Below, in pieces: positions 1 through 64,000 of a DNA stretch of 64,000 nucleotides. Within the stretch, counting starts at the first letter, position 1, and each line of letters starts with the position of its first letter. Origin of the DNA: Pseudomonadota bacterium. GTDB lineage: Bacteria; Campylobacterota; Campylobacteria; Campylobacterales; Sulfurimonadaceae. Both the position numbers and the translations under genes were made by a program. The stretch is from positions 75,005 through 139,004 of the forward strand of contig JAZDQA010000004.1 in NCBI GenBank assembly GCA_043797085.1, written 5' to 3'. The notes beneath the pieces are model-generated. The model did not search any database. It worked only from the letters and a program-made list of their open reading frames with translations, and was not told where the DNA came from.

Positions 1-960
1 GTGTTCGGGTCCTATACCCGGATAATCCAGTCCTGCCGAGATCGAGTGGGCTTCGAGAATTTGACCATCTTCATCTTGGAGCAGATAGCTCATCTGACCG
101 TGCAATACTCCCGGACGACCTTTGAGCAATGAACATCCGTGTTTATCCGTATCGACTCCATGTCCACCCGCTTCGATTCCGATACAGCGAACACTAGAGT
201 CTTCTAAAAAGTGTTGAAAGGTTCCAATCGCATTGCTTCCTCCGCCGATACACGCAATAACATAATCGGGAAGACGATTTTCTTTTTCTAAAATCTGCGC
301 GCGTGCTTCGCAGCCGATGATGGCTTGAAAATCCCGCACCATCATAGGGTAGGGGTGAGGACCTGCAACGGTACCGATGATGTAAAATGTATCACGTGCG
401 TGGGTTACCCAGTGACGAATAGCATCATTCATAGCATCTTTAAGGGTTTTAGATCCACTCTCTACGGCATGAACTTTTGCCCCCAATAGTTTCATCCGAA
501 AGACATTGAGTTCTTGTCTGGCAACATCTTTAGCACCCATAAACACTTCACATTCCAGACCCAATAACGCGGCAATGGTAGCCGTTGCCACACCATGCTG
601 TCCCGCTCCTGTTTCGGCAATGACCTTTTTCTTTCCTAAACGTTTTGCCATAAGTCCCTGTGCGATGACATTATTGACTTTGTGCGCACCGGTATGATTA
701 AGATCCTCACGTTTGAGATAGATTTTAGCCCCCAATTCTTTAGAGAGATTCGCTGCATAATACAAGGGGCTTGGGCGACCGACATAATCGGTAAGATAAC
801 CATCTACCTCTTTCCAAAAGGTTTCATCAAAACGAATTTCATTGTACGTTTGTTCAAGTTCCAAAAGAGCCGGCATAAGTGTTTCGGGGACATATCGTCC
901 GCCAAAAATTCCAAAATGTCCATCAACGGGATCAAAAGGGGAGGGTTTAGGTATGTACAT
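1..960 (-). CDS. trpB: tryptophan synthase beta chain (partial, runs off the left edge)
   Basis: Manual translation of the minus strand from ATG at 960 gives [32 protein letters not shown], and near the edge [16 protein letters not shown]. The start overlaps the apt stop (TGATG). Absent from the ORF track because it is open-ended. Confidence 0.95.
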
Positions 961-1508
961 CAATCTACTCCAATTACAGTATAAACAGGGGTTAAGTTTT
1001 TAAGTTTAGATTGCCCGTCAAGAAAATCAAGACCCATGATAAAACATCCTTCTACGCATACAGCACCCACTTTGTTGATGAGATTTGCAGCCGCATACGC
1101 TGTACCGCCCGTTGCAATCAAATCATCAATCAGTAAAACTTTAGGACTTTCAATGGGTGAAAATGCGTCGATATGGATTTCAACTTCATCAAAACCGTAT
1201 TCCAATGAGTATTTCTCTGAAACAGTGGTGTACGGGAGTTTCCCTTTTTTTCGAATAGGGATAAACCCAACGCCCAGCATTTGAGCCAAAGCAGCTCCAA
1301 AAATAAAACCGCGAGCATCAATACCCGCAACATGGGTTAATTCATAACTGCTGTATCGTGTATAAAGATGTCTCATAAGGAGAGAGTAGGCTTCTTTATT
1401 TGACAAGAGAGTAGTAATATCTTTGAAAATAATCCCCGGTTTTGGAAAATCCGGAATATCACGAATAGCATTATTTAAAATAAATTTTTCTTCTGTCGTC
1501 AGTATCAC
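960..1508 (-). CDS. apt: adenine phosphoribosyltransferase
   Basis: [19 protein letters not shown]-terminus and PRPP-binding [13 protein letters not shown]. Confidence 0.97.
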
Positions 1509-1523
1509 ATAATTCCTTTGGCA

Positions 1524-1856
1524 TTAAATAAGTGCATCAATGCGCCCTTCGAGTTCTCGTATTTTATTTTGGAGGCGGTCCGTATCGATACGGTGTTTTG
1601 AGTTGCGTTGCTTGAGCATTTTGACTTCATTGCGCAAATTGTTGAGCTCTTCACTCAAAATATCGACGTTACCAAGCGCACGTTGTAACTGAATTTGGTA
1701 CTTTCGAATCAAAATCTCTGCTTCTTTGAGGGTCAGTTTCATCATTTCACTGCTGCGTTGTTCTTTAACGGTGATGCTTCGAAAATAAAACATCTTGACT
1801 AAGAATACAAGGGCTCCCAGTGTAACAATCGTAAGAAGTGACCACTCTAAAAACAT
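1524..1856 (-). CDS. conserved membrane-anchored coiled-coil protein
   Basis: N-terminal TM helix then heptad coiled coil. The position between rpiB and apt is conserved in Campylobacterota. Confidence 0.75.
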   Translation of the reverse strand: MFLEWSLLTIVTLGALVFLVKMFYFRSITVKEQRSSEMMKLTLKEAEILIRKYQIQLQRALGNVDILSEELNNLRNEVKMLKQRNSKHRIDTDRLQNKIRELEGRIDALI

Positions 1857-1859
1857 TGA

Positions 1860-2297
1860 TTATCCCTTAATCGCATCTATTTTGTCAATTCGACCACAAT
1901 GCCGACCACTCTCAAATTTTCCGGCAATCCATGCATCCAATATGGATTCAGCAACTCCAAGACCAACGATACGTTCACCAAAACATAGAACATTTGCATC
2001 ATTATGACCACGAGCCACGGTTGCAGTATAAGCATCATGGCATAATGCCGCACGAATACCATGAAAACGATTAGCAGCCATAGACATACCAATACCTGAA
2101 CCACAAATCAAAATCCCCTGAGCAGAACTGTCGGACAAAACGTTTTCACATACTTTTACCGCATAGTCAGGGTAATCAACTCTCTCTTTGTTAAAAGGTC
2201 CGAGGTCGATTACCTCATGTCCTTTGGAACGAAGATTTTCAACGGTAAAATCTTTCAGATCAATTCCTGCATGATCCGTTGCGACGTAAAATTTCAT
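1860..2297 (-). CDS. rpiB: ribose-5-phosphate isomerase B
   Basis: MKFYVATDHAG, VDYPDYA, GILICGSGIGMS, ARGHNDANVL. Start moved to ATG 2297 from the track's 2345. Confidence 0.95.
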   Translation of the reverse strand: MKFYVATDHAGIDLKDFTVENLRSKGHEVIDLGPFNKERVDYPDYAVKVCENVLSDSSAQGILICGSGIGMSMAANRFHGIRAALCHDAYTATVARGHNDANVLCFGERIVGLGVAESILDAWIAGKFESGRHCGRIDKIDAIKG

Positions 2298-2305
2298 TTT
2301 TTTCC

Positions 2306-2971
2306 TTAATTCAGTAATAGTTGTAATAATGTTTGTGTAGGCCATACCAAAAGAGGTATTTTTAACGGCGTCATTAAAATGATTATGATAACAATCATTC
2401 CATAAGGTTCGGCTTTAGCAAAGAATTCTGCCACTTTGTAAATCTTAAATTTCAATGCAAGATAACTCACAAAACGAGATCCGTCAAACCCTGGAATTGG
2501 CAAGAGATTTAATACAGCAAGGACCACATTGATTTGTACTAATGACCATGCAAGCAAGATGAAAAAACTATCTTTTATCTCTGGGGTGTACATCGTAGTC
2601 AAGATAACGGAAAAAAGAGTTGCTATAAAAAGATTATACGCAATTCCTGCCAAACTCACTTGGATAGCTGCATTGTAACCACCGTTACGAATGACGGTTT
2701 GCATATTGACAGGAACCGGTTTTGCCCATCCGAATAAAAAGCCGGCAGAACCAAATAGCAGTACCGGTAAATAGTATGTCATAATAGGAACCAATACAGA
2801 ACCCACAGGATCAATATGAACAAGTGGATTAATATTGAGACGTCCAGCATTTTTCGCTGTATGATCTCCATATTTATACGCAACCCAACCGTGCATGATC
2901 TCATGACCAATAATAGCGATTAAAAGTGCTAAAATCGAAGCGATAATAGGCAAGAAATCAGTAGAGTTCAT
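2306..2971 (-). CDS. site-2 protease (M50 family) membrane metalloprotease
   Basis: HEIMH (HExxH) in a TM segment and NLLPIPGFDG (NxxPxxxxDG) motif. Start uncertain (2971 or 2989). Confidence 0.9.
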   Translation of the reverse strand: MNSTDFLPIIASILALLIAIIGHEIMHGWVAYKYGDHTAKNAGRLNINPLVHIDPVGSVLVPIMTYYLPVLLFGSAGFLFGWAKPVPVNMQTVIRNGGYNAAIQVSLAGIAYNLFIATLFSVILTTMYTPEIKDSFFILLAWSLVQINVVLAVLNLLPIPGFDGSRFVSYLALKFKIYKVAEFFAKAEPYGMIVIIIILMTPLKIPLLVWPTQTLLQLLLN

Positions 2972-3776
2972 TATCGTTTGCGTCTTCAATGATTCGTTGA
3001 TCTTGTGCTCGTTTTAAAATAGCACCTTGTTCTAAATCATGCGGTGTTTTACCGATACGATCCCATCGCACTTTATAATCATCGTCGATACTAAAATAGA
3101 CAAACCACGGCGTCCCCTCGATAAGCCCGTATGGGACTGCTCCCCAAAAACGGCTGTCATTGGAATGGTCACGGTTGTCTCCCATCATAAAGTATTCGCC
3201 ATCAGGAACGACAATGGGCGCTGTGTTAAATATTTCTGCAGGATAGATACCGTTATCGATGATATGATCATCGTGATGAATTCCCTCATGCTCTAGGGTA
3301 TAAGGATCTTTTACCCAGAGTTTTCCGTCTACATCTACCAATTCATAGTTAGCAAACATTTTTCGTGTGTATTCATTACCTTCATGCGGATGCAGATAAA
3401 GAACTTTATCCACTAAAAACAGCTCATCGCCCGGCAACCCGACACATCGCTTGACGTAATGCATTTTCGTATCATTCGGATAGCGAAAAATAACAATGTC
3501 ACCACGCTGTGGAGTGTCACCATCTAAAATATGTCCATCCGTTCCGGGAATAAGGGGGATTTCGAGAAAAGGGATGTGAGGCGTAGAAATCCCATAGGCA
3601 AACTTTTTCGCAAACAGATGATCGCCGATTAGGAGTGAGTCTTTCATGGAGCCGCTAGGAATTTTAAATGCCTGCGCAATAAAAAAGATGATAAACAGTA
3701 CGATAATAATCGTCCCTGTCCATGAATTGGAAAACTTATAGGCACTGCGTAGGCCATTCATTGCTTTTGTCTTCAT
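2958..3776 (-). CDS. lepB: signal peptidase I
   Basis: IPSGSM catalytic Ser, YVKRCVG catalytic Lys, GDNRDHSNDSRFWG. Confidence 0.96.
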   Translation of the reverse strand: MKTKAMNGLRSAYKFSNSWTGTIIIVLFIIFFIAQAFKIPSGSMKDSLLIGDHLFAKKFAYGISTPHIPFLEIPLIPGTDGHILDGDTPQRGDIVIFRYPNDTKMHYVKRCVGLPGDELFLVDKVLYLHPHEGNEYTRKMFANYELVDVDGKLWVKDPYTLEHEGIHHDDHIIDNGIYPAEIFNTAPIVVPDGEYFMMGDNRDHSNDSRFWGAVPYGLIEGTPWFVYFSIDDDYKVRWDRIGKTPHDLEQGAILKRAQDQRIIEDANDNELY

Positions 3777-4631
3777 TTAAACTTCTTCTCCATGGTTTTT
3801 TGCTGCTTTTAGAGTATTTGAGAGGAGCATCGCGATAGTCATCGGTCCAACTCCGCCCGGCACTGGCGTGATATACGATGTTTTTGGGGCAACCGCGTCG
3901 AAATCAACATCTCCCACCAAGCGACCATCTTCTGCTCGGTTAATTCCGATGTCAACCACTACACATCCTTCGCTTACCATATCTTCACGTATAAGATTGA
4001 TTACACCGGCACCCACAAAAAGCATATCTGCTCTAAGAGTATGTGAGCGTAAATCTTTGGTATGGATATGGGTAATTGTCACGGTTGCATTGGCATTAAG
4101 AAGTAGTGCCGCCATGGGTTTACCGACAATATTGGACGCACCGACGATTACGGCATTTTTCCCTTTAGGATCTATGTTGTATTCACTCAAAAGCTCCATG
4201 ACTCCTAATGGTGTACAGGGGACAAAACCATCTAATCCTGTTGCCAAACGCCCTACATTAAAAGGGTGAAAACCGTCAACATCTTTAGATGGGGTAACGA
4301 CTTCAAGAATCTTGGTGGTATCAATATGGGCAGGTAGGGGAAGCTGGATTAAAATACCATCAATGTTTGGGTTTTGGTTCATCATTTCAATGGTTTTAAT
4401 GATAGCTTCTTGGGAAATATCATCCGGCATTTCATGCGTAACGGAGTAAAATCCTGCACGATCACACGCTTTTTTCTTCATCCCTACATACGCTTGACTT
4501 GCGGGATCATGACCGACGAGAATAACCGCTAAGCCCGGAACGCGTCCTGTTGTTTTTTTGAACTCTTTGGCTTCGAATGAAACCTTTTCTTCGATTTTTT
4601 TGGCGAGGGTTTTACCGTCAAGTAGTTGCAT
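3777..4631 (-). CDS. folD: bifunctional methylenetetrahydrofolate dehydrogenase/cyclohydrolase
   Basis: YVGMKKKAC, KDVDGFHP, PCTPLG, TPVPGGVGPMT. Confidence 0.97.
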   Translation of the reverse strand: MQLLDGKTLAKKIEEKVSFEAKEFKKTTGRVPGLAVILVGHDPASQAYVGMKKKACDRAGFYSVTHEMPDDISQEAIIKTIEMMNQNPNIDGILIQLPLPAHIDTTKILEVVTPSKDVDGFHPFNVGRLATGLDGFVPCTPLGVMELLSEYNIDPKGKNAVIVGASNIVGKPMAALLLNANATVTITHIHTKDLRSHTLRADMLFVGAGVINLIREDMVSEGCVVVDIGINRAEDGRLVGDVDFDAVAPKTSYITPVPGGVGPMTIAMLLSNTLKAAKNHGEEV

Positions 4632-4700
4632 TTAATCACCGTAAATATAGTTTTTGGGTATGATACCGATAAATAACTAACAGTTGGTTAAAGGGGTGGT

Positions 4701-5063
4701 GTGAAAGTATTATTGGTGTTATTCATAGCCTTTCAAGTGTACGGTGCAACCTCATTTATCACCAAAGAAGAGTATGCGGCAGGTCTTTATCACAATCCAA
4801 GAGGCATTGGCTGTCAAATGTGCCACGGTGAATCAGGTGAAGGTCGAAAAATTGCTTCTTATAAAGAAAAAGGTGAAGTAAAAGTATTTCAAGGAAACCC
4901 GATTAACCGCATCTCATTTCCGGAATTTTACCGTCGTGTAAACAGTAAGATTGTGGGTATGCCTCGTTATTATCTCACCGATACTGAAATCCAAATCCTC
5001 TATTATTATCTTCATCGCAAAGAATTTCGCCGTGCCGCTTCAAAACCCACTCCATCTAAATAA
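4701..5063 (+). CDS. periplasmic monoheme c-type cytochrome-like protein
   Basis: Signal peptide, CQMCH heme motif, downstream MP (GMPRY) as likely Met ligand. The position divergent from folD is conserved in the phylum. Confidence 0.8.
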   Translation: MKVLLVLFIAFQVYGATSFITKEEYAAGLYHNPRGIGCQMCHGESGEGRKIASYKEKGEVKVFQGNPINRISFPEFYRRVNSKIVGMPRYYLTDTEIQILYYYLHRKEFRRAASKPTPSK

Positions 5064-5964
5064 TCTCTTAGAAAATAGAGACTTAGAATCGTTAAAAAAG
5101 TTAGCTGTTCCGGTATACCGAAATCAAAATCAAACACTCACTTTTCGAAGCGCCATGATGGTTTCGACGCATAATCTAAAACATTTGCTTAAAATTCCCA
5201 ACTTAACGGCTGAGTGTTTGATGATAAACCTCGAAGATGGGGTGAGCCCTGAATTAAAACCGTATGCATTGGTTTTATGCGCCTTGGCACTCGCTTCGAA
5301 TCCTATAAGCGACAAAAAAATGGTCGTTAGAGTCAATCCATTGGATGAGGGGGGAGTAGAGGAGATTGTGTATCTCAATGCTTTTATGCCCGATGCCATA
5401 CGAATCCCAAAAATTAGAAGTATTGAAGATGTCAAACGCGCTTTGGAACTTATCGATGAGGGGATTGAAATCCATCTCTCCATCGAGACAAAAGAGGCAT
5501 GGCTGCATTTGAGGGAATTGGCGATTAGTCCGCGTATCAAAGCGTATTATCTCGGAGTCCTTGATCTTTTCGCAGACTTAGGGCTTTCTCAAAATTTATT
5601 TTCCCCTGAAAATCCAACAGCACAGTATCTTCTTTCCCATTTTTTAATTACCTCTCGTGCTTGCGGTGTCAAACCCGTCTCATTCGTCTATCAAGAGTAT
5701 AAAAACAGTGACGGCTTGCGCCATTGGCTCGAATTGGAACAAAGAATGGGATTTGACGCTAAAGGGTGTATTTCTCCAGCTCAAGTGGAACTGATACATG
5801 AATTTTTTGGTTGCAGTGAAGCGGAGTTTAAACGTGCCCAAGAGATCATTCGACTTTTCCAAGAGCATGCTGCTTTAGGGATAACTGGATTTGTTGATGA
5901 TAGATACGGGTTTATCGATGAGCCGATTTATAAAGGTGCTTTGGCGGTGATTAATAGCCGGTAA
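5032..5964 (+). CDS. CitE/HpcH-HpaI aldolase/citrate-lyase-beta family protein
   Basis: INLEDGV, VRVN, IPK, IET, GFDAKGCISPAQV. Start uncertain (GTG 5032 chosen; track gives 4951). Confidence 0.8.
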   Translation: MPLQNPLHLNNLLENRDLESLKKLAVPVYRNQNQTLTFRSAMMVSTHNLKHLLKIPNLTAECLMINLEDGVSPELKPYALVLCALALASNPISDKKMVVRVNPLDEGGVEEIVYLNAFMPDAIRIPKIRSIEDVKRALELIDEGIEIHLSIETKEAWLHLRELAISPRIKAYYLGVLDLFADLGLSQNLFSPENPTAQYLLSHFLITSRACGVKPVSFVYQEYKNSDGLRHWLELEQRMGFDAKGCISPAQVELIHEFFGCSEAEFKRAQEIIRLFQEHAALGITGFVDDRYGFIDEPIYKGALAVINSR

Positions 5965-6919
5965 GATTGTACCAGACTCGATAACGAATATAGGTTTTTT
6001 GTGCGGGTCTTGGATATTGTGCATACGCCAGTTCAATCGTCTCTTTTGTCGTATCATCCAAGATTGCAAAACGGCTGTTTTTTAGATAACGAATATCAGA
6101 AATACTACCGTCGGGATGAAGATAAAACTCGATAGTATTGGTCTCATCAACGCGAAGATTATCAGGAATACGTGAACGTCCGTATCGATCCAAAACTCCT
6201 TGGGTAATACGTCGCATCACCTCTTGATTATCCAATATATATTTTTGCTCCCCTTCAGAAAGTTCACCAAATTTGTCTCCATAAAGTTTTTTGACACTAT
6301 CATTAATTTTGATGCTCGATTTTGAGGAAGATTTAACTTCAGGATCAGCTTGCGAGAGAATATCGTAGAGCCCTTTCTCTTTTTTGGGCTGGGGTTTGTG
6401 CTCTATAGTGGCTACTTCTTTGGCAACATGACGCTCGAATGCTTTTTTCGGTTCAACGGGAACTGTTGGCTGTATCGGTGGTGTGGATTGTACGGTTGGT
6501 GCAGTTTGCTTGGGAACCTGTTTTGGTTGTTGAGGAGTGGGAGTTTTAAGCTGTTCCCCTTTGGGCATGGGACGAGCTTTAGTCATTTTAGGGATTTCAT
6601 TTTTTACCAATGCTTCTTTAGCTGCTTTAGGCTTCTCTTTTAGAGAGAGTTTAAATCGCGATTCACTTACCTTTTCTTCTTTTGGGGGAGGTGGAGGAAC
6701 AGGGGTGATTTTCTCTATAAATGCAAGCAAGAGTATAACAATGATGTGTACCAGTACAGCGATTAGTAAAGCATAAAGAGAAAAAGAGGGACGCTGCTGC
6801 AATGAAAGTTCCAAATATGGTGTAATTGTGGGAATTATAGCCAAATCATTGTAAATGACCTTATATCGGGTTAATGGACGTATGGTTATAATATGAATAC
6901 CTAAGCTAATGTTATGCAC
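5951..6919 (-). CDS. TonB-family energy transducer
   Basis: TM anchor with SxxxH-like IAVLVH, Pro/Lys-rich linker, C-terminal TonB_C-like domain (FYLHPDGSISDIRYLKNS). Confidence 0.8.
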   Translation of the reverse strand: MHNISLGIHIITIRPLTRYKVIYNDLAIIPTITPYLELSLQQRPSFSLYALLIAVLVHIIVILLLAFIEKITPVPPPPPKEEKVSESRFKLSLKEKPKAAKEALVKNEIPKMTKARPMPKGEQLKTPTPQQPKQVPKQTAPTVQSTPPIQPTVPVEPKKAFERHVAKEVATIEHKPQPKKEKGLYDILSQADPEVKSSSKSSIKINDSVKKLYGDKFGELSEGEQKYILDNQEVMRRITQGVLDRYGRSRIPDNLRVDETNTIEFYLHPDGSISDIRYLKNSRFAILDDTTKETIELAYAQYPRPAQKTYIRYRVWYNLTGY

Positions 6920-6969
6920 ATTGAGTGATTTTTTTGAGAATTCAACTTTAAAAAGTCGTATTTTTCTTT

Positions 6970-7043
6970 CGTCATTCCCGCGAAGGCGGGAATCCAGCTT
7001 TGTTTTACGGGGATGGATCCCCGGGTCAAGCCCGAGGATGACG
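6970..7043. repeat. CGTC-type REP-like palindromic heterodimer, copy 1
   Basis: CGTCATTCCCGCGAAGGCGGGAATCCAG (6970-6997) plus inverted TGGATCCCCGGGTCAAGCCCGAGGATGACG (7014-7043). A second copy lies at 25472-25558 in the opposite orientation. Confidence 0.85.
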
Positions 7044-7094
7044 GGAAATAAATTTACTGCTTAAGGTCAGTTACAAAAATAAGGATAAATATTT

Positions 7095-8378
7095 ATGACA
7101 ATTAATCATTCGCAAGAAGCATTTGCAAAAGCTCAAGAACTCATTCCGGGTGGTGTCAATTCGCCCGTTCGTGCATTTAAAAGTGTTGGAGGAATTCCTC
7201 GCTTTATTGCTAGCGGAGAGGGTGCATATCTCATTGATATTGATGACAATCGTTACATAGATTACGTTCAAAGTTGGGGTCCGTTGATTTTTGGACACCG
7301 TGATGAGAGTATCGAAAATGCTGTTATTGAAGCGGTAAAACATGGTCTCAGTTTCGGTGCACCGACGGAAGCAGAATCTGAACTCGCAGAACTTATCATC
7401 TCTATCTATGGCTCGATTGAAAAAGTCCGTTTTGTCAGCAGCGGAACGGAGGCCGTTATGAGTGCTATTCGTTTGGCTCGCGGTTTTACCCTTCGTGATG
7501 ATATTGTTAAATTTACGGGATGCTACCACGGTCACAGTGACGCATTGCTTGTCCAAGCGGGTTCAGGTGCAGCAACTTTTGGCACACCAAGTTCCCCAGG
7601 AGTACCGGCTGATTTTACCAAACACACACTTTTAGCAGAATACAACAATATAGAAAGCGTGCGCAAATGTTTTCAGGAGAGTGAGGGAATCGCATGTGTT
7701 ATCATCGAACCCATCGCCGGAAATATGGGACTTGTTCCTGCCGATAAAGATTTCCTTGCGCAGCTGCGAGCATTGTGTGATGAATACGGTGCATTGTTGA
7801 TTTTTGATGAAGTGATGAGCGGATTTCGTGCGTGCTTGCATGGTGCAGAGAGTATCACAGGAACCAAGCCTGATTTGGTAACACTGGGTAAAGTCATCGG
7901 CGGAGGAATGCCTGTGGGTGCTTTTGGCGGACGTCGCGACATTATGGGACATCTCTCACCTGAGGGTGGCGTGTATCAAGCTGGCACGCTTAGCGGTAAT
8001 CCAGTAGCCATGGCAGCAGGATTGGCATCGATTCGCAAGATCAAACAAAATGCTCGTTTATACGGAATCCTTGAAACGAGAGCAAAGCGTCTAATGCAAG
8101 GGTTTAATGATGCAGCGCTTAAAAACAATATCGGATTACAAACCGATGTTCGCGGTTCAATGTTTGGGTTTTTCTTTTCGAATGAGCCTGTCCATAATTT
8201 TGCCGATGCATTGAAAAGTGATACATCACGATTTGCCCGTTTTCATGCAGGCATGCTCGATGCTGGATTTTATTTTGCGTGTTCACAGTTTGAAACTGGG
8301 TTTATTTGTACGGCGATTACCGATACGATGATTGAAGAGACGATTGCTGCGGCAGAGTCGATATTTGGAGAATTATAA
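7095..8378 (+). CDS. hemL: glutamate-1-semialdehyde 2,1-aminomutase
   Basis: [39 protein letters not shown] (PLP Lys). Confidence 0.97.
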
Positions 8379-8379
8379 T

Positions 8380-8682
8380 ATGGAAACTGAAGAACACAAA
8401 CCACGAATAAAACCAATCATTGAAGGAGCGGAAAGTTTATCGCTTGGAATCTCAATGGTGGTTGCTGTCTTAATCGGTGTGGGAATAGGGCTGGGTCTCA
8501 AAAAGCTCACGGGTATCACATGGCTCTTGTGGATCGGGGTTGCTATCGGAATTGGCGCAGCATTTTTGAATGTTTATAAAGCCTACAGCAAGCAATACAA
8601 AGAGTTTGAAAAAATGGCAAAAGATCCTCGTTACAATATGGGTAAATCTCAAAAAGATGATGACGATGACGACGAAGATTAA
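8380..8682 (+). CDS. AtpZ/AtpI-like two-TM membrane protein
   Basis: Two TM helices with the SLGISMVVAVLIGVGIG pattern. ATG 8380 follows the hemL stop; conserved hemL neighbour. Confidence 0.75.
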   Translation: METEEHKPRIKPIIEGAESLSLGISMVVAVLIGVGIGLGLKKLTGITWLLWIGVAIGIGAAFLNVYKAYSKQYKEFEKMAKDPRYNMGKSQKDDDDDDED

Positions 8683-9169
8683 AAGAACGCTCATCTTTCT
8701 AATAGTTTTACAAACTCCAATAGCCCTTTTACTCTTTATTTCGAAAGCAGTTTTTGCAAGTTTTGAAGTTGCATTACTTTCAGGAGCAGTAATTATCATG
8801 GGATCGTTGTACGCGTATCGAAATATGATCCGTACCCGAACTCTTGATGTGGAGATTGGCGACAGTAAAGACATTATAGATATGATGGACGATCCTTACG
8901 ACATATACGAAGAAGATCGCGAAGGCGAAGTACAAGATATAAAAGAACTGATAAAAGAAGAAAAAGCAAAACAAAAGCAAAATATTATTGAAAATACCAC
9001 TAAAAATTCAGCTGCATGGGTTTCAGTCTATCGATTGCTTCCGTATGCTTTTTTAGTATTAGGTTTTCTCGGACTTCAAAACAATCATTCTTTAGAGCTT
9101 CTCCCTTATTTGACAGGGTTGGGCGTCGGAATTATCGCAGGATATTTTTTTGCAAAAGAGTGGTTTTAA
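8657..9169 (+). CDS. conserved integral membrane protein
   Basis: About 4 TM segments with an acidic loop (DDPYDIYEE). Start uncertain (8657-8666). Confidence 0.65.
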   Translation: MMTMTTKIKRTLIFLIVLQTPIALLLFISKAVFASFEVALLSGAVIIMGSLYAYRNMIRTRTLDVEIGDSKDIIDMMDDPYDIYEEDREGEVQDIKELIKEEKAKQKQNIIENTTKNSAAWVSVYRLLPYAFLVLGFLGLQNNHSLELLPYLTGLGVGIIAGYFFAKEWF

Positions 9170-9187
9170 GCCGTTTAAAGCTAAAAC

Positions 9188-9874
9188 CTACTTAGTGATC
9201 ATCGGGATATTGATCGTTACTTTTGCCTCTTTTATGTCTATGGAGAGGTGATTTTCTTCGGCGAGACTACTCAGTTCTGAAAGGTATCTGCGGCTCATGT
9301 TGGGAGCGGATAGCTCTATGGCAAAGAGTGAATATTTGACATTTTCAAACTTTACGTGCTCTCCGACTCGAAAATAAAGTCGTGTTAATATGCTCATATT
9401 TTCACTGAATGATTGATAGGTTTTGTTGAGTAGTTTAATGAAAAGTTCTGCATGAAGACGTATTTCCGGCAAAGTAGGGTCAAGTTCTTTGGGATAGCGT
9501 ATGGTGCTGCCAATAGAGTTGGAGCTGATACATAAATCAATCAAGGTATAGATATTTATCAGCTGACCTTCTGGTTTTTGTTTGGCAAAATTAAAAGAGG
9601 GGAGCTGATAGAGTCGTATCCCTATTTGTTCTTCATCTTCGTATCCTACTGTGATACCGAAAAATTTAAAACGTCCAAATTCAAGATCCAAAAAGGTTGT
9701 TTTAAATCCAAATGAGGAGCTTGCATAGGTAGTGGCTATTTCATAAAGAACGGAAGCTTCAACCGCACCAAGTACATATTGAGCTTCCGTATTGAGAGAG
9801 AGTATTTTACCATTCGAACTAAAAAGAACAAAGGGGTTGAAGTCAAATTCAATCCACTGTTGATCGAATGTCAT
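9188..9874 (-). CDS. hypothetical protein with PAS-like N-terminus, translationally coupled to rpoD
   Basis: TGATG overlap with rpoD. NPFVLFSSNGKILSLNTEA resembles a PAS-domain start. Confidence 0.6.
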   Translation of the reverse strand: MTFDQQWIEFDFNPFVLFSSNGKILSLNTEAQYVLGAVEASVLYEIATTYASSSFGFKTTFLDLEFGRFKFFGITVGYEDEEQIGIRLYQLPSFNFAKQKPEGQLINIYTLIDLCISSNSIGSTIRYPKELDPTLPEIRLHAELFIKLLNKTYQSFSENMSILTRLYFRVGEHVKFENVKYSLFAIELSAPNMSRRYLSELSSLAEENHLSIDIKEAKVTINIPMITK

Positions 9875-11742
9875 CAGTCCTCGATATAATTTTTAAGTTT
9901 ACGACCCACTTTTGGGTGCTTGAGTTTTTTGATCGCACTGCTCTCGATTTGACGGACACGCTCACGGGTAACGTTGAGCTCTTTACCAATCTCTTCTAAT
10001 GTACGGTCACTCTCGTCATCCATAATTCCGAAACGCATTTTAATAACCGCTTTTTCGCGCTCATTAAGCTGTTCAAGAACCCCTTCGATTTGTACCTTCA
10101 AGTCATCCTTGAGAATAGCATCGGATGGAGAAATGGACATTTTATCTTCGATGAAGTCACCAAAACGTCCATCTTCTTCATTACCGATTGGAGCTTCAAG
10201 AGAGATAGGCTCTTTGGTAATCTTGATAACATTTTTGACTTTTTCAACCGATAAGCCCACTTCTTCTGCGATGGTTTCAACATCCGGCTCTTTTCCGTGC
10301 TCTTGGAGATGCTTACGCATGATTTTGTTGATACGATTGATGGTCTCGATCATGTGAATCGGGATACGAATCGTTCGTGCTTGGTCGGCGATGGCACGGC
10401 TGATGGCTTGACGAATCCACCATGTCGCGTAGGTGGAAAATTTATACCCTTTTTGGTATTCGAATTTATCAACTGCTTTCATCAAACCGATATTTCCCTC
10501 TTGAATCAAATCCAAGAACGGTAAGCCACGGTTGGTATAGCGTTTTGCGATGGAGACAACGAGACGGAGATTGGATTTCGCCATACGCGTTTTAGCAATC
10601 TCTGAGATGCTTTTACCCCGCTTGATCTGTTCCAAAATATCGGCAAGTTTTTCAGGCTCCATATCAAATCCGCCTTTTGAGGCTTCTTTGGTTTGGATGA
10701 GTTTTTTAATCTCCATGTAGGTACTGACCATTGTGGCTTCGGGTACTTTGCTCGAAATCTCTTCTTTGGTCAAATCACAGATTTTCTCTAAAATAACTTT
10801 GTGATTTTTCTTGAGCTGCTCATTGAAAAGAGGAAGTTTATACTCCAAACGCTTGAGCTCACGGTCAAATCCTTCATCACTTCGAAGAGCAGTTTCCATA
10901 GAGCGAACCAACTCATTGATAAGCTTAGACGTTGGTCCAAGATCCAAAAGAGCTTCTTTAAGGGTTTTTTTCTTGAAACTGAGATTTAGGAAAAATAAAA
11001 CGTAATCTGAATCCATTTGATCCAACGTGCGCTCTTCGAGCATTTTTTCCGTTGCTTTTGACCACTCTTTTTTGGCTTTTTCAAGGGCTTTAAAAGAGGT
11101 TACAACTTTTTCAATCCGTTTTTTATCTTTGACGGAAGGAGCTTTTTCTTTTACCTCTTCCTCATCATCTACAGTATCATCATCACCGTCACTCTCTGTC
11201 TCTTCTTCTTCTCCGTCTTCGAAGCTTTTAAAGAGTTCTTTGACACGACGTTCACGATTAATAAGCGGATCTTTATAGTCAAGGATAAAATCAATCAAAT
11301 AGGGGACAGAACAAATAGCATCGATGATAATGCCTTCACCCGACTCCATACGTTTTGAAATTTCAACCTCTTCTTCTTTGGTTAAGAGAGGAATTTGTCC
11401 CATTTCACGTAAGTACATACGGACAGGGGAATCAGAGCGTGACCACTCAAGAAGTTCATGCTGCTTGAGAATATCAAACTGATCGCTGCTCGCTTCTTCA
11501 ATGTATTTAAGCTGTGCTACACGGCGCGCCTCAGCCTCTTGCTGGTTGAGGATTTTGGCATGTTCTGACGACGTAAAAAGACAAATTTTGTATTTTTCGG
11601 CAAGCTTTAAAATATTTTTGGCTTGAGCAGAGGTAGGCTGCTTGTCGTAGGCTTCGACAATCGCTTCATACGTTAAGCAATTTTTCGATTTGTGTTCTGA
11701 AAATAGTGTTTCGAGATGTTTGTTTAAATCTTTGACGCTCAT
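9874..11742 (-). CDS. rpoD: RNA polymerase primary sigma factor
   Basis: [60 protein letters not shown]. Confidence 0.98.
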
Positions 11743-11828
11743 ACGCTAAAAGCTCCCTTGCGGTTTTAAAAAGAATCGGATTATACCGAAATCTTATTAA
11801 AAAAGCCTAAACTAGAATTATTAAAAAG

Positions 11829-11844
11829 TGGAATAGCCTTTGCT
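11829..11844 (+). promoter_or_regulatory. sigma-54 (-24/-12) promoter of flgFG
   Basis: TGGAATAGCCTTTGCT with GG at 11830-31 and GC at 11842-43, upstream of rod genes that are RpoN-dependent in this phylum. Confidence 0.8.
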
Positions 11845-11877
11845 TTAGACGTTTAATATTGAATTTGGAGAGTACCA

Positions 11878-12702
11878 ATGCAAACAGGATATTACGCTGC
11901 GACGGGTGGAATGATTACTCAATTCAACCGTATTGATACCATTGCAGCCAACTTGGCTAATGCTAATACCTCCGGCTACAAGAAAGAGCAATTAATTACA
12001 GGTGATTTCGCAAAAATCTATAAAGAGGCTAGGGATACTCTTCCGCTCAAAAATGATACGACAGAAGCTGCTTTGTATTTAAATCGATCTTTGGCACGTG
12101 TTCCACAAATAACCGATGCGTATACGGATTTTTCACAAGGGACACTGCAAAAAACCGATAATTCTTTGGATTTGGCACTTGCTAAAGAAGGACAGTTTTT
12201 TGCAGTGAATACACCTCAAGGAGCGCGTTTGACACGGGATGGGCTCTTTACTCTCAATGATGAGGGGAAACTAGTGAATAAGCAAGGATATGAAGTACTC
12301 TCCAGTGATTACTTTCAATCTAAAACAGCTATTAAGCTTAATCCTGAAGATTCAGTCATAAGCATTGATAAAAATGGGCTTATCAGCACTAATGTTCCCG
12401 GCTCTACGCAGATGATAGCCGGTAAAAAGCTCATGATAGTGGAACCGCAAAACATCCGTTTGCTCAAAAAAGAGGGAGATAACCTCTACATTCCGGACAC
12501 TTCTGTTCCTCTGACTCCTGTTGATCAAAGCGGGGGAGTCATGCAAGGTTATACGGAAAAGAGCAATGTTAATTCGGTGAATGAGATGATAGGTCTTATC
12601 GAAGCTAATCGGCTTGTTGGAATGTACCAAAAAGCAATGGATGCTCAGATGAATGATATGAATCGCGATGCTATTGAAAAAATCGCTGTTACTCGACGAT
12701 AA
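11878..12702 (+). CDS. flgF: flagellar basal-body rod protein FlgF
   Basis: IAANLANANTSGYKK and EKSNVNSVNEM termini; upstream of flgG. Confidence 0.85.
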   Translation: MQTGYYAATGGMITQFNRIDTIAANLANANTSGYKKEQLITGDFAKIYKEARDTLPLKNDTTEAALYLNRSLARVPQITDAYTDFSQGTLQKTDNSLDLALAKEGQFFAVNTPQGARLTRDGLFTLNDEGKLVNKQGYEVLSSDYFQSKTAIKLNPEDSVISIDKNGLISTNVPGSTQMIAGKKLMIVEPQNIRLLKKEGDNLYIPDTSVPLTPVDQSGGVMQGYTEKSNVNSVNEMIGLIEANRLVGMYQKAMDAQMNDMNRDAIEKIAVTRR

Positions 12703-12718
12703 TTAAGGAGATAAAATT

Positions 12719-13507
12719 ATGATGCAATCACTTTACACTAGTTCTACGGGAATGATGGCTATGCAAACCCAAATCGATACCACGGCGAATAATATTGCCA
12801 ACGTTAATACGATGGGATATAAAAAATCACGTGCTGAATTTGCGGATTTGATGTATAAAGTTATGACGTATGCGGGAACGTCTACGAGTGATACAACTAA
12901 ATCTCCAACGGGAATTGAAGTTGGTCTTGGGGTACGTCCGACAGCTATTAATAAAATATTTTCGGAAGGGAGTTTAAAGCAAACCGATAACTCTCTTGAT
13001 TTGGCAATTACGGGAAAAGGATTTTTGAAGTTACAGCTTCCTAATGGCACGGAAGTGTACACTCGAAACGGTTCATTAAAAGTGGATCAAAATGGGACAC
13101 TGGTGAATTCAGACGGATATACGGTCATTCCTGAAATTGTTATTCCCGATGATGCCATTGATATTAGTATCGGAACAGACGGTATTGTCAGTGTCACTCA
13201 ACCGGGACAAGCACAAGCAACCCAAGTAGGGCAACTTACCCTTACAAACTTTATCAATCCGGCGGGTCTGCATGCAATGGGAGACAATCTTTTTGTCGAA
13301 ACGGACAGTTCTGGACAACCTGTCGAAGGTACACCGGGAGATACCGGATTAGGCAGTATCAGACAAGGGTTTGTGGAGCTTTCAAACGTTCAGTTGGTTG
13401 TTGAACTTACCGACCTTATTACAGGTCAGCGTGCATACGATGCGAATTCAAAAGTAATTACGACGAGTGATGAAATGTTAGCAACAACCAATGGATTGAA
13501 ACGATAA
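12719..13507 (+). CDS. flgG: flagellar distal rod protein FlgG
   Basis: ANNIANVNTMGYKKSRAEFADLMY, GIEVGLGVRP, ELSNVQLVVELTDLITGQRAYDANSK. Confidence 0.95.
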   Translation: MMQSLYTSSTGMMAMQTQIDTTANNIANVNTMGYKKSRAEFADLMYKVMTYAGTSTSDTTKSPTGIEVGLGVRPTAINKIFSEGSLKQTDNSLDLAITGKGFLKLQLPNGTEVYTRNGSLKVDQNGTLVNSDGYTVIPEIVIPDDAIDISIGTDGIVSVTQPGQAQATQVGQLTLTNFINPAGLHAMGDNLFVETDSSGQPVEGTPGDTGLGSIRQGFVELSNVQLVVELTDLITGQRAYDANSKVITTSDEMLATTNGLKR

Positions 13508-13513
13508 GATAAC

Positions 13514-13530
13514 CCGTTCGTAGCGAACGG
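13514..13530. terminator. hairpin between convergent flgG and adk
   Basis: CCGTTCG-TAG-CGAACGG perfect 7-bp stem followed by an AT-rich tract. Confidence 0.6.
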
Positions 13531-13535
13531 AATTA

Positions 13536-14776
<1,241 letters not shown>

Positions 14777-14908
14777 TAATTTGATCCTTTTTATAATCTG
14801 CCCTAAAAGGGCAAGCGTTTCAAAGAAACATCGCTAAACGCGAGCGGTTCCCTTGTTTTGTGCCTTAGCGGCTAGCGTAGCCGATGGGGCTTTTGCTCCA
14901 TTGGCGTC

Positions 14909-16663
14909 TTATTTAATGGTTTCACGAAGGCGGATATGAAGTTCACGAAGTTGAGTGAGCTCCACCGGACTTGGTGCTTGCGTCATAATACAAGATGCTT
15001 TTTGTGTTTTCGGGAACGCGATAACGTCACGAATACTGTCTTTTTTCGATAATAGCATCATGAAACGGTCAAATCCGATCGCAAAACCACCGTGTGGAGG
15101 TGCTCCGAATTTGAGAGCATCGAGAAGGAATCCGAATTTTTCTTGTGCTTCTTCTTCTTCAATTCCCAACAATCTAAAGATTTGTTCTTGAAGAGCTTGC
15201 TTGTGGATACGTATTGATCCGCCACCAAGTTCTGTACCGTTTAGAACGATGTCATACGCGATGGATTCAATGTCTTCAAGATGCTCATGATTCAAATCAC
15301 GTGGCATAGTAAAGGGGTGGTGAAGCGCTTTGACACGACCGTCTTCGATTTCGAACATCGGGAAATCAACAACCCATACGAATTCAAAACGGTCTTTGTC
15401 GATAAGATTCATTTTTTCATGTTCTGCAATGAAGATGCGGAAACGTCCCATATAGTCCCAAACCGTTTTCTTATCTCCGGCACCGAAGAAGACAACGTCA
15501 CCAACTTGAAGTTCAGTACGATCCACAAGAAGCTGTAAATCTTCAGCAGTAAAGAATTTTTCCAATGGTCCTTTGAGACCATCTTCTTTCATTTGGAAAT
15601 ATCCAAGTCCTTTTGCTCCGAATTTACGGACATAATCTTCAAAACTTTTCATTTCACGTTTTGAGAAGACCAAATCAGCCCCTGGAACACGAAGCGCTTT
15701 GATACGGTTCATTTTTGGATTTGCAGCAATAGCGGTGAAGATTTCATTATCACTACGTTCAAAAATATCGATAACATCAACCATTTTTAGGTCATAGCGA
15801 AGATCCGGTTTGTCTGATCCATACCACTCCATCGCATCCGAGTATTTGATACGGTTAAAAGGAGTAACCACCGTATGTCCTGCACTTGCGAACATTCCGA
15901 CAATTAATTCTTCTGCAACACGGATAACGTCTTCTTGATTACAAAATGACATTTCGACATCGATTTGAGTAAATTCCGGTTGACGATCGGCACGTAAATC
16001 TTCATCGCGGAAACATTTCGCGATTTGAAAATAACGGTCAAATCCACCTACCATCAAAAGCTGTTTAAACAACTGCGGTGATTGGGGAAGGGCGTAGAAC
16101 TCACCCTCGTGTACACGGCTAGGGACGAGATAATCTCGTGCACCTTCAGGGGTTGATTTGGTCAAAATCGGAGTTTCGACTTCCAAAAATCCTAGACTGT
16201 CAAGAACGTTACGTGCGGCAATAGCGGCTTTTGAGCGAAGTAAAAAAGTGTTGTACATCGCGGGATTACGCAAATCTAAATAGCGGTATTTAAGACGTAT
16301 CTCTTCACCGACATTGTTGTCACCAATCATAAAAGGGACAGCTTCAGAACGGTTTTCGATAATAAGCTCATCCACGATCACTTCGATAGCACCGGTTTTG
16401 AGACGCGGGTTAACCAGTCCTTCGCCACGAGCGCGAATACGTCCATGTGCTATGAGGACAAACTCATCACGAACTTCACTCGCCAATTTGTGCGCATTTG
16501 CATTGTCAGCAGGGTCACAAACGAGTTGGATCAAACCGCTTTTATCGCGTAAATCAATAAAAACGATACCACCGTGGTCGCGGTGACTGTTCGCCCAACC
16601 ACATAAAACGACTTTTTCGCCAACGTTTGTTTCATTTAATTCAGTACAAAAATGACTTCTCAA
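14909..16663 (-). CDS. aspS: aspartate--tRNA(Asp/Asn) ligase, probably non-discriminating
   Basis: RDHGG (His typical of ND-AspRS), [36 protein letters not shown]. Confidence 0.96.
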
Positions 16664-16787
16664 ATCAAAGTCCTTGGGTTAATTTTTCGCAATTATACCG
16701 CTTACAATCTTTTGGTTTGATAATAGTGAAGTTAGTGGTTAGTGATGGTGCTATAATTCGCGAATAAAAGAACTGTATTAAATAAGG

Positions 16788-18599
16788 ATGCCCGTGTTAG
16801 CTGAGAATAAAAAGTACTCGGTACTTAAAAGCGTATTTGGACATTCCTCTTTTAGAGCATTTCAAGAAGAAGCCGTTGACGCCATCATTGCCGGAGAGGA
16901 TGTGATGATGATTTTACCCACGGGTGCGGGAAAATCATTGTGTTATCAAATGCCTGCTTTGTTGATGAACGGTGTGACGGTGGTGGTTTCTCCTCTTTTG
17001 GCACTGATGCACGATCAGATAACAGCGTTGTCGGCTTTTGGGATAGAGGCTGCCATGGTATCCTCCATGCAAACAGCTCAAGAGATTGAAATGACGATGC
17101 AAAAAGCAATGAGTGCAGAGCTCAAATTTTTGTATGTTGCACCGGAGCGGTTAAAAAGTGGAGAATTTATCCGATTTTTACGCAATGTTCCGATCGATTT
17201 TTTTGTCGTCGATGAAGCACACTGTGTCAGCGAATGGGGACATGAATTTCGTGAAGACTATCGACAGCTGCACCGTTTGCGGGAGCTTTTCCCCTCTGTG
17301 CCTATAGCCGCATTTACGGCGACGGCAACTCATTTGGTCGAGCACGATATTCTTTCTCAGCTCAGGCTTAATGATCCGGTACTCATACGGGCAAAAGTGT
17401 CAAGAGAAAACCTCACGATCACAGCACAGAATCGAAACGGAAATGGTCGTGAGCAGCTGATGGAGTTTTTGGGAAGTTATGACAATGAAAGCGGTATCGT
17501 CTACACGTTTACTCGCAAGGAGGCGGAAGAACTGGCACAGTTTCTAAGTCTGAAGAAAATTCCTGCCCAAGCGTATCATGCAGGATTGCCGACACTGCAA
17601 AAAAATGAAACCTATCGAGCATTTTTGAATGATGAGATCAGAGTTGTTGTTGCTACCGTCGCTTTTGGAATGGGAATCGATAAAAGCAACATACGATTCG
17701 TCGTTCACACTTCACTGCCCAAAACCATCGAGAACTACTATCAAGAGATCGGGCGAGCAGGGCGTGATGGTTTGGATGCCTCTACTTTATTACTCTTTTC
17801 TACCTCGGATTTTTTAGAGCGCCGACGAATGATCGAGTCACAACCCGAATCAGCGTATAAAAAATTAGCGTTTGAAAAGTTGGAGGCAACATCCAAGTTT
17901 GCGTCATCGCAAGTATGCCGTCATCAACTCATCGCCGAGTATTTCGATGACAGTGCCTCAGCATGCCAAACACGATGTGACAATTGCCTCCAACCCGATA
18001 AAGAGAGCATGGACATTACCCAAGAGTCACTCAAGCTCCTTTCTTGCGTTTATCGCAGCGGACAGCGGTTCGGGCTCCACTATGTTGTTGATATTTTACT
18101 AGGGTCTGGGAATGAAAAAATAGCCCAAAATGGGCATAAAACTCTCTCAGTCTATGGGATCGGAAAAGATAAAAGTCGTGGTCAGTGGCATACCATAGGG
18201 GACAGACTTCTCGAATTAAAAGCTCTGAGACAAGGCGAATTCAAAGTGATGCAACTCGATGAATACGGATTAGAGATTATCAAAAAGTCTCTTTCCGTAA
18301 CGATTCGAAAAGAGAGACTGGCAGAGAAGAAAAAAGGATCTTTCAATACGGCTAAAGTAACCTACGCTTCCGGGGAAAATCACCTTGTTTTTGAAAAATT
18401 GCGGGTGCTTAGAACGGATATTGCCAAACGAGCCGGTGTTCCTCCCTATGTCGTATTTAGTGATAAAACGCTTCAGGATATGGCAGTAAAACTGCCTAAA
18501 AATAAAGACGAAATGCTGCAAGTAGGCGGAGTAGGGGATGTGAAATTTGAGCGATACGGCGAAGCATTTTTGGCATTGTGTTTAACGCTAGATTGTTAG
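16788..18599 (+). CDS. recQ: ATP-dependent DNA helicase RecQ
   Basis: PTGAGKSLCYQ, VDEAHCVSEWGHEFR, ATVAFGMGIDK, Zn site CRH...CDNC, RQC and HRDC domains. Confidence 0.96.
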   Translation: MPVLAENKKYSVLKSVFGHSSFRAFQEEAVDAIIAGEDVMMILPTGAGKSLCYQMPALLMNGVTVVVSPLLALMHDQITALSAFGIEAAMVSSMQTAQEIEMTMQKAMSAELKFLYVAPERLKSGEFIRFLRNVPIDFFVVDEAHCVSEWGHEFREDYRQLHRLRELFPSVPIAAFTATATHLVEHDILSQLRLNDPVLIRAKVSRENLTITAQNRNGNGREQLMEFLGSYDNESGIVYTFTRKEAEELAQFLSLKKIPAQAYHAGLPTLQKNETYRAFLNDEIRVVVATVAFGMGIDKSNIRFVVHTSLPKTIENYYQEIGRAGRDGLDASTLLLFSTSDFLERRRMIESQPESAYKKLAFEKLEATSKFASSQVCRHQLIAEYFDDSASACQTRCDNCLQPDKESMDITQESLKLLSCVYRSGQRFGLHYVVDILLGSGNEKIAQNGHKTLSVYGIGKDKSRGQWHTIGDRLLELKALRQGEFKVMQLDEYGLEIIKKSLSVTIRKERLAEKKKGSFNTAKVTYASGENHLVFEKLRVLRTDIAKRAGVPPYVVFSDKTLQDMAVKLPKNKDEMLQVGGVGDVKFERYGEAFLALCLTLDC

Positions 18600-18678
18600 G
18601 TTGTTGTGCATTGAGATTTTTTTGTAACTTTTTTAGTATATGATTATGTATTCATAGAATAATACTAAAGGAAACAAT

Positions 18679-19773
18679 ATGGGTTGGTTTGGCAATGATG
18701 ACGTTTTAAACAATGAGATAGTGCGTGTCAAAAAAGAGAATGAAGAACTCAAACAGCAAAACCAGCGTTTAAACGATACTCTTCATGAAAAAGAGATGTT
18801 TATCCAATCTCAAATGACAGAGCACAAATGTGAAAATGCGTCATCCATAATGACCTATGAAAATCAGCAGCTCAAAAAAAATCTTGTTGATATTCAAGGC
18901 AACATGTCAACATCCGTTACCGCGTCAAAAGATAATATTGCACAATCGACGGCTCTTTTAGAAAATATCATCGATCTTGGAAGTAAAGCGTCTGCTATTT
19001 CAGCAACTTTAGAGGATTTGAACCATTTGGCTTTAGATTCGATGGACACAGTTCAAGCTCTTTCTCAGCGAGCTCAGGATGTAGGCAGTATATTAGGTCT
19101 CATAAAAGATATTTCTGATCAAACGAATCTTTTGGCACTTAATGCTGCTATTGAAGCCGCTCGTGCGGGAGAACATGGTCGTGGATTTGCCGTTGTAGCA
19201 GATGAAGTACGCAAACTTGCCGACCGTACCGATAAAGCGATCAGTGAAATTAATATCTCATTGCAATCCATGAAACAAGACGTTAGCACAATCGGAGAAA
19301 AATTTGAACTGATCCAAGAGAGAATCACAGAGTCTAATAAATCTGTAGCAAGTTTCAATACCAATATGGAGCAAAATGCATCACTAATGCGTCATACCTT
19401 TACGAACACTGCGCATACTGCGGAACGGATTTTTATGAGTTTAGCAAAACTCGATCATGTTATTTGGAAAATAAACACCTATCTCTCAGCGGTCATGAAA
19501 AAAGAGGCATTTGTATTTGTAGATCATCATAATTGCCGACTGGGAAAATGGTATCTTGAAGGTGAAGGTGCCGATTTTTTCAAAAAAACATCCAGTTACG
19601 CATCCCTTGAAGCTCCTCACGCCATTGTCCATAACTCAACCCATAAGATTTTTGATCTAATGCAAAAAGAGAGTATCGGATCGGACGCATTTGTGAAAAT
19701 ATTCCAAGATATGGAACAAGCCAGTGATGATGTATTTACTATTCTCGATAAAATGCTCCACGAAAAGCAGTAA
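18679..19773 (+). CDS. soluble methyl-accepting chemotaxis protein with C-terminal CZB domain
   Basis: [37 protein letters not shown] motif DHV...[10 protein letters not shown]...HAIVH. No TM segments. Confidence 0.9.
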
Positions 19774-19781
19774 ATAGATCT

Positions 19782-20822
19782 TTAAACAATCCAAGCCCCA
19801 TCTCTATAGACAATCTCATCTCCGAGCGTAAAGCTCTGAGTGTCTGCAAAAACATCTACATGATAGGTTCCGTCGCGGCGTTTAAAGCCCGGCTTGCCAT
19901 AGATACCATGTTTTGCCCCCAAAGACAAATGGACACCGCACATGCGTTCATACGTTCCGGTATCGGCAACCGTACGTGTTTTGCTAAAGGCTCTATTGAG
20001 TCCAAGCCCTAGCTCACGAACCCAAACAACACCCCCTTCATCTCTGCGTATATTGGAGAGTATGAGGTCAAATGCCGGAGTTGAATTTTCACACTCAATC
20101 ACTTGCCCTTGCTCTATAATAAGAGTAATAGGAATTTTCGGATAATTCAGCTTATAGGTAACATCGCCGAAACTAAAAATCTTTACACGTCCATTCACCG
20201 CTCGTAAATCTTGTGCTTCGGTGAATACTTCACCCAGTGGAAACTGACCGCCGGTATTGGTCATATCCGTATAATCTCCGATATTGAGCTTGGCAGACTC
20301 AAATGGTGATCCATACACCAAAAGTTCTCCTCCGGTGTCAAGTACCCCTCCGTCAACAGAATCTATTTTACTTTTGAGCGTACGACCTACATAACGATAA
20401 TAATCAGCATCATATGCTAATGAATCGAGGTAATAGGGTGCTTCATCATCTGACATACGGCTTAGATGGGGATGCTCGATGACTTTGATTTGACGCTTAA
20501 ACAACTCGACACGTAAGCGAAAAGCATCAAGCCTAAAACTGGTAGATTGAACCAATGCCACAAAATCAGACGGCTGTAACGAAACCAATATTTCCAGTAT
20601 CTCTTCAGGCGTTTGCGTATCAAAGTCAACAAATATTGCCTCAGGCAAGGAACGCTTATACCCCTGCATCAAAATGTTAGATAACATACAGCGCGTGTCA
20701 TACACCACAACTGCCCGCTCTTTTGTATGATGAAAGACCTCCTTCAAAAGACCATTTAGATGATTATGTGCTGTCGAAATTAATGATTCAAGATCCGAAG
20801 AAGAGTGCAAACTTTCATTCAT
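19782..20822 (-). CDS. M29/AmpS-fold metallopeptidase-like protein
   Basis: PLGEVFT, RELGLGLN, VHLSLG, YHVDVF resemble the metal-binding motifs of thermophilic aminopeptidases. Confidence 0.55.
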   Translation of the reverse strand: MNESLHSSSDLESLISTAHNHLNGLLKEVFHHTKERAVVVYDTRCMLSNILMQGYKRSLPEAIFVDFDTQTPEEILEILVSLQPSDFVALVQSTSFRLDAFRLRVELFKRQIKVIEHPHLSRMSDDEAPYYLDSLAYDADYYRYVGRTLKSKIDSVDGGVLDTGGELLVYGSPFESAKLNIGDYTDMTNTGGQFPLGEVFTEAQDLRAVNGRVKIFSFGDVTYKLNYPKIPITLIIEQGQVIECENSTPAFDLILSNIRRDEGGVVWVRELGLGLNRAFSKTRTVADTGTYERMCGVHLSLGAKHGIYGKPGFKRRDGTYHVDVFADTQSFTLGDEIVYRDGAWIV

Positions 20823-20991
20823 TATTTTTTTCCTACTTGTGATGAAGATAAATATCTTTTAATGGACGAAGTATAGCTTAGCTGATATATGATGAACTAA
20901 ATAAATGTGTCAATCATTGAGGGCATTCCATGGTAAATTAATCGCTCAAAAGATAGAATTGCTCGAATCATTTTAATTACAAGGGCATTTT

Positions 20992-21597
20992 ATGAAATCA
21001 ATAGCTGCTTTTATTTTCTTAATAGCATTAACAAATACGGCTTTTTCAGCTCCAAAAAACATTCATCTTAATGTGGGCATCAGTAATTTTAATTCTGCTT
21101 CCTATACAAAAAAACTTCCTGTCTCAAAAAATACAATGGAATGCAATAGTGATGATGCAAAACAGTTTGTAGCGAGTATTTTTGAACGAGAGGGCAATAC
21201 TCCGAGCTTTATCGGTGGCTATAAAATACTCAAAAAATCAGAGAATGTCAGCTACTGCTCTGTTTCATATAAAAATGCTGGAGATATTAGCAAACAAACC
21301 TTTTGGATTATAAAAGAAGAGGATAAAATTTATTTTTATGATTATGAGTCTATGCCTGTCGCTTGCGACTGTGAAGAGGTACATGAATACATAAAAGAAA
21401 TAGCAGCGCGGAGAAAAATTACAATTGATGAACTTGGTGGCTTAGAGGAAAGTGAAACATTTAATGATACAACTTTATGCACCTTAGCCTACAAAGCTTC
21501 TGATATGAATGATCTGGCTAAACTCAATTATTCTCTGTCACGGGATGAAGATTTCAACGTAGTTATGACAACTGAAGACAATGAGTTTGAAAATTAA
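20992..21597 (+). CDS. secreted hypothetical protein with two tandem Cys-containing domains
   Basis: Signal peptide plus two copies of C-x23-GG-x12-C-x3-YK. Confidence 0.7.
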   Translation: MKSIAAFIFLIALTNTAFSAPKNIHLNVGISNFNSASYTKKLPVSKNTMECNSDDAKQFVASIFEREGNTPSFIGGYKILKKSENVSYCSVSYKNAGDISKQTFWIIKEEDKIYFYDYESMPVACDCEEVHEYIKEIAARRKITIDELGGLEESETFNDTTLCTLAYKASDMNDLAKLNYSLSRDEDFNVVMTTEDNEFEN

Positions 21598-21629
21598 ACT
21601 ATCGATAATATTTTATGAAAGAGGTATAC

Positions 21630-22451
21630 ATGACTCAATCAATTGAGATCATCTCATGGAACGTCAACGGCATCCGAGCCGTAGCCGAAAAGGGAGCATT
21701 CGACTGGCTCGAAGAACGTCAGCCGCATATCCTCTGTCTCCAAGAGATCAAAGCCCTCCCGGAACAAATGCCGGATAATCTCTTCGCAAACCGCTATCCC
21801 AATATAAGTATTAACAGTGCTGTAAAAAAAGGGTATTCAGGAACATTGATCGCAAGTGACCTTGAACCTGTATATTCAGATACTTGTGCTGATATTGATA
21901 CCATGTGTGAAGGACGTATCGTCGAACATCATTATGGAGATATTGCTTTGTTCAATGTCTATTTTCCCAATGGACAAAAAGATGAAGAACGGCTCGCCTA
22001 TAAACTGGAGTTTTATGACCGGTTCTTGGATTACTGTCAAAGCCTTCGAAGTGAGGGCAAAAAAATAATCATCTGTGGGGATGTCAACACAGCTCACCGT
22101 CCTATTGATCTCAAAAATCCTAAATCGAATGAAAAGACATCGGGTTTCTTGCCGATTGAGCGTGCATGGATCGATAAGCTGATTGAGCATGGCTACATCG
22201 ATACCTTCCGTCATATCCATGGAGATAAAGAGAATGAATACAGCTGGTGGTCGTATCGTTTTAGTGCACGCTCTAAAAACGTCGGATGGAGAATCGATTA
22301 CTTTTTTATCTCCGATGATTTAGCAGATTCTCTCGAAGACGCATTCATTCTTCAAGATATTACGGGATCGGATCATTGTCCGGTTGGAATACGGATTAAG
22401 TTGATATATGAAAATCAGAACACTTTAGAGGAGGTAAAAACTCATGAATAA
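21630..22451 (+). CDS. xth: exodeoxyribonuclease III (AP endonuclease)
   Basis: SWNVNGIRA, LQEIK, YFPNG, CGDVNTAH, GWRIDYF, GSDHCP. GAGGT SD precedes ATG 21630. Confidence 0.95.
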   Translation: MTQSIEIISWNVNGIRAVAEKGAFDWLEERQPHILCLQEIKALPEQMPDNLFANRYPNISINSAVKKGYSGTLIASDLEPVYSDTCADIDTMCEGRIVEHHYGDIALFNVYFPNGQKDEERLAYKLEFYDRFLDYCQSLRSEGKKIIICGDVNTAHRPIDLKNPKSNEKTSGFLPIERAWIDKLIEHGYIDTFRHIHGDKENEYSWWSYRFSARSKNVGWRIDYFFISDDLADSLEDAFILQDITGSDHCPVGIRIKLIYENQNTLEEVKTHE

Positions 22452-22983
22452 GGATAAAGCAGGCATTTTCTATATAACTTTTAGTTGCACGATATTTTCA
22501 TTAAACCTTTATGCTAGTGATCTCAGTTCATTAGAACAAAAACAGTTTCTTGAAGCGCATAACCGATTCCGTAGTGAAGTACATGTTGGAGCGTTGACAT
22601 GGTCGGATGAGTTATCTCTTACTGCACAACAATGGGTTATAAAACTGCGTAATGAAAATCAGTGCAAACTGAAACACAGTGGTATACAGGGGATCGGTGA
22701 AAATTTATTTTGGGCAAGTCCTGTGTTTGTTTCCGATGGATCAACTTATCCGCAAAAAATTATACCCAATCAAGTCATCAGCGCATGGGGAGGCGAGAAG
22801 CAATATTATCATTATGAGAGCAATAAATGTGATGACAAGAAAACGTGTGGACACTATACCCAAGTTGTTTGGAAAGATAGTCAAAAAGTAGGGTGTGCAA
22901 TGGTAGTATGTCCAGATAATGCTCAGATATGGAGTTGCAATTATTCACCAGCAGGCAATTACATTGGTCAGAAACCATATTAA
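22444..22983 (+). CDS. CAP (SCP/PR-1-like) domain secreted protein
   Basis: AHNRFR, HS..GENL, GHYTQVVW, VGCA, CNYSPAGN. Confidence 0.93.
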   Translation: MNKDKAGIFYITFSCTIFSLNLYASDLSSLEQKQFLEAHNRFRSEVHVGALTWSDELSLTAQQWVIKLRNENQCKLKHSGIQGIGENLFWASPVFVSDGSTYPQKIIPNQVISAWGGEKQYYHYESNKCDDKKTCGHYTQVVWKDSQKVGCAMVVCPDNAQIWSCNYSPAGNYIGQKPY

Positions 22984-23095
22984 ATAATTGTGTAATAGTA
23001 TTTGCTGTCGAGTGGCAATTAAGATTAGACTGGAAAATATTTATGGACATCATATTCAACTCAGCCAAATAGCATAGTATGATTACAATAAATAT

Positions 23096-23115
23096 TCATA
23101 CCAAATATGGTATGA
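23096..23115. promoter_or_regulatory. perfect inverted repeat upstream of the Fic gene (candidate operator)
   Basis: TCATACCA-AATA-TGGTATGA. Confidence 0.5.
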
Positions 23116-23172
23116 TTAAAACACTAATTCAACCCGTTTGAAAATAATCGATCCACAAAGGCAACACCTCAC

Positions 23173-24330
23173 ATGAAACGTTGGATATGGGAACAAGATG
23201 CTTATCCTCATTTTACCTATGATTTGAATACGCTTGAACAGTTGATTCAAGAGGTTTCACTGTCGCAAGGGTATCTGATCGCCATCACCCAAACGATGGA
23301 TCAAAACAATATCGCACAAAGACAACTCGAAGCGCTGATGAATGAAGCGATCAGCACCTCCGCAATCGAGGGAGAGATTCTCAATCGTGACAGTGTCAAA
23401 GCCTCTATCCAACGCAAGCTTGGGTTTACAGAGATAGACTCTTCAAAACGAGATATTTCGACCGATTATTTGATAGAAATACTTATCGATGCCAATACGA
23501 ATTACGATCAAGATTTAACGCTTGAACGACTTTTTGGATGGCACAACGCTCTTTTTCCTCGTGGATATAGCGGTCTAAATAAGATCAACGTTGCCACATT
23601 TAGAGGCGAAGAGGATATGGAGATTGTAGGCGGTGCCGCAGGAAAAGAGAAAACATTTTATCTAGCACCACCTAGAACGATGCTCGAAGAGGAGATGAGT
23701 AGATATCTGCATTGGTTTAACGAAACGCCTGCAAGTTTGCTAAAGGCGTGTATCGCCCATCTATGGTTTGTTATTATTCACCCTTTTGATGATGGTAACG
23801 GTCGTATTGCCCGTGCCATCACCGATTTGGTTTTATCAAAAATAGAAAAATCGACCGTGTCGAGACTCTATTCGATGTCAAGTGCAATTAACAGTGATCG
23901 CAAGGGGTATTACCGTGCGTTGGAACAGACAACGGGGTATGTCAGAAAAGAGACCAACCATATGAATATTACCATTTGGTGTAAATGGTTCCTCTCGACA
24001 TTGAATACTGCATTGAGTGATACTAAAAAAAAGCTGGGATATATTGTCCAAAAAACGACGTTTTGGGATAAGTATAGAAATTATGATCTAAATCCAAGAC
24101 AAACTAAAGTGCTTAATAAAATCCTCGATATGGGAGTTGAAAACTTTCAAGGCTCTTTGAGCAAAAAAAAATATATGACAATAGCAGACTCTGCATCCAC
24201 CACTGCCTCAAGAGATATTACACAGTTACTCGAAATAGGGTGTATCCGTCAAATTGAGGGGACGAATGGGAGAAATGTACGTTATGAGATTGTTTTTAGA
24301 ACTGCTCCATGTGGTGTAGAGGAACAGTAG
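23173..24330 (+). CDS. Fic-family protein (DUF4172-type N-terminus, C-terminal HTH)
   Basis: MKRWIWEQDAYPHF start, intact Fic motif HPFDDGNGRIAR, TAIEGE, C-terminal TASRDITQLLEIG HTH. Confidence 0.92.
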   Translation: MKRWIWEQDAYPHFTYDLNTLEQLIQEVSLSQGYLIAITQTMDQNNIAQRQLEALMNEAISTSAIEGEILNRDSVKASIQRKLGFTEIDSSKRDISTDYLIEILIDANTNYDQDLTLERLFGWHNALFPRGYSGLNKINVATFRGEEDMEIVGGAAGKEKTFYLAPPRTMLEEEMSRYLHWFNETPASLLKACIAHLWFVIIHPFDDGNGRIARAITDLVLSKIEKSTVSRLYSMSSAINSDRKGYYRALEQTTGYVRKETNHMNITIWCKWFLSTLNTALSDTKKKLGYIVQKTTFWDKYRNYDLNPRQTKVLNKILDMGVENFQGSLSKKKYMTIADSASTTASRDITQLLEIGCIRQIEGTNGRNVRYEIVFRTAPCGVEEQ

Positions 24331-24399
24331 ACAGACAGCAAGTCGGCTATAAACAAAAAATTTAAGGAGATCGTGTTTGTGTGATGCTGTCTGTCTACT
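24326..24399. repeat. 15-bp perfect inverted repeat pair, MITE-like
   Basis: AGTAGACAGACAGCA (24326-24340) and TGCTGTCTGTCTACT (24385-24399), 44 nt apart. Confidence 0.6.
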
Positions 24400-24425
24400 A
24401 TGCCCAAAAGGGCAGAGTGTCGAAA

Positions 24426-24725
24426 TTATTTAGCGATATAAGCGGCGATAGAAGTGATTTGAGCATCACTAAGCGTTGCTGCTTGTCCTTTCATGACCGC
24501 TTTCATCGGTCCGCCGTAGGTTCCAGCTTTGTACCCTTTGAGTGCGGTGATAATACCTGCAGCTCCCATATCTTTTATGATTTTACTTTTCCCAAGTGCC
24601 ACTTTTTCACCTGCGGCACCGTGACACGCTGCACATTTTTTGTACAAATCTGCACCTTCATCTGCCATAACACTAACACTGCCAAGCCCTAATAAGGCAA
24701 CGAATACCAAAATACTTTTTTTCAT
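24426..24725 (-). CDS. cytochrome c553-type periplasmic monoheme cytochrome
   Basis: Signal peptide, CAACH, YGGPMKAVM Met ligand region. Confidence 0.92.
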   Translation of the reverse strand: MKKSILVFVALLGLGSVSVMADEGADLYKKCAACHGAAGEKVALGKSKIIKDMGAAGIITALKGYKAGTYGGPMKAVMKGQAATLSDAQITSIAAYIAK

Positions 24726-24781
24726 AGTTAAACCCCTGGATAAAGATGTTAATATTATAAAAGATTATGAAATAAATTGCT

Positions 24782-24795
24782 TTGATGCAGGTCAA
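24782..24795 (-). promoter_or_regulatory. Fnr/Nss-type box, cytochrome c553 promoter
   Basis: TTGAT-GCAG-GTCAA; minus-strand TATAAT at 24754-24759, 22 nt away. Confidence 0.75.
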
Positions 24796-24801
24796 GAGCC
24801 G

Positions 24802-25467
24802 TTACGATCGTAGGGTTATATGCGGGGCTAGTCTTTCATAGTCAACACGACGATTTGATGATGAAAGGTTTCCTATCGTTTTCATTCCCCCTTGAAAAAT
24901 CTGTACGTAATATTCGCGATTATATCCCCTACGCTTTAAGATCTTTGCCATGGTGATAATATCTTCTTCGTCTAGCAATTCTGGATGAAATGTTGTTCGT
25001 ACTTCAAAATCAATGCCACTATGATGAAGTATTTTAAAACTCTCCCAAAAACGTTTTTCGCTTCCGCCACCGCAGATTTCCCCCATTTTTGCTTCAGGGG
25101 CTTTGTAGTCTAGGGCAATATAATCAATAAGTTTGTTGTCGATTAGCACTTTAATCACATCAGGACGCATACCGTTGGTGTCGAGTTTGATTTTATATCC
25201 CAGTGTTTTTATAGAACGACAAAAAGCCAGAAGATGAGGGTAGGTCGTGCATTCGCCGCCACTAAGTACGACGCCTTCCAGCAGTCCTTGGCGACGGCGT
25301 AAAAAAGCAAGCGCTTCCTCTTCATCTATATGTGCAGTACCGAATACAATATCAGGATTGTAGCAGTAAACGCATCGCAGATTGCACCCTGCAAACCAAA
25401 AAATAGCCGCAGGAGTGTCGGGGAAATCGAGAAGGGTAAACGGGGTGATGTCGTAGAGTGCTTTCAT
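24802..25467 (-). CDS. nrdG: anaerobic ribonucleotide reductase activating enzyme (radical SAM)
   Basis: GCNLRCVYCYNP (CxxxCxxC), SGGE, KLDTNG; downstream of nrdD. Confidence 0.92.
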   Translation of the reverse strand: MKALYDITPFTLLDFPDTPAAIFWFAGCNLRCVYCYNPDIVFGTAHIDEEEALAFLRRRQGLLEGVVLSGGECTTYPHLLAFCRSIKTLGYKIKLDTNGMRPDVIKVLIDNKLIDYIALDYKAPEAKMGEICGGGSEKRFWESFKILHHSGIDFEVRTTFHPELLDEEDIITMAKILKRRGYNREYYVQIFQGGMKTIGNLSSSNRRVDYERLAPHITLRS

Positions 25468-25471
25468 GTTT

Positions 25472-25558
25472 CGTCATCCTCGGGCTTGACCCGGGGATCC
25501 ATCCCCTTTTTCATTCACAAAAATACTAAGCTGGATTCCCGCCTACGCGGGAATGACA
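25472..25558. repeat. CGTC-type REP-like palindromic heterodimer, copy 2
   Basis: CGTCATCCTCGGGCTTGACCCGGGGATCCA...CTGGATTCCCGCCTACGCGGGAATGACA, the reverse complement of the 6970-7043 element with a longer spacer. Confidence 0.85.
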
Positions 25559-25583
25559 GAGTGCTATAGGAAATAATATCTTG

Positions 25584-25748
25584 CTAGCTGGCTTTTAAAC
25601 ACTCTTTAAAATACATTCGATCTTTATGCTCTTGTTTTTTTCCGATATTAAAACTCTCGACGGGGCGATGATACCCCATCACTCTTGTGTACACCATACA
25701 ACGTGTTCGTTTGCTTTCTTGGCTTTTCAGCACCATTTCTGTATTCAT
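25584..25748 (-). CDS. stand-alone glycyl-radical domain of class III RNR (54 aa)
   Basis: Manual translation MNTEMVLKSQESKRTRCMVYTRVMGYHRPVESFNIGKKQEHKDRMYFKECLKAS. ATGA overlap with the nrdD stop; strong SD AAGGAGGT just upstream. Confidence 0.88.
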   Translation of the reverse strand: MNTEMVLKSQESKRTRCMVYTRVMGYHRPVESFNIGKKQEHKDRMYFKECLKAS

Positions 25749-27847
25749 GCAACCTCCTTGGATAAGATTAATTCGTCACATTTCGGGCAAAACTCATGTT
25801 CGCCGTGTAGATAGCCGTGCATCGGACACACAGAAAAAAGCGGTGTGATGGTGATATAGGGCAATCGGTGATGAGTTAAGACATTTTTGACCATCCGTCT
25901 ACATGCTTCGATGGTTCCGATGCGCTCACTCATATAGAGATGCAACACCGTTCCCCCTGTATATTTACACTGAAGTTCGTCTTGGAGTTCCAGTGCCTCA
26001 AAGGGGTCGTCGGTATAGGCAACTGGGATTTGGGAGCTGTTGGTGTAATAAATGTTGTCACCTTCTCCTGCTTGTAAAATGTCGGGATAACGTTTTTTAT
26101 CCTCTTTGGCAAAACGATACGTCGTCCCCTCGGCGGGTGTTGCTTCCAGATTGTACAAATTACCGCTGCGCTCTTGATAACCTCGGATGATATTACGCAT
26201 TTTTTCTAAAATATCCAGTGAAAACTCCACTCCCCATGCAGTGGATAAATCCTCTGTATCACCGCTAAAATTACGAACCATTTCGTTCATCCCGTTGACT
26301 CCGATGGTGGAAAAATGGTTATTGAATCCTTTTAAATAGCGTGCAGTATAAGGATAAAGTCCCCGCTCGAACATCTCGTTTACAAAGACTCGCTTTTTCT
26401 CCAGCGTTGAATAGGCAATTTCCATTAGCACATCCAGTGCCTCAAAAAACCGATCTTTATCTCCCGTGTACAAATAGCCTAAGCGTGCCATATTGATGGT
26501 AACGACGCCGATGCTTCCCGTCATTTCGGCACTGCCGAACAGTCCATTTCCACGCTTTAGAAGTTCTCGCAAATCAAGCTGTAAGCGACAGCACATACTG
26601 CGTACCGCTCCCGGTTTATATGCATTGGGGTTTTCTATTTTATTTCCATTTTCATCTTTTAGATATTGGCTGCCGATAAAGTTTTGAAAATAGCTCGAAC
26701 CGATTTTGGCAGTGTTTTCGAACAAAATATCGGTGTTTTCACCGTACCAGTCGAAATCTTCGGTGATATTGACCGTGGGGATTGGGAACGTAAAGGGCTG
26801 TCCGCCACTGTCGCCCTCGGTCATAATCTCATAGTAGGCTTTGTTAATAACGTTCATCTCTGCTTGAAAGTCACCGTATGTCAGGGCTTCGAGAGAATGT
26901 TTTCCTCTCTCAAATAACTTGCGTTGATGATGTGCGGTTGCACTGATTTGCGAAAAAAGATGGTGATCATTATAGGTGGGAATTTGCCCCGCTAAATCCT
27001 CAGGAACAACCCAGTCGAGGGTAATATTCGTAAAAGGAGATTGTCCCCAGCGGGCTGGGACGTTGAGATTGTAGACAAAACTTCGTATCGCTTTTTTCAC
27101 ATCATCCGCACTCAAAGCATCGATAAATACATAAGGAGCCAAATAGGTATCGAATGAGCTAAATGCTTGAGCTCCTGCCCATTCGGATTGCAGTATTCCT
27201 AAAAAATTTGCCATTTGTCCCAATGCTTCACGCAAATGACGGGGAGGTGCGCTCTCAACACGTCCTCGAACGCCGTTAAACCCTTCGTTGAGCAATGCAC
27301 GTAAACTCCATCCGGCACAATATCCCGTCAGACAATCAAGATCGTGGATATGGATATCACCATTGCGATGAGCCGCTCCCTCTTGGGGTGAGTAGATGGT
27401 ATCGAGCCAAAAGTTTGCAACTACTTTTCCTGCTAGATTGTTGATAAGTCCTGCATTGGAATATCCTGTATTGGCATTGGCATTGATGCGCCAGTCCGTT
27501 TTATAGATGTATTCCTGAACGCTTTGGGTGGAGTTTACGAATGTGGTGTCGGGTAATAAACCTGCGACGTGTTCACGCTGCATTTTGTGTAAAAATCGGT
27601 AAGTGATAAACGATTTCATCACCGTAAACTCACCCGAATTATGGAGCTCTTCTTCGATGATGTCTTGAATCTCTTCTACATTCCAAAGAGGCTTGGTCTC
27701 TAATCTCTCTAAAAGACATTTTAGTGCGATTTGATTGTAGGGGCGTGAGACACTTTCAAACCCTTTTTTGATTGCATCTACAATCTTATAGAGATGAAAG
27801 AGTTCTGTTGATCCATCGCGTTTACAAACACGTCTAGCTACCCCCAT
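25745..27847 (-). CDS. nrdD: class III (anaerobic) ribonucleoside-triphosphate reductase, large chain lacking the glycyl-radical loop
   Basis: N-terminal ATP cone (KRDGS), IHDL..GYCAG, RSMCCRL finger loop, EATPAEG. Ends at the CPMH...CPKC metal site with no RVxGY. Confidence 0.93.
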   Translation of the reverse strand: MGVARRVCKRDGSTELFHLYKIVDAIKKGFESVSRPYNQIALKCLLERLETKPLWNVEEIQDIIEEELHNSGEFTVMKSFITYRFLHKMQREHVAGLLPDTTFVNSTQSVQEYIYKTDWRINANANTGYSNAGLINNLAGKVVANFWLDTIYSPQEGAAHRNGDIHIHDLDCLTGYCAGWSLRALLNEGFNGVRGRVESAPPRHLREALGQMANFLGILQSEWAGAQAFSSFDTYLAPYVFIDALSADDVKKAIRSFVYNLNVPARWGQSPFTNITLDWVVPEDLAGQIPTYNDHHLFSQISATAHHQRKLFERGKHSLEALTYGDFQAEMNVINKAYYEIMTEGDSGGQPFTFPIPTVNITEDFDWYGENTDILFENTAKIGSSYFQNFIGSQYLKDENGNKIENPNAYKPGAVRSMCCRLQLDLRELLKRGNGLFGSAEMTGSIGVVTINMARLGYLYTGDKDRFFEALDVLMEIAYSTLEKKRVFVNEMFERGLYPYTARYLKGFNNHFSTIGVNGMNEMVRNFSGDTEDLSTAWGVEFSLDILEKMRNIIRGYQERSGNLYNLEATPAEGTTYRFAKEDKKRYPDILQAGEGDNIYYTNSSQIPVAYTDDPFEALELQDELQCKYTGGTVLHLYMSERIGTIEACRRMVKNVLTHHRLPYITITPLFSVCPMHGYLHGEHEFCPKCDELILSKEVA

Positions 27848-27932
27848 TGTTGTTCCTTTTTTTAGAATTTATATCCGGCTTAACGCCGTATTTTTAGATA
27901 GTTAATTGTAATGGATTTGGGGATTAATGTCT

Positions 27933-27946
27933 TTGACTTGGGTCAA
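27933..27946 (-). promoter_or_regulatory. Fnr/Nss-type box, nrdD promoter
   Basis: TTGAC-TTGG-GTCAA; minus-strand TACAAT at 27905-27910 (22 nt gap). Confidence 0.8.
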
Positions 27947-28043
27947 TATATCGAAGAAATACGTTGATTTATAGTGAGATATAAAAAGAGTTTAAGTGCG
28001 CTGGAATGACGAGTTCCAGCACGAAAGTTTTAGTTAAGAAGAA

Positions 28044-28064
28044 TAAAAAAGGCCCGAAGGCCCT
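28044..28064 (-). terminator. rho-independent terminator of the porin gene
   Basis: Minus strand AGGGCC-UUCG-GGCCUU followed by a U tract. Confidence 0.85.
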
Positions 28065-28076
28065 GAGGAGAAAGTA

Positions 28077-29420
28077 TTAGAATTTTAAAGAAGCGATAAC
28101 ACGGAAAGTATCCGTAGTTTTGTCATTATTATCATTAGCTTTAACATCTTTATCAAACTGAGTATAGATAGCGGTTAAATCAACAGCTCCAACTTTTGTA
28201 GCTGCGGTAACATCCCATGCAGTAAAGTCTGTATTTTGAGTACTAAGACCTGCTACTAAACCTGCTGTTCCACCATTGTTACCAGTCTCTGCTTGTGCAT
28301 AACTAGCTGACAATGCAACACCTGGAACCATCTTAGTAGAAGCACCGATTTTCCATGCATCTGTATCCGGTGCTGCTGCAATCTCGCCATCCATATAGAT
28401 ACTACCTAAAGTAGTATACACACTTGATTTATCACCTGTTGCAACGTTCGCAAAACCTAAAGTACCGGCACTAACTGTTGAATATGCTGCATAAAGATTT
28501 ACACCTGCAATATCAACCGCAGCTTTAAGTGCAAATACATCAGTATTTCTATCAGCTGCACCTGTTCCAACATCTGGCATCATGCCTGCGTATTGAACAC
28601 CGATATTAACCATGTCGATAACTTTTGTGTCTGCTTGCAACCAGTATGCATCCGCAACTTGAACAACATCATAATACCATGCTTGTACAGTTGTATTTGG
28701 AAGTGATTTATTGACAGCTGCAAATGCATACGCGCCATCGGTTGCGAATGTACTAAAAGTACCATCTTTTGCGACGGTTGTATTACGACCAGTTACGAGA
28801 GGTCCTGCAGCATCTGGATCACCCAATAAACCAACACCATTATGCTTTCCAACCCATGCAGCTACCAACGTTGTATTAGGAAGGTCATTATTTAACAATA
28901 CTGCCGCTTCAAACGTGTTATCTACAACGTTCCATGTTTCTGTAAATGCAAGTGGAGTATTCAATGCTTGACGACCGATTTTAGCCGTAGTTTTTCCAGC
29001 AGTGTAAGCCAAATACGCTTCTTCTACCCATGCTTGGTCATTCAATGATGACATATCACCACCAACAGCTGTATTTTGATAATTTGTACCATCTGCACCA
29101 ACTTTAGCCGTTGTAGTCGATCCAACCAAATTATTTTCAAGACCAAGCGTAGAAATAGCTGTTACTTTTACCCCAGCGCTAAGATTTTGCAGCAAATCAG
29201 CTGTAGCACCAACGCTTAATTTCACATCAGCGGATGAGTTAGCAGTATTGTCAAAAAAGCCTTGTGCAGCTGTTGCAGCAGGAACAGCTGTAGCTCCTCC
29301 AGAATACTCAGATGTCTGATACCAAAGCTTTGCCTCACCATTTACTTTTACGTTATCAATCGCGAACGCACTTGTTCCCAATGCCATTACGGCTACTAGA
29401 CTTAATTTTACGAGTTTCAT
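28077..29420 (-). CDS. major outer membrane porin (Campylobacterota MOMP-like)
   Basis: MKLVKLSLVA signal peptide, amphipathic beta strands, KIGRQALNTPL, C-terminal Phe. Confidence 0.85.
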   Translation of the reverse strand: MKLVKLSLVAVMALGTSAFAIDNVKVNGEAKLWYQTSEYSGGATAVPAATAAQGFFDNTANSSADVKLSVGATADLLQNLSAGVKVTAISTLGLENNLVGSTTTAKVGADGTNYQNTAVGGDMSSLNDQAWVEEAYLAYTAGKTTAKIGRQALNTPLAFTETWNVVDNTFEAAVLLNNDLPNTTLVAAWVGKHNGVGLLGDPDAAGPLVTGRNTTVAKDGTFSTFATDGAYAFAAVNKSLPNTTVQAWYYDVVQVADAYWLQADTKVIDMVNIGVQYAGMMPDVGTGAADRNTDVFALKAAVDIAGVNLYAAYSTVSAGTLGFANVATGDKSSVYTTLGSIYMDGEIAAAPDTDAWKIGASTKMVPGVALSASYAQAETGNNGGTAGLVAGLSTQNTDFTAWDVTAATKVGAVDLTAIYTQFDKDVKANDNNDKTTDTFRVIASLKF

Positions 29421-29494
29421 ATTTTTCCTTTAAGTTCAAGTTGATCTTTGAGAGATCAATGGTTTATTGTAAGACAAACAGATTCTGCATGTCA

Positions 29495-29508
29495 TTGACT
29501 TAGGTCAA
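29495..29508 (-). promoter_or_regulatory. Fnr/Nss-type box, porin promoter
   Basis: TTGAC-TTAG-GTCAA; minus-strand TACAAT at 29466-29471 (23 nt gap). Confidence 0.75.
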
Positions 29509-29517
29509 TAAGGTATT

Positions 29518-29880
29518 TTAAAATCGATCTTTGAGATCGCCGTTGTATTTAATATCGCGCTTTGTAGCGTTTTCATCGTTTAGCCACTCGGGTAAAGCGT
29601 CGCCTACTGCTTCAAGCTTATCACGCTCGGCATTGAGCTCATCTTCACTGTAAGCGAATGACATATCTGCAGAAATAATGTGATCCATAAACTGAATTCT
29701 TGTAAGTTTTTGAATCTCTTCTTCGACGCCTTCACCTTCAATGGTGACAATAATGCGCCCTTTTTCATCGTGAAAATGATAATCACAAAAATCAGAAGAT
29801 TTAAAAATTTCGACTACTTCTTCGGTAAAATTTGGGTTGGTTTGCACCACAATGCTTGAAATATTCACGGTATTCTCCAA
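29518..29880 (-). CDS. napD: NapA chaperone NapD
   Basis: NISSIVV, GRIIVTIEG; last gene of napAGHBFLD. Confidence 0.9.
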   Translation of the reverse strand: MENTVNISSIVVQTNPNFTEEVVEIFKSSDFCDYHFHDEKGRIIVTIEGEGVEEEIQKLTRIQFMDHIISADMSFAYSEDELNAERDKLEAVGDALPEWLNDENATKRDIKYNGDLKDRF

Positions 29881-30803
29881 TAATAAATTTTATTCTCTTC
29901 ACCCGAACCGATTAGGGTATGCTCATCCAAAAAGATCAGCGAATCGTAAAGGGTTTCTCCCCCTTTTAATCGTGCGATTTTTCTTTGAGTGGCTAAATCA
30001 AAAACTTGTAACTCATTTTCATCACCATCGGTATAAACCCCTTTGGATGCCGAAGGGCTAAGTCCGACTGCATAGACGAAAAAATCGGTTTCGATAAAAT
30101 AACTCCCCTTTGGACGATAAACCCCGACACGACGATCATGCCCACCGCTGAGGATGGTGTTTTGTTGATAGGAGAGCCCATTGATTGCATCCAGGTTGAG
30201 CCCGCTGAGCGTTTTTATTTTTCGACCACTCATTGTCTCAATTTGTACAATTTCACCACTTTCATCCCCTACGGCTAAGAGTGATTTCTTAGGACTAAGT
30301 GCCATATCCCCAAACACTCCTCCACCGGCTTGTACTTGGTAGACGAGGGTTTGCTTGTTCAAATCCATAAGAACGATTGTATCACCAGAGAGTCCGAAGA
30401 GTAAATGACTTACATCAAGAAAACGAACTTTTTTAATCAATAGTCCTCTCGAATTATCAATAACTTTTAGCATCTTATTGTCGCGCCATAGATAAACATT
30501 TCGAAAAGATTCACCACTCTCGGTCACGATAACCGTAGATGCTGCTAAATGATCGACAGAATAGATTTTTGGGGTAAAAACTTTGCCTAAAATGGAAACG
30601 TTTGGCGCAGTTATGGAACTGAGTTTATGTTTTGATACACTATCAAAAACATTCACAATTCCTGCATCTGTTGAGGTATAAATCTTGCCTTCTCGAACTA
30701 CCATGTCGCTGATTAACCCATCGGTTTTTAGTGTTGCAGAGTGGTTAATAACAGCTGCAACGCCAGTTATAAGAAGAAAAAATAAAAAAAATAATGTTTT
30801 CAT
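29865..30803 (-). CDS. napL: periplasmic WD40/beta-propeller protein NapL
   Basis: Signal peptide, WD-like repeats, position between napF and napD. Confidence 0.8.
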   Translation of the reverse strand: MKTLFFLFFLLITGVAAVINHSATLKTDGLISDMVVREGKIYTSTDAGIVNVFDSVSKHKLSSITAPNVSILGKVFTPKIYSVDHLAASTVIVTESGESFRNVYLWRDNKMLKVIDNSRGLLIKKVRFLDVSHLLFGLSGDTIVLMDLNKQTLVYQVQAGGGVFGDMALSPKKSLLAVGDESGEIVQIETMSGRKIKTLSGLNLDAINGLSYQQNTILSGGHDRRVGVYRPKGSYFIETDFFVYAVGLSPSASKGVYTDGDENELQVFDLATQRKIARLKGGETLYDSLIFLDEHTLIGSGEENKIYYWRIP

Positions 30804-31276
30804 GCTACCATCTCAATCGCACCGCTGGGGCACACGCCGATACAATATCCACATCCCGTACATTTTTCAGGGAGGATAATCGGATGCAACATGCCTTTGA
30901 AAACAATTGCATTCTCCAAGCACGGCTCCTTGCAGGAAAAACAAATCGTCCCGTGATGGGACATGCAATTTAACATGGTGATTTTCGCATGGCCTTGTAT
31001 GAAACGATTTGGATCATTTAGTACATTCGGAGTACATGCTTCGAGACATTTATGACAATCACTGCATCCTGTTGTTTTAAAATCCAAAAAAGGGATTTTC
31101 TGATCATCAAGACGAATGATGTTCTCTTCACACGCAGTTGCACACATCGCTTCACATGTTTTACACGCTTCAAATGTTTCATTCAAAAGCGCGTATGGAG
31201 GGCGAGTGGAAGATTTTACGTCATTAAAGAGTGCCGAAAGAGCACCAAAAAATCCTCCTCTTTTCGCCGTTTCCAT
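30800..31276 (-). CDS. napF: ferredoxin-type protein NapF
   Basis: RPPYA and multiple CxxCxxCxxxCP motifs. Confidence 0.85.
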   Translation of the reverse strand: METAKRGGFFGALSALFNDVKSSTRPPYALLNETFEACKTCEAMCATACEENIIRLDDQKIPFLDFKTTGCSDCHKCLEACTPNVLNDPNRFIQGHAKITMLNCMSHHGTICFSCKEPCLENAIVFKGMLHPIILPEKCTGCGYCIGVCPSGAIEMVA

Positions 31277-31278
31277 GA

Positions 31279-31887
31279 CTATAGTCCGTTTCCGACTTTG
31301 ACACCGATGTCAAGTTCATCCATGAGATACGATGACTTTTTATGCTTTTGACCTTTTTTATCGGTATAGTCCGGTTTGAAACTGCTCTCTACTCGCAGTT
31401 TCCCTTGGGTTTGCGGTGCATGGCATTGGGTACAGTTGTAACGTCCTTGCCAGAGTTGACCATGCAAATCTTTTTTGATAATAACATCATTGCTTTCAGA
31501 TTTGAAGTTATCATCTTCATCGGATTCTACCGCCGGTCTAAAGCTCGTGAAATGCGATTTTGGTATCGAAGTTGCCCCAACACTGGGAGCAATTTCAGGC
31601 ATGTGACATCCCAGACACGCATTGTTATTTTTATCAATCTCGCCTAGACTGTCAATTTCATGAGGAATCATCGGCGGTGCATTGGTATACGCACGCGGAA
31701 TTTTCTTTGACGTTCCGGGAGCTTCAGTGTGATAGTTAGTCCCATCTGGTTTAGCCGTGTCTTCTGTGTATAAATCAGCACTGCGCATCCCCAGCTGTGT
31801 TTCATCTATTGAGGTATTTCCAGCGTAAAGACCGCTAATAATCAGTGAAGCAGCAATGAAGCTGCTCATCATTTTTCTTGCTTTCAT
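31279..31887 (-). CDS. napB: periplasmic nitrate reductase diheme cytochrome c subunit
   Basis: APPMIPH, CLGCH, CTQCH. Confidence 0.93.
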   Translation of the reverse strand: MKARKMMSSFIAASLIISGLYAGNTSIDETQLGMRSADLYTEDTAKPDGTNYHTEAPGTSKKIPRAYTNAPPMIPHEIDSLGEIDKNNNACLGCHMPEIAPSVGATSIPKSHFTSFRPAVESDEDDNFKSESNDVIIKKDLHGQLWQGRYNCTQCHAPQTQGKLRVESSFKPDYTDKKGQKHKKSSYLMDELDIGVKVGNGL

Positions 31888-32702
31888 TCTTCATCCTTTG
31901 GTTGTTTTGTGAAACTTCGGATCGAAAATCCGAGCGCGTCTTCTTGACAGACATCTACGCATCTGCCACAATTTGTGCACTCACCCATAAGTACACTTTC
32001 ACTGCTGCGATTGATCATATGAAGGACCTCTTTTTCAGGGCACACCGTGATGCAACTGCGACAATCGGTACATTTATCAGCATCATGAGAAACACGGATA
32101 AGGGAAAATTTCCCGATAAGCGAATACGTCGCGCCCAGTGGACACACATACCCGCACCATCCATTCTCATGTACCAGTAAATCAAACAAAAAGATCACGA
32201 CTAGCGCACCGCCGCCCATCCCCATACCGAAGATAAGTCCACGGTGAGCCATTGAAACAGGGCTGATAAGTTCAAACGCTGCTACTCCCATAAGAGCAGA
32301 AAGGATTAAACTCAAACCTAAAATCCAATAGCGTAATGATCGGCTCATATAAAATCGTTTCTGCACTTCAGAAAATTTCAAAGCTCGACGCAGCCATGCC
32401 GCCGTATCGGTAATAATGTTGATAGGACACACCCAGCTGCAAAAGGCACGCCCACCGATAACACCATAGAAAAGTGTCACGATTAATGCACCGAGCAGTA
32501 TATCCATCCCTAAACTTGCCCCCGTAACGGCAATTTGCATCACCGCATAGGGATCACTTAGGGGAATAACTCCCAACACAGAGGAAGTGCTGAGATTACC
32601 TTGCAACATTTTCCATCCCCACACATTGGCTCCTATATAAAGAACCAAGAGTGTGATTTGTGTTAAACGACGGAGGATTAAATAGCGATAATTTTTCATC
32701 AT
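31884..32702 (-). CDS. napH: quinol dehydrogenase membrane subunit NapH
   Basis: FCSWVCP, WCGYVCPLG, two CxxCxxCxxxC clusters. Confidence 0.95.
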   Translation of the reverse strand: MMKNYRYLILRRLTQITLLVLYIGANVWGWKMLQGNLSTSSVLGVIPLSDPYAVMQIAVTGASLGMDILLGALIVTLFYGVIGGRAFCSWVCPINIITDTAAWLRRALKFSEVQKRFYMSRSLRYWILGLSLILSALMGVAAFELISPVSMAHRGLIFGMGMGGGALVVIFLFDLLVHENGWCGYVCPLGATYSLIGKFSLIRVSHDADKCTDCRSCITVCPEKEVLHMINRSSESVLMGECTNCGRCVDVCQEDALGFSIRSFTKQPKDEE

Positions 32703-33502
32703 AATCCTCCTTCGTCATTGAGTGAATCAAGCGCACTTTTTTCGCTTATCTTGGTTTTAGTGACCTCTATTGAGGCTCCTTCTAACCGTTTTTCGTCCGT
32801 TTTATCCCACCCTTTTATATAGTGGTCTCCCACTTTCCCCATGGCTAATGCTCTGGGGAAGATATGGATAGCGGCGATTTCAGTAACACATGCGTGCTCA
32901 CACATCCCGCATCCTGTACACACTTCCGCATGCACAACAGGTTTTAAAAATGCATGCTTCCCCGTGCGTTCATTTTTGGACGTTTCGATGGTAATGGCTT
33001 CGCCTAAAAGCGGACACGCACGGTAGCACGCATCACACTGGATTCCCCACACGGCGATACACGAACTCTCATCGACCACCGCTAAACCCATACGCGATTT
33101 ATTGATGTCCAAAACGGCTTTGCTTTTCACATAGCTGCTTACGGAGGGTTCGTTCAATGCACCGCTAGGGCACACCGGTACACACGGAATATCCGTACAC
33201 ATATAACAAGGTACAGATCGTGGGGTAAAAAACGGTGTCCCGATGGGGAGATTGTCCCCTGGACGCGCTAATATCAGAGTGTCATACGGACACGCTTCCA
33301 CACACAAACCGCACTTGATACAGTTTTTGATAAACTCCGCTTCATCCAGCGCTCCCGGAGGGCGCAAAACCAGAGGCGCTGCTTTTACTTCACCCACATA
33401 GGCACTCCAGACCAAAGCCCCCATCGCACTCAACCCAATTCCTCTCGCAATAGAGAGGAGAAAACGGCGACGATCATTAGGAGTTTTAGTACTCATGGTC
33501 AT
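32699..33502 (-). CDS. napG: quinol dehydrogenase ferredoxin subunit NapG
   Basis: Tat RRRFL, LRPPGA, CIKCGLCVEACP and further 4Fe-4S motifs. Confidence 0.95.
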   Translation of the reverse strand: MTMSTKTPNDRRRFLLSIARGIGLSAMGALVWSAYVGEVKAAPLVLRPPGALDEAEFIKNCIKCGLCVEACPYDTLILARPGDNLPIGTPFFTPRSVPCYMCTDIPCVPVCPSGALNEPSVSSYVKSKAVLDINKSRMGLAVVDESSCIAVWGIQCDACYRACPLLGEAITIETSKNERTGKHAFLKPVVHAEVCTGCGMCEHACVTEIAAIHIFPRALAMGKVGDHYIKGWDKTDEKRLEGASIEVTKTKISEKSALDSLNDEGGL

Positions 33503-36291
33503 TACGCTTTATAGATTTTGACGGCACATTTTTTGTGGTCGATTTGTTTAGAAATCGGACACGTGTGATCCAAACATACTTTGTTGATAAATACTTTTTC
33601 ATCAAACCATGGTACGAATACCAATCCTTTTGGAGGACGGTTACGACCACGAGTTTCGACGTGTGCTTTTACTTTACCACGGCGTGATTCTACCCACACC
33701 ATCTCGCCACGCTTCACTCCGCGCTTTTGTGCATCATCAGGGTGCATATAACACAATGCCTCCGGAACCGCACGATAAAGCTCAGGAACACGCATCGTCA
33801 TGGTACCGCTGTGCCAATGCTCGAGTACACGACCGGTACAAAGCCAAATGTCATAGTTTTTATCAGGTACTTCGGTTGGTTCCATATACGGACGGAAAAA
33901 GATTTTGGCTTTGTTATCCAAATTCACTTTTGCACTGTTCGTAACCCCTTTAAGATTTCCGGTTGGAATGTCTTTGAACGCATGGCCGTAGAATGCGAAT
34001 GCACCGTTGTTTGCTTTTTTCGCATACGGATCGTATTTCGCGTTGTAACGCCAGAACGTCTCTTTCCCATCGACAACCGGCCATTTTAGACCGCGTACAC
34101 GGTGATAGGTATCGAAATCGGCGTAGTCATGTCCATGCCCGTCACCAAATTTACGATACTCTTCCCAAAGATATTTTTGGATGAAGAAGCCATATCCTTT
34201 GAACGGTTTTCCATCGCTTCCGATAACATTACGTTTATCGCCTTCAACTTCAGAGTTTTGATAGCCTTTGCCCACTGGATCAGGCCATTTAAATGCTTTT
34301 GCCCGTGCATTGCCAAAAAGGACATCGTACAAGGTTGAGTTATCGTTGTATCCCATTGCTTTGGCTTTGCCCATAACGTCAGGTAATCCGCCATCCAGTC
34401 CTGGAATTTTTTGCGCTCCCCATACTTCTTTGATCGTAAAGCGTTTGGAAAGCTCTACAAACTGCCATGTATCGGACATCGAATCACCCATTGGAGTGAC
34501 TTGCTGACGCCAGTGTTGTGTTCGGCGTTCTGCATTACCGTACGCTCCCCATTTCTCATACATCATCGCACTTGGTAAAATCAAATCGGATACTTTTGCT
34601 GAAATTCCCGGATAACCATCGGACGTTACGATAAAGTTGTCCATGTTTCGAGCTGCTTTAATCCAGTGATCTGCATTACCGGTATCTTGATACGGATTAC
34701 AAACACTGACCCATGCAAATTTCACCTTGCCATCTTCGAGATCACGGTGGATCTGAGTAAAGTGCGATCCTGCTTTTGGGTTAATCGTTCCATCAGGAAT
34801 CGCCCAGATGCCTTCTGCCATTTTACGGTGAGCAGGGTTCATGACGACCATGTCCGCAGGAAGTCGGTGACTGAATGTTCCTACTTCACGAGCTGTTCCA
34901 CACGCGGATGGTTGACCTGTGAGCGAGAATGCACCATTACCCGGTTTGGCTTGTTTACCCAGTAGGAAATGCACCATGTAAGCTTGTTCATTAACCCATG
35001 TTCCACGTGTATGCTGATTAAAGCCCATCGTCCAGAATGTCAAACATTTGCGTTTTTTCTCGATGTAAAGATCTGCCATTTTTTTAAGTTTTGCTTTGTA
35101 GCTTTCCATGCTCTCATCTGCATCACCTTTGGAAACGTGTGCAACATAATCGAGGGTATAGGGAGCAAGACCTTTTTTGAACTCTTCAAAGGTGATTTTC
35201 CAATGTTTGTTCGCATCATTGGTATTTTTCATCTCCAGCGTATCGCCCTCTTTGTAGCCTAAATATCCAAGACTGACTCCCTCATCGGCAGTTAGAACTT
35301 TAGATTTTTGTTTGGCTGCGGTATCGAGCTCTTTCGCCCCATATTTAGGGTGGTGAATGTCTTCGCGAAGCCCGTATCCGATGTCTACAGGACCGGTTGC
35401 AAATACGATATTTTTATCTAAGAACTCTTTGTCCATGGCTTCAGGATGATTGTACACAATCTCACGAGCGATGTAGTTCCAAATCGCCAAATCGGTATTA
35501 GGCTTGAAGATGATTTCGACATCCGCTAGGTCCATCGTACGATGTTTGTAGGTCGATAGAACAACAACTTGTACTTTATCAGGATTACTAAGTTTACGAT
35601 CACTGACACGTGACCAGAGGATAGGGTGCATTTCCGCCATATTTGAACCAAACGCAACAATCGTTTCAGCAAGTTCAATGTCCTCATAACAGCCCGATGG
35701 TTCATCCGCTCCAAAAACGTTCATGAATCCAGTAACAGCAGATGCCATACAAAGACGTGCATTAGGATCGATGTTGTTGGTACGGAATCCCGCTTTCATT
35801 AGCTTGAGTGCTGCGTGACCCTCCATCGCCGTTTGCTGACCTGAGCTGAACATCGCGATGCCGGTAGGTCCTTTTTCTTTGAGAGCTGATTTGATGTGTA
35901 TTTCCATCTCATCAAAAGCACGTTTCCAGCTGACAGGTTTGAATTTGCCCTGCTTATCAAATTGGCCTTTATCGTTCATGCGCAATAACGGCTGAGTAAG
36001 ACGATCCGCACCGTACATGATTTTGGCGTTAAAGTATCCTTTGATACAGTTAAGACCGCGATTAACCGGAGCCAATGGATCACCCTTGACTGCGACGATA
36101 CGATCGTCTTTGGTTGCCATCATGATACCGCATCCCGTTCCGCAAAAACGGCATGCCGCTTTATCCCAACGCCATCCTGCCTGACCCTGAGCTGATGCTG
36201 CTTCGACTGAAGCAGGTACTGCCATTCCTATTGCTGTTGCGGCAGACGCTGCTGCTGCACTTTTTAAAAATTCTCTTCTATCCAATGACAT
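33502..36291 (-). CDS. napA: periplasmic nitrate reductase catalytic subunit
   Basis: Tat signal [14 protein letters not shown]...[12 protein letters not shown] (Mo-Cys), TGRVLEHWH. Start set to ATG 36291. Confidence 0.98.
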
Positions 36292-36412
36292 AAAAGCCCC
36301 CTTAGTGGAATCACTTGTTCGTTCCAAAATGGACGAACTCCTTAAGTTTTCCTGATGCTATGAAATAACTCATGCACTTCAAACATTATAAAGAAATAGG
36401 AGAAAAAAGGTT

Positions 36413-36426
36413 TTGACTTAGGTCAA
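36413..36426 (-). promoter_or_regulatory. Fnr/Nss-type box, napA promoter
   Basis: TTGAC-TTAG-GTCAA; minus-strand TATAAT at 36385-36390 (22 nt gap), placing the box near -41.5. Confidence 0.85.
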
Positions 36427-36444
36427 GAAACGAAAAAATGCCGA

Positions 36445-37341
36445 TTAGGCATTTCGTATTTCGTTGGCTTTTTGGAGGTTGTTTTTAAGTTTTTTAAGAC
36501 GCAGAGAGGTTTGGTGCAGTTCTTCGCTTACTTGGATCATTACATCTTCACTTTGTTCTAGCAGTTCTTCGGCTTCGGGGGTGGAACTCATGAGACTGGC
36601 AGTTGCAGCTTCACTCTTCTCGACCGCATCCGTAGCACTTTGGAGCGCTTCTTCGACATTACGTAAAAAATACTCGATATGAGAGCAGGCAATATCGAGT
36701 TCGTTTCCACTATGGGTGAGATTTTCTTCACCGCTAATACTTTTTGAATGTTCTAGGAATTTTTCAAAATTGCGTTGTATCTGTAATGTTGTCCGCGCCA
36801 TGTAGAGGATAATAGCAAAAGAGATGAGGGCAAGAGTAATTTGAATACGGTGCGCCAGTACTCGTTTTTCCATCATCGATTCTTCGTATTGGTTCACTGC
36901 TTTGTCCATCAATGCCAGCGTTTGATCTCCATTCTCATAAATGGTTTTAAGATCATACAAGTTGTGATCCCCTTGTAAATAACGATCGATCAGTCCTCCC
37001 ATGCGATTCCAATGTCTATGCACTTCCATCATGGTAATATCGATTTTTTCATTTTTAAAAGCATGATAGTCTGAAGTCGTTGCACTAAGCTGTTTAAAAT
37101 TACGATCAAATTCTTCTCGTGCACTTTGCAGCCGCTCGTATGCTCCATCTTCATCCACCAACAGACGGTGTAGTTCCAAGACGGTACGCTGGGAGAGCAT
37201 TCGCTGTTTTCCGGCTGTATTGATTACTTTGGCATCGAGTTTTTGAGATGAATTGAGCCAAATATCGACCATAATAATAGTAATAAGATTGATTGAGAGA
37301 ATGAGAACGATCCAACGAATTTTAGTAGATATTGATTGCAT
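36445..37341 (-). CDS. membrane protein with NarX/PilJ-type nitrate-sensing periplasmic domain and no kinase domain
   Basis: TM1, P-box-like DAKVINTAGKQRMLSQR, TM2, then about 115 aa of coiled coil only. Confidence 0.8.
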   Translation of the reverse strand: MQSISTKIRWIVLILSINLITIIMVDIWLNSSQKLDAKVINTAGKQRMLSQRTVLELHRLLVDEDGAYERLQSAREEFDRNFKQLSATTSDYHAFKNEKIDITMMEVHRHWNRMGGLIDRYLQGDHNLYDLKTIYENGDQTLALMDKAVNQYEESMMEKRVLAHRIQITLALISFAIILYMARTTLQIQRNFEKFLEHSKSISGEENLTHSGNELDIACSHIEYFLRNVEEALQSATDAVEKSEAATASLMSSTPEAEELLEQSEDVMIQVSEELHQTSLRLKKLKNNLQKANEIRNA

Positions 37342-38033
37342 TATAGCCCCTCCGTAAAATAGTGTGCTAACTCATCTCGTAAAAGAATGAGTGTTTTGTG
37401 ATCTTCTTCGATGATAATGCCCTTACGGATAAATTTAGCCAATACACGCGAAAGGGTAGCTGGCTGAATATTAAGACGATAGGATATTTCTTGTTTTTTC
37501 AGACTGTTATAAAGATCAAGATTTCCGTGCAGCATTTTAGCAACTTTTGCAGTGACATCGTGCACCATTCCCATCGTTACCATACAATCGATCATTTGTT
37601 TTTGATTCGCGAGAAGATTCACCAATCGAATCAGTAACGTATTGTCATTTTTTACAACCTCATTAAAAGCTTTTAAATCACACGACATCACGCGGCTGTG
37701 GGAGAGAAACTCAACATTGCTAAAACAACTGATACGATCACAATCAAGTGAACCGATATTGGTCAGTAATGCTTGATCCTTTAAGGTATACAAAAAAACT
37801 TCGTTATCAAATCGATCCACTTTATAAAACTTCACTTCTCCCTCAAGGAGAAAATAAACACGATTAATATCATCATCTTCATACACTAAGATATCCGATG
37901 CTTCATAATTTTTTATTTTTGTATTAATGGATAATGGGGATAGTTTTTGCGGATCACATCCTTTAAAAAAATCAAGCTGTTCCAACATCAATGGAGTATT
38001 CCTTACGTAATAATCTATTTTAAATGATAACAC
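37341..38033 (-). CDS. Crp/Fnr-family transcriptional regulator
   Basis: YFLLEGEVKFYK cNMP-binding fold, C-terminal HTH QEISYRLNIQPATLSRVL. TAATG coupling to the sensor gene; start uncertain (38033/37991/37988). Confidence 0.9.
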   Translation of the reverse strand: MLSFKIDYYVRNTPLMLEQLDFFKGCDPQKLSPLSINTKIKNYEASDILVYEDDDINRVYFLLEGEVKFYKVDRFDNEVFLYTLKDQALLTNIGSLDCDRISCFSNVEFLSHSRVMSCDLKAFNEVVKNDNTLLIRLVNLLANQKQMIDCMVTMGMVHDVTAKVAKMLHGNLDLYNSLKKQEISYRLNIQPATLSRVLAKFIRKGIIIEEDHKTLILLRDELAHYFTEGL

Positions 38034-38051
38034 ACACCTCTATCATTCGAA

Positions 38052-38065
38052 TTGACATAAATCAA
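38052..38065 (+). promoter_or_regulatory. Fnr/Nss-type box, moaA promoter
   Basis: TTGAC-ATAA-ATCAA; plus-strand TACCAT at 38088-38093 (22 nt gap). Confidence 0.75.
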
Positions 38066-38106
38066 GAACATCCATTTGAAGATAAGCTACCATAAGCCAA
38101 GTATAA

Positions 38107-39090
38107 ATGAAGAAGGCTGACCCAATGTTGATAGACAGTTTTAATCGTGAAGTCAATTATTTACGTGTATCCGTCACCGAGCGATGCAATTTCAGGTGTC
38201 GTTACTGCATGGCAGAAAAGCCCTTTAGCTGGGTGCCAAAAGAAAATCTTCTTAGTTACGAAGAGCTTTTTGCTTTTATCAAAATCAGTATTGACAGTGG
38301 TATTCGTAAAATCCGTATTACAGGCGGAGAGCCAACCACGAGAGAAAATCTCGATGAGTTGATTGCTATGATACACACCTATGCACCCGAAGTCGATATC
38401 GGGCTTACTAGCAATGGTTTTTTACTTCCCGCAATGGCCCAAAGGCTCAAAAGGGCAGGGTTAAAACGGGTCAATATTTCACTTGACTCACTGGAAAAAG
38501 AGACATTGCATTATATCGCCCAAAAAGATGTTCTTGAATCCGTATTAAAAGGGATAGATGCCGCAATCGATGCCGGATTATCCGTCAAAATCAACAGCGT
38601 TATTTTGCGCGGAATCAATGATCACGAAATAGGGTCTTTGTTCGAATATGCCCAAAATATCGGTGCGCAAATACGTTACATCGAATACATGGAAAACATT
38701 CATGCCTCCGATGGGATAAAAGGTCTTGCAAGCTATGAAATACTCTCAGAACTCTCTAAAACTCATTCATTCTCTCGTATCGTAAACGAAAAAAGCGGTC
38801 CCGCAAATTTGTATGAAACGTCCAAGGGATACCATTTCGGTACGATTGAACCCCATCGTCACGATTTTTGTGCAACCTGCGACCGTCTTCGTTTGAGTGC
38901 TGAGGGTGATTTGATCGGGTGTTTGTATTTCGAGGGGGCAAAAAACATCAAAGAAGCAATCCGTAACGGTGATACTCAAGAGGCTTATAAAATGTTAGCC
39001 GAAGTGGTCGATAACAAGCCCGAAAAAAATCTCTGGGGAATCGAAAACGTGGAAATTTCCTCGCGTGCGTTTTATCGAACGGGAGGATGA
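38107..39090 (+). CDS. moaA: GTP 3',8-cyclase (molybdopterin biosynthesis)
   Basis: YLRVSVTERCNFRCRYC, TGGEP, FCATCDRLR...GCL, C-terminal GG. Start 38107 or 38125. Confidence 0.96.
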   Translation: MKKADPMLIDSFNREVNYLRVSVTERCNFRCRYCMAEKPFSWVPKENLLSYEELFAFIKISIDSGIRKIRITGGEPTTRENLDELIAMIHTYAPEVDIGLTSNGFLLPAMAQRLKRAGLKRVNISLDSLEKETLHYIAQKDVLESVLKGIDAAIDAGLSVKINSVILRGINDHEIGSLFEYAQNIGAQIRYIEYMENIHASDGIKGLASYEILSELSKTHSFSRIVNEKSGPANLYETSKGYHFGTIEPHRHDFCATCDRLRLSAEGDLIGCLYFEGAKNIKEAIRNGDTQEAYKMLAEVVDNKPEKNLWGIENVEISSRAFYRTGG

Positions 39091-39098
39091 AAGTTCCC

Positions 39099-39848
39099 TT
39101 ATGCCTCCAGATAGTATCCAACTCCTGAAGCATTTTTGATGACATCTTCGGAAAGCTTTTTACGTAAACGCCAGACTAGAGTTCGCACACTATTGACACT
39201 CACATATTCTTCTCCCCAAACATACGACATCGCGAGTTCAAAATCGACTGTACGTCCAAAATTAACAGCCAGTAATCGGATAAAAGCATTCTCTGTTTTA
39301 CTCAAATAAATTTTTTGATTTTTATAAAAAGTCTCTCCCAGTGAAATGTCATGTCGATAATATTTTCCAAATTCGACAATAGGTTTATCGGAGCTTTTTT
39401 TAACAAAGAGAAGCTTTTCAAGATCCTCTTTGTTGTGTTTTAACTCATCGATATTGACGAATCTTTTTTGCTCTTCTTCGAAACGATACAGTGCCATTTG
39501 GATTGTTGTGTGAAGATTGAGTGGTTCAAAAGGTTTGACTATATAGCCGTAAGGCTCTGTCTGCTTGGCATTTATAAGTGTATTACTTCCAGAATGGGCG
39601 GTGAGATAGATAAAAGGGAGCGGCATTTTAGTACGAATAAATTGCGCTATTTCTATTCCTTGCTTCTGGCCTTTTAGCTCTATGTCGATGAGTACGATGT
39701 CAGGATAGTAAATTTTTAGTTTTTTTTGAGCACTTTGCTTATCATTAGCGACTGAGACTACCTTATATCCGAATGTCTCCAACGATAGGGTTAAGTTGAG
39801 AGCTGTAACATCATCATCTTCAACGATAAGTATTTTAATGGATGCCAC
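39099..39848 (-). CDS. orphan response regulator (REC plus OmpR-type winged HTH)
   Basis: ILIVEDD, DIVLIDI (phospho-Asp), KPF, VRTLVWRLRKKL, GVGY. Confidence 0.9.
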   Translation of the reverse strand: MASIKILIVEDDDVTALNLTLSLETFGYKVVSVANDKQSAQKKLKIYYPDIVLIDIELKGQKQGIEIAQFIRTKMPLPFIYLTAHSGSNTLINAKQTEPYGYIVKPFEPLNLHTTIQMALYRFEEEQKRFVNIDELKHNKEDLEKLLFVKKSSDKPIVEFGKYYRHDISLGETFYKNQKIYLSKTENAFIRLLAVNFGRTVDFELAMSYVWGEEYVSVNSVRTLVWRLRKKLSEDVIKNASGVGYYLEA

Positions 39849-39929
39849 AGGACTCCTTTATAATTTTTAGTGACTGTTCTGATGGCTAGAAAGATTCAAA
39901 CATAATAGCAAATGCCTAAGAGATAGTAT

Positions 39930-39943
39930 TTGATATAGATCAA
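39930..39943 (-). promoter_or_regulatory. Fnr/Nss-type box, response regulator promoter
   Basis: TTGAT-ATAG-ATCAA; minus-strand TATTAT at 39902-39907 (22 nt gap). Confidence 0.7.
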
Positions 39944-39946
39944 AGT

Positions 39947-41701
39947 TTAGAGCTCCCAATATTTCTTGCTAGTCATTAATTTCTTGATTTGCGGAGAAAG
40001 GTTTTGATCGGCTTGCCCAATCGTCCAAAGTTTTTTACTCAAAGAGCGTATAGCATTTTCAAAATTATTGTCAATCAGAGATAAAAAGGATTCGCCGGAA
40101 AAAGACTCTTCCAACAACTTTCTTTCTGCGTCAAAACGACAAAAAGCAATTTTGTAAAAATGGGTATTATCCAAACTGTGCAACATCATTTTTGACCCTG
40201 TATCAAGTTTCGCCAAAAACCATAACGCACAAAACTCCTCTGAATAATGGTTGAGGACGTGGGTAGAAAAGTCTTCAAAGCTCTCCTGTTCACTGGCTTC
40301 ATACTCATCGATAATCATCTCGATAACATTACCGATGTGTTCGATGGGAACCATCGTAAAAAGCTCTCTTCCCACACTGATCCCATTCGAGTGTTGTGCT
40401 CCAAAATAGATGCGTGCGGCTTTATCAACCTCTCCAAAACTGCTCGTACGCAATCCTATCAGCCCAATATCGCAGTGCTGATGTCTTCCACATCCTTTGG
40501 CACAGCCTGAAACACCCACTTGGATACGATGCTTTTGAATTTTATCCAGAGGCAATAAAAGTGCTTCATTTTTTAAATCCCAAAACGAAAATGGGCAATA
40601 ACTGCTCCCTGCACACACAATTACTGTGGCGCTTTTGGGGAGATTTTCAAAAGGGGATGTTTTTTCAAAAAGCCCTAAAATGACAATATTTTGCTGGGTA
40701 GTGAGTCGCACTTCTGCTTCGTTTATATGGGCAAAAGTGGCGATTCGTGTAAGCTCATCGGGTGTTACACGTCCAAAATCACTCTCATAGCAAAAAGCAT
40801 AGCTCCCGTCTTGAAGTTTTTCACTCTTCGAAAATTTTCTTTTTTCCAGTATCAGCGTCCCTGCAGTTTGCCACGTTTTTTGATACTCTTGTGCAATGTA
40901 TTCTTTAAACATTTCGATGCCGATCGTCTCAAGGAGATAAAAAAGACGTATTTGTGAGCGTGTCGTTCGTAACCCATGTTTGTTAAATGCCTCGATAAAA
41001 GCACTAAAAAAAACTACGACTTCATCCGTGAGCAAGAATATATTGGCACAGCGGGCTATCTCAGTATTTTTGCCGCCCATATAGACGTTAAATCCGAAAA
41101 TTTTATCTTTTTGTGCCAATCCAAAATAGAGATCATTAGCAAAAAATGAGGTAACATTCGCTCGATTTCCAGAAATACCGGTTGAAATTCTCCGTGGTAA
41201 CATCCCAATTTGACGAGGAATTTTGAGGATAGTCTGTTCCATTTTCACAATAAGGGGATATGCCTCAATCTCGCAGGTTTCACCCAGACCGTCATACACA
41301 TCCGTCACGATATTTCGAACATTATCGCCAAACGTCTGCCATGTGGTGATTCCTGTTGCGTTAATTTGATGAAAAACACTCAATACGTTCTCGCTGGTAA
41401 GTCCATGCAGTTGTATTCCTGCACGTGCGGTCAGGATGATGTCAAGAGAATGAGACTTTGCAATGTGCGCAATGGAGTGAAGTTGTTGAACAGTTATACG
41501 ACCTGCCGTGATGCGCAAACGAAGAGTAAAATCTTCTTCATTCAGAGGGTTATTAAAAATACCAAAATCTTGAAGATAAAAAATGTCGGCTTCACTGAGT
41601 GCACTAAAATCAAGAGTTTCAATTTGCGGATAATAGTCATACGGAATCATTTTCGCTTTGTAGCGTTCCCGTTTATTCAGCTTTTTTTCGACAATACTCA
41701 T
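39947..41701 (-). CDS. ferredoxin-dependent siroheme nitrite/sulfite reductase
   Basis: LRLRITAG, LTARAGIQ, GDNVRN, VRLTTQQN; siroheme/4Fe-4S ligands CAGSSYC and SGCAKGCG. Confidence 0.88.
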   Translation of the reverse strand: MSIVEKKLNKRERYKAKMIPYDYYPQIETLDFSALSEADIFYLQDFGIFNNPLNEEDFTLRLRITAGRITVQQLHSIAHIAKSHSLDIILTARAGIQLHGLTSENVLSVFHQINATGITTWQTFGDNVRNIVTDVYDGLGETCEIEAYPLIVKMEQTILKIPRQIGMLPRRISTGISGNRANVTSFFANDLYFGLAQKDKIFGFNVYMGGKNTEIARCANIFLLTDEVVVFFSAFIEAFNKHGLRTTRSQIRLFYLLETIGIEMFKEYIAQEYQKTWQTAGTLILEKRKFSKSEKLQDGSYAFCYESDFGRVTPDELTRIATFAHINEAEVRLTTQQNIVILGLFEKTSPFENLPKSATVIVCAGSSYCPFSFWDLKNEALLLPLDKIQKHRIQVGVSGCAKGCGRHQHCDIGLIGLRTSSFGEVDKAARIYFGAQHSNGISVGRELFTMVPIEHIGNVIEMIIDEYEASEQESFEDFSTHVLNHYSEEFCALWFLAKLDTGSKMMLHSLDNTHFYKIAFCRFDAERKLLEESFSGESFLSLIDNNFENAIRSLSKKLWTIGQADQNLSPQIKKLMTSKKYWEL

Positions 41702-41778
41702 GCTTTTTTCTTACACAAAAAGTTCATAGAACCCCGATTTGTTTTGTCGTATTTTAGTTGAATTTAGGGGGAGAACTA

Positions 41779-41792
41779 TTGATGTAAGTCAA
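41779..41792 (-). promoter_or_regulatory. Fnr/Nss-type box, siroheme reductase promoter
   Basis: TTGAT-GTAA-GTCAA; minus-strand TAAAAT at 41751-41756 (22 nt gap). Confidence 0.75.
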
Positions 41793-41896
41793 TAATGTCG
41801 AATTAGAAAGTAGGGAATAAAAATATGACAAGCAGAAAACAGTATAATCATAAAAGTAGGAGTTATTCATCTGAATTTTTTAAATGGAGGTTTGGT

Positions 41897-42877
41897 TTGA
41901 GATATTTATTTATATTTTTACTTTCTATATTGCCATTGTATTCTCAAATATTTTCTGTCGCAATTGACAATGATTATCTGTTTGCTTCAGATGATCATTA
42001 TACGGGCGGAATGCAAGTGGGGTGGATTTCAGACACCTATGATGATAATATTTCAAATTTATATGTTTCATCTATGAAGGATATGGTCTCATTTTTAAAG
42101 ATAGCTGATTTTGAGGGGAAACATCAAAATGGATCTATCAACCTTCAGGAAATAATCATAACACCTAGAAATCTTTCTGAGGATAAACCCCTCTATAATG
42201 ATGTACCTTACGCAGGTGTTCTGTTGGCGAATTTTTCATATTTTTTATGGGAAACATCAATATTTGAGGAGTATAAAATCTCATTAGGAGCAGTTGGTTC
42301 CTATTCCGGCGCACAAGAATTACAACATGCTGTTCATAAGATTATTGATAATACAGACGCAAAGGGATGGGATAATCAAATCGCAGACAAGGTGCTTCTG
42401 CAAGCAGGGTATATAAAAGGTATTCGGCAATATGAAAAGAGCTTCTCTGGCGGAATGGGTTTTGACTGGTTCAATAACTACTTTTTTGATTTAGGCACTG
42501 TTTATACGGGAGCAGGGTTCGGGAGTATTGTTCGTTATGGATACAATATGCCGAAAAGTTTTCCTCAAACGGGCAGTTTGCTAAACAGTTCACAAAATGA
42601 CCAGTTAAACCTCGATACGTATGATAAAAACTGGGGCTGGAGTTTAAATGCAGGTGTTGCGGTGGATGGTGTCGGATATTCATATCTCTATGAAGAAGCA
42701 AAACGGCGTGGGTATGAGTTCGATCGTTTTCGGATTATTCCCAGAGGGCAGCTTGGTATCGATTTTTATAAAAGAGATTTACATCTCTCTGTAGAGCTTT
42801 TTCCTTTTGGTCCGACAACAAGCAGTTTTAGATCGAATAGTTTTGGACGCATAGCGTTGACGTGGCAGATCAAATAA
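41897..42877 (+). CDS. LpxR (lipid A 3'-O-deacylase)/DUF2219-family outer membrane protein
   Basis: DNDY...DDHYTGG, ITP, PYAG, GWDNQI motifs; TTG start with GGAGG SD. Confidence 0.75.
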   Translation: MRYLFIFLLSILPLYSQIFSVAIDNDYLFASDDHYTGGMQVGWISDTYDDNISNLYVSSMKDMVSFLKIADFEGKHQNGSINLQEIIITPRNLSEDKPLYNDVPYAGVLLANFSYFLWETSIFEEYKISLGAVGSYSGAQELQHAVHKIIDNTDAKGWDNQIADKVLLQAGYIKGIRQYEKSFSGGMGFDWFNNYFFDLGTVYTGAGFGSIVRYGYNMPKSFPQTGSLLNSSQNDQLNLDTYDKNWGWSLNAGVAVDGVGYSYLYEEAKRRGYEFDRFRIIPRGQLGIDFYKRDLHLSVELFPFGPTTSSFRSNSFGRIALTWQIK

Positions 42878-42888
42878 ATCATAAATGA

Positions 42889-43326
42889 CTACTTTTTTAA
42901 AAGCGAAGGAGCTGCAACTCCCAATGCGATAGCGGCTAAAATAAAGCCTGTTTTAGCGGCATAAAAAGTTGCCTGAGCCAAAAGCTCATACGAAGGAACC
43001 GGTGCGGAAACAAAATCGAGTAATGCAATAATAGTTTTAAATGCAAAAATCCCGGGAACCATCGGGATAACAGATGCAATGGTGATGATTTGATGCGGCT
43101 CTTTATAAATATTCGCAAAAACTTTTCCGATTGAACCGATAACTATCGCACCAAGCAAGGTGGCTAACTCAACACCGATACCGCTTTGTACCAGCATACT
43201 TTTTACGGCAAAGCCGATTATCGCGGTGATGGCTACAAAAATGAGAAATCTTTTGGGTACGTTAAAGATAACGGCGAATCCCAGTGCCGCCAATGCTGCG
43301 AACAATGCTTCATAGGGAATAATCAT
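42889..43326 (-). CDS. ThrE-family exporter small subunit (ThrE_2)
   Basis: FAVIFNVP, IPMVPGIFAF, 4-5 TM segments. Confidence 0.85.
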   Translation of the reverse strand: MIIPYEALFAALAALGFAVIFNVPKRFLIFVAITAIIGFAVKSMLVQSGIGVELATLLGAIVIGSIGKVFANIYKEPHQIITIASVIPMVPGIFAFKTIIALLDFVSAPVPSYELLAQATFYAAKTGFILAAIALGVAAPSLLKK

Positions 43327-44102
43327 ACGATGCTTCCTAGTAGTTTTAATCCAAGTGCAATGCCAAAAACGATTGCAAACGAGATCAAAAGTCCATGAAG
43401 ACCTCTCGCTAGTCCACTTAGATAATGTCCTTTTATGATGTCCTCAAACGTGTTTATAAGTTGTACTCCGGGTACTAGAAACAATACCGAAGAAGCCAAT
43501 GCAATGTTCGTGTCCTCCAACACGCCAAGAGATGAAAAAAGTCCAACACAGACTGTAGCCAGAAGAGATGCCAGGGTTATACTCAGGAGAGGATTGAACT
43601 CTTTAGCGTCTAATGTTTTTCTGAGTGACGCAGCCAAGAATGTAGCGATAAAAGCTGTTGCAAATTCTGCTGTCGTTCCTTTAAAAAGTGCTGCAAATGA
43701 GGCACAAGCGAGAGCAGCTGCAAAAACCTTTTGATACCCGGTAAATTGCTGATTTTGCGAGATTAGGTTTTTCGTCTGCTTTAATACATCCACAGGACTG
43801 CACGCAGAACATACATTTTTTGTCAGCTTATAAATCTCGGACAGTCTTTGCATATCGGGTTTAAGCGTCCCTATGTGGACCATTTTGGTACGAAATTCAT
43901 TCCCGCTGACCAGTGTCATGGCAATGGTCTGCGGTAAAACAGAGAGATTGACTTTATCGCAGCCAAACGTCTGTACAAGTCTGGAAAGTGTCTCTTCTAC
44001 AATACATATTTCAGCCCCGGATTCCAGCATCGTCTTGCCTACTAGAAGTGAAGCATCGGCGATTTGTTTGAGTTCTTCAATGCTCAGCTCTTTTTTTCCC
44101 AT
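43323..44102 (-). CDS. ThrE-family threonine/serine exporter large subunit
   Basis: LESGAEI.IVEETL.R, FLVPGVQLIN; start set at 44102. Confidence 0.88.
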   Translation of the reverse strand: MGKKELSIEELKQIADASLLVGKTMLESGAEICIVEETLSRLVQTFGCDKVNLSVLPQTIAMTLVSGNEFRTKMVHIGTLKPDMQRLSEIYKLTKNVCSACSPVDVLKQTKNLISQNQQFTGYQKVFAAALACASFAALFKGTTAEFATAFIATFLAASLRKTLDAKEFNPLLSITLASLLATVCVGLFSSLGVLEDTNIALASSVLFLVPGVQLINTFEDIIKGHYLSGLARGLHGLLISFAIVFGIALGLKLLGSIV

Positions 44103-44140
44103 ACAACTACCTTTGGCTTTCAATCAAATACAACCATAGT

Positions 44141-45514
44141 TTACAGCTGCATTGCTAAGTTGACGTTTTCGGCAGCTTTTACGAGAGGATACGATGTTGG
44201 CGCGGAAGTCAGCAGTGGCTGGGTTGCGATTTGCAGGGACAGAAGCGAAAAGACCGTCATCTTAGATTCGATCACCAAACCGATGAGATTGATCATCTCT
44301 CCACTCTCCACTCCTCCGATGATTTGCCCGCCGATAATCTGACCGCTGTGACGCATAGCGACGAGTTTAACCGATTGTTTCGTTGCGCCCGGAATCGAAG
44401 CAGGGTGACGATTCATCCCCTGAAATGTTCCGGTGACAATATCAATACAGGCACATTTTGCCTGATCTTCCGTCAATCCGGCAGATGAGAATACGGTATC
44501 ACCAATAACGGTCGAAAAGATCGCAATCGTGCCATTAAAGCCTTTTAGATACTCAAGCTTATAAAGCGAATTTCCAGCCGTACGACCTTCCGCTGCTGAA
44601 GTGGAGGCGAGCATCACTTTAGAAGGTTCACGGGTGATGAACTCGCGTCTAGCAGCACAGTCACCGACCGCAAAAATATCCTTGTTCGCCGTGCGCATAT
44701 ACTCATCGACCCAAATACCGCCGTATCGTGCCAGCTTCAATCCTGCATCATGAGCCAAAGATGTGTTGGGTTTGTAGCCCGTTGCAAGAATGATCACTTC
44801 TGAGTCAATCACTCTGCCACTGCACAGTTGAACACCCGTAGCTCGTTCGCCATTGTCTACGATGGTATCGACATAATCTCCCATCTCGAGAGCGATTCCT
44901 GCATTACGAATAATGGCTTCCGCTTCGTGTGCAAGTTCTACGTCAAAAGCGGCTTTAAGGACTTGGGTGCTTCCCCCGATAATGGTCACTTTTTTACCGG
45001 ACAAGGCGAGTTCCATCCCCATTTCGATTCCGATGAATCCACTCCCTACAATGGTGATCGTCTGCTTATCTTCGATATACGTTTTGAGCTCATCAATCAG
45101 GATTTTATTTTTAGGGATTGTAAAAACCCCCTTTAAATGGGTGGCACTTTCAAGGGCGGAATGGACAAAAGGTGTTGAACCTGTTGCAAATATCAATTTA
45201 TCAAAGGTAATCGCATGATGATCGCTGTAGGCAGTTTTTTCTTTTATATCTACTTTTTCGACTTTTGCGATGAGTCCTTTGATCCCCATCTTCATCCCTT
45301 GCTCGCAGGAGGAAATATTTTTTTCACTGCTTCCCAGCGTCGGTCCGAAAATATAAGGGATAGCGCAAGGGACGAGTTGTTGCTCATATTCGCGAATGAC
45401 TAAAATTTCTTTGTCAGGATAGTTGTTTTTTGCGGTCATTGCTGCAACACCGCCTGCAGGACCCCCGCCTATAATCAGGACATCGCACGTTATCGTTTCT
45501 AATTTTAGTTCCAT
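44141..45514 (-). CDS. FAD-dependent pyridine nucleotide-disulfide oxidoreductase (NADH oxidase/CoA-disulfide reductase family)
   Basis: GGGPAG, single redox Cys (PCAIPY), ATGS, GSGFIGIE, AVGDC. Confidence 0.88.
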   Translation of the reverse strand: MELKLETITCDVLIIGGGPAGGVAAMTAKNNYPDKEILVIREYEQQLVPCAIPYIFGPTLGSSEKNISSCEQGMKMGIKGLIAKVEKVDIKEKTAYSDHHAITFDKLIFATGSTPFVHSALESATHLKGVFTIPKNKILIDELKTYIEDKQTITIVGSGFIGIEMGMELALSGKKVTIIGGSTQVLKAAFDVELAHEAEAIIRNAGIALEMGDYVDTIVDNGERATGVQLCSGRVIDSEVIILATGYKPNTSLAHDAGLKLARYGGIWVDEYMRTANKDIFAVGDCAARREFITREPSKVMLASTSAAEGRTAGNSLYKLEYLKGFNGTIAIFSTVIGDTVFSSAGLTEDQAKCACIDIVTGTFQGMNRHPASIPGATKQSVKLVAMRHSGQIIGGQIIGGVESGEMINLIGLVIESKMTVFSLLSLQIATQPLLTSAPTSYPLVKAAENVNLAMQL

Positions 45515-47340
45515 AGTGTCTCTTTTTTTAAAAGTTGTCGATTTTTTTTGGATACCGTGTGCATGTCATGGAGAATGCGTTTGAGAACATCGATTGTATC
45601 AATCGCAAACGCTCCCTTGTTGAGCATCACACACTCTGCACGCCCTGCCATCGCTGCGTCGGTCACTTCGGCACGACTGGGAAGATTGTTTTTCATCTTA
45701 CTTTCCAACACCTGTGTTGCCCAAATAACAGGTAAATGAGCCGCATCACAAATATCGAGCAGGGCTTCTTGAATATACGCCATATTCTCAAACCCAACCT
45801 CGATAGCCAAATCCCCGCGAGCGATCATGACACCGCTTTTTTCCCACGTAAGGAGTTGTTTGATGATTTCAGGTGTATTGGTGATTGCCTGTCGGGTTTC
45901 TATTTTGGCAATTATACCGACATCGGTGCGATTGTTTTTGGCAAGAAGCATTTGAAGATCACGTATATCCGCACTGCTTTGGCAAAAGGAGAGACTCAGA
46001 CTATCGGCAAAATCGAGAACTGCAAGGGCATTGGCATTGTCGACTTCGGTTAGTGCCGAAATTTGAATATTGGTATCCGGAAAATTAATCCCTTTTTCTT
46101 CTTTTAGCAAAGTCCCTCCCGCTTTTGAAATATCAACACGGCAGAGTATCGCGTCACCTTGATTCTCGATAACACTTAAGCCTATTTTTCCATCATCTAT
46201 GAAAACTTTTTCCCCCGCTTGGATCGTGCGGATTATCCCTTTGACGGTACAGCTGATAAGGGCTGGAATCAAATTTTTGTTTTCATCCAGCTGTGCAGAT
46301 TTCCCTTCGATCTCCTTTTCGGTGATGGTGAGATGATCCCCGATAAAAAGGCGTATAGGATCTTTTTGATTTTGAATATTGTGTACCTTACCCTCATGGC
46401 CGTCGCATCTGAGTTTGGTTTTTTTATCGATAAAAACTTTTTTATTAATGGTTCCCCGTGCATATGTTTCATCGATATGACTCAACAAAATGATCGCTTT
46501 TTTCTGGTTCACATCAACGATTTTTATGGACTTATTAAGCCTGAGTTTTTTGAAAAATTTTCCATCGACTGCTATTTGAGCGGAAATCTTTTCCATTGTG
46601 ACTTCATCAGTACATTCTCTCTTTGTAGCAGCATCGCCGTGATAAATGAAAATTTCTTTTTCTTGTTTATTGCTTCCGATTTCAAGAGGGATTTCAACGT
46701 CACTTATTTTTCCGGTTCTAATTTTTGGACCGGCGAGATCGACAAAAATTTTGATTTTTTCAGATGCCTGAAGATGCTCATTGATTGAGATGATCACATC
46801 CGACATTGCTTTCCATACCTGAATCGAATCATGTGCCGTATTGATTCGAAATACACTCACTCCAGCTTCTGCGAGTTGATGGATTAAAAGACCGTTGTTT
46901 TCTGCCGCATTGGAGGGAAGGGTTACCATTACGGTGGTAATTTGGTGACTGAGCTTGGAGCTTGCTTTTCCTCCAAAAATGGCTTTACTGTTTTTTGACG
47001 CGATTGTAATCGCCTCTGTGATTGAAAGATGATGAAATTCTGCCATGAGCTCTGGGCTGATTTGTTCACGTCCCAGTGAACTGCTAAGTTGATCATAAAG
47101 GCTATCAACGCTTGCGGCGACATGGGCAAACGATCTCCCAAGTGAGGAAAGTGAGAGCGAAAAAAGTTTTTCTTGCAGTTGGGTTTGATCTTTTTTTCGT
47201 AAGAGCATATACTGATTTAGATTCAATAAGCTCTGTGACCTTGGGTACTCACTGTTCACTTCATCGCGTGCTGCCAGTAGATATTTTCGGAGGATTTCGA
47301 TATCTCCGAGTGCAGATTCCATCACAAATTGATCCAGCAT
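45505..47340 (-). CDS. atypical pyruvate kinase-family protein
   Basis: FRINTAHD, DLAGPKIRTG, KGINFP, AKIET, MIARGDL, ATQVLES, AECVMLNKG. N-terminal extension, enlarged B domain, no C-terminal allosteric domain. AAGGAG SD precedes ATG 47340. Confidence 0.85.
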   Translation of the reverse strand: MLDQFVMESALGDIEILRKYLLAARDEVNSEYPRSQSLLNLNQYMLLRKKDQTQLQEKLFSLSLSSLGRSFAHVAASVDSLYDQLSSSLGREQISPELMAEFHHLSITEAITIASKNSKAIFGGKASSKLSHQITTVMVTLPSNAAENNGLLIHQLAEAGVSVFRINTAHDSIQVWKAMSDVIISINEHLQASEKIKIFVDLAGPKIRTGKISDVEIPLEIGSNKQEKEIFIYHGDAATKRECTDEVTMEKISAQIAVDGKFFKKLRLNKSIKIVDVNQKKAIILLSHIDETYARGTINKKVFIDKKTKLRCDGHEGKVHNIQNQKDPIRLFIGDHLTITEKEIEGKSAQLDENKNLIPALISCTVKGIIRTIQAGEKVFIDDGKIGLSVIENQGDAILCRVDISKAGGTLLKEEKGINFPDTNIQISALTEVDNANALAVLDFADSLSLSFCQSSADIRDLQMLLAKNNRTDVGIIAKIETRQAITNTPEIIKQLLTWEKSGVMIARGDLAIEVGFENMAYIQEALLDICDAAHLPVIWATQVLESKMKNNLPSRAEVTDAAMAGRAECVMLNKGAFAIDTIDVLKRILHDMHTVSKKNRQLLKKETLWN

Positions 47341-47460
47341 AGTCGCTCCTTGGTATGGCCTTGCACCATTGACTATCATAATTATGGATGAAAACGATTA
47401 CATGGCGATTACTCTATGCCGTAAATCGTAACCAGATTCGAACACGGTTCTAGTTTGGTA

Positions 47461-47874
47461 TTATAATTTAGTCTCTTGATCTTGCAATAGTGAAGCCAAT
47501 GTCGTAACGGTAAGCATCTCTTCGATCATCGCTTTTGGTGGGGCCCATTGACCGTGCAAAGCGCAAGGGTTGGACGCATCACATTTTTCAAATCCCAAAA
47601 TACATCGATCCGATTCGAGAGGTTCGCCAATCGCTTCCAATATGTCAGATAAATGGATGAAATCGGCAGCTTTTGCCAAGCTAATTCCACCTTCACGACC
47701 ACGAGAGGAGTTTACTAACCCTTTTTTGACGAGATCGGTCACCATTTTAGTAAGGTATTTATAGGGTAGATTTAATGCTTGATGAAGTTCGTTAACCGAA
47801 TGAGTGGTTTCATTATGGCGATGAAGGTAGGTAAGGACGCGAATGGCGTATTCGGCGGTTTTTGAAAAATGCAT
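47461..47874 (-). CDS. Rrf2-family transcriptional regulator with Fe-S cysteines
   Basis: EYAIRVL, RGREGG wing, C-x6-C-x5-C..H. Confidence 0.9.
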   Translation of the reverse strand: MHFSKTAEYAIRVLTYLHRHNETTHSVNELHQALNLPYKYLTKMVTDLVKKGLVNSSRGREGGISLAKAADFIHLSDILEAIGEPLESDRCILGFEKCDASNPCALHGQWAPPKAMIEEMLTVTTLASLLQDQETKL

Positions 47875-47930
47875 CTATTATCCTTCTTTAGCAGTATTAT
47901 ACAATTTTTTAGGCGTTGAGGATGAGCAGA

Positions 47931-48194
47931 TTAGGGTGTAGTGAGGGGTAAATAATACGCCACCGCGATCAAAAAGAGAATAAGTATTAACCAAAGCGTT
48001 GGTATGACTCGGTATTTAAACTGAACTTCTTTTAAACCCATAAAATAATCACTTATCAATTGCCCTTTTAACAATGTGCTTAGTAATAAAATACCCACCA
48101 AAAGCGTATTGATTAGTTTTAAATATCCTAATAAAAAAGCAAAAAGAGACAATACTATTAAAATAATCCAAATACGTTCTGCAATCTTTTTCAT
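47931..48194 (-). CDS. NorF-like / cytochrome c oxidase subunit IV family membrane protein
   Basis: Three TM helices, KGQLISDYFMGL motif, directly downstream of norE. Confidence 0.7.
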   Translation of the reverse strand: MKKIAERIWIILIVLSLFAFLLGYLKLINTLLVGILLLSTLLKGQLISDYFMGLKEVQFKYRVIPTLWLILILFLIAVAYYLPLTTP

Positions 48195-48205
48195 TGTCAC
48201 CATTC

Positions 48206-48805
48206 CTACCGCAGGATATAAACTAAAGGGAAAAGGACAATCCACAGTAAATCCACTAAATGCCAATAAAGTGCGCCTGTTTCAAGCCCTCTGCAATTCT
48301 CAGGACTGTAGCCATGAATTTTTGTTTTTCGGTAAAGATTGAATAAAATAATGACACCCAAAGAGACGTGCATAAAATGAAACATCGTTAACAGCAGATA
48401 AAACATAAAAAATGTATTGGTACTGAGGGTAATTCCCTGCGCAAAGAAATGAGAAAACTCAGTGAACTTTAAAACGAGAAACAGAATCCCTAAAAGCATC
48501 GCAGCTAAAAGCCATTTTGAAGCAATGATACTTGATTCATAAGCATTGCTTTGAGCCATGTTTTTGATTTTTTGAACCGCTTTGACGATAAAAAAACTGC
48601 TTGTAATTAAAATAAGTGTATTTATAAATCCGATACTTTGGTTGAGTAAAAGTTGAGAATCATTAAACATTTGCAGATTGACTCTACGTGAAAAAGCGTA
48701 TCCTGTAAACAATAACCCAAACGTCAGTAACTCCACGTAGACGATGATCCAAATGGCAAAATCACCCGGTGGATAGGGCTCTTTTTGTGAAAGAATTTTA
48801 GACAT
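48206..48805 (-). CDS. norE: NorE-like (cytochrome c oxidase subunit III family)
   Basis: NTLILITSS, FHFMHV, LYWHLVDLLWIVLFPLVY. Confidence 0.85.
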   Translation of the reverse strand: MSKILSQKEPYPPGDFAIWIIVYVELLTFGLLFTGYAFSRRVNLQMFNDSQLLLNQSIGFINTLILITSSFFIVKAVQKIKNMAQSNAYESSIIASKWLLAAMLLGILFLVLKFTEFSHFFAQGITLSTNTFFMFYLLLTMFHFMHVSLGVIILFNLYRKTKIHGYSPENCRGLETGALYWHLVDLLWIVLFPLVYILR

Positions 48806-49589
48806 GTAAGCTTTTGGTAAAATGGAGTGATATTAGCTTTTCAAGCACGTCTAGGACATCCTCTTCATCACTGAGCGATTCGACAATCGAATGCATACAC
48901 GCTTGATAAGGGTCAAAACCTTTTGTGATTAATTTACCTGCATAAATGAGTAATCGTGTTGATACCGCTTCTTGAATATCGCTGTCGCTTAGTCGGCGGA
49001 TTTCACCGGCTATATCGACAAGCTTTTGGGCTGTAGTACTTTCTACTCCACTTTCTTTAATAATGATTTCTTTTTCTATTTCAGGTTTTGGATAATCAAA
49101 ACTCAGTGAAATAAAGCGTTGTTTGGTACTGGGTTTCATCCCTTTTAATACATTCTGATACCCTGGATTGTACGATACTACGAGCATAAAATCAGGATGG
49201 GCAGTGATGACTTCACCGGTACGATCAATCGGTAAAACTCGACGATAATCGGCAAGAGAATGTAGTACTACCGTCGTATCTTTTCGCGCTTCGATAATCT
49301 CATCGAGATAGCAAATGCCCCCGTTACGCACCGCCTTTGTCAATGGTCCGTCTTGCCAATACGTGCCGTTTTCATCGATAAGGTGACGACCGACCAAATC
49401 GGCGGCACTGAGATCATCATGACAAACGACAGTATAAACATCGCGATCCAGCTCTTCCCCCATCGCTTCGACAAACCGTGTTTTTCCGCATCCTGTCGGT
49501 CCTTTGATTAATATAGGGAGGTTCATCCCCGCAGCCGCTTTGAAAAGCTCAACTTCGTTACCTTGGGGTAAATAGTACGTTTTTGACAT
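48798..49589 (-). CDS. norQ: NorQ AAA+ ATPase (MoxR/CbbQ family)
   Basis: KGPTGCGKT, YLDEIIEAR, SYNPGYQ, STRLL. Confidence 0.93.
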   Translation of the reverse strand: MSKTYYLPQGNEVELFKAAAGMNLPILIKGPTGCGKTRFVEAMGEELDRDVYTVVCHDDLSAADLVGRHLIDENGTYWQDGPLTKAVRNGGICYLDEIIEARKDTTVVLHSLADYRRVLPIDRTGEVITAHPDFMLVVSYNPGYQNVLKGMKPSTKQRFISLSFDYPKPEIEKEIIIKESGVESTTAQKLVDIAGEIRRLSDSDIQEAVSTRLLIYAGKLITKGFDPYQACMHSIVESLSDEEDVLDVLEKLISLHFTKSLHV

Positions 49590-49601
49590 AATGGTTCTCC
49601 T

Positions 49602-51367
49602 TTATTTGGTTAAATTCATATAGATTTCGGGTAAAACTTTTGGGAGTTTTTTGGCATCACGGATCACGGCGTATGAGTTTCTACCGAAAAGATAGGGGAG
49701 GTACTCTTTCGCATCGATATCGATCGTGATACAAAACGGAGTGATTCCCTTTTTCTTTACTTCTTCAATCGCTTTTTTCGTATCTTCGATCCCATAGCGC
49801 CCATCGTAGCGATCGACATCATTGGGTTTCCCGTCACTTAGAATCAGCAGGAGCTTATTGGCGCTTTGTTGTTTTTCTAAAATCTTGGCACTTTCGCGTA
49901 TTCCAGCCCCCATGCGGGTGTAATACCCAGGTTTGATGGCATGAATACGTCCTCGAACGTTGTCACTGTAGGCTTCTTTAAAATTTTTGATGATGTGAAA
50001 GTTGACTTTGGTATTTTTGATCGATGAAAAGGTATAGATGGCAAATCGATCTTGAAGACGGTGCAGGGATTCGGAAAATACCATCAATGCATCTTGGATC
50101 ATGTCGATGACACGTATCTCTTGCGTGATCCCAGCCTCCGTAGAGAGGGAAACATCCGCTAAAATCAATGTTGACATATCGCGCATCTTTCGCTCAAAGG
50201 TTTGAAAAAATCGCTGTGGATGGTTTGAACGATTTTGATGCCCTTTGTAATCGATCCACGACTCGATATTGATCTCATCGCCATAGGGGAGATTGTCTCT
50301 TTTGATCCGATCCAGTTCCATCAAATCAAGTTCACTTTGAATACGGCGCATCATTTTTTGCAGTCGTTTGGGTAATTCGATGGGCTGTGTGTGGAGCGAA
50401 ATAATGGGTTTTATACAGACATAGTTTTTGAGATAGACCTCTTTTTTATAGTCCCACTCATCGATAAAATGCCCTTTGCCCAGAGGATATTCTTCAACAC
50501 TGTTAGCCGAAATATCCAAATCCATTTTGATTCGTGCAGAGAGATTAGCATCTTTTTGACCCAGCGTTATCTCTTCTAAATCTTCGGCATTGTAAAGAGC
50601 ATCTTCATCAAAACTGTCATTTTCCTGCCGATCAACTCGCACTTGTTCCATCAGACTCATTATCGATTCAGGTAAAAAGAGCAGAAGTCCATCGGTCTCT
50701 TTTTTATCCTCGATTTGTTCGGTTTTTTTCTTCATCTGCAAGGTTTCACTCGTCCGAGGCTCGTCATTTTGTCGGAGAACTTCTTCTTCATCACCGCTAT
50801 CTAGGAGTTTATTCGAAGTAGAGAGTGAGGGGTAAATCCATAATAGATTGGGATAATTATCTGCTGATGAGCCTTCGATGGAAGGTTCAATTGTGGATAA
50901 TTCAGGATAGTGTTCGCGTAAATAGTGATGTGCATACGTATAAAATTCATGAAATCCAATATACTTTTCGATGAGACCATTGAGTGCATTGGTATTTTCT
51001 TCAGTCCTGTTTTTACGTTTGATATTCACGTTTGCAAGCATGGCGATCAACCAATAATAGTGCATCTCATTGTGCGCTTTCAGGGGAAAATACGCCAAAG
51101 TTGCAGGAAGGTAAATTCCTTTCTCATCTTGCCATGCAAGGAAAAAAGTTTTACCGGTTCCTGAAAATTTTTCGAGCAGTGTTCGTGAGGTTTTAATCGA
51201 TCGTTTGTCGGTAACATGAAGTTCTTTACCCTTTTCACCTCCTAGGAGGTGATAAAAGATTTTTAACCCTTTGGCAATGTCCGTAAAAACAACCTCTTCT
51301 TCTTTAAAAAGACGAGATGCTTTTTTCGTGACATAATGATCCCAAAATTTACCGACTTTTTCATCCA

Positions 51368-51368
<1 letters not shown>
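49602..51368 (-). CDS. norD: NorD VWA-domain activation protein
   Basis: MIDAS DVSLST, GYYTRMG, LSDGKPNDVDRYDGRYGIEDT. Confidence 0.92.
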
Positions 51369-52759
<1,391 letters not shown>

Positions 52760-53206
52760 TTATCCTTTGATATTTGGCGGCCACTCTTGATTGTTGACAC
52801 GAGATGTCCAAATCAAAAAGTCTGCAAGATTAGTCACTTGTTCAGGTGTTAAATGAAACTGAGGCATTTTTCTTCTATGTGGTATATCCATCGGCTGTGC
52901 CGCCATCCATCCGGCAAGATAAGTTTTGAATACTTCTTCATCGCCTCCGCCTAAACGTTGGAATGCGTTTCCAAGTTCCGGAGCATAATAAGCACCTTCA
53001 CCCATAATCGTATGACAACCAACACAATTGTTGTTTTCCCATACTTTTTTTCCAAGAGTAACAGATGCAGTAATCTTGTCATCATGACTTAATTTCGGGA
53101 TTTGCTTAACGGTATCAAAGGTAAGCCCGGTAAATACCAAAATGGCAAAAAGACCTCCGCCAAAGTAAATATTTCTGGCCATATTTTTAGTAATACGTTC
53201 AGACAT
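52760..53206 (-). CDS. norC: nitric oxide reductase subunit C
   Basis: TM anchor, CVGCH, YYAPEL, RKMPQF; start at ATG 53206. Confidence 0.95.
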   Translation of the reverse strand: MSERITKNMARNIYFGGGLFAILVFTGLTFDTVKQIPKLSHDDKITASVTLGKKVWENNNCVGCHTIMGEGAYYAPELGNAFQRLGGGDEEVFKTYLAGWMAAQPMDIPHRRKMPQFHLTPEQVTNLADFLIWTSRVNNQEWPPNIKG

Positions 53207-53222
53207 TTTAACTCCTATTTTT

Positions 53223-53291
53223 AATTCCACCATAGGGTAGTAATTGTAATATTAGCGGAATAGTTTTTAATTCTACCTTTAAGTAGTAATT
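53223..53291. promoter_or_regulatory. two copies of a 23-bp pseudo-palindromic motif in the norC promoter
   Basis: AATTCCACCATAGGGTAGTAATT (53223-45) and AATTCTACCTTTAAGTAGTAATT (53269-91), 18/23 identical. Copy 1 overlaps the minus-strand TACAAT (53243-48). Confidence 0.55.
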
Positions 53292-53408
53292 AAATGAACG
53301 GTTGTTTATAGGAAAGCTATTAAAAGGGATTAAAAACTCAATAGTGTGAAGAAAATAGTGGGGATTTATATTCGTTATGTCAGTTTTAAGGAAAAAAAGG
53401 TGAGTAAA

Positions 53409-53430
53409 ATCCCTCGGAAGAAGGAGGGAT
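53409..53430 (-). terminator. probable terminator hairpin after nirS
   Basis: ATCCCTC-N8-GAGGGAT stem followed on the minus strand by TTTT. Confidence 0.55.
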
Positions 53431-53462
53431 AGTAATAATAATTTTTTTATATTTTCTATACG

Positions 53463-55103
53463 TTACGCACCTGGAAGATCCATGCGGTGCTCAATAGAAT
53501 AAGTAAATGTTGGTGTTGTTAGCCCAGTAATTTGGGTAATGTATTCACCTGTTTTTGCGTCAAATACTAATATTCGTCCACATGTCCAATCCGAAACATA
53601 CGTATGCTCCCCATGAGCAGCAGGTTCTCCATGCAGTAATCGAGGGACAATAAGTTCGCCTTTTTCATTTTTTACGGCACCAATATTCCATTCTTTTATC
53701 ACTTTGAGATTGTTCGGATCGATGAGCTGCACTTTGCCCTCTTTAGTCGCTTGGATAATGCGTCCGACCATCAACGTTTCTTTGTTGACTAGATGGATTT
53801 TATTATAATTGTCTTCTCCGCCGATAACGTTGTCCGCCCAAAGAAAAGGTGTATGTTCATTGGTTCCGATAAATAGTCCGCCGCCGGCTGTTTTGGTGTG
53901 TTTTAATACATGCCATTGGTTGTCCCAAACGGTTACATCGCCTACATTCATGTTGACCGTTGCATGAAGCTGTTTACCTAATTTTTCATTGTACCAGCTT
54001 GAACCTTGTCCAGGATGCGGCTTGCTTCCCGGTCCGGTATAGACTTTATCTGTTAATGTTTTGGTTTTAAAGTCTACTATCCCCATGACATCACTTCCTT
54101 GAGAAGCTATCATGTAGTAGCGTCCTACCTCTTCTCCCTCATTCAAGAAGGCATCGTGTAAGATTTTACCGATTTTAGGAATATCTCCGACGATAGGGAA
54201 ATCAGGCTTACTGTAATCGACGATATAGACGTGTCCTGCATCTTTAAGTGCAAATGCAATATATGGACCGTATGGAGTGTCGGCGATCGATGCAACACGA
54301 GAGGAGCCGATTTTGCCATCCATGTCTTCGACTTGATCGGTCGCATAGACTTTCAACGGTTTAAGTGTCATAGCATCCAAAAGTACGGCACCGCCTGGAA
54401 CATAGTTACCCGCCATGAGATAGCGACCATCGGGCGTACAAGCAAGTCCGCGACTGTCGCTGCCGACACGGATTTTAGCGATCATTGGTTGTCCTGGGGC
54501 ATTTAGATCAAACATATTGACCCATCCGTCACGACTGATGTTATACACGTAGCGAGGGATACGTTTATTGACTACGGTTACGTGAGTCGCGAAACCTGAG
54601 CTGTGTTTGGAGAGGACTTTGTTTGTTGTACCGTCAATAAATCCTACTTTTGAGGCATCCCGCTCGGTAAAGACCACGATATCCTGTACGCTTTTTACGT
54701 CCGTTGGTTTCGGATATTTTTTGTACAATTCTTCACGGTCTTGGAGGATTTGATGTGTAGCAACAACATCTTCCATGGTGAGTTTCGTTAACTGTTTTGC
54801 TTCATATTTTAAGAGATATTGCACCATTTTATCTGCATCATCACTGGTGAACGTACTCTTAAAATCAGGCATTGCAGTACCGGCTCTTCCGTTAAGTATC
54901 GTATCTCTCAGAAAATAATCTCCTTTTTTACCAATGGCTTTTGGGTCAAGAGAACTTCCTACACCACCTTCGTGATTGGGGCCATGACACCCTTGACACT
55001 CTTTGTCAAACATTTTTGCGACGTCCATTTTCGAATCGCCAGCCATTAGTGGAAGGGTTATAAAAAGAGCGCTCGCCAGGGTTGCTCCAAGAATCTTTTT
55101 CAT
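53463..55103 (-). CDS. nirS: cytochrome cd1 nitrite reductase
   Basis: Signal peptide, CQGCH c-domain with AMP Met ligand, d1 propeller with GFATH (d1 ligand His), ILHD and PHPGQG (catalytic His pair). Confidence 0.88.
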   Translation of the reverse strand: MKKILGATLASALFITLPLMAGDSKMDVAKMFDKECQGCHGPNHEGGVGSSLDPKAIGKKGDYFLRDTILNGRAGTAMPDFKSTFTSDDADKMVQYLLKYEAKQLTKLTMEDVVATHQILQDREELYKKYPKPTDVKSVQDIVVFTERDASKVGFIDGTTNKVLSKHSSGFATHVTVVNKRIPRYVYNISRDGWVNMFDLNAPGQPMIAKIRVGSDSRGLACTPDGRYLMAGNYVPGGAVLLDAMTLKPLKVYATDQVEDMDGKIGSSRVASIADTPYGPYIAFALKDAGHVYIVDYSKPDFPIVGDIPKIGKILHDAFLNEGEEVGRYYMIASQGSDVMGIVDFKTKTLTDKVYTGPGSKPHPGQGSSWYNEKLGKQLHATVNMNVGDVTVWDNQWHVLKHTKTAGGGLFIGTNEHTPFLWADNVIGGEDNYNKIHLVNKETLMVGRIIQATKEGKVQLIDPNNLKVIKEWNIGAVKNEKGELIVPRLLHGEPAAHGEHTYVSDWTCGRILVFDAKTGEYITQITGLTTPTFTYSIEHRMDLPGA

Positions 55104-55203
55104 TCGTTACTCCTTGCATTTGTAAAATATGGATAGGGCATAGTTCGTAAAGCTTTATGGATCCTACTTGAGTTAGTGTACTTGAAAAGGGGAGGCAGCT
55201 TCA

Positions 55204-55217
55204 TTGATATAAATCAA
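55204..55217 (-). promoter_or_regulatory. Fnr/Nss-type box, nirS promoter
   Basis: TTGAT-ATAA-ATCAA (perfect FNR consensus); minus-strand TACACT at 55175-55180 (23 nt gap). Confidence 0.85.
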
Positions 55218-55231
55218 ATTTTTTAAAGTTT

Positions 55232-55873
55232 TTAAGAAAAAAGTTCTTTTAGTCCCTCTCGATTCAAGATGGTGAAATTTTTCCCCTCATCACTGATGAG
55301 TCCGAGAATCTTGATTTTTTTGAAAGAGCGTGAGAGTGTTTCGGGGGTAAGTCCTAAAATCGTTGCAATCTTATGTCTCTTGGTTGAATCGGAAATATCT
55401 CCATTTTCATATAAGAATTTAGCCACACGGGAGGTTGCATCCAGTGCTAACCGTGTGGTAATAATATCTTCGAGGTATTTGAGCTTTTGAGTCAGCGATT
55501 TTATCAATTCAAAGGATACGGTAGGATTTTTTAGAAAATCACGCTCAAAAATAGGATAATCGATTTCCAAAATACTTCCATCCGTTTGAAATTCTGCGGT
55601 TGCCGGGAATGGAATATGGTGAAGATTGGCCATTTCTGCTACTAACGAAACGGGATAAAAATAGTGCAGTACGATTTCGTTTTCTTTCATATCTGTTTTG
55701 TAGCCTTTGAGGACACCGTCTAGTAATATATAAAGTTTATCCGAATGAGTCCCCTCATAAAAGAGGATCTCACCATTATTAAAGGATCGTAGTTTTACGA
55801 TAGAGGCTAAATGAATTAAATCTGTTTCGCTCAGATGTGAAAAAAGAAAAATACTTTTTAATCGGTTCACCAT
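55232..55873 (-). CDS. Crp/Fnr-family regulator (DNR/Nss-like)
   Basis: LYILLDGVLKGYK, AEMAN, FPATA, HTH LGLTPETLSRSF. ATG 55873 overlaps the receptor stop (TAATG). Confidence 0.92.
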   Translation of the reverse strand: MVNRLKSIFLFSHLSETDLIHLASIVKLRSFNNGEILFYEGTHSDKLYILLDGVLKGYKTDMKENEIVLHYFYPVSLVAEMANLHHIPFPATAEFQTDGSILEIDYPIFERDFLKNPTVSFELIKSLTQKLKYLEDIITTRLALDATSRVAKFLYENGDISDSTKRHKIATILGLTPETLSRSFKKIKILGLISDEGKNFTILNREGLKELFS

Positions 55874-58056
55874 TAAAGTTTCAAATTGGTTTGTAGATAC
55901 CATGATCGTCCTTCTGCTTTTTCATAACTGTAATACTCTTTGTTCATAAGATTGCTAATCGCAAGATTGATATCAATGTTTTTGTTGATTCTGTATCCGA
56001 TCTTCGTATTGACGATTCCGGCAGCATCCAAGGAGCCGTAGACATTAGAGACACTATCGCTATTATCGGAATTATTGTAAATTTTGGATTGATAGGCATA
56101 GTTAATCAGACCATAAAATTGATGATTATCATAGGTGAGAGTTGCATTGGCCATATCTCTTGGAATGCCGGTGAACTGTTTATCAACGGATGCTGGATCG
56201 CTCTCATTTTCTAAAACTTTTGTATAGGATTTCGTATAATTGGTGTTGAGGGTAAAATCATAGTCAAGCGGCTGAATGTACGATAATTCATACCCCTGAG
56301 AGCGTGCTTTTCCAACGTTTGTTCTTTCATAATAACTTTTTCCGGCAATGATAACAGGCGTTTTAGTGGAGATCATATCTTCGATTGTGGTATGAAACCA
56401 ATACGCTTTAAAAAGACCGTTTAAGACTGTTTTTTTCTCTATCCCCACATCATACGATTCGCTGTACTCCGGTTTTAGATTCGGATTCGACACATAAACT
56501 CTATTTAATGCTGCAATTTCATACGTTCGATAAAGATTGACCGGATCAGGAGCTCTGAAAGCTTGCCCCCAGGATGCTTTGATCATCGTGTCGTCTGTTG
56601 CTTTATAGTTGAGAGATATTTTTGGGGAAAAATTATTTTTGTGTTGGGTAGAATAGGTTTGATTGAGCGTTGTATTGGACATATTGATATCAGAAACATA
56701 TCCATCATAGCTGGTCCATGTTTCGAATCGGGCCCCGATATTGGCTGATAGACTATCGGTTAGTTTACTTTGCAGCTCTGCAAAAGCCGCTAATATTTGC
56801 TCTTTCCCACCTGAGCTCGCGGTCCTATTTGTTTTGGTGTCTTCATTTTTCCAATCGCTCATATTGAAGGTATCGGAAACGGATACATTATTTTTATATT
56901 CACTTCCCAGTAAAAGAAGAGAACTTCCGATAGGTTTTTGCCACGTTGCATGGAGCATAGCGTTTTTGACATCTCTTGGGGTAAAAGTACCAACTCCGCC
57001 TGTGCGTGTCGCCGATGTACCTGCAGTGGTATACCAATCTTCTACAGACAAGTATGAATAGCGGATATCCAACTCGGAATCCGAAAAAGTATGTCCGTAA
57101 TCAAGGATAGTGAGATCACTGTTCAGCTCACTGGAACCTTGTAAAAATTTAGATTCTTTTAGTCCTGCATAGGTATAGACAGTATTTCCAGAAGCATTAC
57201 TAATAAATGATTCAGGATCATTGTAGTGCACATCATAATGGGATTTTCGATACGAAGCACTCAGGGTGTCTTTGGCCGTTGGTGTATAGAGCAGTTTGGT
57301 TGAAAGATCATATTTGTGAACACCACGATCACCTGCATTTCCGACAATATATTGTGTCCCTCCGGTGGGAGAAGGCTCCGTGATGTATCCGCTAATCGTA
57401 CCGGGAGGCTTTGTGGTAATGGCAACAAAATCGGATTTATATCCATCAGTACTTAACGCGCCATAGCTGACTTTGAATTTTAAAGTATCAATGATCTTAT
57501 CCGCAGCCGATACATAGACCTTGGTCAAATTAGCCTGCGCTTCACCGTCATTAAATGCATCTCCGTACCCGATAGAGGCTTTGTACTCAGGCTCATTTGG
57601 CATTTTGGTAATATAATTGATGACACCGCCTATAGCACTGCTGCCATAAAGGCTCGAAAATGGTCCCCGAATCACTTCAACCCGTTCTAAATCTTCAGGC
57701 TGAATAGAATAGGGCATCGAAGCCGTACTCGTATAGCTGGTATTCATTGGAATTCCATCGAGTAGTATCATCGTACGTGATTGATCCGGAATCCCTCGAA
57801 GCACAACCGTAGGATTGACATCTGATAATCCCCTATGTTGAATAACTGTAACTCCCTCAAGTGTTTTTACAGTCTCTTTTAGATTGGCTCTTGGTAACAT
57901 TCCAATAGCTTCTTGTGTAACAACACTGACGCTTCCGGGAGCATCTTCGAGAGTTGTTTCTGTCTTGGTTGCGGTAACAATGATAGGATCTAAGGAAACT
58001 CCATCCGCAATTAAATAGGTTGTGACGACCAAAAAAAGTAGTATCTTTTTTTTCAT
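55873..58056 (-). CDS. TonB-dependent outer membrane receptor
   Basis: TonB box (IIVTAT), plug (LRG...LLDG, ERVEVIRGPFSSLYGSSAIGGVINYIT), FRAP and NPNL motifs. Confidence 0.93.
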   Translation of the reverse strand: MKKKILLFLVVTTYLIADGVSLDPIIVTATKTETTLEDAPGSVSVVTQEAIGMLPRANLKETVKTLEGVTVIQHRGLSDVNPTVVLRGIPDQSRTMILLDGIPMNTSYTSTASMPYSIQPEDLERVEVIRGPFSSLYGSSAIGGVINYITKMPNEPEYKASIGYGDAFNDGEAQANLTKVYVSAADKIIDTLKFKVSYGALSTDGYKSDFVAITTKPPGTISGYITEPSPTGGTQYIVGNAGDRGVHKYDLSTKLLYTPTAKDTLSASYRKSHYDVHYNDPESFISNASGNTVYTYAGLKESKFLQGSSELNSDLTILDYGHTFSDSELDIRYSYLSVEDWYTTAGTSATRTGGVGTFTPRDVKNAMLHATWQKPIGSSLLLLGSEYKNNVSVSDTFNMSDWKNEDTKTNRTASSGGKEQILAAFAELQSKLTDSLSANIGARFETWTSYDGYVSDINMSNTTLNQTYSTQHKNNFSPKISLNYKATDDTMIKASWGQAFRAPDPVNLYRTYEIAALNRVYVSNPNLKPEYSESYDVGIEKKTVLNGLFKAYWFHTTIEDMISTKTPVIIAGKSYYERTNVGKARSQGYELSYIQPLDYDFTLNTNYTKSYTKVLENESDPASVDKQFTGIPRDMANATLTYDNHQFYGLINYAYQSKIYNNSDNSDSVSNVYGSLDAAGIVNTKIGYRINKNIDINLAISNLMNKEYYSYEKAEGRSWYLQTNLKL

Positions 58057-58177
58057 ATTAACTCCTATTTCAGGGATTTTTTAATCTATACTACTCAAAT
58101 TAAGCCTTTAGGAGCGGAAAGAGGAAATTAGTTACGTAAAGAATAGGTAATTGTAAAGAGTTTGAAGAATAAAGTCT

Positions 58178-58191
58178 TTGATATAAGTCAA
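58178..58191 (-). promoter_or_regulatory. Fnr/Nss-type box, TonB receptor-regulator operon promoter
   Basis: TTGAT-ATAA-GTCAA; minus-strand TACAAT at 58150-58155 (22 nt gap). Confidence 0.8.
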
Positions 58192-58392
58192 TTGCGAAAA
58201 GTTACGATCGTCCTTTTGAATAAAAGGCAAAATCTTAGGGGTGATACCGCCACCCACCTATTCAAGATAATATATATTATGTTAATCAATAAAATACTTT
58301 TCCTCCATATGATATGTTTTATAAACAAAATCATTAAAAAATCATTCGTGAAATATAAAATGTCTCCGTACAAAAATACCAAGGAGTCTATT

Positions 58393-58812
58393 ATGTTAAT
58401 TGCAAAATACAGCCCTCTAGCTGATTATATGAAGTTTAATTCACTTTTAAGTGAATTTGATAATAAAGAGTCTACTTTAAGTGGATTTAAACCTGTAGTA
58501 AATACGCGTGAAGGCGAATTTGCTTACCATGTAGATGCTGATCTGCCCGGTGTAAAAAAAGAAGATATAAAAGTCAATGTTAACGGCAATATGATCACAA
58601 TTTCAGGTGAACGACATGATAAAAATGAGACGGATGAGAAAGGTTATCACCGTATTGAGACTTCTTTTGGAAAATTTGAACGCAGTTTTACCCTTCCAGA
58701 AGGTGTTGATGTTGAAAACATTACGGCATCCAACAAAGATGGAGTATTGGAAGTAATCATTCCAAAACTCAAAAGTGAGACTGAGAAAGTCAAAAAAATT
58801 GAAGTAAAATAG
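58393..58812 (+). CDS. Hsp20/alpha-crystallin small heat shock protein
   Basis: DLPGVKKEDI, ISGER, GKFERSFTLP, DGVLEVIIPK. AAGGAG SD precedes ATG 58393. Confidence 0.93.
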   Translation: MLIAKYSPLADYMKFNSLLSEFDNKESTLSGFKPVVNTREGEFAYHVDADLPGVKKEDIKVNVNGNMITISGERHDKNETDEKGYHRIETSFGKFERSFTLPEGVDVENITASNKDGVLEVIIPKLKSETEKVKKIEVK

Positions 58813-58958
58813 ACGTTATCGTGGAATTTTCTCGTGTTAGAGTATGAGACTATTCCGCAACAACTGATGTTACACATTTAGTAATTTTTTGAACATTCAA
58901 CTCTAACATAAGGAATAATGTATTTTATTTTTCAAAAAGTTACAAAGGAGTTATTGAT

Positions 58959-60437
58959 ATGAAAACAATCGTTATCCCTGAAAAAAACGATTTTGTAACT
59001 TTTGAAAGTAACGTTAGAGCATGGTTAAATAATGCAACTGATGACGTATCAGCAGTAAATAATGATCTTAACTCTGCTAATAAATACAAAAACTGCCTCT
59101 TTGAAAATGGTACGGTTATCGGTCGTACCAATGTTGATCTCACGTGTGAAATGGTCACAAAATTAGCCGAATCTTTTGGTTCGATTCTTCCTGTAGGATC
59201 TACTGTCTATGTTTCACGAGATTATCATAAAAGTTCAAGGATGTTGAAGCGTGCTTTTTTAGGCGGTTTGCTTTCGACTGGGATTAATGTCTTTGATTTA
59301 AAACTCACCTCCCCTGCTGTTATGTGCTTTAGTTTGGCGAAAAACGATCACATCGTTTCCGGAGTGCATTTTGAGCAATCCTTTGAGTGCCAGTGCAGTA
59401 CTCAAATCGATTTTTTTACGGACGAAGGTCTCAAGATCGATACCGGCAAAGAAAAAGCAATAGAGCGTATTTTTTTTAGAGAAAATTTTTTAAGAGTAAA
59501 CTATACGGATATCGGTGAAATATACGAAAACGGCTATCTTGACAATAGCTATATCAGCCATTTTCTCGAAAGTCTCGACATCTTAGCCATCAAACAAAAA
59601 AAATTTCATCTTGCCATTGATTTGTTGCATGGAACAGCATCCTCCATTTTCCCAGCTATTTTACATGAACTGGACGTTGATTCAGTGATACTAAATGCCT
59701 ATCATAATGATAAAAAACTGACCGAACTTCCCAATCAGCTCCTAAAATCCAAACGAGAACTGTCTAAGATCATTATCGGTATGAAATTGAACTTGGGTCT
59801 TATAATATACCCGGATTTCAAAACACTTGATATTGTTTGTAATACTGGAATTATTTTGGAGCGTTACATTGCTTTATTCGTTTTTTTGGAGCTCTTAAAT
59901 CGTGACGGTCATAAAAAAAGAGTTTTATTGCCTACATGGGCTCCTGACTTTATGGATCATCGTTTTCAAAATATAAGCATTGACCGCTTAAAAATCAGCA
60001 ATCTAAAAGGAGCTGAACTGCAACAATACGATTTCATCGCAACAACGGAAGCTAACTATTTATTTAGTGAGTTTAGCTTTCATTTTGATTCGCTTTTTTC
60101 CAGTATGAAACTAATCGAGATGCTCAGCCGTGAGAGTGCATTTATCAGTGATATTGCAATGAGTTTCGAACCTTTCTATTATTTTGAAACCAAAATAGCA
60201 TGCGAGAACAGGCTAAAAGGTAAGATGATGCGTAAGTTGTTGGAAGACAGTCTGGATAAAAAAAATACCAATGGTGACGGAATCAAAATATGCATGAATG
60301 AAAAAGATTGGATTGTGATCATTCCCGATCAAAACAGTGACACCCTCCGTTTCTATATCCAAGCGTCAACAACAAAAGCCGGTGAAAAAATTCTCAAAGA
60401 ATATACGAAAAAAATCAAACATTGGCTAGACGAATAA
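58959..60437 (+). CDS. alpha-D-phosphohexomutase-fold protein with degenerate catalytic motifs
   Basis: LFENG, VSRDYH.SSRMLKRA..GLLSTG, DLLHG, DGIK; lacks TASHN and DGDxDR. Confidence 0.75.
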   Translation: MKTIVIPEKNDFVTFESNVRAWLNNATDDVSAVNNDLNSANKYKNCLFENGTVIGRTNVDLTCEMVTKLAESFGSILPVGSTVYVSRDYHKSSRMLKRAFLGGLLSTGINVFDLKLTSPAVMCFSLAKNDHIVSGVHFEQSFECQCSTQIDFFTDEGLKIDTGKEKAIERIFFRENFLRVNYTDIGEIYENGYLDNSYISHFLESLDILAIKQKKFHLAIDLLHGTASSIFPAILHELDVDSVILNAYHNDKKLTELPNQLLKSKRELSKIIIGMKLNLGLIIYPDFKTLDIVCNTGIILERYIALFVFLELLNRDGHKKRVLLPTWAPDFMDHRFQNISIDRLKISNLKGAELQQYDFIATTEANYLFSEFSFHFDSLFSSMKLIEMLSRESAFISDIAMSFEPFYYFETKIACENRLKGKMMRKLLEDSLDKKNTNGDGIKICMNEKDWIVIIPDQNSDTLRFYIQASTTKAGEKILKEYTKKIKHWLDE

Positions 60438-60533
60438 GCCTGTGTTCCTAATTATATCGGAGCTCAATTACGTATTATTTCTAAAACAGTGTACAATCCT
60501 ATTTTTACTCCATCAATCAAAGAAGGATAGTGT

Positions 60534-60902
60534 ATGCCATTTACTCCACAGCAGCGTCTAATAATCAAAGAATCGAGTGAAATTTATCGTCAGGAGATAG
60601 AGCATATCAATGATTTAATTGATAAAGAGTCTGATAATGATCGATGTGACCAACTCTATTTACTTCGTGCGCTCTCTACTATTGAACATGGAAACCGTAT
60701 CGGATTGTTCACGAATGAAGAGGGAAGTGAAGAGTTTTTTGAAGCAATGGCAAAGGAAGTAAACCTCTATTTCCCGCATAAAAATGATTCAGAGCTGTTT
60801 GATGATATCACTGTTTTAGAAGAATATGTGAAAAAAAGCTTCTTTGACAACCCTGCAAAAGAAAAAGATATTCTATTAAAGCTGTTAGGGATATCCCTAT
60901 AG
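60534..60902 (+). CDS. hypothetical acidic helical protein
   Basis: 122-aa ORF with AAGGA SD; no recognised motif. Confidence 0.65.
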   Translation: MPFTPQQRLIIKESSEIYRQEIEHINDLIDKESDNDRCDQLYLLRALSTIEHGNRIGLFTNEEGSEEFFEAMAKEVNLYFPHKNDSELFDDITVLEEYVKKSFFDNPAKEKDILLKLLGISL

Positions 60903-60905
60903 CTT

Positions 60906-62591
60906 TTAAATGGCAGAAATTTTATATCTAGAAAGTTCTCTTCCTTTGGTATCGATCACATGAACCGCACACGCCAAACATGGATCAAACGAATGAATCA
61001 CCCGTAATACTTCCAACGGACGTTGGGCATCTGCGAGCTTTATTCCGATAAGCGATTCTTCATACACACCTCGCTGTCCCATAGCATCTCGCGGTGATGC
61101 ATTCCATGTCGTTGGTGCTACGACTTGATAGTTCGCGACTTTTGCATCTTCAATTCGTACAAAATGACCCAAGACACCTCTGGGAACTTCAAAAATCCCT
61201 GCACCTTTGGATACACTTGGCAAGGCTTCAAAAACATACTTTGTCCATGTTTCTTCATCATAATATTTGATGTTTTCGATTAAATCGCTCATAAAATCAA
61301 AAAGATAATCGCAGCATATCTGCGCTTCGACGGCACGCGCCGCATTGCGTCCGATGGTTGTCGAAAAATCGATCAGAGTCATTCCCGTATCTTTCATAAA
61401 ACGATCCATATAGGGTTTAATCACTTTAGAGTTTTTCACCACGCCCACGATCATGCGAGCAACAGGACCTACTTCCATCACTTTTCCGCCATAGCGAGGA
61501 GCTTTTACCCAGCTATATTTCCCCTCACTTTTGAGCGTTCCATCCTCATTCAAATCGGTATAAAACGGGACACTCTCTTGATCGTATGGCGAGCTTGGAA
61601 GAGCATCTTCATACCAAGATCGGGATGCTTCTTCTGTGATTTTAGACGGATCAAAAGGTTCTATCGCATCAAAGTAATGCCCTGTAACGACACCACTTTC
61701 AAAAAGCTGTTCTTTTGAAGCAAATTGATACCCGCCGCAGCACATAAAGTTTCCGCTTCCGCGCCCTTCACCCATTTTGATCGATTCTTCGTATGCTTTT
61801 ACCATCATCTTCATGTCAGGTATATACGCACGCTCCAAGAAATCACGCGTCTCTTTGATCAGAAACATAAAATCATTGAGCCGTTGAGGGTTGAGCATGT
61901 CCACAACACTGGTAACGCCTCCAACAACTAGATTTTGAGGGTGCGGAGTTTTTCCGGCGAAAATAGCGATGGCTTTGGAAATGTCATGCTGAATCCGAAG
62001 CGCTTCGAGATAATGGTTCATATGGACCAAATTTTCTTCAGGAGTCAGCCGATAGCTCTCATGTCCCCAATAACCATTAGCAAAGAGTCCTAACCGCCCT
62101 GCTTTGACGAAACTGTTCAGCTTCTCTTTGACGCTTTCCAAATGCCCCTCAGAGTTTCGATAAGGGCGTTCGTGATACTGTTGTGCACTCTTGACCGCTT
62201 TAGAACAATCCGCCGTTAAGGCACTCGTAATATCCACAAAATCAAGTGAATGAAGATGATAATAGTGAATAATATGATCTTGGACAAAAAGAGAAAGAGA
62301 GACAAGATTACGGACAATCTCGGCATTTTGAGGTATCGTAAGCCCATAGGCATCCTCAACAGCACTGATTGAGGCACGGTAATGAACGTTAGTACAAACA
62401 CCGCAAATACGCTGCGCGATAAGCCCTGCATCTCTTGGATCACGTCCTTGTAGAATAATCTCTATACCGCGAAACAGCTGTCCGGATGCCCATGCATCGG
62501 TAACAATATTTTCATCATTCACTTCTACTTCTATACGTAAATGCCCTTCAATACGAGTGATAGGATCGATAACGATTTTACGGTTACTCAT
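60906..62591 (-). CDS. [NiFe]-hydrogenase large subunit (group 1-like)
   Basis: IDPITRIEGHL, L1 RICGVC, L2 DPCLACAVH plus cleavable C-terminal tail; start at ATG 62591. Confidence 0.95.
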   Translation of the reverse strand: MSNRKIVIDPITRIEGHLRIEVEVNDENIVTDAWASGQLFRGIEIILQGRDPRDAGLIAQRICGVCTNVHYRASISAVEDAYGLTIPQNAEIVRNLVSLSLFVQDHIIHYYHLHSLDFVDITSALTADCSKAVKSAQQYHERPYRNSEGHLESVKEKLNSFVKAGRLGLFANGYWGHESYRLTPEENLVHMNHYLEALRIQHDISKAIAIFAGKTPHPQNLVVGGVTSVVDMLNPQRLNDFMFLIKETRDFLERAYIPDMKMMVKAYEESIKMGEGRGSGNFMCCGGYQFASKEQLFESGVVTGHYFDAIEPFDPSKITEEASRSWYEDALPSSPYDQESVPFYTDLNEDGTLKSEGKYSWVKAPRYGGKVMEVGPVARMIVGVVKNSKVIKPYMDRFMKDTGMTLIDFSTTIGRNAARAVEAQICCDYLFDFMSDLIENIKYYDEETWTKYVFEALPSVSKGAGIFEVPRGVLGHFVRIEDAKVANYQVVAPTTWNASPRDAMGQRGVYEESLIGIKLADAQRPLEVLRVIHSFDPCLACAVHVIDTKGRELSRYKISAI

Positions 62592-64000
62592 GCGGTTCCT
62601 TTGGAAGTGGTCGATTATTGGCATATTCGTCAAACGCGATCTTACCCGCACCGCAGGCAAAACATCCATGACCTGCTTGTACCGGCCAGCTAGTTCCCTC
62701 ATTAAACTTTACTTGTGGGCAGTTCATTTGGGCATACGGTCCTTTGCATCCCATTTGAAACAAACACCACCCTTTTTTTGCCCCTTCATCCCCCCATTCG
62801 AGGACAAACTCACCCAAATCAAAATGTCCGCGCCGTTCGCAGTTATCATGAACTAAAAAACCATACGCCCACTCAGGACGATTTTTGGCATCCAGTTTTG
62901 GAAATTCGTCAAACATCATAAAATGAAGCAATGTTCCTACAATATTGATTGGATTAACCGGACATCCGGGGAGATTGATAATGTCTTTTCGCCCCAGTGC
63001 TTCTGAAACTCCAACAGCACCGGTCGGATTAGGTGCGGCAGCTACGACACCGCCATCATACGCACACGATCCCACGGCGATGACAGCTGCCGCATCTTTT
63101 GCAACACGTTGAAGCAGTGCATGTCCTGTTTCCCCTTTTGGACCGATACGTAAATATTTTCCATCCAGACCAAGCGGTACTGCTCCCTCGACAATCAAGA
63201 TGTATTTACCTTTGTCATATTTGATAATATTATCAAGCACGTTTTCCGATTCTTCACCCGATCCAGCCATTAGTAGCTCATGGTAATCAAGCGAAATGTA
63301 TTTAAGAATCAAATCATCGATTTTCGGATGAGATGATTTGATAAACCCTTCTGAATTTCCACTGCAATCAGAGAGTTCCAACCAGATGATAGGGATTTTA
63401 TTGAGCTGCGCAACCCCCTCTTTCACCACCTCTTCGAAATCAGGATGCAAATGCATCGTCGCCGTAATCATCGAAACCCATTGGTTATATTCTCGGCTCA
63501 TATCAAAAGAAGCGATTGCTTCTTCAAGATTTTCGGCACTGAGCTGATTTTTAGGATGGATGGTATTGTATTTATTGATCCGTGCACGAACACGTTCCAG
63601 CTCCGCTTCTTTAAGCTTATTTTCTCGTTCCTCTCTAAGTCGTACAGCTTCTTCATGATTTACTGGCGTAGCCGCGATCAAAGCAGAAATATCTTGCTTG
63701 CAACGACCGCATACACGACCTGCATTGGTATACGGTTTAAGTTCGATAAATGAAGTAATAGCATTGAGCTTGATAATTTCAATGAGATCTTCTTCATAAG
63801 CACTCTCACAACTGCAAACCAAACGACCCTTTGTGCTATTGAGACGATTTGAGTAAAAGTACGCCGGATCAATTGTCTCATTTTTTTCCATTAATTTCTT
63901 GAGATGGATCAAATCAATATTGGTATTAATACCGATAAAGCGCTGGAGGTGATCATGATTGATGATGTATTGATCGATTCGATTTTTATGGGTGATGAGG
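62584..64000 (-). CDS. [NiFe]-hydrogenase small subunit fused to an N-terminal BFD-like [2Fe-2S] domain (5' end beyond window)
   Basis: VCSC...CGRC BFD motif, then WLELSDCSGNSE, EGAV, GSCA, PGCP, HDNC, CL, GCKGP, GHGCFAC. The frame has no stop from 63912 to the window edge. Confidence 0.9.
   Translation of the reverse strand, partial: LITHKNRIDQYIINHDHLQRFIGINTNIDLIHLKKLMEKNETIDPAYFYSNRLNSTKGRLVCSCESAYEEDLIEIIKLNAITSFIELKPYTNAGRVCGRCKQDISALIAATPVNHEEAVRLREERENKLKEAELERVRARINKYNTIHPKNQLSAENLEEAIASFDMSREYNQWVSMITATMHLHPDFEEVVKEGVAQLNKIPIIWLELSDCSGNSEGFIKSSHPKIDDLILKYISLDYHELLMAGSGEESENVLDNIIKYDKGKYILIVEGAVPLGLDGKYLRIGPKGETGHALLQRVAKDAAAVIAVGSCAYDGGVVAAAPNPTGAVGVSEALGRKDIINLPGCPVNPINIVGTLLHFMMFDEFPKLDAKNRPEWAYGFLVHDNCERRGHFDLGEFVLEWGDEGAKKGWCLFQMGCKGPYAQMNCPQVKFNEGTSWPVQAGHGCFACGAGKIAFDEYANNRPLPKEPHE

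Follow-up and report, generated by a model that had tools for sequence, protein, structure and literature searches.

The window analyzed here (the whole stretch of DNA, 64,000 nucleotides) contains genes for a cytochrome c553-like protein, NrdD and NrdG, a porin-like outer-membrane protein, a nap operon, MoaA, an orphan OmpR-type response regulator, a NIR_SIR-family (siroheme-type) reductase, NirS, and a TonB-dependent receptor (TBDR), together with two genes for Crp/Fnr-family regulators (Table 1). The target genes were checked against Pfam and NCBIfam profiles. The label "porin" comes from a sub-threshold match only (Opr porin family, 39 bits versus a cut-off of 150), and a search of solved structures gave no match for this protein.

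The motif TTGAYNNNNRTCAA is found at 10 positions in the window, including all nine of those listed in the original prediction. By chance, 0.69 exact copies of TTGAY-N4-RTCAA are expected (S.D. 0.73), and none of 100 shuffled windows contained 10 boxes. The additional box, at 48903, is probably a chance match because it lies inside an ORF and has no TAnnnT hexamer at 21–24 nt, the class II distance. There is no exact box in the first 24 kb or the final 5.8 kb of the window, in line with what had been noted for their intergenic regions, and the looser TTGA-N6-TCAA matches in these flanks (13581, 24137, and 63899) each lie within an ORF.

Table 1. Boxes, facing -10 hexamers, and associated features in the window
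Feature	Feature position	Box	Strand	Oriented box	-10 hexamer	Spacer (nt)	Remarks
Cytochrome c553-like gene	24426-24725	24782..24795	-	TTGACCTGCATCAA	TATAAT 24754-24759	22	
nrdG	24802-25467						listed with the nrdD box
nrdD	25745-27847	27933..27946	-	TTGACCCAAGTCAA	TACAAT 27905-27910	22	
Porin-like outer-membrane protein gene	28077-29420	29495..29508	-	TTGACCTAAGTCAA	TACAAT 29466-29471	23	
napA and nap operon	29518-36327	36413..36426	-	TTGACCTAAGTCAA	TATAAT 36385-36390	22	napA start likely ATG at 36291
nap leader element	36355-36377						conserved, palindromic
Crp/Fnr paralog 1 (nap-linked)	37341..37988		-				215 aa; recognition helix PATLSR
Bidirectional shared box, moaA side		38052..38065	.		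TACCAT 38088-38093 (+)	22	
Bidirectional shared box, regulator side		38052..38065	.		TATCAT 38024-38029 (-)	22	
Orphan OmpR-type response regulator gene	39099-39848	39930..39943	-		TATTAT 39902-39907	22	
NIR_SIR-family (siroheme-type) reductase gene	39947-41701	41779..41792	-		TAAAAT 41751-41756	22	
NorQ-like ORF	48798-49589	48903..48916	.				tenth exact box; absent from the earlier list of nine
nirS	53463-55103	55204..55217	-	TTGATTTATATCAA	TACACT 55175-55180	23	
Crp/Fnr paralog 2 (nirS-linked)	55232..55903		-				213 or 223 aa, by start codon; recognition helix PETLSR
TBDR gene	55873-58056	58178..58191	-		TACAAT 58150-58155	22	

Each of the nine intergenic boxes is followed by a TAnnnT hexamer at the predicted distance of 22–23 nt, the longer spacing being that of the porin-like gene and nirS. 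The box at 38052 had been assigned to moaA alone. The moaA side of this assignment stands, but a second hexamer at 22 nt on the other side points to the operon of the nap-linked Crp/Fnr regulator and a PilJ-domain sensor, and the two-sided arrangement is kept in relatives. On the side of the divergent LpxR-like gene, the box at 41779 has no facing -10 hexamer. The response-regulator box begins 4 nt past the end of the ORF before it, the reductase gene. The TBDR gene and the nir-linked regulator gene overlap at the start of the latter (TAATG), so both regulator genes in the window lie behind boxes (the one at 38052 and the TBDR box) and are predicted to be auto- or cross-regulated. The upstream region of norC contains no box, even when two mismatches are allowed. 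The palindromic element in the nap leader was rejected as a repeated operator, as the genome holds a single copy of it.

A genome-wide motif scan with the spacing constraint, which the original prediction had proposed, found 38 exact boxes in 2.4 Mb, 10 of them within this 33-kb stretch. Thirteen of the 38 are intergenic and promoter-like (nine in the window), and all 13 show the 22–23-nt spacing; with a chance of 0.114 per site, the probability of this outcome is ∼6e-13. The spectrum of TAnnnT spacings around intergenic boxes peaks sharply, with 12 cases at 22 nt and 4 at 23 nt where the background is ∼1. Likewise, the combination of a perfect box with the -10 geometry occurred as 16 oriented matches within 285 kb of intergenic sequence, against 2 within 2.12 Mb of coding sequence, and the composite box-plus-hexamer pattern matched 18 times in the genome versus once for a reversed-pattern control. 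One-mismatch boxes with the same geometry are at background (6 intergenic, with ∼4.4 expected); among boxes with one or two mismatches, whose counts are at background, just C11:32377 and a weak window site at 16717 (upstream of recQ, spacing 21) look even possible. The regulon extends beyond the window: four further promoters share the geometry exactly, and these precede the genes for NnrS, a cytochrome c, and an unknown protein as well as a hemerythrin operon. A search for nosZ was negative (the genome is 96% complete).

Conservation of the boxes, spacing included, extends across Sulfuricurvum and to other genera of the order. A phylogenetic footprint of the nap promoter shows that the box and the -10 hexamer are kept in 14 Sulfuricurvum loci in which the upstream DNA has diverged. 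The nirS box and its 23-nt spacing are unchanged in loci L015–L019, where the hexamer is TACACT in four and TAGAAT in L018. The half-sites of the TBDR box vary among relatives. In relatives within the genus, the composite pattern has 3–20 matches versus 0–4 for controls, and in other genera it has 17 versus 0 and 14 versus 0. Of 24 boxes in coding regions, 2 show the spacing. The roughly 25 exact boxes in coding DNA occur at close to the chance rate, as they would if the boxes were AT-rich palindromes that arose by chance and have no function. For the boxes as a whole, however, this explanation is effectively refuted by the statistics, given the enrichment, the invariant geometry, the conservation against a diverged background, and the coherent set of genes.

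Based on the sequence features described above, the boxes are probably (at roughly 0.85, in our estimate) operators of dimeric Nss/Dnr-type Crp/Fnr activators placed at the class II position. The hexamer distance of 22–23 nt implies a box centre at -41.5 or -42.5, provided that the hexamers are true -10 elements; the start sites are inferred, and the class II position is assumed from these hexamers alone. With a start ∼7 nt past the hexamer, a box would span about -48 to -35, from which a bound dimer could contact RNA polymerase and substitute for a -35 element. This reading is strongly supported by the combination of the statistics, the conservation, and the literature: exact boxes in Nitrosophilus labii begin 48–49 nt upstream of RNA-seq–derived starts of napA, norE, and nosB (PMC11539149). 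We consider it very unlikely that the boxes are instead repressor operators or dual-function sites. Campylobacterota promoters frequently function without a -35 element, and in N. labii one Crp/Fnr gene was inferred to relate negatively to nosZ (PMC11539149), but the boxes tied to that suggested repression overlapped the start site and were not at -41.5. A fixed distance of 22–23 nt to the -10 hexamer is a hallmark of class II activation, and repression would not require a single helical face and a single distance at 13 of 13 promoters.

The original prediction attributed these boxes to two local regulators, but the genome encodes three Crp/Fnr paralogs. Both window paralogs match PF00027 and PF13545 (a cNMP-binding–like N-terminal domain and a C-terminal HTH_Crp_2 domain), and the third, which lies elsewhere in the genome, matches PF13545 and has the recognition helix PETLSR. 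The E--SR residues (at the positions of FNR Glu-209, Ser-212, and Arg-213) are thus present in the nir-linked and third paralogs. In the nap-linked paralog, Ala stands where FNR, DNR, and CRP have Glu, and this Ala is kept in orthologs down to 60% identity. Among solved structures, that of Pseudomonas aeruginosa DNR is the best match of the nap-linked paralog and ranks fourth among the hits of the nir-linked one, at low identity (E values of 3.5e-10 and 2.9e-5).

The three paralogs have 5, 0, and 1 cysteines, the nir-linked one being that with none, and two of the five in the nap-linked paralog, the N-terminal one included, are lost in orthologs. Because an FNR-type N-terminal cysteine cluster is present in none of the three, the predicted sensing of anoxia is not supported. 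The signal would more likely be NO or another N-oxide, or would arrive via partner sensors, than O2 acting through an Fe-S cluster. Thus, of the proposed class II N-oxide regulon, what holds are the Crp/Fnr/Nss-type boxes and the inclusion of nrdD, the outer-membrane protein, and the TBDR among the targets. Its anoxic part is not supported, and its account of the regulators and promoters is incomplete.

Gene co-occurrence among relatives supports paralog-specific modules. The nap-linked paralog co-occurs with napA and nrdD, the nir-linked paralog co-occurs with nirS, and one relative has two nap clusters, each with its own regulator copy and its own box. It had been suggested that TTGAC-type and TTGAT-type half-sites separate the targets of the paralogs. 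Because the boxes are palindromes, this call depends on the strand, and the partition is not clean: three of the 13 sites have C/G on both halves, three have T/A on both, and seven are mixed, among them the TBDR box that had been called TTGAT-type. This 3/7/3 split is the expectation for independent half-sites, and a clean dichotomy was therefore rejected. In the orientation of transcription, the promoter-distal half is TTGAT at 4 of 4 core sites outside the window versus 3 of 10 island sites, a bias that is only suggestive (hypergeometric ∼0.035, one-sided, by our own post hoc estimate). The three paralogs may share the core box and yet be insulated from one another, with the nap-nrd-c553-moaA and nirS-TBDR modules each traveling together with an auto-regulated paralog of its own, box positions 5 and 10 and the Glu-to-Ala change in the nap-linked paralog serving to discriminate, and the third paralog keeping the hemerythrin/NnrS NO-stress core; we offer this as a tentative proposal that is, in our judgment, more likely wrong than right by a wide measure.

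With Ala at the position of CRP Glu-181, the nap-linked paralog may not read TTGA boxes. One could propose that TTGA-N6-TCAA is bound only by the paralogs with a Glu helix (the nir-linked and third ones), and that the nap-linked paralog (A--SR) reads another operator, for example the nap leader element, or acts only with its PilJ-domain membrane partner. The Ala replacement and its persistence in orthologs fit this division of labor, as does the fact that every genome with the nap-linked paralog also holds at least one other paralog; the conserved single-copy element in the nap leader offers a candidate site. In addition, Rodionov et al. tie residue 181 to the bases recognized, substitutions at this residue accompany altered motifs in published comparisons, and NssR, with Gln-181, reads TTAAC (PMC1274295). 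Against it, the nap-linked paralog shows strict co-occurrence with nap and nrdD, both of which have boxes in their promoters; its own gene lies behind the bidirectional box; the duplicated nap clusters of the one relative each pair a regulator copy with a box; and of the E--SR residues its helix keeps Ser and Arg. Moreover, the genome scan for a second palindrome (TTAAC-N4-GTTAA or similar) found no enrichment, the enriched palindromes being GC-rich and REP- or terminator-like. On balance, we regard such a division of labor as unlikely.

Taken as class II activator sites, the 13 promoters would serve 15 or 16 transcription directions genome-wide. Nine are located in an accessory 33-kb respiratory island, where they are predicted to drive c553, nrdDG, the porin-like outer-membrane protein, nap, and moaA, as well as the orphan response regulator, the siroheme-type reductase, nirS (perhaps with nor), and the TBDR. 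Of the four outside promoters, one would drive a hemerythrin-DUF2249 operon, one NnrS and a divergently oriented TolC-like gene, one a cytochrome c, and one an unknown protein of 203 aa. Together they constitute a core shared genus-wide, with the third paralog as its probable regulator. NO-responsive regulons typically include NnrS and dnrN-type genes in their core (PMC1274295).

Sulfuricurvum is a common sulfur oxidizer of groundwater, and these results provide a clean promoter map of its N-oxide respiration that can be tested. From this map, cells that switch on nitrate and nitrite reduction are predicted to induce anaerobic ribonucleotide reduction, molybdenum-cofactor synthesis, an outer-membrane channel, and a TonB receptor along with them. 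It is an unusually crisp regulon, as essentially perfect boxes alone stand out, and this, together with modules inherited with their own regulators, makes it a handy system for asking how Crp/Fnr paralogs that share a box avoid cross-talk. The underlying principle is not new, being established in Wolinella, Nitrosophilus, Pseudomonas, and Escherichia coli.

At class II promoters of E. coli FNR and Pseudomonas ANR/DNR, a TTGAT-N4-ATCAA dyad is centered at -41.5 and read by an E--SR helix, and the targets include anaerobic ribonucleotide reductase and denitrification genes. The cysteine cluster of FNR and ANR is absent from all three paralogs here. Campylobacter jejuni NssR, from the same phylum, is likewise described in the summary in PMC1274295 (of Elvers 2005) as a Crp/Fnr-family nitrosative-stress activator with an FNR-like dyad and N4 spacing. 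Its motif is given there as TTAAC-N4-GTTAA, with specificity residues Ala-180/Gln-181, whereas the boxes here are TTGAY-N4-RTCAA and the corresponding helices have Pro-Glu or Pro-Ala. In N. labii HRV44, as here, one regulator gene adjoins nap and one adjoins nor/nir; the box geometry equals the -48 to -35 placement proposed here, although starts were determined by RNA-seq there and inferred here, and two mismatches were tolerated in that study, whereas essentially only perfect boxes stand out in this genome (PMC11539149).

A close parallel is the Nss system of Wolinella succinogenes, to which the TTGA-N6-TCAA consensus is attributed (Kern and Simon 2016, as cited in PMC11539149 and PMC8139620). 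With the W. succinogenes Crp/Fnr protein P0227, whose record does not carry an Nss name, the nir-linked paralog shares 51% identity and the nap-linked paralog just 24%. The mark of the Nss family, TTGA-N6-TCAA upstream of N-oxide respiration operons, is found at this locus. As far as those accounts describe them, NssA, NssB, and NssC resemble the system here in comprising three Crp/Fnr paralogs in a member of the Campylobacterota, with this box and with nap among the targets, and in responding to nitrate, NO, or N2O by a route other than an FNR-type cluster, as is proposed here. The targets they report differ: nap, nrf, and nos in W. succinogenes, and here nap, nirS, nrdD, the outer-membrane protein, the TonB receptor, and the siroheme-type reductase.

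The window contains 10 matches to the 14-bp dyad TTGAY-N4-RTCAA (the box, searched as TTGAYNNNNRTCAA), compared with 0.69 expected from dinucleotide-preserving shuffles (n = 100), none of which had 10 matches. Nine of these boxes have exactly the coordinates given in the original prediction, and each of the nine is followed, as had been proposed, by a TAnnnT hexamer 22-23 nt away that is oriented to the downstream gene. The tenth exact box, at 48903, is within a NorQ-like ORF (48798-49589), and no -10 hexamer was found at the relevant distance from it. A looser TTGA-N6-TCAA search of the window added just three matches (13581, 24137, and 63899), all inside ORFs, so the claim that the intergenic regions of the first 24 kb and last 5.8 kb lack boxes holds; these flanks carry housekeeping genes (rpoD, hemL, aspS, recQ, and genes for an MCP, a Fic protein, and hydrogenase). 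Ahead of recQ, TTGATAATAGTGAA (16717-16730) has one mismatch and is 21 nt upstream of a TATAAT; it departs from the consensus in sequence as well as spacing, and probably represents no more than the recQ promoter, resembling a box by chance.

Predicted regulon genes, regulators, and box promoters (spacer, box to TAnnnT; C-prefixed positions, other contigs of the source genome)
Feature	Coordinates	Spacer (nt)	Remark
Monoheme cytochrome c (c553)	24426-24725	22
NrdD, NrdG		22	spacer for nrdD
Porin-like protein	28077-29420	23
NapA		22
MoaA		22
OmpR-type response regulator		22
NIR_SIR-domain reductase		22
Cytochrome cd1 NirS		23
TonB-dependent receptor		22
nap-linked Crp/Fnr protein	37341-37988 (-)
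nir-linked Crp/Fnr protein	55232-55903 (-)
Third Crp/Fnr paralog	C3:44435-45064		outside window; 209 aa, PETLSR helix, one Cys
Core site	C9:99752		precedes hemerythrin-DUF2249-membrane protein operon
Core site	C14:72119		precedes NnrS; TolC-like gene divergent
Core site	C4:182089		precedes small cytochrome c
Core site	C6:86257		precedes uncharacterised 203-aa protein

If the hexamers act as -10 elements with transcription starting ∼7 nt beyond them, each box would span approximately -48 to -35, with its center at -41.5 (-42.5 at the two 23-nt sites). A center near -41.5 matches the class II position known from E. coli FNR and CRP. In Nitrosophilus labii, a related campylobacterium, exact TTGA-N6-TCAA boxes start 48-49 nt upstream of the RNA-seq-derived napA, norE, and nosB start sites (PMC11539149, with the consensus of Kern & Simon 2016 for Wolinella Nss; see also PMC8139620), a distance that, by analogy, would directly support class II geometry here.

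The source genome, a 2.4-Mb, 14-contig Sulfuricurvum, contains 38 exact boxes, 10 of them in the 33-kb respiratory stretch (the island). By a crude ORF map, 13 boxes are intergenic and promoter-like. On one or both sides of each of the 13, a TAnnnT lies at 22-23 nt, which is true of only 2 of 24 coding boxes. The chance of this geometry at a random intergenic position is 0.114, giving a probability of ∼6e-13 for 13 of 13, and TAnnnT offsets around intergenic boxes peak sharply, with 12 cases at 22 nt and 4 at 23 nt, where the background is ∼1 per offset. One-mismatch boxes with this geometry are about as frequent as background predicts (6 intergenic, ∼4.4 expected), and therefore the genuine sites in this genome are essentially all perfect matches. 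Four promoters outside the window (core sites) precede the genes listed in the table; NO-responsive regulons classically have NnrS and dnrN/ytfE-type genes in their core (PMC1274295). The -10 hexamer TATACT is near-universal at hemerythrin/NnrS-class promoters (C9:99752, C14:72119, and relative loci L052-L054), whereas island promoters mostly have TAYAAT, a difference that may mark a promoter subclass. Two other palindrome types were seen genome-wide: GC-rich ones (e.g. CCCGC-N4-GCGGG and TCCGT-N8-ACGGA; 14 intergenic, 0 coding), which because of this placement look like a REP-like repeat family, and the unexplained motif TTGAA-N2-TTCAA (23 intergenic versus 13 coding, ∼12-fold enriched per base).

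Pfam and NCBIfam profiles confirmed the identities of the window genes in the table, apart from the porin-like protein. The latter has a signal peptide and a C-terminal Phe, but its match to the Opr porin family was sub-threshold, and a solved-structure search gave no relative. The source genome has nap, nirS, and norCB. A whole-genome search did not find a Sec-type nosZ (TIGR04246; genome 96% complete), and denitrification in this organism may end at N2O.

Box 38052, previously assigned to moaA, does have a TACCAT 22 nt off in that direction, but moaA is not its sole predicted target, as a TATCAT lies 22 nt off toward the nap-linked regulator; this two-sided arrangement is kept in relatives. 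The nap-linked regulator in fact begins at Met16 of its longest ORF, and both its orthologs and the database copy have 215 aa. The start of the nir-linked regulator overlaps the TonB receptor stop codon (TAATG), from which we predict its co-transcription from box 58178. A less closely related genome has a separate box immediately upstream of this regulator. Together, the two-sided box and this overlap place both local regulators inside the predicted regulon.

The presence of a third Crp/Fnr paralog on another contig overturns the count of two regulators, and Fnr-type anoxia sensing is likewise not borne out, as the FNR-type cysteine cluster is absent from all three paralogs (cysteine counts 5, 0, and 1 in the nap-linked, nir-linked, and third proteins). 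Orthologs of the nap-linked protein have lost two of its five cysteines, among them the N-terminal one. Its closest solved relative is P. aeruginosa DNR, which ranks fourth for the nir-linked protein, above FNR and CRP, and an Nss/Dnr-type label for the regulators seems fair. The third paralog probably controls the hemerythrin and NnrS core. Its homologs (49-66% identity) occur in genus genomes with neither island regulator. The nap-linked recognition helix is PATLSR rather than PETLSR, with Ala, kept down to 60% identity, at the position of CRP Glu181. Residue 181 has been tied to base recognition (NssR has Gln and recognises TTAAC; a similar shift is seen in HcpR2; PMC1274295), so the nap-linked protein may recognise a variant site or another target altogether. 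A genome search for a second enriched palindrome as a candidate nap-linked operator found none.

The proposed rule that TTGAC (nap, nrd, porin) and TTGAT (nirS, TonB receptor) half-sites separate the paralogs' targets is strand-dependent and not clean. Both halves are C/G at 3 of 13 sites (napA, porin-like gene, nrdD), T/A at 3 (nirS, response regulator, cytochrome c), and mixed at 7, the split expected for independent half-sites; the TonB receptor box is mixed and varies between relatives. When oriented by transcription, the promoter-distal half is TTGAT at 4 of 4 core sites and TTGAC at 7 of 10 island promoters, a difference that is suggestive only.

Among 13 genus genomes, 8 have the nap-linked paralog, napA, and nrdD, 4 lack all three, and the remaining one has a divergent napA near a different paralog. 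Four genomes carry both the nir-linked paralog and nirS; the other nine have neither. One of the eight genomes with the nap-linked paralog (G011) has two nap clusters, at C8 ∼79.6-84.1 kb and C27 ∼52.5-57.0 kb, whose NapA proteins share 99% and 91% identity with that of the source genome; each cluster comes with a separate copy of the nap-linked regulator (73% and 93% identity) and a separate box-plus-TATAAT promoter. The four genomes without either island regulator retain a paralog that shares 49-51% identity with the third paralog and a composite box-hexamer site upstream of the hemerythrin-DUF2249 operon, and one also has such a site upstream of an operon for the unknown protein and the cytochrome c. 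Composite sites number 3-6 where a genome has one paralog and 9-20 where it has two or three. The surveyed relatives are non-independent and promoters travel with their genes, which limits what co-occurrence shows to modular co-inheritance, not binding specificity.

The nap promoter was compared across 14 Sulfuricurvum loci with nap-linked regulators 71-99% identical to the one here. The box, the adjoining AACCTTT, and the CTTTATAAT -10 are kept, and DNA upstream of the box has freely diverged. At nirS, five loci have the identical box TTGATTTATATCAA and 23-nt spacing, and the box upstream of the TonB receptor-regulator pair recurs in relatives with variable central bases. With the reversed pattern as control, a search of 20 relatives for the composite site (box, 22-23 nt, TAnnnT) gave 3-20 matches versus 0-4 in the genus (18 versus 1 in the source genome) and 17 versus 0, 14 versus 0, and 9 versus 1 in other genera of the order, one of which has a composite site directly upstream of napA, adjoining a regulator homolog. 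In the nap leader, GTGCATGAGTTATTTCATAGCAT (36355-36377, - strand; ∼+2 to +24 relative to the predicted start) is an imperfect palindrome (ATGA-N6-TCAT), single copy in the genome and kept in the 14 loci with some paired arm changes; possible roles are an operator for a different regulator and an RNA hairpin. The nirS-norC intergenic region (53234-53462) has no TTGA-N6-TCAA-like box with up to 2 mismatches. Repeated AATTACTAC-like motifs close to the norC start would fit separate control of norC, possibly Rrf2/NsrR-type.

The core interpretation of the nine boxes very probably holds. The predicted regulon adds an outer-membrane protein, a TonB receptor, a siroheme-type reductase, and an orphan response regulator as members, and its clear modular structure is a further gain of this description; our literature search gave no account of this regulon in Sulfuricurvum. 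In E. coli and Pseudomonas, FNR, ANR, or DNR is a known activator of anaerobic ribonucleotide reductase. The predicted class II logic here is the same as that of FNR and DNR, and the regulon matches the Nss/Dnr pattern described for Wolinella and Nitrosophilus.

Follow-up and report, generated by a model that had tools for sequence, protein, structure and literature searches.

A class III ribonucleotide reductase with its glycyl-radical loop encoded by a separate 54-residue gene

To our knowledge, in every glycyl radical enzyme that has been studied structurally or biochemically, the radical glycine belongs to the large catalytic chain. In the canonical NrdD enzymes, the activase NrdG must first extract the glycyl loop from the barrel. 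Small proteins bind the large glycyl-radical barrel subunit in benzylsuccinate synthase (beta and gamma) and 4-hydroxyphenylacetate decarboxylase (gamma); as far as we know, they contribute Fe-S clusters or play structural roles and never bear the glycyl radical itself. The nrdDG genes of A. eutrophus were reportedly the subject of Siedow et al. 1999. The initial annotation of the locus described here was aware of no functional characterization of a reductase with a detached glycyl loop, and our literature search agrees: a split NrdD is not described in the work on ribonucleotide reductases and glycyl radical enzymes that it covered, which did not extend to Siedow et al. 1999 or Wei et al. 2014. 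The paper that defines the NrdDh1–4 groups does not mention such a layout (PMC4493059). Autonomous glycyl radical cofactors are represented by GrcA/YfiD of E. coli and Y06I of phage T4, which serve as spare parts for pyruvate formate-lyase (PMC8683613). A 2026 review states that formate lyases alone are known to have spare parts and speculates that others may exist (PMC13450708).

The window is a 64,000-nt stretch of a Sulfurimonadaceae contig in which a class III reductase operon lies on the minus strand. The nrdD core gene (27847–25745) encodes a 700-residue chain composed of an ATP-cone (6–88), a ten-stranded NRDD barrel and a zinc ribbon. The barrel identifies the chain as a class III NrdD, matching curated models above their cut-offs: Pfam NRDD (PF13597) over positions 2–528 of 562 with 531 bits (cut-off 26.2), NF006126 over positions 3–649 of 684 with 1049 bits (cut-off 548) and TIGR02487 with 411 bits (cut-off 326). 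A variant of the SCCR motif, MCCR, precedes the finger loop (...AVRSMCCRLQLD..., the SMCCRL region); this variant marks group NrdDh4 of the RNRdb subclass NrdDh (PMC4493059). Judged by this motif, the best reading is that the core belongs to the NrdDh4/NF006126 type.

The putative zinc ribbon, CPMH-x9-CPKC, is located at the C-terminus of the core and aligns with the CxxC...CPKC segment of Prevotella copri NrdD. It is placed as in Thermotoga maritima NrdD (TmNrdD), where a Cys/His/Cys/Cys ribbon follows the final strand of the barrel and precedes the glycyl loop (PMC4493059). Ten residues past the ribbon the chain terminates (...CPMHGYLHGEHEFCPKCDELILSKEVA*), without a glycyl loop. The core aligns with residues 7–704 of the 743 in P. 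copri NrdD (8p23), and the final ~39 residues are absent. The catalytic polypeptide therefore does not itself end in an RVxGY motif; the motif is present only when the two-chain system is taken as a whole.

The missing segment is encoded by the adjacent small ORF (25748–25584, minus strand), which is translated in full as MNTEMVLKSQESKRTRCMVYTRVMGYHRPVESFNIGKKQEHKDRMYFKECLKAS. Its 54 residues include the glycyl-radical motif TRVMGY, with the glycine at position 24, and a conserved tail, HRPVESFNIGKKQEH. The small ORF matches positions 531–562 of 562 in NRDD and 649–682 of 684 in NF006126, so that the core and the small ORF together partition one family model exactly. Among Pfam families it matches PF13597 only, and just the final 32–34 positions of the NrdD models, including the RVMGY glycine. 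The autonomous 54-aa glycyl-radical ORF proposed from the initial inspection thus stands, with its coordinates, motif and division of the family model all confirmed. No match to the peptide was obtained among PDB sequences, even at E = 10 (phmmer).

The only class III enzyme of the genome consists of a single loop-less NrdD core and a single peptide; we found no full-length NrdD in the genome and no match to the Gly_radical family (PF01228). Because both are absent, the peptide would be the primary and only radical carrier. The genome also encodes a class I enzyme for aerobic growth. A near-invariant cysteine lies 7–8 residues before the peptide glycine, and we considered whether it completes the zinc site across chains. 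This idea was rejected: four TmNrdD-type ligands are already present in the core, and a cross-chain ligand is unsupported because fused relatives conserve the same cysteine equally well.

The ATG of the small ORF overlaps the TGA stop of nrdD by 4 nt (GCATGA), and a Shine–Dalgarno sequence, AAGGAGGT (25752–25759, minus strand), lies inside the final nrdD codons, 3 nt before this ATG. Calculated duplex energies with the 16S 3′ end are −12.6 kcal/mol for the small ORF, −5.6 for nrdD and −7.8 for nrdG, making the ribosome-binding site of the small ORF the strongest of the three genes in the operon. The nrdG gene follows on the same strand (25467–24802) and encodes a 221-residue radical-SAM activase that matches Radical_SAM and TIGR02495 (NrdG2; 202.6 bits, cut-off 131). 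All three features named at the outset (a strong Shine–Dalgarno sequence, the ATGA overlap and a downstream nrdG) are borne out in the sequence. The small ORF and nrdG are separated by a 116-nt spacer (25468–25583, minus strand) that contains a REP-like palindromic element, whose hairpin core spans 25534–25556; a second copy occurs at 6972–6994, with none expected by chance. In relatives nrdG directly adjoins or overlaps the small ORF, indicating that the spacer is a local insertion.

Downstream of nrdG, a gene for a 99-residue c-type cytochrome (24426–24725, minus strand; Cytochrom_C match) follows the conserved Sulfuricurvum order, which is also seen on S. kujiense plasmid pSULKU01 (where napA comes next) and in Sulfuricurvum genome G331. 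Upstream of nrdD, a candidate FNR/CRP/Nss-type box, TTGACCCAAGTCAA, forms a perfect TTGA-N6-TCAA palindrome (27933–27946, minus strand). Read from the sequence, it lies exactly 22 nt upstream of a −10-like hexamer, TACAAT (27905–27910, minus strand), with which it makes up a promoter-like site (27933–27905). A terminator-like hairpin of the preceding gene is found at 28064–28049. The FNR-type box, at −41.5, probably makes expression of the operon responsive to anoxia, nitrate or NO.

The two-gene layout is widespread. Matching reference species number at least 583 and are distributed over Campylobacterota, Bacteroidota, Balneolota and Beta- and Gammaproteobacteria; independent projects have recovered it in complete genomes and on plasmids. 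The peptide was found in 20 of 41 relatives, each time as an open frame of 55–116 aa, and the genes are unfused in 12/12 relatives and in all 80 reference-genome loci drawn from the matching species. The order core–peptide–nrdG occurs in 75 of these 80 loci, and nrdG lies downstream of the small ORF in every one of the 75 with a core upstream. Existing annotations of S. kujiense, Ralstonia solanacearum and Cupriavidus necator show this arrangement, and Ca. Thiodictyon also carries it; the copy in C. necator H16, a 66-aa ORF on pHG1, is identical to the C. necator copy. Stand-alone short homologues number 1763 for the peptide and 6185 for its C. necator counterpart, and the best 150 of 1550 matches among 50%-identity representatives are all 49–145 aa long. 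This occurrence is far beyond chance. The 37-codon core of the peptide has a dN/dS of 0.064 at a dS of 1.45 across 21 Sulfuricurvum loci, and homologues of NrdD core chains are 75–100% identical. Comparison at this depth establishes that the core and the radical loop are separate genes, each under purifying selection.

From its sequence, the operon very probably encodes a two-chain class III reductase of the NrdDh4/NF006126 type in which NrdG charges the radical loop, a subunit that acts in trans. The 54-aa protein would be translated independently, and NrdG would abstract a hydrogen atom from its Gly24. The peptide loop is then expected to insert into the core barrel and pass the radical to the finger-loop cysteine, starting NTP reduction. 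The core tail (DELILSKEVA) and the peptide N-terminus (MNTEMVLKSQES) are both variable and may correspond to the two ends of an 8–12-residue linker in fused relatives. For a structural view, AlphaFold2 was applied to a read-through pseudo-fusion of relative L079, in which a single TAA divides an in-frame core and peptide (unpaired alignment, 102 rows). The mean pLDDT was 69 and fell below 50 for residues 722–757, which include the glycyl loop; we draw no conclusion on peptide docking from this model because of the low values over the loop.

Several genomes and viral contigs carry the peptide gene away from the core. In Sulfuricurvum G331, nrdG directly follows nrdD, and the only peptide gene is found at a distance of ~6 kb, flanked by nirS and norCB. 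The peptide is paired with nrdG on a different contig from the core gene in Campylobacter G332; in Campylobacter G333 the pair shares a contig with the core but lies 175 kb from it; each of these genomes has two more lone peptide copies, giving three dispersed copies per core. Among IMG/VR viral contigs, 41 of 42 contain the peptide gene with neither a core gene nor nrdG within 6 kb; terminase, head, tail-fibre, holin and spanin genes are among those next to it. A tblastn search of deposited phage genomes (INPHARED) gave no match to the peptide, so that IMG/VR is the sole source of the phage copies. One lone peptide gene, in Sulfuricurvum L021, was considered as prophage cargo and rejected, as PHROGs gave no hits and the Pfam-annotated neighbours are nirS and norCB.

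These observations can be accommodated by a further reading, put forward tentatively and with something near an even chance of being correct as a whole, in which the peptide is a consumable radical cartridge. NrdG would charge the free peptide, and the charged peptide would plug into the NrdD barrel. The radical-bearing chain is cheap and would be held non-covalently, and could on that account be exchangeable. Cleavage by O2 or NO at the glycine would lead to ejection of the damaged peptide and its replacement by a fresh, NrdG-charged one, saving the 700-aa core. Exchangeability would explain the extra stand-alone copies in phages and some genomes, and the additional genes in phages, prophages and denitrification clusters would sustain dNTP synthesis. 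The exchange and repair step is read from gene distribution and is plausible but unproven. Support for it is circumstantial, consisting of the phage peptide-only genes, the three Campylobacter copies per core and the strongest Shine–Dalgarno sequence of the operon. Phage copies could, in principle, be inhibitors.

The most serious competing explanation is that the split is real and arose by neutral gene fission, with the peptide stably bound as a 1:1 obligate subunit that acts like a cis loop and has no role in exchange; the additional phage and genomic copies would then be incidental or serve another purpose. We consider this possible, though doubtful. Fused genes occur in Acidiphilium, Actinomyces and two Campylobacterota, where a nearly identical loop, C[ETM]V[WY]TRVMGY[HFY]RP[VI], is attached through a short linker. 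This near-identity marks the peptide as the orthologue of a working glycyl loop. Two of the fused genes are nested within split clades and are therefore independent re-fusions, without obvious consequence. Since two lineages have re-fused, the split state is dispensable; the fused state works equally well, so the split may be selectively neutral and not a matter of design. Tight overlap or translational coupling is the commonest arrangement, with 75 of the 80 loci syntenic, which also favours this explanation. The layout also spans very different oxygen lifestyles (Nautiliaceae, Flavobacterium, Cupriavidus, Ralstonia and purple sulfur bacteria), which speaks against the specific tie to microaerophily that had been suggested for it.

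Against neutrality, the split is retained over at least four phyla. Among 300 Campylobacterota genomes the family scores above cut-off in 146, and in just 2 of these is it uninterrupted through the glycyl loop. Such broad retention is difficult to reconcile with neutrality because re-fusion takes only a small deletion. Moreover, the 41 viral contigs retain an intact, conserved peptide gene alone, and genomes with three copies per core pair the peptide with nrdG, not with the core.

A very improbable alternative to the two-chain enzyme is programmed recoding, in which a −1/+2 frameshift or stop read-through at the junction would yield a single-chain NrdD and the small ORF would have no separate product. 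The 4-nt overlap and the strong SD-like sequence just 5′ of the stop are reminiscent of some frameshift sites, and in one large Campylobacter genus both ORFs share a frame with a single TAA between them. However, no slippery sequence is present at the junction, and every small ORF has its own ATG. The expected recurrence of the local arrangement among relatives holds for the split itself and, in Campylobacterota, for an AAGGAG-type Shine–Dalgarno sequence of the small ORF's own; it fails for the junction geometry, which varies by lineage (+4, −2 to −22 and +8 to +26) and includes all three relative frames. In C. necator, a 142-nt intergenic spacer with stops in all frames precedes a small ORF with its own Shine–Dalgarno sequence. 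A conserved recoding site is impossible across such a range of frames, spacers and unlinked positions, the last exemplified by the G331, G332 and G333 genes (separated from the core by 6 kb to 175 kb, or placed on a different contig) and by phage copies without any core gene. That the split reflects an indel from assembly or sequencing, or the decay of a formerly fused nrdD into a pseudogene, has a negligible probability: the assembly is of the MAG type with 14 contigs and the nanopore-derived Flavobacterium MAG L040 does have frame disruptions in nrdD, but the identical architecture recurs in complete genomes and plasmids of independent projects and in thousands of independent sequences, with strong purifying selection on both parts of what is the genome's only class III enzyme.

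The split layout accounts for hundreds of nrdD annotations as ‘hypothetical’, ‘oxidoreductase’ or fragment-like, and annotated nrdD and nrdG expressed alone from such organisms would probably give an inactive enzyme. If the consumable-cartridge reading is true, no earlier glycyl radical enzyme would be known to keep its radical normally on an exchangeable subunit of its own, and spare parts would for the first time extend beyond the formate lyases. A widespread reductase whose radical loop is a separate protein of ~55 residues offers a natural system for asking how activases reach a buried glycine, whether a radical domain can be charged off-enzyme and how anaerobic DNA-precursor synthesis withstands pulses of oxygen or nitric oxide, and the phage peptide gene represents a new class of phage auxiliary gene. 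The genetically tractable carriers Cupriavidus necator H16, Flavobacterium johnsoniae and Sulfuricurvum kujiense make these ideas directly testable.

Among known systems, the split class II reductase NrdJa/NrdJb of Pseudomonas aeruginosa likewise has a C-terminal module in a separate adjacent gene (PMC9669993, PMC4860495). It belongs to the adenosylcobalamin class, however, and what has been split off there is a large Zn-finger/IscU-like reducing domain that does not bear the radical. GrcA/YfiD and Y06I resemble the peptide as small stand-alone proteins with a glycyl-radical loop, and a phage-borne version exists in both systems; the peptide too would be expected to be charged by the parent activase and to act in trans on a large barrel. 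The parallel with GrcA/YfiD drawn in the initial annotation holds as a functional analogy and does not extend to homology or to repair: GrcA is homologous to the PFL C-terminus (Gly_radical) and comes into play only once O2 has cleaved a full-length PFL, whereas the peptide is not of the PFL type and has no full-length NrdD to repair. The closest relatives are the single-chain NrdDh enzymes, TmNrdD (PDB 4COI/4U3E) and Neisseria bacilliformis NrdD, which share the NF006126, TIGR02487 and PF13597 models, the SCCR/MCCR double-cysteine region, the RVxGY motif and an NrdG2-type activase. Those enzymes carry the glycyl loop covalently, as the C-terminal end of the catalytic chain, whereas here it is the product of a separate 54-aa gene.

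The nrdD operon lies on the minus strand, where the gene for the 700-aa core, nrdD (27847-25745), is followed by a 54-aa ORF (25748-25584) carrying the glycyl-radical motif (RVMGY, Gly24) and by the activase gene nrdG (25467-24802). The ATG of the small ORF overlaps the nrdD stop codon (GCATGA), with AAGGAGGT upstream of it. Beyond nrdG comes a gene for a small c-type cytochrome (24725-24426, minus), and a terminator-like hairpin of the upstream gene (28064-28049, minus) precedes the operon. The small ORF and nrdG are separated by a 116-nt spacer (25468-25583, minus) that is absent in relatives and is thus a local insertion inside the operon. It contains a REP-like palindrome, TCATTCCCGCG-N3-GCGGGAATC (core 25534-25556, minus), with a second copy 18.5 kb away (6972-6994, plus), against 0 matches expected by chance. 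The operon is flanked by a gene for a DUF4172-Fic family protein (23173-24330, plus) and by one for a 447-aa protein (28077-29420, minus) with a signal-like N-terminus and a C-terminal Phe; the latter has no Pfam match and is possibly an outer-membrane porin.

One family model is cleanly divided between the two ORFs, as the adjoining match ranges indicate. The large chain matches the ATP-cone, positions 2-528 of 562 in Pfam NRDD and 3-649 of 684 in NCBIfam NF006126, and the small product matches NRDD 531-562 and NF006126 649-682. Aligned to the solved P. copri NrdD (743 residues), the large chain covers residues 7-704 and stops immediately past the Zn ribbon's second CxxC. ORF reading and model ranges thus bear out the initial annotation in every detail: a split NrdD, a 54-aa glycyl-radical ORF with its own Shine-Dalgarno (SD) sequence and ATGA overlap, and nrdG next. 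An MCCR variant of the SCCR motif places the core in RNRdb group NrdDh4. The genome has this single class III system plus a class I NrdA; a PFL-type glycyl radical domain was not found in it. Cys17 of the small subunit (25698-25700, minus), which precedes the radical glycine by seven to eight residues, is invariant across a 48-sequence alignment made up of 46 stand-alone peptides, including this one, and two read-through rows. Fused NF006126 relatives conserve it too; the matching position of E. coli NrdD is Val.

The two-gene architecture is genuine, ancient and broadly distributed. A 90%-clustered protein collection contains 1763 short homologues (30-95 aa) of the peptide, and 6185 of its Cupriavidus version. 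A search of 1.84 billion 50%-identity representatives gave 1550 matches, the best 150 of which are all 49-145 aa long and share the core ERT[RK]C.V[WY]TRVMGYHRPV..FN.GK..EH..R. The peptide was found in 20 of 41 relatives' genomes, as a short open frame every time, and when each GTDB species was represented by one genome, at least 583 species matched it. Among the carriers are Sulfuricurvum, Sulfurimonas, Sulfurospirillum, Arcobacteraceae, Campylobacter, Helicobacter and Nautiliaceae, together with Flavobacterium, Algoriphagus, Chitinophaga, Niabella, Parapedobacter, Saprospiraceae, Balneolaceae and Ca. Thiodictyon; Ralstonia, Cupriavidus necator, Bradyrhizobium, Paracoccus, Allochromatium, Thiothrix and Aquabacterium carry it on plasmid records. 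For the 37-codon peptide core, the median dN/dS within Sulfuricurvum is 0.064, with dS saturated at 1.45. Both genes are under purifying selection, and the small one, which carries initiation signals of its own, is genetically autonomous.

None of the best 80 loci of the species-level scan is fused, and 75 keep the order core, peptide, nrdG. The family scores above cut-off in 146 of 300 Campylobacterota genomes and is uninterrupted through the glycyl loop in two, both truly fused with a 6-8-residue linker. The split recurs across relatives, but the ATGA overlap and SD vary by lineage. In a maximum-likelihood tree of 57 core subunits, a Campylobacterota clade stands apart from a Bacteroidota-plus-Balneolota clade, each broadly congruent with taxonomy, and far outside both fall the split cores of Ralstonia and Cupriavidus and the fused ones of Acidiphilium and Actinomyces, which lack the ATP-cone. 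The two fused genes are nested in split clades (support 100/100 and 100/99), and the most parsimonious account is an old fission, followed now and then by re-fusion through loss of both tails. Loop sequences hardly differ between fused and split forms, which makes the peptide orthologous to a functional glycyl loop. One re-fused NrdD (locus L101; genome G215, C1:385119-387794) is 893 aa long, with an insertion of ~160 residues that splits the ATP-cone into two matched stretches. In a Flavobacterium MAG from a long-read assembly (L040), the Zn ribbon and glycyl loop share one 97-aa frame, but a break in the gene lies further upstream; this is probably an assembly indel and not a true fusion.

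Several genomes carry the peptide gene apart from the core. In G331, a Sulfuricurvum genome from the genus to which the window also belongs (L021/L148-L149, contig C12), nrdD leads directly to nrdG and a cytochrome c gene, and the sole peptide gene lies ~6 kb away, downstream of a Crp/Fnr regulator and between norCB and nirS, the gene for cytochrome cd1 nitrite reductase. Two uncultured Campylobacter genomes, G332 and G333 (L146-L147, L150-L155), each have one core nrdD with neither peptide nor nrdG as neighbour; a peptide-nrdG pair lies elsewhere, on a separate contig in G332 and, in G333, on the core's own contig at a distance of 175 kb. Each also has two further lone peptide genes that closely resemble phage-borne copies and are probably prophage-borne. 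Intact relatives of the peptide occur on 42 IMG/VR contigs, in 41 of which tblastn detected no core or nrdG within 6 kb; deposited phage genomes (INPHARED) gave no peptide match. Across 15 viral loci, 146 neighbouring ORFs match 251 PHROG families, including terminase large subunit, major head protein, tail fibres, holins and internal virion proteins. At one such locus (L118), the peptide gene lies between a spanin-like gene and internal virion/DNA-ejection genes and matches phrog_4132, a family without assigned function.

The main rival to an exchangeable peptide is neutral fission that left an obligate 1:1 subunit. Circumstantial points for exchange are the lone phage copies, the presence in some genomes of three peptide copies for one core, and the SD of the small ORF, the strongest of the operon (-12.6 kcal/mol, versus -5.6 for nrdD and -7.8 for nrdG; medians -8.7, -6.9 and -2.9 kcal/mol in 19-25 Campylobacterota loci). 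Against it stand the re-fusions and the widely varied lifestyles of the carriers. An AlphaFold2 model gave no information on the glycyl loop. From sequence, the chance that the peptide would be an exchangeable part appears roughly even.

Junctions also differ between lineages. The 4-nt ATGA overlap is found here, in many Sulfuricurvum and in Ralstonia, and gaps of 2-22 nt in other Campylobacterota; one large Campylobacter genus has core and peptide in the same frame with a single TAA between them. Bacteroidota have overlaps of 17-26 nt without an SD, and C. necator has a 142-nt spacer with stops in all frames and its own AAGAAGGAG for the peptide. Recoding into a single chain is rejected, as no one signal would fit all these junction types, and the unlinked genes are stronger evidence still against a single chain.

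Before nrdD, a TACAAT hexamer (27910-27905, minus) lies exactly 22 nt past a perfect TTGA-N6-TCAA box (27946-27933, minus), an arrangement that, judged by sequence, matches class II FNR/Nss-type activated promoters. This geometry suggests membership of the operon in an anoxia/nitrate/NO regulon. Expression during nitrate or NO respiration is indicated by the FNR-type box, by the cytochrome c and nap genes nearby and by the position of the G331 peptide gene between nirS and norCB.

In the T4, T. maritima and P. copri class III structures, the glycyl loop is buried in the barrel beside the finger loop and must flip out before NrdG abstracts hydrogen, with the Zn ribbon positioned between the loop and the final barrel strand (PMC4493059, PMC12662201). 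In the split system, NrdG would act on the free peptide, consistent with the peptide-nrdG pairs found apart from the core gene. The charged peptide would then insert into the core, on which the Zn ribbon would remain as a docking or activase-contact element. The reductant may be thioredoxin rather than formate, by analogy with a relative in NrdDh3, which uses thioredoxin.

Some RefSeq records name the small ORF 'anaerobic ribonucleoside-triphosphate reductase' (gene nrdD), so databases already see it; in others it is a hypothetical protein, an oxidoreductase or missed. No description or test of a split NrdD was found in the papers searched. The layout is unmentioned in the 2015 paper defining NrdDh1-4 (PMC4493059), the 2022 RNR family analyses, the 2024-2025 structural papers and the RNRdb paper, and the RNR and glycyl radical enzyme papers searched yielded no functional characterization, in line with the initial annotation, which was aware of none. 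The split NrdD is of interest as an unreported, mechanistically informative system that can be tested at once in laboratory strains. Among glycyl radical enzymes, a 2026 review (PMC13450708) lists spare-part proteins for formate lyases only, and a 2021 YfiD paper (PMC8683613) mentions others as speculation only. The split system is a class III RNR, and its peptide, while not a member of the GrcA family, is functionally reminiscent of GrcA.

Follow-up and report, generated by a model that had tools for sequence, protein, structure and literature searches.

The window that we analysed is a 64,000-nucleotide stretch of a Sulfuricurvum genome. Its minus strand carries a gene for a Crp/Fnr regulator (crp) that is followed directly by a gene for a membrane protein without a kinase, which we will term the sensor; napA lies beyond the sensor gene, and moaA is divergent from crp (Table 1). 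A first-pass annotation of this DNA had reported a 298-residue reading frame, two transmembrane helices, and a TAATG overlap with the Crp/Fnr gene, and by reading-frame and hydropathy analysis all three lie where it had placed them. The sensor is the only PilJ-domain gene in its genome, which is 95.9% complete and includes nap and nirS; HisKA_3 was not found in this genome.

Table 1. Genes and sequence features around the crp-sensor pair (positions within the window).
Feature	Position	Strand	Basis
NapB	31279-31887		nap cluster
napA, periplasmic nitrate reductase, first gene of the nap cluster	33502..36327	-	Pfam Molybdopterin, Molybdop_Fe4S4, Molydop_binding, TAT_signal
Fnr/Nss-type palindrome TTGACTTAGGTCAA in the napA promoter, perfect	36413..36426	.	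sequence reading
Weak hairpin that resembles a terminator (8 pairs, 3 G-C), with a T-run after it	36435..36455	-	sequence reading
Sensor gene, membrane protein without kinase, 298 aa	36445..37341	-	ORF, Pfam, AF2 model, Foldseek
C-terminal helical hairpin of the sensor (about residues 233-298)	36448..36645	-	family conservation; AF2 pLDDT 56-75
HAMP-like segment after TM2 (about residues 183-232): AS1, connector ending GNELD, AS2 (IACSHIEYFLRNV)	36646..36795	-	hhalign
N-box of the sensor, residues I40-Q51 (INTAGKQRMLSQ)	37189..37224	-	McpN pattern match, alignment to 6GCV
TAATG stop/start overlap of crp and sensor	37339..37343	-	plus-strand bases read 'catta'; base 37341 common to both codons
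Crp/Fnr regulator, putative NssA-type subgroup, ORF of 230 aa from GTG 38033	37341..38033	-	Pfam, DNR match, profile score
Second box TTGACATAAATCAA between the divergent genes crp and moaA	38052..38065	.	sequence reading
moaA, molybdenum cofactor biosynthesis, divergent from crp	38107..39090	+	Pfam Radical_SAM, Mob_synth_C
Orphan OmpR-type response regulator, 1.8 kb away	39099-39848		domain search

The sensor is made up of a first transmembrane segment (residues 11-29 by hydropathy), a PilJ four-helix bundle, a second transmembrane segment (TM2, residues 161-179), a HAMP-like segment, and a helical hairpin, in that order. PilJ (PF13675), which covers residues 28-125 and scores 59.3 bits (cut-off, 26.6 bits), is the sole domain that Pfam finds in it, and the same model matched in all 22 diverse family members (the sensor and 21 homologues). 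The AF2 model of the sensor (mean pLDDT of 81, and 86-94 across the PilJ domain) has helices at residues 4-61, 67-86, 98-122, 128-203, 214-250, and 257-297. In this model and by Foldseek, the sensor domain has an antiparallel four-helix-bundle fold between the two transmembrane helices, and it resembles the ligand-binding domain of McpN (6GCV, TM-score of 0.77), the sensor-TM-HAMP portion of NarQ (5IJI, TM-score of 0.70 over 238 columns), and a sensor-TM fragment of NarQ (6XYN, TM-score of 0.79).

The protein had been described as having no HisKA, HATPase, or complete MCP hairpin, and this is true of the wider family: Pfam searches (at E ≤ 0.1 for MCPsignal) found none of HisKA, HATPase, or MCPsignal in the sensor or its 21 diverse homologues, and none of the homologues checked has a kinase or MCP domain. 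The MCPsignal model (PF00015) does find 13 sites elsewhere in the genome, which encodes about 12 MCPs. As it finds none in the 22 family members, we rejected a function as a chemoreceptor. The cytoplasmic tail after TM2 is about 115-119 amino acids long, and searches of Pfam and NCBIfam found no domain in it, only coiled-coil noise; HAMP was matched in 1 of the 22 members, with an E value of 0.017. We term the first part of the tail HAMP-like on the basis of profile and fold similarity rather than a Pfam model: hhalign aligned the family profile to an McpN-like MCP that has a Pfam HAMP domain with a probability of 99.5%, and the alignment spans TM2 and HAMP. The C-terminal hairpin holds the best-conserved cytoplasmic motif, S264-E-D-x-x-I-Q/E-x-x-E-E-L275 (36517-36552), which is found in 109 of 129 unique homologues. 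Residues E265, D266, I269, E273, L275, and L282 vary little or not at all within the family. We propose that the acidic tip of the hairpin is a candidate partner-binding site.

The periplasmic domain contains a segment (DAKVINTAGKQRMLSQR, residues 36-52) in which a P-box-like sequence with a nitrate-binding arginine had been noticed. Its residues 40-51 (I40-N-T-A-G-K-Q-R-M-L-S-Q51) are an exact fit to the N-box, [IVL]-[ND]-x-A-G-x-Q-R-M-L-[ST]-Q, a pattern published for McpN and defined from homologues of the nitrate-specific McpN ligand-binding domain (PMC6381276). The N-box of the sensor aligns to INVAGAQRMLSQ of McpN in 6GCV, with R47 paired with the McpN arginine (R61), and G44 and R47 form the G-x-x-R nitrate-contact motif. 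N41, G44, R47, M48, and Q51 are invariant across 22 homologues with identities down to 23%. The strict pattern fits 84 of the 129 unique homologues, and many have E in place of Q (AGKERML). From these similarities we infer that the periplasmic domain of the sensor binds nitrate.

The first-pass annotation called the sensor NarX-type. The G-x-x-R motif and the NarQ-like fold agree with that label, but it is imprecise, as the nearest relatives by sequence are chemoreceptors of the McpN type. When the family profile is compared with solved structures, PilJ and McpN reach E < 1 by sequence but NarX and NarQ do not. We also checked the domains of the nine longer proteins that ranked next: all nine have PilJ, of which seven have MCPsignal, one has a marginal, sub-threshold MCPsignal match, and one is a PilJ-HAMP protein without it. 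Because of these nearest relatives, the sensor looks chemoreceptor-derived. It has the sensor family (PF13675), N-box, fold, and TM-sensor-TM-HAMP topology in common with McpN (PA2788, the nitrate chemoreceptor of P. aeruginosa), but it is without the MCP hairpin (PF00015), the methylation, and the CheA/CheW-binding tip. Also, McpN feeds the Che pathway, whereas the sensor gene is fixed beside a Crp/Fnr gene. With NarX and NarQ of E. coli (NarQ, 5IJI and 5JEQ), it has in common the periplasmic G-x-x-R site and the superposition of sensor, TM, and HAMP, and its proposed job, like theirs, is nitrate-dependent control of nap. However, it is without their GAF-like, DHp (HisKA_3), and ATPase domains and their NarL/NarP partner.

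For the partner gene, the GTG start gives a reading frame that is probably too long, and the true start is probably the ATG at 37988 (about 215 amino acids), because the geometry of the crp promoter, an AAGGA ribosome-binding site, and alignments of homologues agree on it. The protein has the cNMP_binding (PF00027, 1.4e-8) and HTH_Crp_2 (PF13545, 1.6e-6) domains, and its closest solved relative is DNR of P. aeruginosa (3DKW, E = 6e-18, a full-length match). The FNR-type N-terminal cysteine cluster (C-x2-C-x5-C) is absent from its sequence, and the family consensus has two scattered cysteines only. The recognition helix reads QPATLSR (QPETLSR in the family consensus). The protein scores 298 bits against a profile of the paired Crps, while paralogues score at most 160 bits. 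Of the three paralogues in a complete Wolinella-genus genome (2.1 Mb), the one that is paired with a sensor and adjacent to nap is the closest to every one of the 129 paired Crps. The median identities of the paired Crps to these three paralogues are 43.7, 29.7, and 24.7%. This mirrors the published identities of a nap-adjacent Crp to NssA, NssB, and NssC (44.8, 29.2, and 26.1%, respectively), so the paired clade probably corresponds to NssA, which is the Wolinella regulator that is linked to nitrate.

NssA, NssB, and NssC of Wolinella succinogenes and NssR of Campylobacter jejuni are described as Crp/Fnr regulators of N-oxide respiration and stress (PMC6682613, PMC8139620, PMC11539149), and NssA is reported to mediate the nitrate response (PMC6682613). 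The partner Crp falls in the Nss group and is like its members in being nap-adjacent, in having TTGA-N6-TCAA boxes, and in being one of three paralogues per genome. A 2021 review calls for further work on how the Nss regulators detect nitrate, NO, and N2O (PMC8139620). The literature that we searched, which had Kern and Simon (2016) outside its scope, makes no mention of a membrane partner of the Nss regulators, and a full-text search on PilJ with nap, Campylobacterota, or the genera (with the same scope) found no paper that describes the crp-sensor pair. In the supplement of the N. labii paper, the gene beside the NssA-like gene carries no annotation.

The two genes are tightly joined. A Shine-Dalgarno sequence, GGAGGGG, lies at 37347-37353, 6 nt upstream of the ATG of the sensor. 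Among 129 unique pairs, 116 have an overlap or a gap of at most 13 nt (73 overlap by 1-14 nt, mostly as ATGA, and 43 have a gap of 0-13 nt), nine have gaps above 13 nt, and four fall outside these classes. We list these junctions as support for stoichiometric coupling of crp and the sensor. The terminator-like hairpin overlaps the stop codon of the sensor and stands between the crp-sensor unit and the napA promoter, which lies inside the 117-nt gap between sensor and napA; this gap holds no domain remnants.

The Fnr-type box that had been noted in the napA promoter is a perfect palindrome. As the napA −10 sequence, TATAAT (36390-36385), stands 22 nt beyond it, the box is centred at about −41.5, which is the textbook class II arrangement. 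Transcription is predicted to start near 36378 for napA and near 38017 for crp. The window contains 10 boxes of this type, against 0.69 expected by chance, and in 72 of 127 unique loci a TTGA-N6-TCAA box follows the stop of the sensor at a distance of at most 250 nt (0.036 are expected per 260 nt of coding DNA). The nap operon is the likely target of the module. The second box has TAnnnT hexamers 22 nt away on both strands (TATCAT at 38029-38024 toward crp and TACCAT at 38088-38093 toward moaA), which suggests that crp is autoregulated and that molybdenum cofactor genes are co-regulated. A box is found upstream of crp in only 29 of 128 loci. Our assignment of the three Crp paralogues to one box or another is presumptive.

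The pair is conserved across Campylobacterota. All 75 close homologues of the sensor are 187-305 amino acids long (298-305 if full-length), and 129 unique homologues from across the phylum, with identities down to 23%, have two transmembrane segments, a tail of only 119-152 amino acids, and the conserved motifs. They come from six or more families of the phylum, their frames are intact, and their translational coupling is conserved. Each of the 111 loci first examined has a Crp/Fnr gene immediately upstream on the same strand, and every further Campylobacterota locus that has the tail and upstream sequence has one immediately upstream as well. Conversely, among 401 sampled genomes of the phylum, 89 have Crp genes of this subgroup, 97 in total; the sensor gene comes directly downstream of 95 of these, mostly with an overlap or a gap of at most 13 nt. 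The two Crp genes without a sensor are in G011, where crp lies directly upstream of napA, and G377. In the genus Wolinella, all four genomes have the pair, and one of these is complete (2.1 Mb). In one large family (f3), 151 of 158 sampled genomes have napA but only one of the 158 has a sensor match and a subgroup Crp, so regulation of nap does not require the pair.

The pair is always within denitrification clusters. The gene on its 3' side differs by locus (napA, norCB, or nosZ), and some loci have nap genes upstream instead. Crp is the only conserved neighbour of the sensor; moaA is present in 88 of the 195 loci that we fetched. As Crp is constant upstream while the downstream genes vary, the link is from the sensor to the regulator and not to nap. 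A siroheme reductase was a neighbour at one locus only.

The divergence of Crp follows the cytoplasmic tail better than it follows the periplasmic domain, NapA, or MoaA. In mirror-tree comparisons, which use mutually non-independent pairwise p-distances and in which the periplasmic domain is more divergent and hence noisier, Crp distances had a correlation of 0.94 with those of the tail and 0.88 with those of the periplasmic domain, and the partial correlations were 0.71 for the tail given the periplasmic domain and 0.24 for the reverse. As controls, the neighbours NapA and MoaA gave 0.82 and 0.83, and the partial correlation of Crp with the tail given NapA was 0.84. Part of this signal may be a rate-class effect, because regulators evolve faster than enzymes.

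The pair also duplicates as a unit. Eight genomes have a second Crp and a second sensor; the second sensor is without G-x-x-R but keeps the tail motif. There are 13 sister pairs directly upstream of nosZ, and the loss of G-x-x-R from the nosZ sister sensor is as expected if this motif sets the ligand. Finally, a MAG encodes soluble Crp/Fnr-PilJ-PilJ fusions with N-boxes (P0254, P0261, P0263, and P0265), in which the order of domains is the order of genes in the pair. One of them stands among nirS, a COX1-family (possibly norB-like) gene, and nosL. These fusions argue for a regulatory use of the PilJ domain. However, as they are soluble and show only 21% identity in their Crp part, they tell us that the domain types cooperate and not how the membrane form would signal.

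Because a sensor without a signalling enzyme stands behind one particular Crp/Fnr gene across Campylobacterota, it is the best candidate for the means by which these bacteria detect nitrate and turn on its respiration. We give a slightly better than even chance to the proposal that the sensor and the Crp/Fnr protein form a two-protein nitrate-sensing module that operates without phosphorylation, and direct contact between the two is the mechanism that we infer to be best supported. Nitrate in the periplasm would bind at the dimer interface of the PilJ/N-box four-helix bundle, as in McpN and NarQ, and the resulting change would be relayed via TM2 and the HAMP-like segment to the short helical hairpin. 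The conserved acidic tip (SEDxxI..EEL) would be the output, and it would act on the co-translated NssA-type Crp/Fnr by protein-protein contact. As to polarity, we lean towards an anti-activator, which would hold the regulator at the membrane without nitrate and release it with nitrate, as for ECF sigma and anti-sigma factors; the sensor could instead be a nitrate-dependent co-activator. Either way, the freed or activated regulator would bind TTGA-N6-TCAA boxes near −41.5 at napA and turn nitrate respiration on, and in this genome it would also act at its own crp/moaA promoter.

As no enzymatic or DNA-binding function can be recognised in the tail, some partner is needed, and it could be encoded elsewhere (a soluble kinase, a c-di-GMP enzyme, or a CheW/CheV-like adaptor), with the adjacency to crp reflecting co-expression only. 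The MCPs of this genome imply a chemotaxis apparatus, and the orphan response regulator is close by. Nevertheless, an unlinked partner seems unlikely because Crp is the sole conserved neighbour, no member has an MCPsignal tip, and the genome is without HisKA_3; also, co-expression would not explain why the two genes are nearly always adjacent on one strand with overlapping codons, irrespective of the downstream genes, why they duplicate together, or why the tail tracks Crp better. We rejected the OmpR-type regulator as the partner because only 7 of the 195 fetched loci have the gene. Another way to account for the constant location in denitrification clusters is that the sensor is a Crp-controlled accessory of N-oxide respiration, such as a protein that binds or buffers nitrate in the periplasm or one that organises Nap, Nor, or Nos in the membrane, while Crp senses alone. 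Crp/Fnr proteins do normally sense by their own effector domain, and DNR, the closest solved relative, senses haem/NO. But a strongly conserved HAMP-like segment and hairpin in the cytoplasm would be of no use to a periplasmic accessory, the protein is built like a transmembrane receptor, the gene stays with crp and not with any one enzyme, and the Crp-PilJ fusions favour a regulatory role, so we consider this very unlikely.

It is distinctly unlikely that the two proteins do make contact but that the sensor responds to something other than nitrate (nitrite, another anion, or Nap turnover), given that this sensor fits a strict N-box derived from homologues of a nitrate-specific domain and that the nosZ sister sensor specifically lost G-x-x-R. 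On the other hand, NarQ senses both nitrate and nitrite at its G-x-x-R site, nitrate binding is not shared by every PilJ domain (PMC6381276), and many homologues depart from the strict pattern. The chance that the sensor is a functionless pseudogene, whether a decayed NarX-type kinase or a truncated chemoreceptor, is close to nil. Full-length MCPs are its nearest relatives with several domains, and it has no output domain itself, but both its length and the motifs of its tail persist in 129 unique homologues with intact frames, and the gap before napA holds a promoter rather than a relic. The first-pass annotation had named homologues with a full kinase as the sign of a truncation; none of the 129 homologues has a kinase, and we rejected a pseudogene or truncated kinase on the conservation of these homologues.

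If the contact model is correct, then the nitrate sensor would have a name and the model would be simple and directly testable, the repertoire of HAMP receptors would gain an output mode that does not use phosphorylation, and the pair would be a genomic marker for predicting nitrate-responsive regulation in metagenomes that are relevant to N2O emission. Among the Campylobacterota are major denitrifiers and sulfur oxidisers of the environment (Sulfurimonas, Sulfuricurvum, Arcobacter, and Sulfurospirillum) and enterohepatic Helicobacter. More tentatively, and with a little under an even chance of being right, we suggest an undescribed architecture in this phylum, in which kinase-less receptors (four-helix bundle, HAMP, and hairpin) would each govern a cognate Crp/Fnr paralogue by contact. 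The nap pair with the N-box would supply the nitrate sensor that the NssA regulon has been missing, the nosZ sister pair, which has no N-box, would respond to a different N-oxide signal, and the pairs would co-duplicate like two-component systems without phosphotransfer. The sister pair would then be a marker for possibly N2O-related regulation.

The elements of this proposal have parallels in known systems. In NasR (NIT-ANTAR) and in the Crp/Fnr-PilJ-PilJ fusions, a helical-bundle nitrate domain drives a nucleic-acid-binding output without phosphorylation, as we propose here. However, these are soluble, single polypeptides that sense cytoplasmic nitrate, whereas here the sensing would be periplasmic, on a separate membrane protein with a HAMP-like tail. 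Sequestration of regulators at the membrane is known from ECF sigma/anti-sigma pairs, Mlc-PtsG, and MalT-MalK, and NtcA-PipX is a case of a Crp-family protein that is governed by a protein partner (a co-activator). These systems have no sequence relationship to the crp-sensor pair and no four-helix-bundle/HAMP receptor, so the likeness would be mechanistic only. In ECF sigma/anti-sigma pairs, as in this locus, the gene for the regulator comes first and is followed by that for the membrane sensor, with overlapping codons and possible autoregulation.

The kinase-less 298-aa membrane protein (hereafter, the sensor) has a conserved partner, and that partner is the regulator. A Crp/Fnr gene lies directly upstream of the sensor gene, on the same strand, in all 111 of the first loci that we collected (from Sulfuricurvum, Sulfurimonas, Arcobacter and relatives, Sulfurospirillum, and Helicobacter) and in every later Campylobacterota locus with upstream sequence and a tail (the part of the sensor C-terminal to its second TM segment). 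PilJ proteins from Scalindua, Nitrospinota, and Deltaproteobacteria have neither the tail nor a Crp neighbor. The two genes overlap at 73 of 129 unique junctions, mostly as ATGA, and at another 43 they are separated by 0-13 nt. The genes after the pair vary: between about half and 60% of loci have napA there, and the rest have norCB, cytochrome-c nosZ, or something else; in some loci, nap genes are upstream of the pair.

The first-pass annotation had asked whether the two genes co-occur across genomes, and they do. Against a profile built from the paired Crps, these proteins reach 298-316 bits and paralogs 160 bits or less. With a cut-off of E <= 1e-60, we found 97 subgroup crp genes in 89 of 401 sampled genomes of the phylum. 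For 95 of these 97, the ORF directly downstream belongs to the sensor family (78 were placed by coordinates, one is in genome G304 where the match begins inside the ORF, and 16 come from 18 fetched regions). The exceptions are in genomes G377 and G011. In the latter (locus L287, G011:C19:58500-64500), a subgroup crp (246 bits) abuts napA with no sensor between, which makes a natural "sensor-less" comparison. napA itself is far more common than the pair (329/401 genomes); in one large family, f3, 151 of 158 genomes have napA and the pair is almost never found. In the window's genus, the pair is present in the two genomes that have napA and missing from the two that do not.

Features of the sensor locus, other features of the window, and one fusion gene elsewhere
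Feature	Position	Strand	Remark
Crp/Fnr gene	38033-37341	-	first in minus-strand gene row
Sensor gene, 298 aa	37341-36445	-	directly after crp
TAATG stop/start overlap of crp and sensor gene	37343-37339	-	one base common to both
Spacer, 117 nt			between sensor gene and napA
napA	36327-33502	-	then remaining nap cluster
Palindrome TTGACTTAGGTCAA in napA spacer	36413-36426		perfect palindrome
Second box, between crp and moaA	38052-38065		TAnnnT hexamers 22 nt off, both strands
Ten TTGAY-N4-RTCAA boxes	24782, 27933, 29495, 36413, 38052, 39930, 41779, 48903, 55204, 58178
nrdD region	24802-27847	-	nrdD 25745-27847; radical-SAM gene 24802-25467
Porin gene	28077-29420	-	box at 29495-29508
OmpR-type regulator gene	39099-39848	-	box at 39930
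NirA-like gene	39947-41701	-	box at 41779
nirS	53463-55103
Second Crp/Fnr paralog gene	55232-55903	-
TonB-dependent receptor gene	55873-58056	-
Crp/Fnr-PilJ-PilJ fusion P0254	L193:7001-8521		other fusions: P0261, P0263, P0265

The claimed overlap of the sensor start with the crp stop was confirmed, and a ribosome-binding site for the sensor (GGAGGGG) lies within the 3' end of crp. moaA is divergent from crp, on the plus strand. In the spacer before napA, a weak hairpin and T-run extend across the sensor stop codon. The Fnr-type box reported at the napA promoter is also borne out: a TATAAT lies 22 nt beyond the palindrome, which places the box center at about -41.5 (class II Fnr geometry). The geometry of the second box, an AAGGA site, and homolog alignments suggest that the true start of crp is the ATG at 37988. 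Boxes of this type are well in excess of chance in the 64-kb window (10 versus 0.69 expected), and a TTGA-N6-TCAA box is present within 250 nt past the sensor stop in 72 of 127 loci (versus 0.036 expected).

By hydropathy, the TM segments of the sensor are residues 11-29 and 161-179, and its sole Pfam domain is PilJ (PF13675, residues 28-125, 59 bits). Residues I40-Q51 (INTAGKQRMLSQ) match exactly the N-box, a pattern derived from homologs of the ligand-binding domain of the nitrate-specific McpN (PMC6381276). R47 is the counterpart of the McpN arginine whose mutation abolishes nitrate binding (PMC6381276). The two TM helices and the arginine of the earlier description are both present. Its label "NarX-type" holds only in part: the nitrate site of NarX/NarQ is also G-x-x-R (PMC8199190), but the solved relatives by sequence are PilJ and McpN, not NarX/NarQ. 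The AlphaFold2 model (mean pLDDT 81) is a four-helix bundle whose last helix continues through TM2 to residue 203, followed, with moderate confidence for the tail, by a connector, a helix (214-250), a turn, and a second helix (257-297). With Foldseek, the model aligns to the McpN domain (6GCV, TM 0.77), with which it shares the four-helix-bundle fold as well as the PilJ domain, N-box, and arginine, and to the sensor-TM-HAMP fragment of NarQ (5IJI, TM 0.70 over 238 columns).

The output side is different. We found no kinase, MCP, GGDEF, or DNA-binding domain in the sensor or in 21 diverse homologs, as had been claimed for kinase and MCP parts. The sensor resembles NarX/NarQ in its nitrate-site motif and NarQ in fold but lacks the kinase, and it lacks the MCP domain of chemoreceptors. 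Of nine longer, next-ranked matches whose domains were checked, eight have MCPsignal, one of them marginally, and one is PilJ-HAMP without it. The family profile aligns to an McpN-like chemoreceptor (99.5% probability) through TM2 and a Pfam-recognized HAMP, yet the Pfam HAMP model detects just 1 of 22 family members.

The best-supported reading of these sequences is a two-protein, phosphorylation-independent module. Periplasmic nitrate would bind the N-box, TM2 and then the HAMP-like segment would relay the signal to the tip of the hairpin, and the tip would act on the co-translated Crp. Crp would then activate class II promoters at nap and, in the window, possibly its own promoter. We favor sequestration and release as the action of the tip, by analogy: the regulator comes before the membrane sensor, their codons overlap, and autoregulation is possible, much as in ECF sigma/anti-sigma units. 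That the sensor is instead a co-activator is the second, less favored choice.

Several other explanations seem less consistent with the data. If the sensor gene were a pseudogene, truncated from a kinase, then homologs should carry the full kinase, but all of them have the short tail. All 75 close homologs (63-99% identity) have 187-305 aa, and the full-length ones have 298-305 aa; in a search of 1.8 billion representatives, full-length relatives have 295-345 aa with one PilJ or about 420-465 aa with two. The tail spans 119-152 aa in 129 unique complete homologs, and its top-conserved element, S/T-E-D-x-x-I-E/Q-x-x-E-E/D-L, lies immediately past the hairpin turn. The sensor is a conserved protein by these comparisons, not a remnant. 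A relaxed N-box is kept in 122 of the 129, and the other seven differ at one position and keep G-x-x-R-M-L. The sensor could also respond to a ligand other than nitrate, be a non-signaling accessory, or work through an unlinked partner. Adjacency, coupling, co-duplication, and tail conservation fit all four of these rivals worse than they fit the nitrate-sensing module with Crp.

Co-duplication is seen in sister pairs. Their Crps are second-tier profile matches (216-246 bits), mostly from genus g2 (Sulfurimonas by locus titles), and each is followed by its own sensor of 304-330 aa (loci L288-L302, e.g., L292:2864-4477). These sensors keep the tail motif (KKEDxxIExLxEL), but INEQKAFTQEI, which lacks Gly-x-x-Arg, stands in place of the N-box. 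The gene directly after the pair is nosZ in 13 cases, and both kinds of pair occur together in eight genomes. By sequence, regulator and sensor duplicated together; the ligand motif has changed and the output motif has been retained. Cognate interacting pairs behave in this way. Co-divergence is consistent with co-evolution of Crp and the tail but is not proof: in pairwise p-distances, which are non-independent and may partly reflect rate classes, Crp correlates with the tail (r = 0.94), the periplasmic domain (0.88), NapA (0.82), and MoaA (0.83), with partial correlations of 0.71 for tail given periplasm, 0.24 for periplasm given tail, and 0.84 for tail given NapA. Finally, fusion proteins of 506-523 aa join a Crp/Fnr module to two C-terminal N-box PilJ domains, with no TM segment. 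One fusion gene, in a MAG, lies among nirS, a COX1-family gene (possibly norB-like), and nosL. Their identity to the window's Crp is only 21%; the fusions demonstrate joint use of the two families and say nothing about signaling by the membrane version. These soluble proteins are probably cytoplasmic nitrate-responsive regulators.

Which Nss regulator is the paired Crp? The window's genome encodes three Crp/Fnr paralogs and a single PilJ protein, and HisKA_3 kinases are absent from it. All four Wolinella-genus genomes have a double-PilJ version of the pair, and one of them (G404, a complete 2.1-Mb single contig) has exactly three Crp paralogs. Its gene order is crp, 17 nt, sensor, a divergent membrane gene, and napA; the divergent gene (253 aa, multi-pass; locus L278, G404:C1:1127058-1131404) has no counterpart in the Sulfuricurvum locus of the window. 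Each of the 129 paired Crps is more similar to the paired paralog of G404 than to the other two (median identities to the three paralogs of 43.7, 29.7, and 24.7%). As the nap-adjacent Crp of Nitrosophilus labii has the same pattern to NssA, NssB, and NssC (44.8, 29.2, and 26.1%; PMC11539149), we infer that the paired Crps are probably NssA. When nitrate is present, NssA is reported to raise expression of Nap, Nrf, and cNos (PMC6682613). According to a review, signal sensing by the Nss factors calls for more work (PMC8139620). Among the papers searched, none links PilJ to these bacteria or to nap.

By coordinates, most boxes in the window adjoin gene starts (nrdD, porin, napA, crp/moaA, OmpR-type regulator, NirA-like reductase/LpxR, nirS, and hsp20). 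The box upstream of the gene for the 447-aa outer-membrane porin (a weak Opr-family match, with no Pfam domain) is identical to the napA box in all 14 bases, and the porin is a candidate nitrate/nitrite-inducible porin. The gene of the second Crp/Fnr paralog (28% identical to the paired Crp) adjoins nirS and shares bases with the 3' end of a TonB-dependent receptor gene, a further case of a regulator coupled with an envelope protein. The OmpR-type response regulator is an orphan: its receiver is canonical, and no kinase gene adjoins it. An Fnr-type box precedes its gene, which is beside the pair in only 7 of 195 fetched loci and is not conserved there. The siroheme protein of the NirA family (ferredoxin-nitrite/sulfite-reductase-like, below the equivalog cut-off) is encoded within the respiratory N-oxide island and has its own box. 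The box at 27933 is near the gene for the anaerobic ribonucleotide reductase NrdD, which is accompanied by a radical-SAM protein (probably its activase), and this suggests that anaerobic dNTP supply is under the same regulator family.

Follow-up and report, generated by a model that had tools for sequence, protein, structure and literature searches.

One of the two kinds of denitrifier is identified by nirS, the standard marker gene in surveys and in the modelling of nitrogen losses and N2O emissions. In Pseudomonas and Paracoccus, nirS belongs to the canonical cluster nirS(M)CFDLGHJEN, and the version of this cluster found in the Sulfurimonadaceae reads nirS-nirC-nirJ-nirF-nirE-nirDLGH. Among TonB-dependent receptors (TBDRs), the PQQ importer PqqU (YncD; PDB 9c4o; bioRxiv 10.64898/2026.04.27.721047) scavenges a redox cofactor for periplasmic enzymes, also in bacteria that do not produce it, and because the cofactor is used by periplasmic enzymes, crossing of the outer membrane suffices. 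The copper receptor NosA/OprC (PDB 6fok and others) is tied to N2O reductase maturation and provides a precedent for a TBDR that supplies a periplasmic denitrification enzyme. The haem receptors PhuR, ShuA-ChuA, HasR and HemR are 22-strand TBDRs whose loop 7 carries FRAP and NPNL boxes, and the haem dechelatase HmuS of the HmuR-HmuS type operons (PMC12583661) belongs to the CobN-type genes.

The first-pass annotation of the 64-kb stretch of DNA analysed here (the window) had placed a TBDR gene in one array with nirS, and every element of that array was recovered in the proposed place and order on the minus strand: an Fnr-type box, the TBDR gene, a gene for a Crp/Fnr regulator, a further Fnr-type box, nirS and norCBDQE (Table 1). 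The ATG of the regulator gene overlaps the TBDR stop codon as TAATG, an arrangement of translational coupling. The norCBDQE genes (48206..53233) occupy the slot that is held by nirC-nirJ-nirF-nirE-nirDLGH in canonical relatives.

Table 1. Features of the receptor-nirS-nor locus (positions in the window).
Feature	Position	Strand	Remarks
Fnr/Crp-type box TTGACTTATATCAA (coding strand)	58178..58191	-	128 nt 5' of the TBDR start codon; pattern search
Candidate -10 hexamer TACAAT	58150..58155	-	22 nt past the TBDR box, class II spacing; inferred by reading the sequence
Leader motif GTATAGATTAAAAAA, conserved	58077..58091	-	single copy in the genome
TonB-dependent receptor, 727 aa	55873..58056	-	Pfam, NCBIfam, AlphaFold model; proposed haem d1 importer
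Receptor loop 7 segment FRAP to NPNL, residues 500-527	56476..56559	-	without His; contains clade-specific Arg519
Crp/Fnr-family regulator, 213 aa	55232..55873	-	cNMP_binding and HTH_Crp_2 domains
Fnr/Crp-type box TTGATTTATATCAA	55204..55217	-	~107 nt 5' of the nirS start
nirS, cytochrome cd1 nitrite reductase, 546 aa	53463..55103	-	Cytochrom_D1 209 bits and c-type haem domain
norC	52760-53233	-	directly after nirS
norB	51368-52750	-	
norD	49602-51368	-	
norQ	48798-49589	-	
norE, COX3-like	48206-48805	-	

The same type of box stands 5' of both the receptor gene and nirS, and the nirS box was kept in 9 of 10 related loci. Shuffling predicts 0.69 boxes of the TTGAT-N4-ATCAA type for the window; 10 were counted, a number that no shuffle out of 100 attained. 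The proposal that the receptor is under Fnr-type rather than Fur control was supported, as an Fnr-type box stands at class II spacing from the TACAAT hexamer, and a scan with the enterobacterial Fur-box consensus, which may not be that of the host, returned only a match at background level. The regulator contains no cysteine at all and so lacks the N-terminal cysteine cluster of FNR proper, indicating that it is not an Fe-S FNR; its domains place it, as a sequence-based assignment, in the Crp/Fnr family outside FNR proper, where an NssR-, Dnr- or NnrR-like subclass may apply. In several relatives, the conserved motif of the receptor leader makes up the 5' arm of a long hairpin, and the leader hairpin of the relative L031 folds with z = -4.9. 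An Rfam search of the leaders gave no match. A dispersed repeat of the REP type was considered for this motif and ruled out, because the motif occurs only once in the genome.

No haem d1 genes were found within the window, in agreement with the first-pass annotation, and the wider check that it proposed, a search of the whole host genome (2.40 Mb, 95.9% complete; genus Sulfuricurvum by the names of its relatives), gave no nirF, nirN, nirDLGH or nirJ. The genome encodes one Cytochrom_D1 protein only, NirS itself, so that a second copy of the NirF/NirN type is absent. The siroheme decarboxylase NirDLGH domain PF17805 had zero matches, the best NirJ match in the genome scored 45 bits versus a cut-off of 515 bits, and tblastn of the genome with the canonical NirDLGH, NirJ and NirF of a relative found no match. 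The nirS gene lies inside a long contig with norC immediately next to it. Two ferrochelatase genes are present, and ordinary haem is therefore made in-house.

NirS possesses a signal peptide, a haem c site (CQGCH at residue 36) and the domains PF13442 and PF02239 (209 bits), that is, the c-type domain with its CXXCH motif and the Cytochrom_D1 propeller of a cytochrome cd1. The proximal and both distal His residues are conserved and align with Paracoccus His200, His345 and His388 (numbers obtained by counting along the aligned chain); the NirS of canonical relatives has the same residues and the same Arg motifs. Only 8 conservative positions distinguish the NirS proteins of the two locus types, and dN/dS values of 0.019-0.033, at saturated dS, indicated strong purifying selection. 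Judging from its sequence, NirS in the genomes without haem d1 genes is probably a working d1-type enzyme.

In the receptor, the signal peptide is followed by a TonB box (DPIIVTAT, residues 23-30), and the protein has plug (PF07715, E 1e-24) and 22-strand barrel (PF00593, E 1.8e-53) domains but no Cys; three ExbB/ExbD loci in the genome are available as its power source; it thus has the plug, barrel, TonB box and ExbBD partners of a TonB-dependent receptor. The AlphaFold model (pLDDT 90.8) reached a TM-score of ~0.7 to many solved TBDRs, and a fold search against the PDB pointed to no ligand class, with Cir, PfeA, PqqU, PhuR, ChuA and BtuB scoring about alike. The FRAP (residues 500-503) and NPNL (residues 524-527) motifs are separated by FRAPDPVNLYRTYEIAALNRVYVSNPNL, in which no His occurs, as had been noted from the sequence. 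Among curated families, the receptor fell with neither siderophore nor B12 receptors; its top family was the haem/haemoglobin TBDR subfamily TIGR01785, at 205.3 bits under a cut-off of 316.85, and it falls outside this subfamily by score and by the missing conserved His between FRAP and NPNL. For the PqqU family NF041535, it scored 106 bits versus a cut-off of 1200. Copper uptake of the NosA/OprC type was rejected, because a receptor without Cys has no OprC-type copper site.

In the receptor tree, the nirS-linked clade was monophyletic, and the nirS-linked receptors of three genera fell into this one clade although they are 47-50% identical. The closest sister clades (~50% identical) occur in unrelated contexts, either in a NapH-like/DsbD_2/ExbBD-TonB operon or as solitary genes. 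Operons of wider relatives also contain CobN-type (de)chelatases and ABC importers of the B12/haem type; next to some of the CobN-linked members are genes for CobW and a Fur-family regulator, a setting compatible with metal uptake.

The first-pass annotation had also suggested that receptors of this family might co-occur across genomes with nirS lacking haem d1 genes, and this was strongly supported. At a threshold of E < 1e-200, orthologues were detected in 11 of 353 Sulfurimonadaceae genomes, across three genera, and were limited to nirS genomes without nirF, nirDLGH and nirJ. All 11 carry nirS 1-2.5 kb from the receptor gene and a single PF02239 match, with zero PF17805 matches and a best NirJ match of at most 51 bits. 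All 13 re-tested control genomes with nirS and without the receptor have PF17805 (two matches each), and their NirJ scores are 506-748 bits. Canonical genomes of the same genus carry the nirS-nirC-nirJ-nirF-nirE-nirDLGH cluster instead of the receptor. The NirS of a receptor-bearing genome of genus g2 is 80% identical to the host NirS, versus 63% for canonical g2 NirS. Judging by these comparisons, the TBDR-crp-nirS module appears to be both mobile and old, and to have moved between genera as a unit. No close orthologue of the receptor was found beyond the family in 400 genomes sampled from the phylum. A GTDB contig scan with the clade alignment, the patterns of which were over-general, returned mostly distant TBDRs along with the Gallionella locus L055, and a scan of metagenome contigs yielded one close locus only.

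The complementarity of receptor and haem d1 genes repeats independently in the unrelated Gallionella-type family. There, nirF, nirN and nirDLGH are missing from 27 of 36 nirS genomes, and each of these 27 carries one receptor clade of the family's own, which is separate from the Sulfurimonadaceae clade in the tree. The receptor gene lies directly 3' of nirS in 19 of the 21 loci inspected, and in the other two it is on the same contig, 14-16 kb from nirS. The Gallionella-type NirS is only 27% identical to the host NirS and belongs to a different NirS clade. No signature residues of note common to both nirS-linked receptor clades were found. The occurrence of d1-less nirS genomes with a receptor beside or near nirS in two unrelated families suggests that many "denitrifiers" take their cofactor from neighbours.

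What was directly established is that the pathway is missing, that NirS is intact and under selection, that the receptor gene and nirS share a box type, and that receptor and haem d1 genes are distributed in a complementary way. It is reasonably probable, in our view, that haem d1 from outside the cell enters the periplasm through the receptor and is there loaded into NirS. The import of haem d1 had been put forward in the first-pass annotation; the cross-genome distribution, the absent pathway, the intact NirS, the regulation, the in-house supply of ordinary haem and the CobN-type operon settings of wider relatives support it, whereas the ligand itself we infer from the distribution and from cell topology. 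According to this explanation, the host would be unable to make haem d1, and the cysteine-free Crp/Fnr regulator would activate the receptor gene along with nirS, nap, nrdD and further anaerobic genes. The receptor would act as a TonB-powered importer of the outer membrane, and its cargo would be haem d1 or a closely similar isobacteriochlorin of the d1 type, presumably released by neighbouring d1-producing denitrifiers. The cargo would be delivered to the periplasm, where the exported NirS would receive its cofactor; with loading in the periplasm an inner-membrane transporter is not needed, and the module encodes none. NirS would then have to load spontaneously without NirF or NirN, and the TBDR-crp-nirS module would functionally replace the nirC-nirJ-nirF-nirE-nirDLGH block of canonical relatives. 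Several observations count against import. The fold of the receptor matches all solved TBDR types about equally, its haem-subfamily score is under the cut-off and the His is missing, the two nirS-linked clades have no signature residues in common, and sister clades and some CobN-linked relatives occur in unrelated or metal-related contexts. The known maturation of NirS involves NirF and NirN (PMC3694632), both of which are absent here. Two of the nine d1-producing Gallionella-type genomes carry the receptor as well. No report of free environmental haem d1 was found in the literature, and searches for haem d1 uptake, auxotrophy, scavenging and Sulfuricurvum nirS likewise retrieved nothing relevant.

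The receptor might instead import ordinary haem or an iron complex to supply the large amounts of iron that Nap, NirS and Nor require under anoxia, with haem d1 coming from an unrecognised pathway. The haem/haemoglobin subfamily as best family match, the FRAP/NPNL boxes and the many contexts without nirS in which TBDRs of the broad family occur all fit this explanation, which we nevertheless regard as unlikely: canonical nirS genomes share the same iron demand, yet no genome with d1 genes among the 353 has the orthologue, the genome makes its own haem, and no Fur-type box was found with the enterobacterial consensus, which may not be the host's. An unknown haem d1 pathway would, in addition, need two origins, each alongside a receptor. 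Import of a non-tetrapyrrole metal species (a Co, Ni or Zn chelate) or of another small molecule would suit the CobN, CobW, CbiM and Fur-family regulator genes that adjoin receptor relatives, but Co, Ni or Zn is not known to be required by NirS, NorCB or the regulator, the receptor without Cys offers no copper site of the OprC type, and the distribution follows the loss of haem d1 genes and not any metal enzyme, so we hold such a cargo to be highly improbable.

It is also conceivable that NirS works without haem d1, as a c-type cytochrome, a protein binding NO or nitrite, or a scaffold, and that the receptor has nothing to do with the cofactor. Besides the lack of d1 genes in the genome, a d1-free NirS stable enough to crystallise, reported in bioRxiv 10.1101/2020.02.12.945543, speaks for this. 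The motifs for the d1 ligands and pocket are, however, all identical to those of d1-using relatives, dN/dS is ~0.02, and nirS still shares its regulon and operon context with norCB. A d1-free role would also leave unexplained why the receptor is so strictly linked in two phyla, and we judge it quite improbable. An artefact of assembly or binning, with haem d1 genes that exist but were left unassembled, is scarcely credible, even though the majority of these genomes resemble metagenome bins and the host genome is incomplete to the extent given above: the same absence recurs in 38 genomes of two families, at least one of which appears closed (3.0 Mb, with nirS on a contig of 3,003,656 bases), and norC follows nirS on long contigs here, at the place where the d1 genes directly follow it in canonical relatives.

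Returning to haem d1 import, we would give an even chance to the broader proposal that haem d1 is a traded public good, in which a sizeable share of nirS bacteria (here 11 Sulfurimonadaceae and 27 of 36 Gallionella-type genomes) cannot make haem d1 and obtain it ready-made from d1-producing neighbours via dedicated outer-membrane receptors, recruited at least twice independently. If this is true, the presence of nirS alone does not predict denitrifying ability, and the activity of such carriers would depend on community composition, giving a concrete reason for failed isolation under denitrifying conditions. The receptor would then be the first haem d1 transporter, its system would add a new tractable case of cofactor cross-feeding beside vitamin B12 and PQQ, and loading of NirS in vivo would be possible without NirF or NirN.

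With the family's canonical nir cluster, the locus shares an orthologous NirS (82% identical to canonical NirS of the same genus, with the same d1 pocket), the Crp/Fnr regulator, the box and adjacent nor genes. It differs in that the genome has none of the genes for cofactor synthesis and maturation, and a TBDR in their stead. The receptor resembles the haem receptors PhuR, ShuA-ChuA, HasR and HemR in its 22-strand architecture, loop 7 motifs and best family match, and PhuR was its third-best solved sequence match. Unlike them, it scores below the cut-off, has no His between FRAP and NPNL, shows no Fur-type control and has no attached genes for haem degradation or inner-membrane uptake; because the cell has ferrochelatases, the receptor is not considered to serve for obtaining iron or haem b. 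OprC binds copper via Cys, Met and His, whereas the receptor has no Cys, and OprC was a weak match. As in the HmuR-HmuS type operons, distant relatives of the receptor adjoin CobN-like proteins and FecCD/Peripla_BP_2 importers, and the wider family is therefore tied to metallo-tetrapyrrole handling; the nirS-linked clade, in contrast, is not partnered by a CobN, an ABC importer or a dechelatase, and its cargo would serve intact in the periplasm. PqqU/YncD is among the nearest solved relatives of the receptor by both sequence and fold. PQQ is, however, no tetrapyrrole, the receptor lies far outside the PqqU family by score, and, unlike PqqU, it stands within a regulon of the anaerobic/NO type, with its gene joined to that of the client enzyme.

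The receptor gene, the gene of a Crp/Fnr-family regulator and nirS follow one another on the minus strand of the window (G000:C4:75005-139004), which belongs to a genome of 2.40 Mb in 14 contigs with a completeness of 95.9%. The stop codon of the receptor gene is overlapped by the ATG of the regulator gene (TAATG), and the absence of cysteine from the regulator indicates that it is not an iron-sulfur FNR. A pattern search of the window returned 10 boxes of the TTGAT-N4-ATCAA type against 0.69 expected; besides the two tabulated, these were located before nrdD, nap and further anaerobic genes, and a TACAAT sequence 22 nt past the receptor's box gave class II spacing. The receptor contains a TonB box (DPIIVTAT) as well as the FRAP (residues 500-503) and NPNL (residues 524-527) motifs, with no histidine from FRAP to NPNL and no cysteine in the whole protein. 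The first-pass annotation had described this arrangement of boxes, coupled genes and motifs from the sequence alone, and every detail of it was confirmed.

Features of the receptor-nirS locus in the window
Feature	Position	Strand	Remarks
TonB-dependent receptor (TBDR)	55873-58056	minus	727 aa
Crp/Fnr-family regulator	55232-55873	minus	213 aa, cysteine-free
nirS	53463-55103	minus	
norC, norB, norD, norQ, COX3-like norE	after nirS	minus	
TTGAT-N4-ATCAA-type box	58178-58191		pattern search
TTGAT-N4-ATCAA-type box	55204-55217		pattern search

The leader of the receptor gene carries a conserved element (58072-58094), whose core, GTATAGATTAAAAAA, occurs once in the genome. The element is the 5' strand of an extended hairpin in five relatives, at L031:10606-10745 (z = -4.9) and in the corresponding leaders of L030, L032, L033 and L034. 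An Rfam search with it gave no matches; promoter, operator and regulatory RNA are all possible roles. In Sulfuricurvum relatives, a 54-aa ORF matching NRDD (glycyl-radical) is found directly 3' of nirS and far from nrdD (L020:14703-14867 and L021:5622-5786), echoing the split NrdD of the window seen in the first-pass annotation.

The genes for haem d1 were sought in the whole genome, as that annotation had proposed for nirF, nirJ, nirDLGH and nirE. The only Cytochrom_D1-domain gene was nirS, which means that NirF and NirN are absent; no siroheme-decarboxylase domain (NirD/L/G/H) was detected in the genome, and the best NirJ match reached 45 bits, where the cut-off is 515. When the proteins of a canonical cluster from a family relative (the nirDLGH fusion, nirS, nirC, nirJ, nirF and nirE) were used as queries, NirDLGH matched nothing in the genome, NirJ found only a remote radical-SAM protein, NirF found only nirS, and NirS found the genome's own NirS at 66% identity. 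Two NirE-like methyltransferases were present, which is in keeping with the synthesis of siroheme or B12. Judged by gene content, the known route to haem d1 is closed to this organism.

The co-occurrence of the receptor with nirS was then examined across the entire family of 353 genomes, 165 of which carry Cytochrom_D1 genes. Orthologues of the receptor (E < 1e-200) were found in exactly 11 genomes, nine from the window's genus and one each from g6 and the large genus g2; the homologues bear Sulfuricurvum names, and G119, of the same genus as the window's genome, is a named Sulfuricurvum assembly. In all 11, the receptor gene and nirS share a strand and lie 1-2.5 kb apart. Because the 353-genome search missed some weak NirF matches, 24 genomes were re-tested directly. 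Each of the 11 receptor genomes gave a single Cytochrom_D1 match and lacked NirDLGH domains, whereas NirDLGH was present in 13/13 nirS controls lacking the receptor; NirJ scores were 51 bits or less in the former versus 506-748 bits in the latter. Within the window's genus, the canonical order is nirS-nirC-nirJ-nirF-nirE-nirDLGH, adjoining nor genes 91-95% identical to those of the window, and the receptor-type order is (nrdD-nrdG-cytochrome c-)TBDR-crp-nirS-norCBDQE. The first-pass annotation's idea that the receptor accompanies nirS without d1 genes therefore held across genomes: in this family, the receptor is mutually exclusive with the d1 genes.

The receptor-type NirS of g2 and g6 branched within the clade formed by NirS of the window's genus (80% identity), while the canonical NirS of g2 is 63% identical to that of the window; the NirS tree did not firmly group all receptor-type NirS in a single clade. 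The receptors of the three genera and 22 metagenomic relatives formed one fully supported clade, with 47-50% identity across genera, and the order qNor-TBDR-crp-nirS-Rrf2 was common to the genome G043 and a metagenomic clade member. By these comparisons, the TBDR-crp-nirS module is old and mobile.

A genome scan also revealed a Gallionella bin in which a classical nirS adjoins a TBDR gene, and in which NirF, NirN and NirDLGH were not found. A sample of 151 genomes from this Gallionella-type family (L135-L154, and more generally G719-G858) was then taken as an independent comparison set; 36 of them have nirS. Twenty-seven of the 36 had neither a second Cytochrom_D1 protein nor NirDLGH, and the other nine had NirF, NirN and four NirDLGH domains. 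One receptor clade was present in 27/27 of the d1-less genomes versus 2/9 producers. In 19 of 21 inspected loci the receptor was directly 3' of nirS in a norCB-nirS-TBDR string, and in the remaining two the contig of nirS also carried it, at a distance of 14-16 kb. This clade, whose best family match is the haem-receptor subfamily, as it is for the receptor of the window, shows about 30% identity to that receptor over a full-length alignment and is far from its clade in the tree, and the NirS proteins of the two families are only 27% identical. Two NirS lineages in two phyla are each paired with their own receptor clade, and this exactly in genomes that lack d1 genes. In the genome G826 of this set, nirS is duplicated in tandem ahead of the receptor. 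The producers with a nirS-linked receptor (G758:C22:2978-15100 and G747:C14:4-4441), in one of which the receptor ends the canonical nir cluster, may be cofactor recapturers or evolutionary intermediates.

An assembly artefact is a very unlikely source of the missing d1 genes; one d1-less genome of the Gallionella-type family, of 3.0 Mb with nirS on a 3,003,656-base contig, is apparently closed. Another unlikely explanation is that this NirS works independently of d1. In an alignment with the Paracoccus enzyme, its proximal His, its two distal His and the Arg motifs near them are conserved; these motifs are the same in d1-gene-carrying relatives, and the two groups are separated by 8 conservative positions only. 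Among d1-less genomes, dN/dS was 0.019-0.033 for nirS, with dS above 1, and 0.11-0.16 for the receptor. NirS of the window thus looks fully functional and d1-dependent. The NirS of the family (window, L026 and L027) scored 143 bits to solved NirN (6rtd) and 135 to solved NirS, and a separate NirN is missing even from the family's canonical nir clusters, which suggests that Campylobacterota may handle the final step to d1, or the loading of the cofactor, differently.

Less probably, the receptor might supply haem or iron, with d1 made by some unrecognised route, or its ligand might be a metal. Two ferrochelatase genes indicate that ordinary haem is made in-house. Sister clades about 50% identical to the receptor share a conserved operon (an unknown 275-aa protein, NapH-like, DsbD_2, TBDR, ExbBD-TonB), and other sisters at this identity stand alone in Rhodocyclaceae-type contigs. 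More distant relatives adjoin CobN-type proteins, Peripla_BP_2/FecCD importers, cobalamin genes or CobW. Since HmuS, a haem dechelatase, is one of the CobN-type proteins (PMC12583661), the wider family is tied to metallo-tetrapyrrole or metal handling, a link that does not fix the ligand of the nirS-linked receptor. The confident receptor model (pLDDT 90.8) matched all classes of solved TBDRs alike, singling out no ligand class, and no residue signature common to both nirS-linked clades was found; the clade-specific Arg270, His273, Arg519 (loop 7) and several Tyr are no more than candidates for contact with the ligand.

Outside the window, G000:C13:270240-279349 holds a paralogous cluster (ExbB-ExbD, NapH-like ferredoxin, a 31% identical TBDR, DsbD_2) with the same architecture as around the sister receptors of metagenomic contigs L022, L024 and L025. 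At L045, L155, L156 and L157, the neighbours of distant relatives repeatedly include CobN-type proteins (~1250-1340 aa), DUF2149/DUF2162 and either FecCD importers or CobW with a Fur-family regulator, an uncharacterised TBDR-chelatase operon class.

Taken together, we lean towards the scavenging that the first-pass annotation had thought possible, in that the receptor supplies external haem d1 to NirS; we infer the ligand, its source and a loading independent of NirF and NirN. Haem d1 would be carried over the outer membrane into the periplasm, the compartment of NirS, and delivered there. Such import would explain how a receptor alone, without an inner-membrane transporter, could stand in for five or six biosynthetic genes. 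It would also account for the co-regulation of the receptor with nirS and not by iron, and for its confinement to d1-less nirS genomes. Full-text literature searches turned up no publication on the uptake of haem d1, on auxotrophy for it or on a receptor linked to nirS; a Gallionellaceae pangenome paper and a Ferrigenium preprint discuss nirS and leave haem d1 unmentioned. In function, the nearest analogue is PqqU, which brings in PQQ for periplasmic dehydrogenases, whereas the cargo proposed for the present receptor is haem d1.
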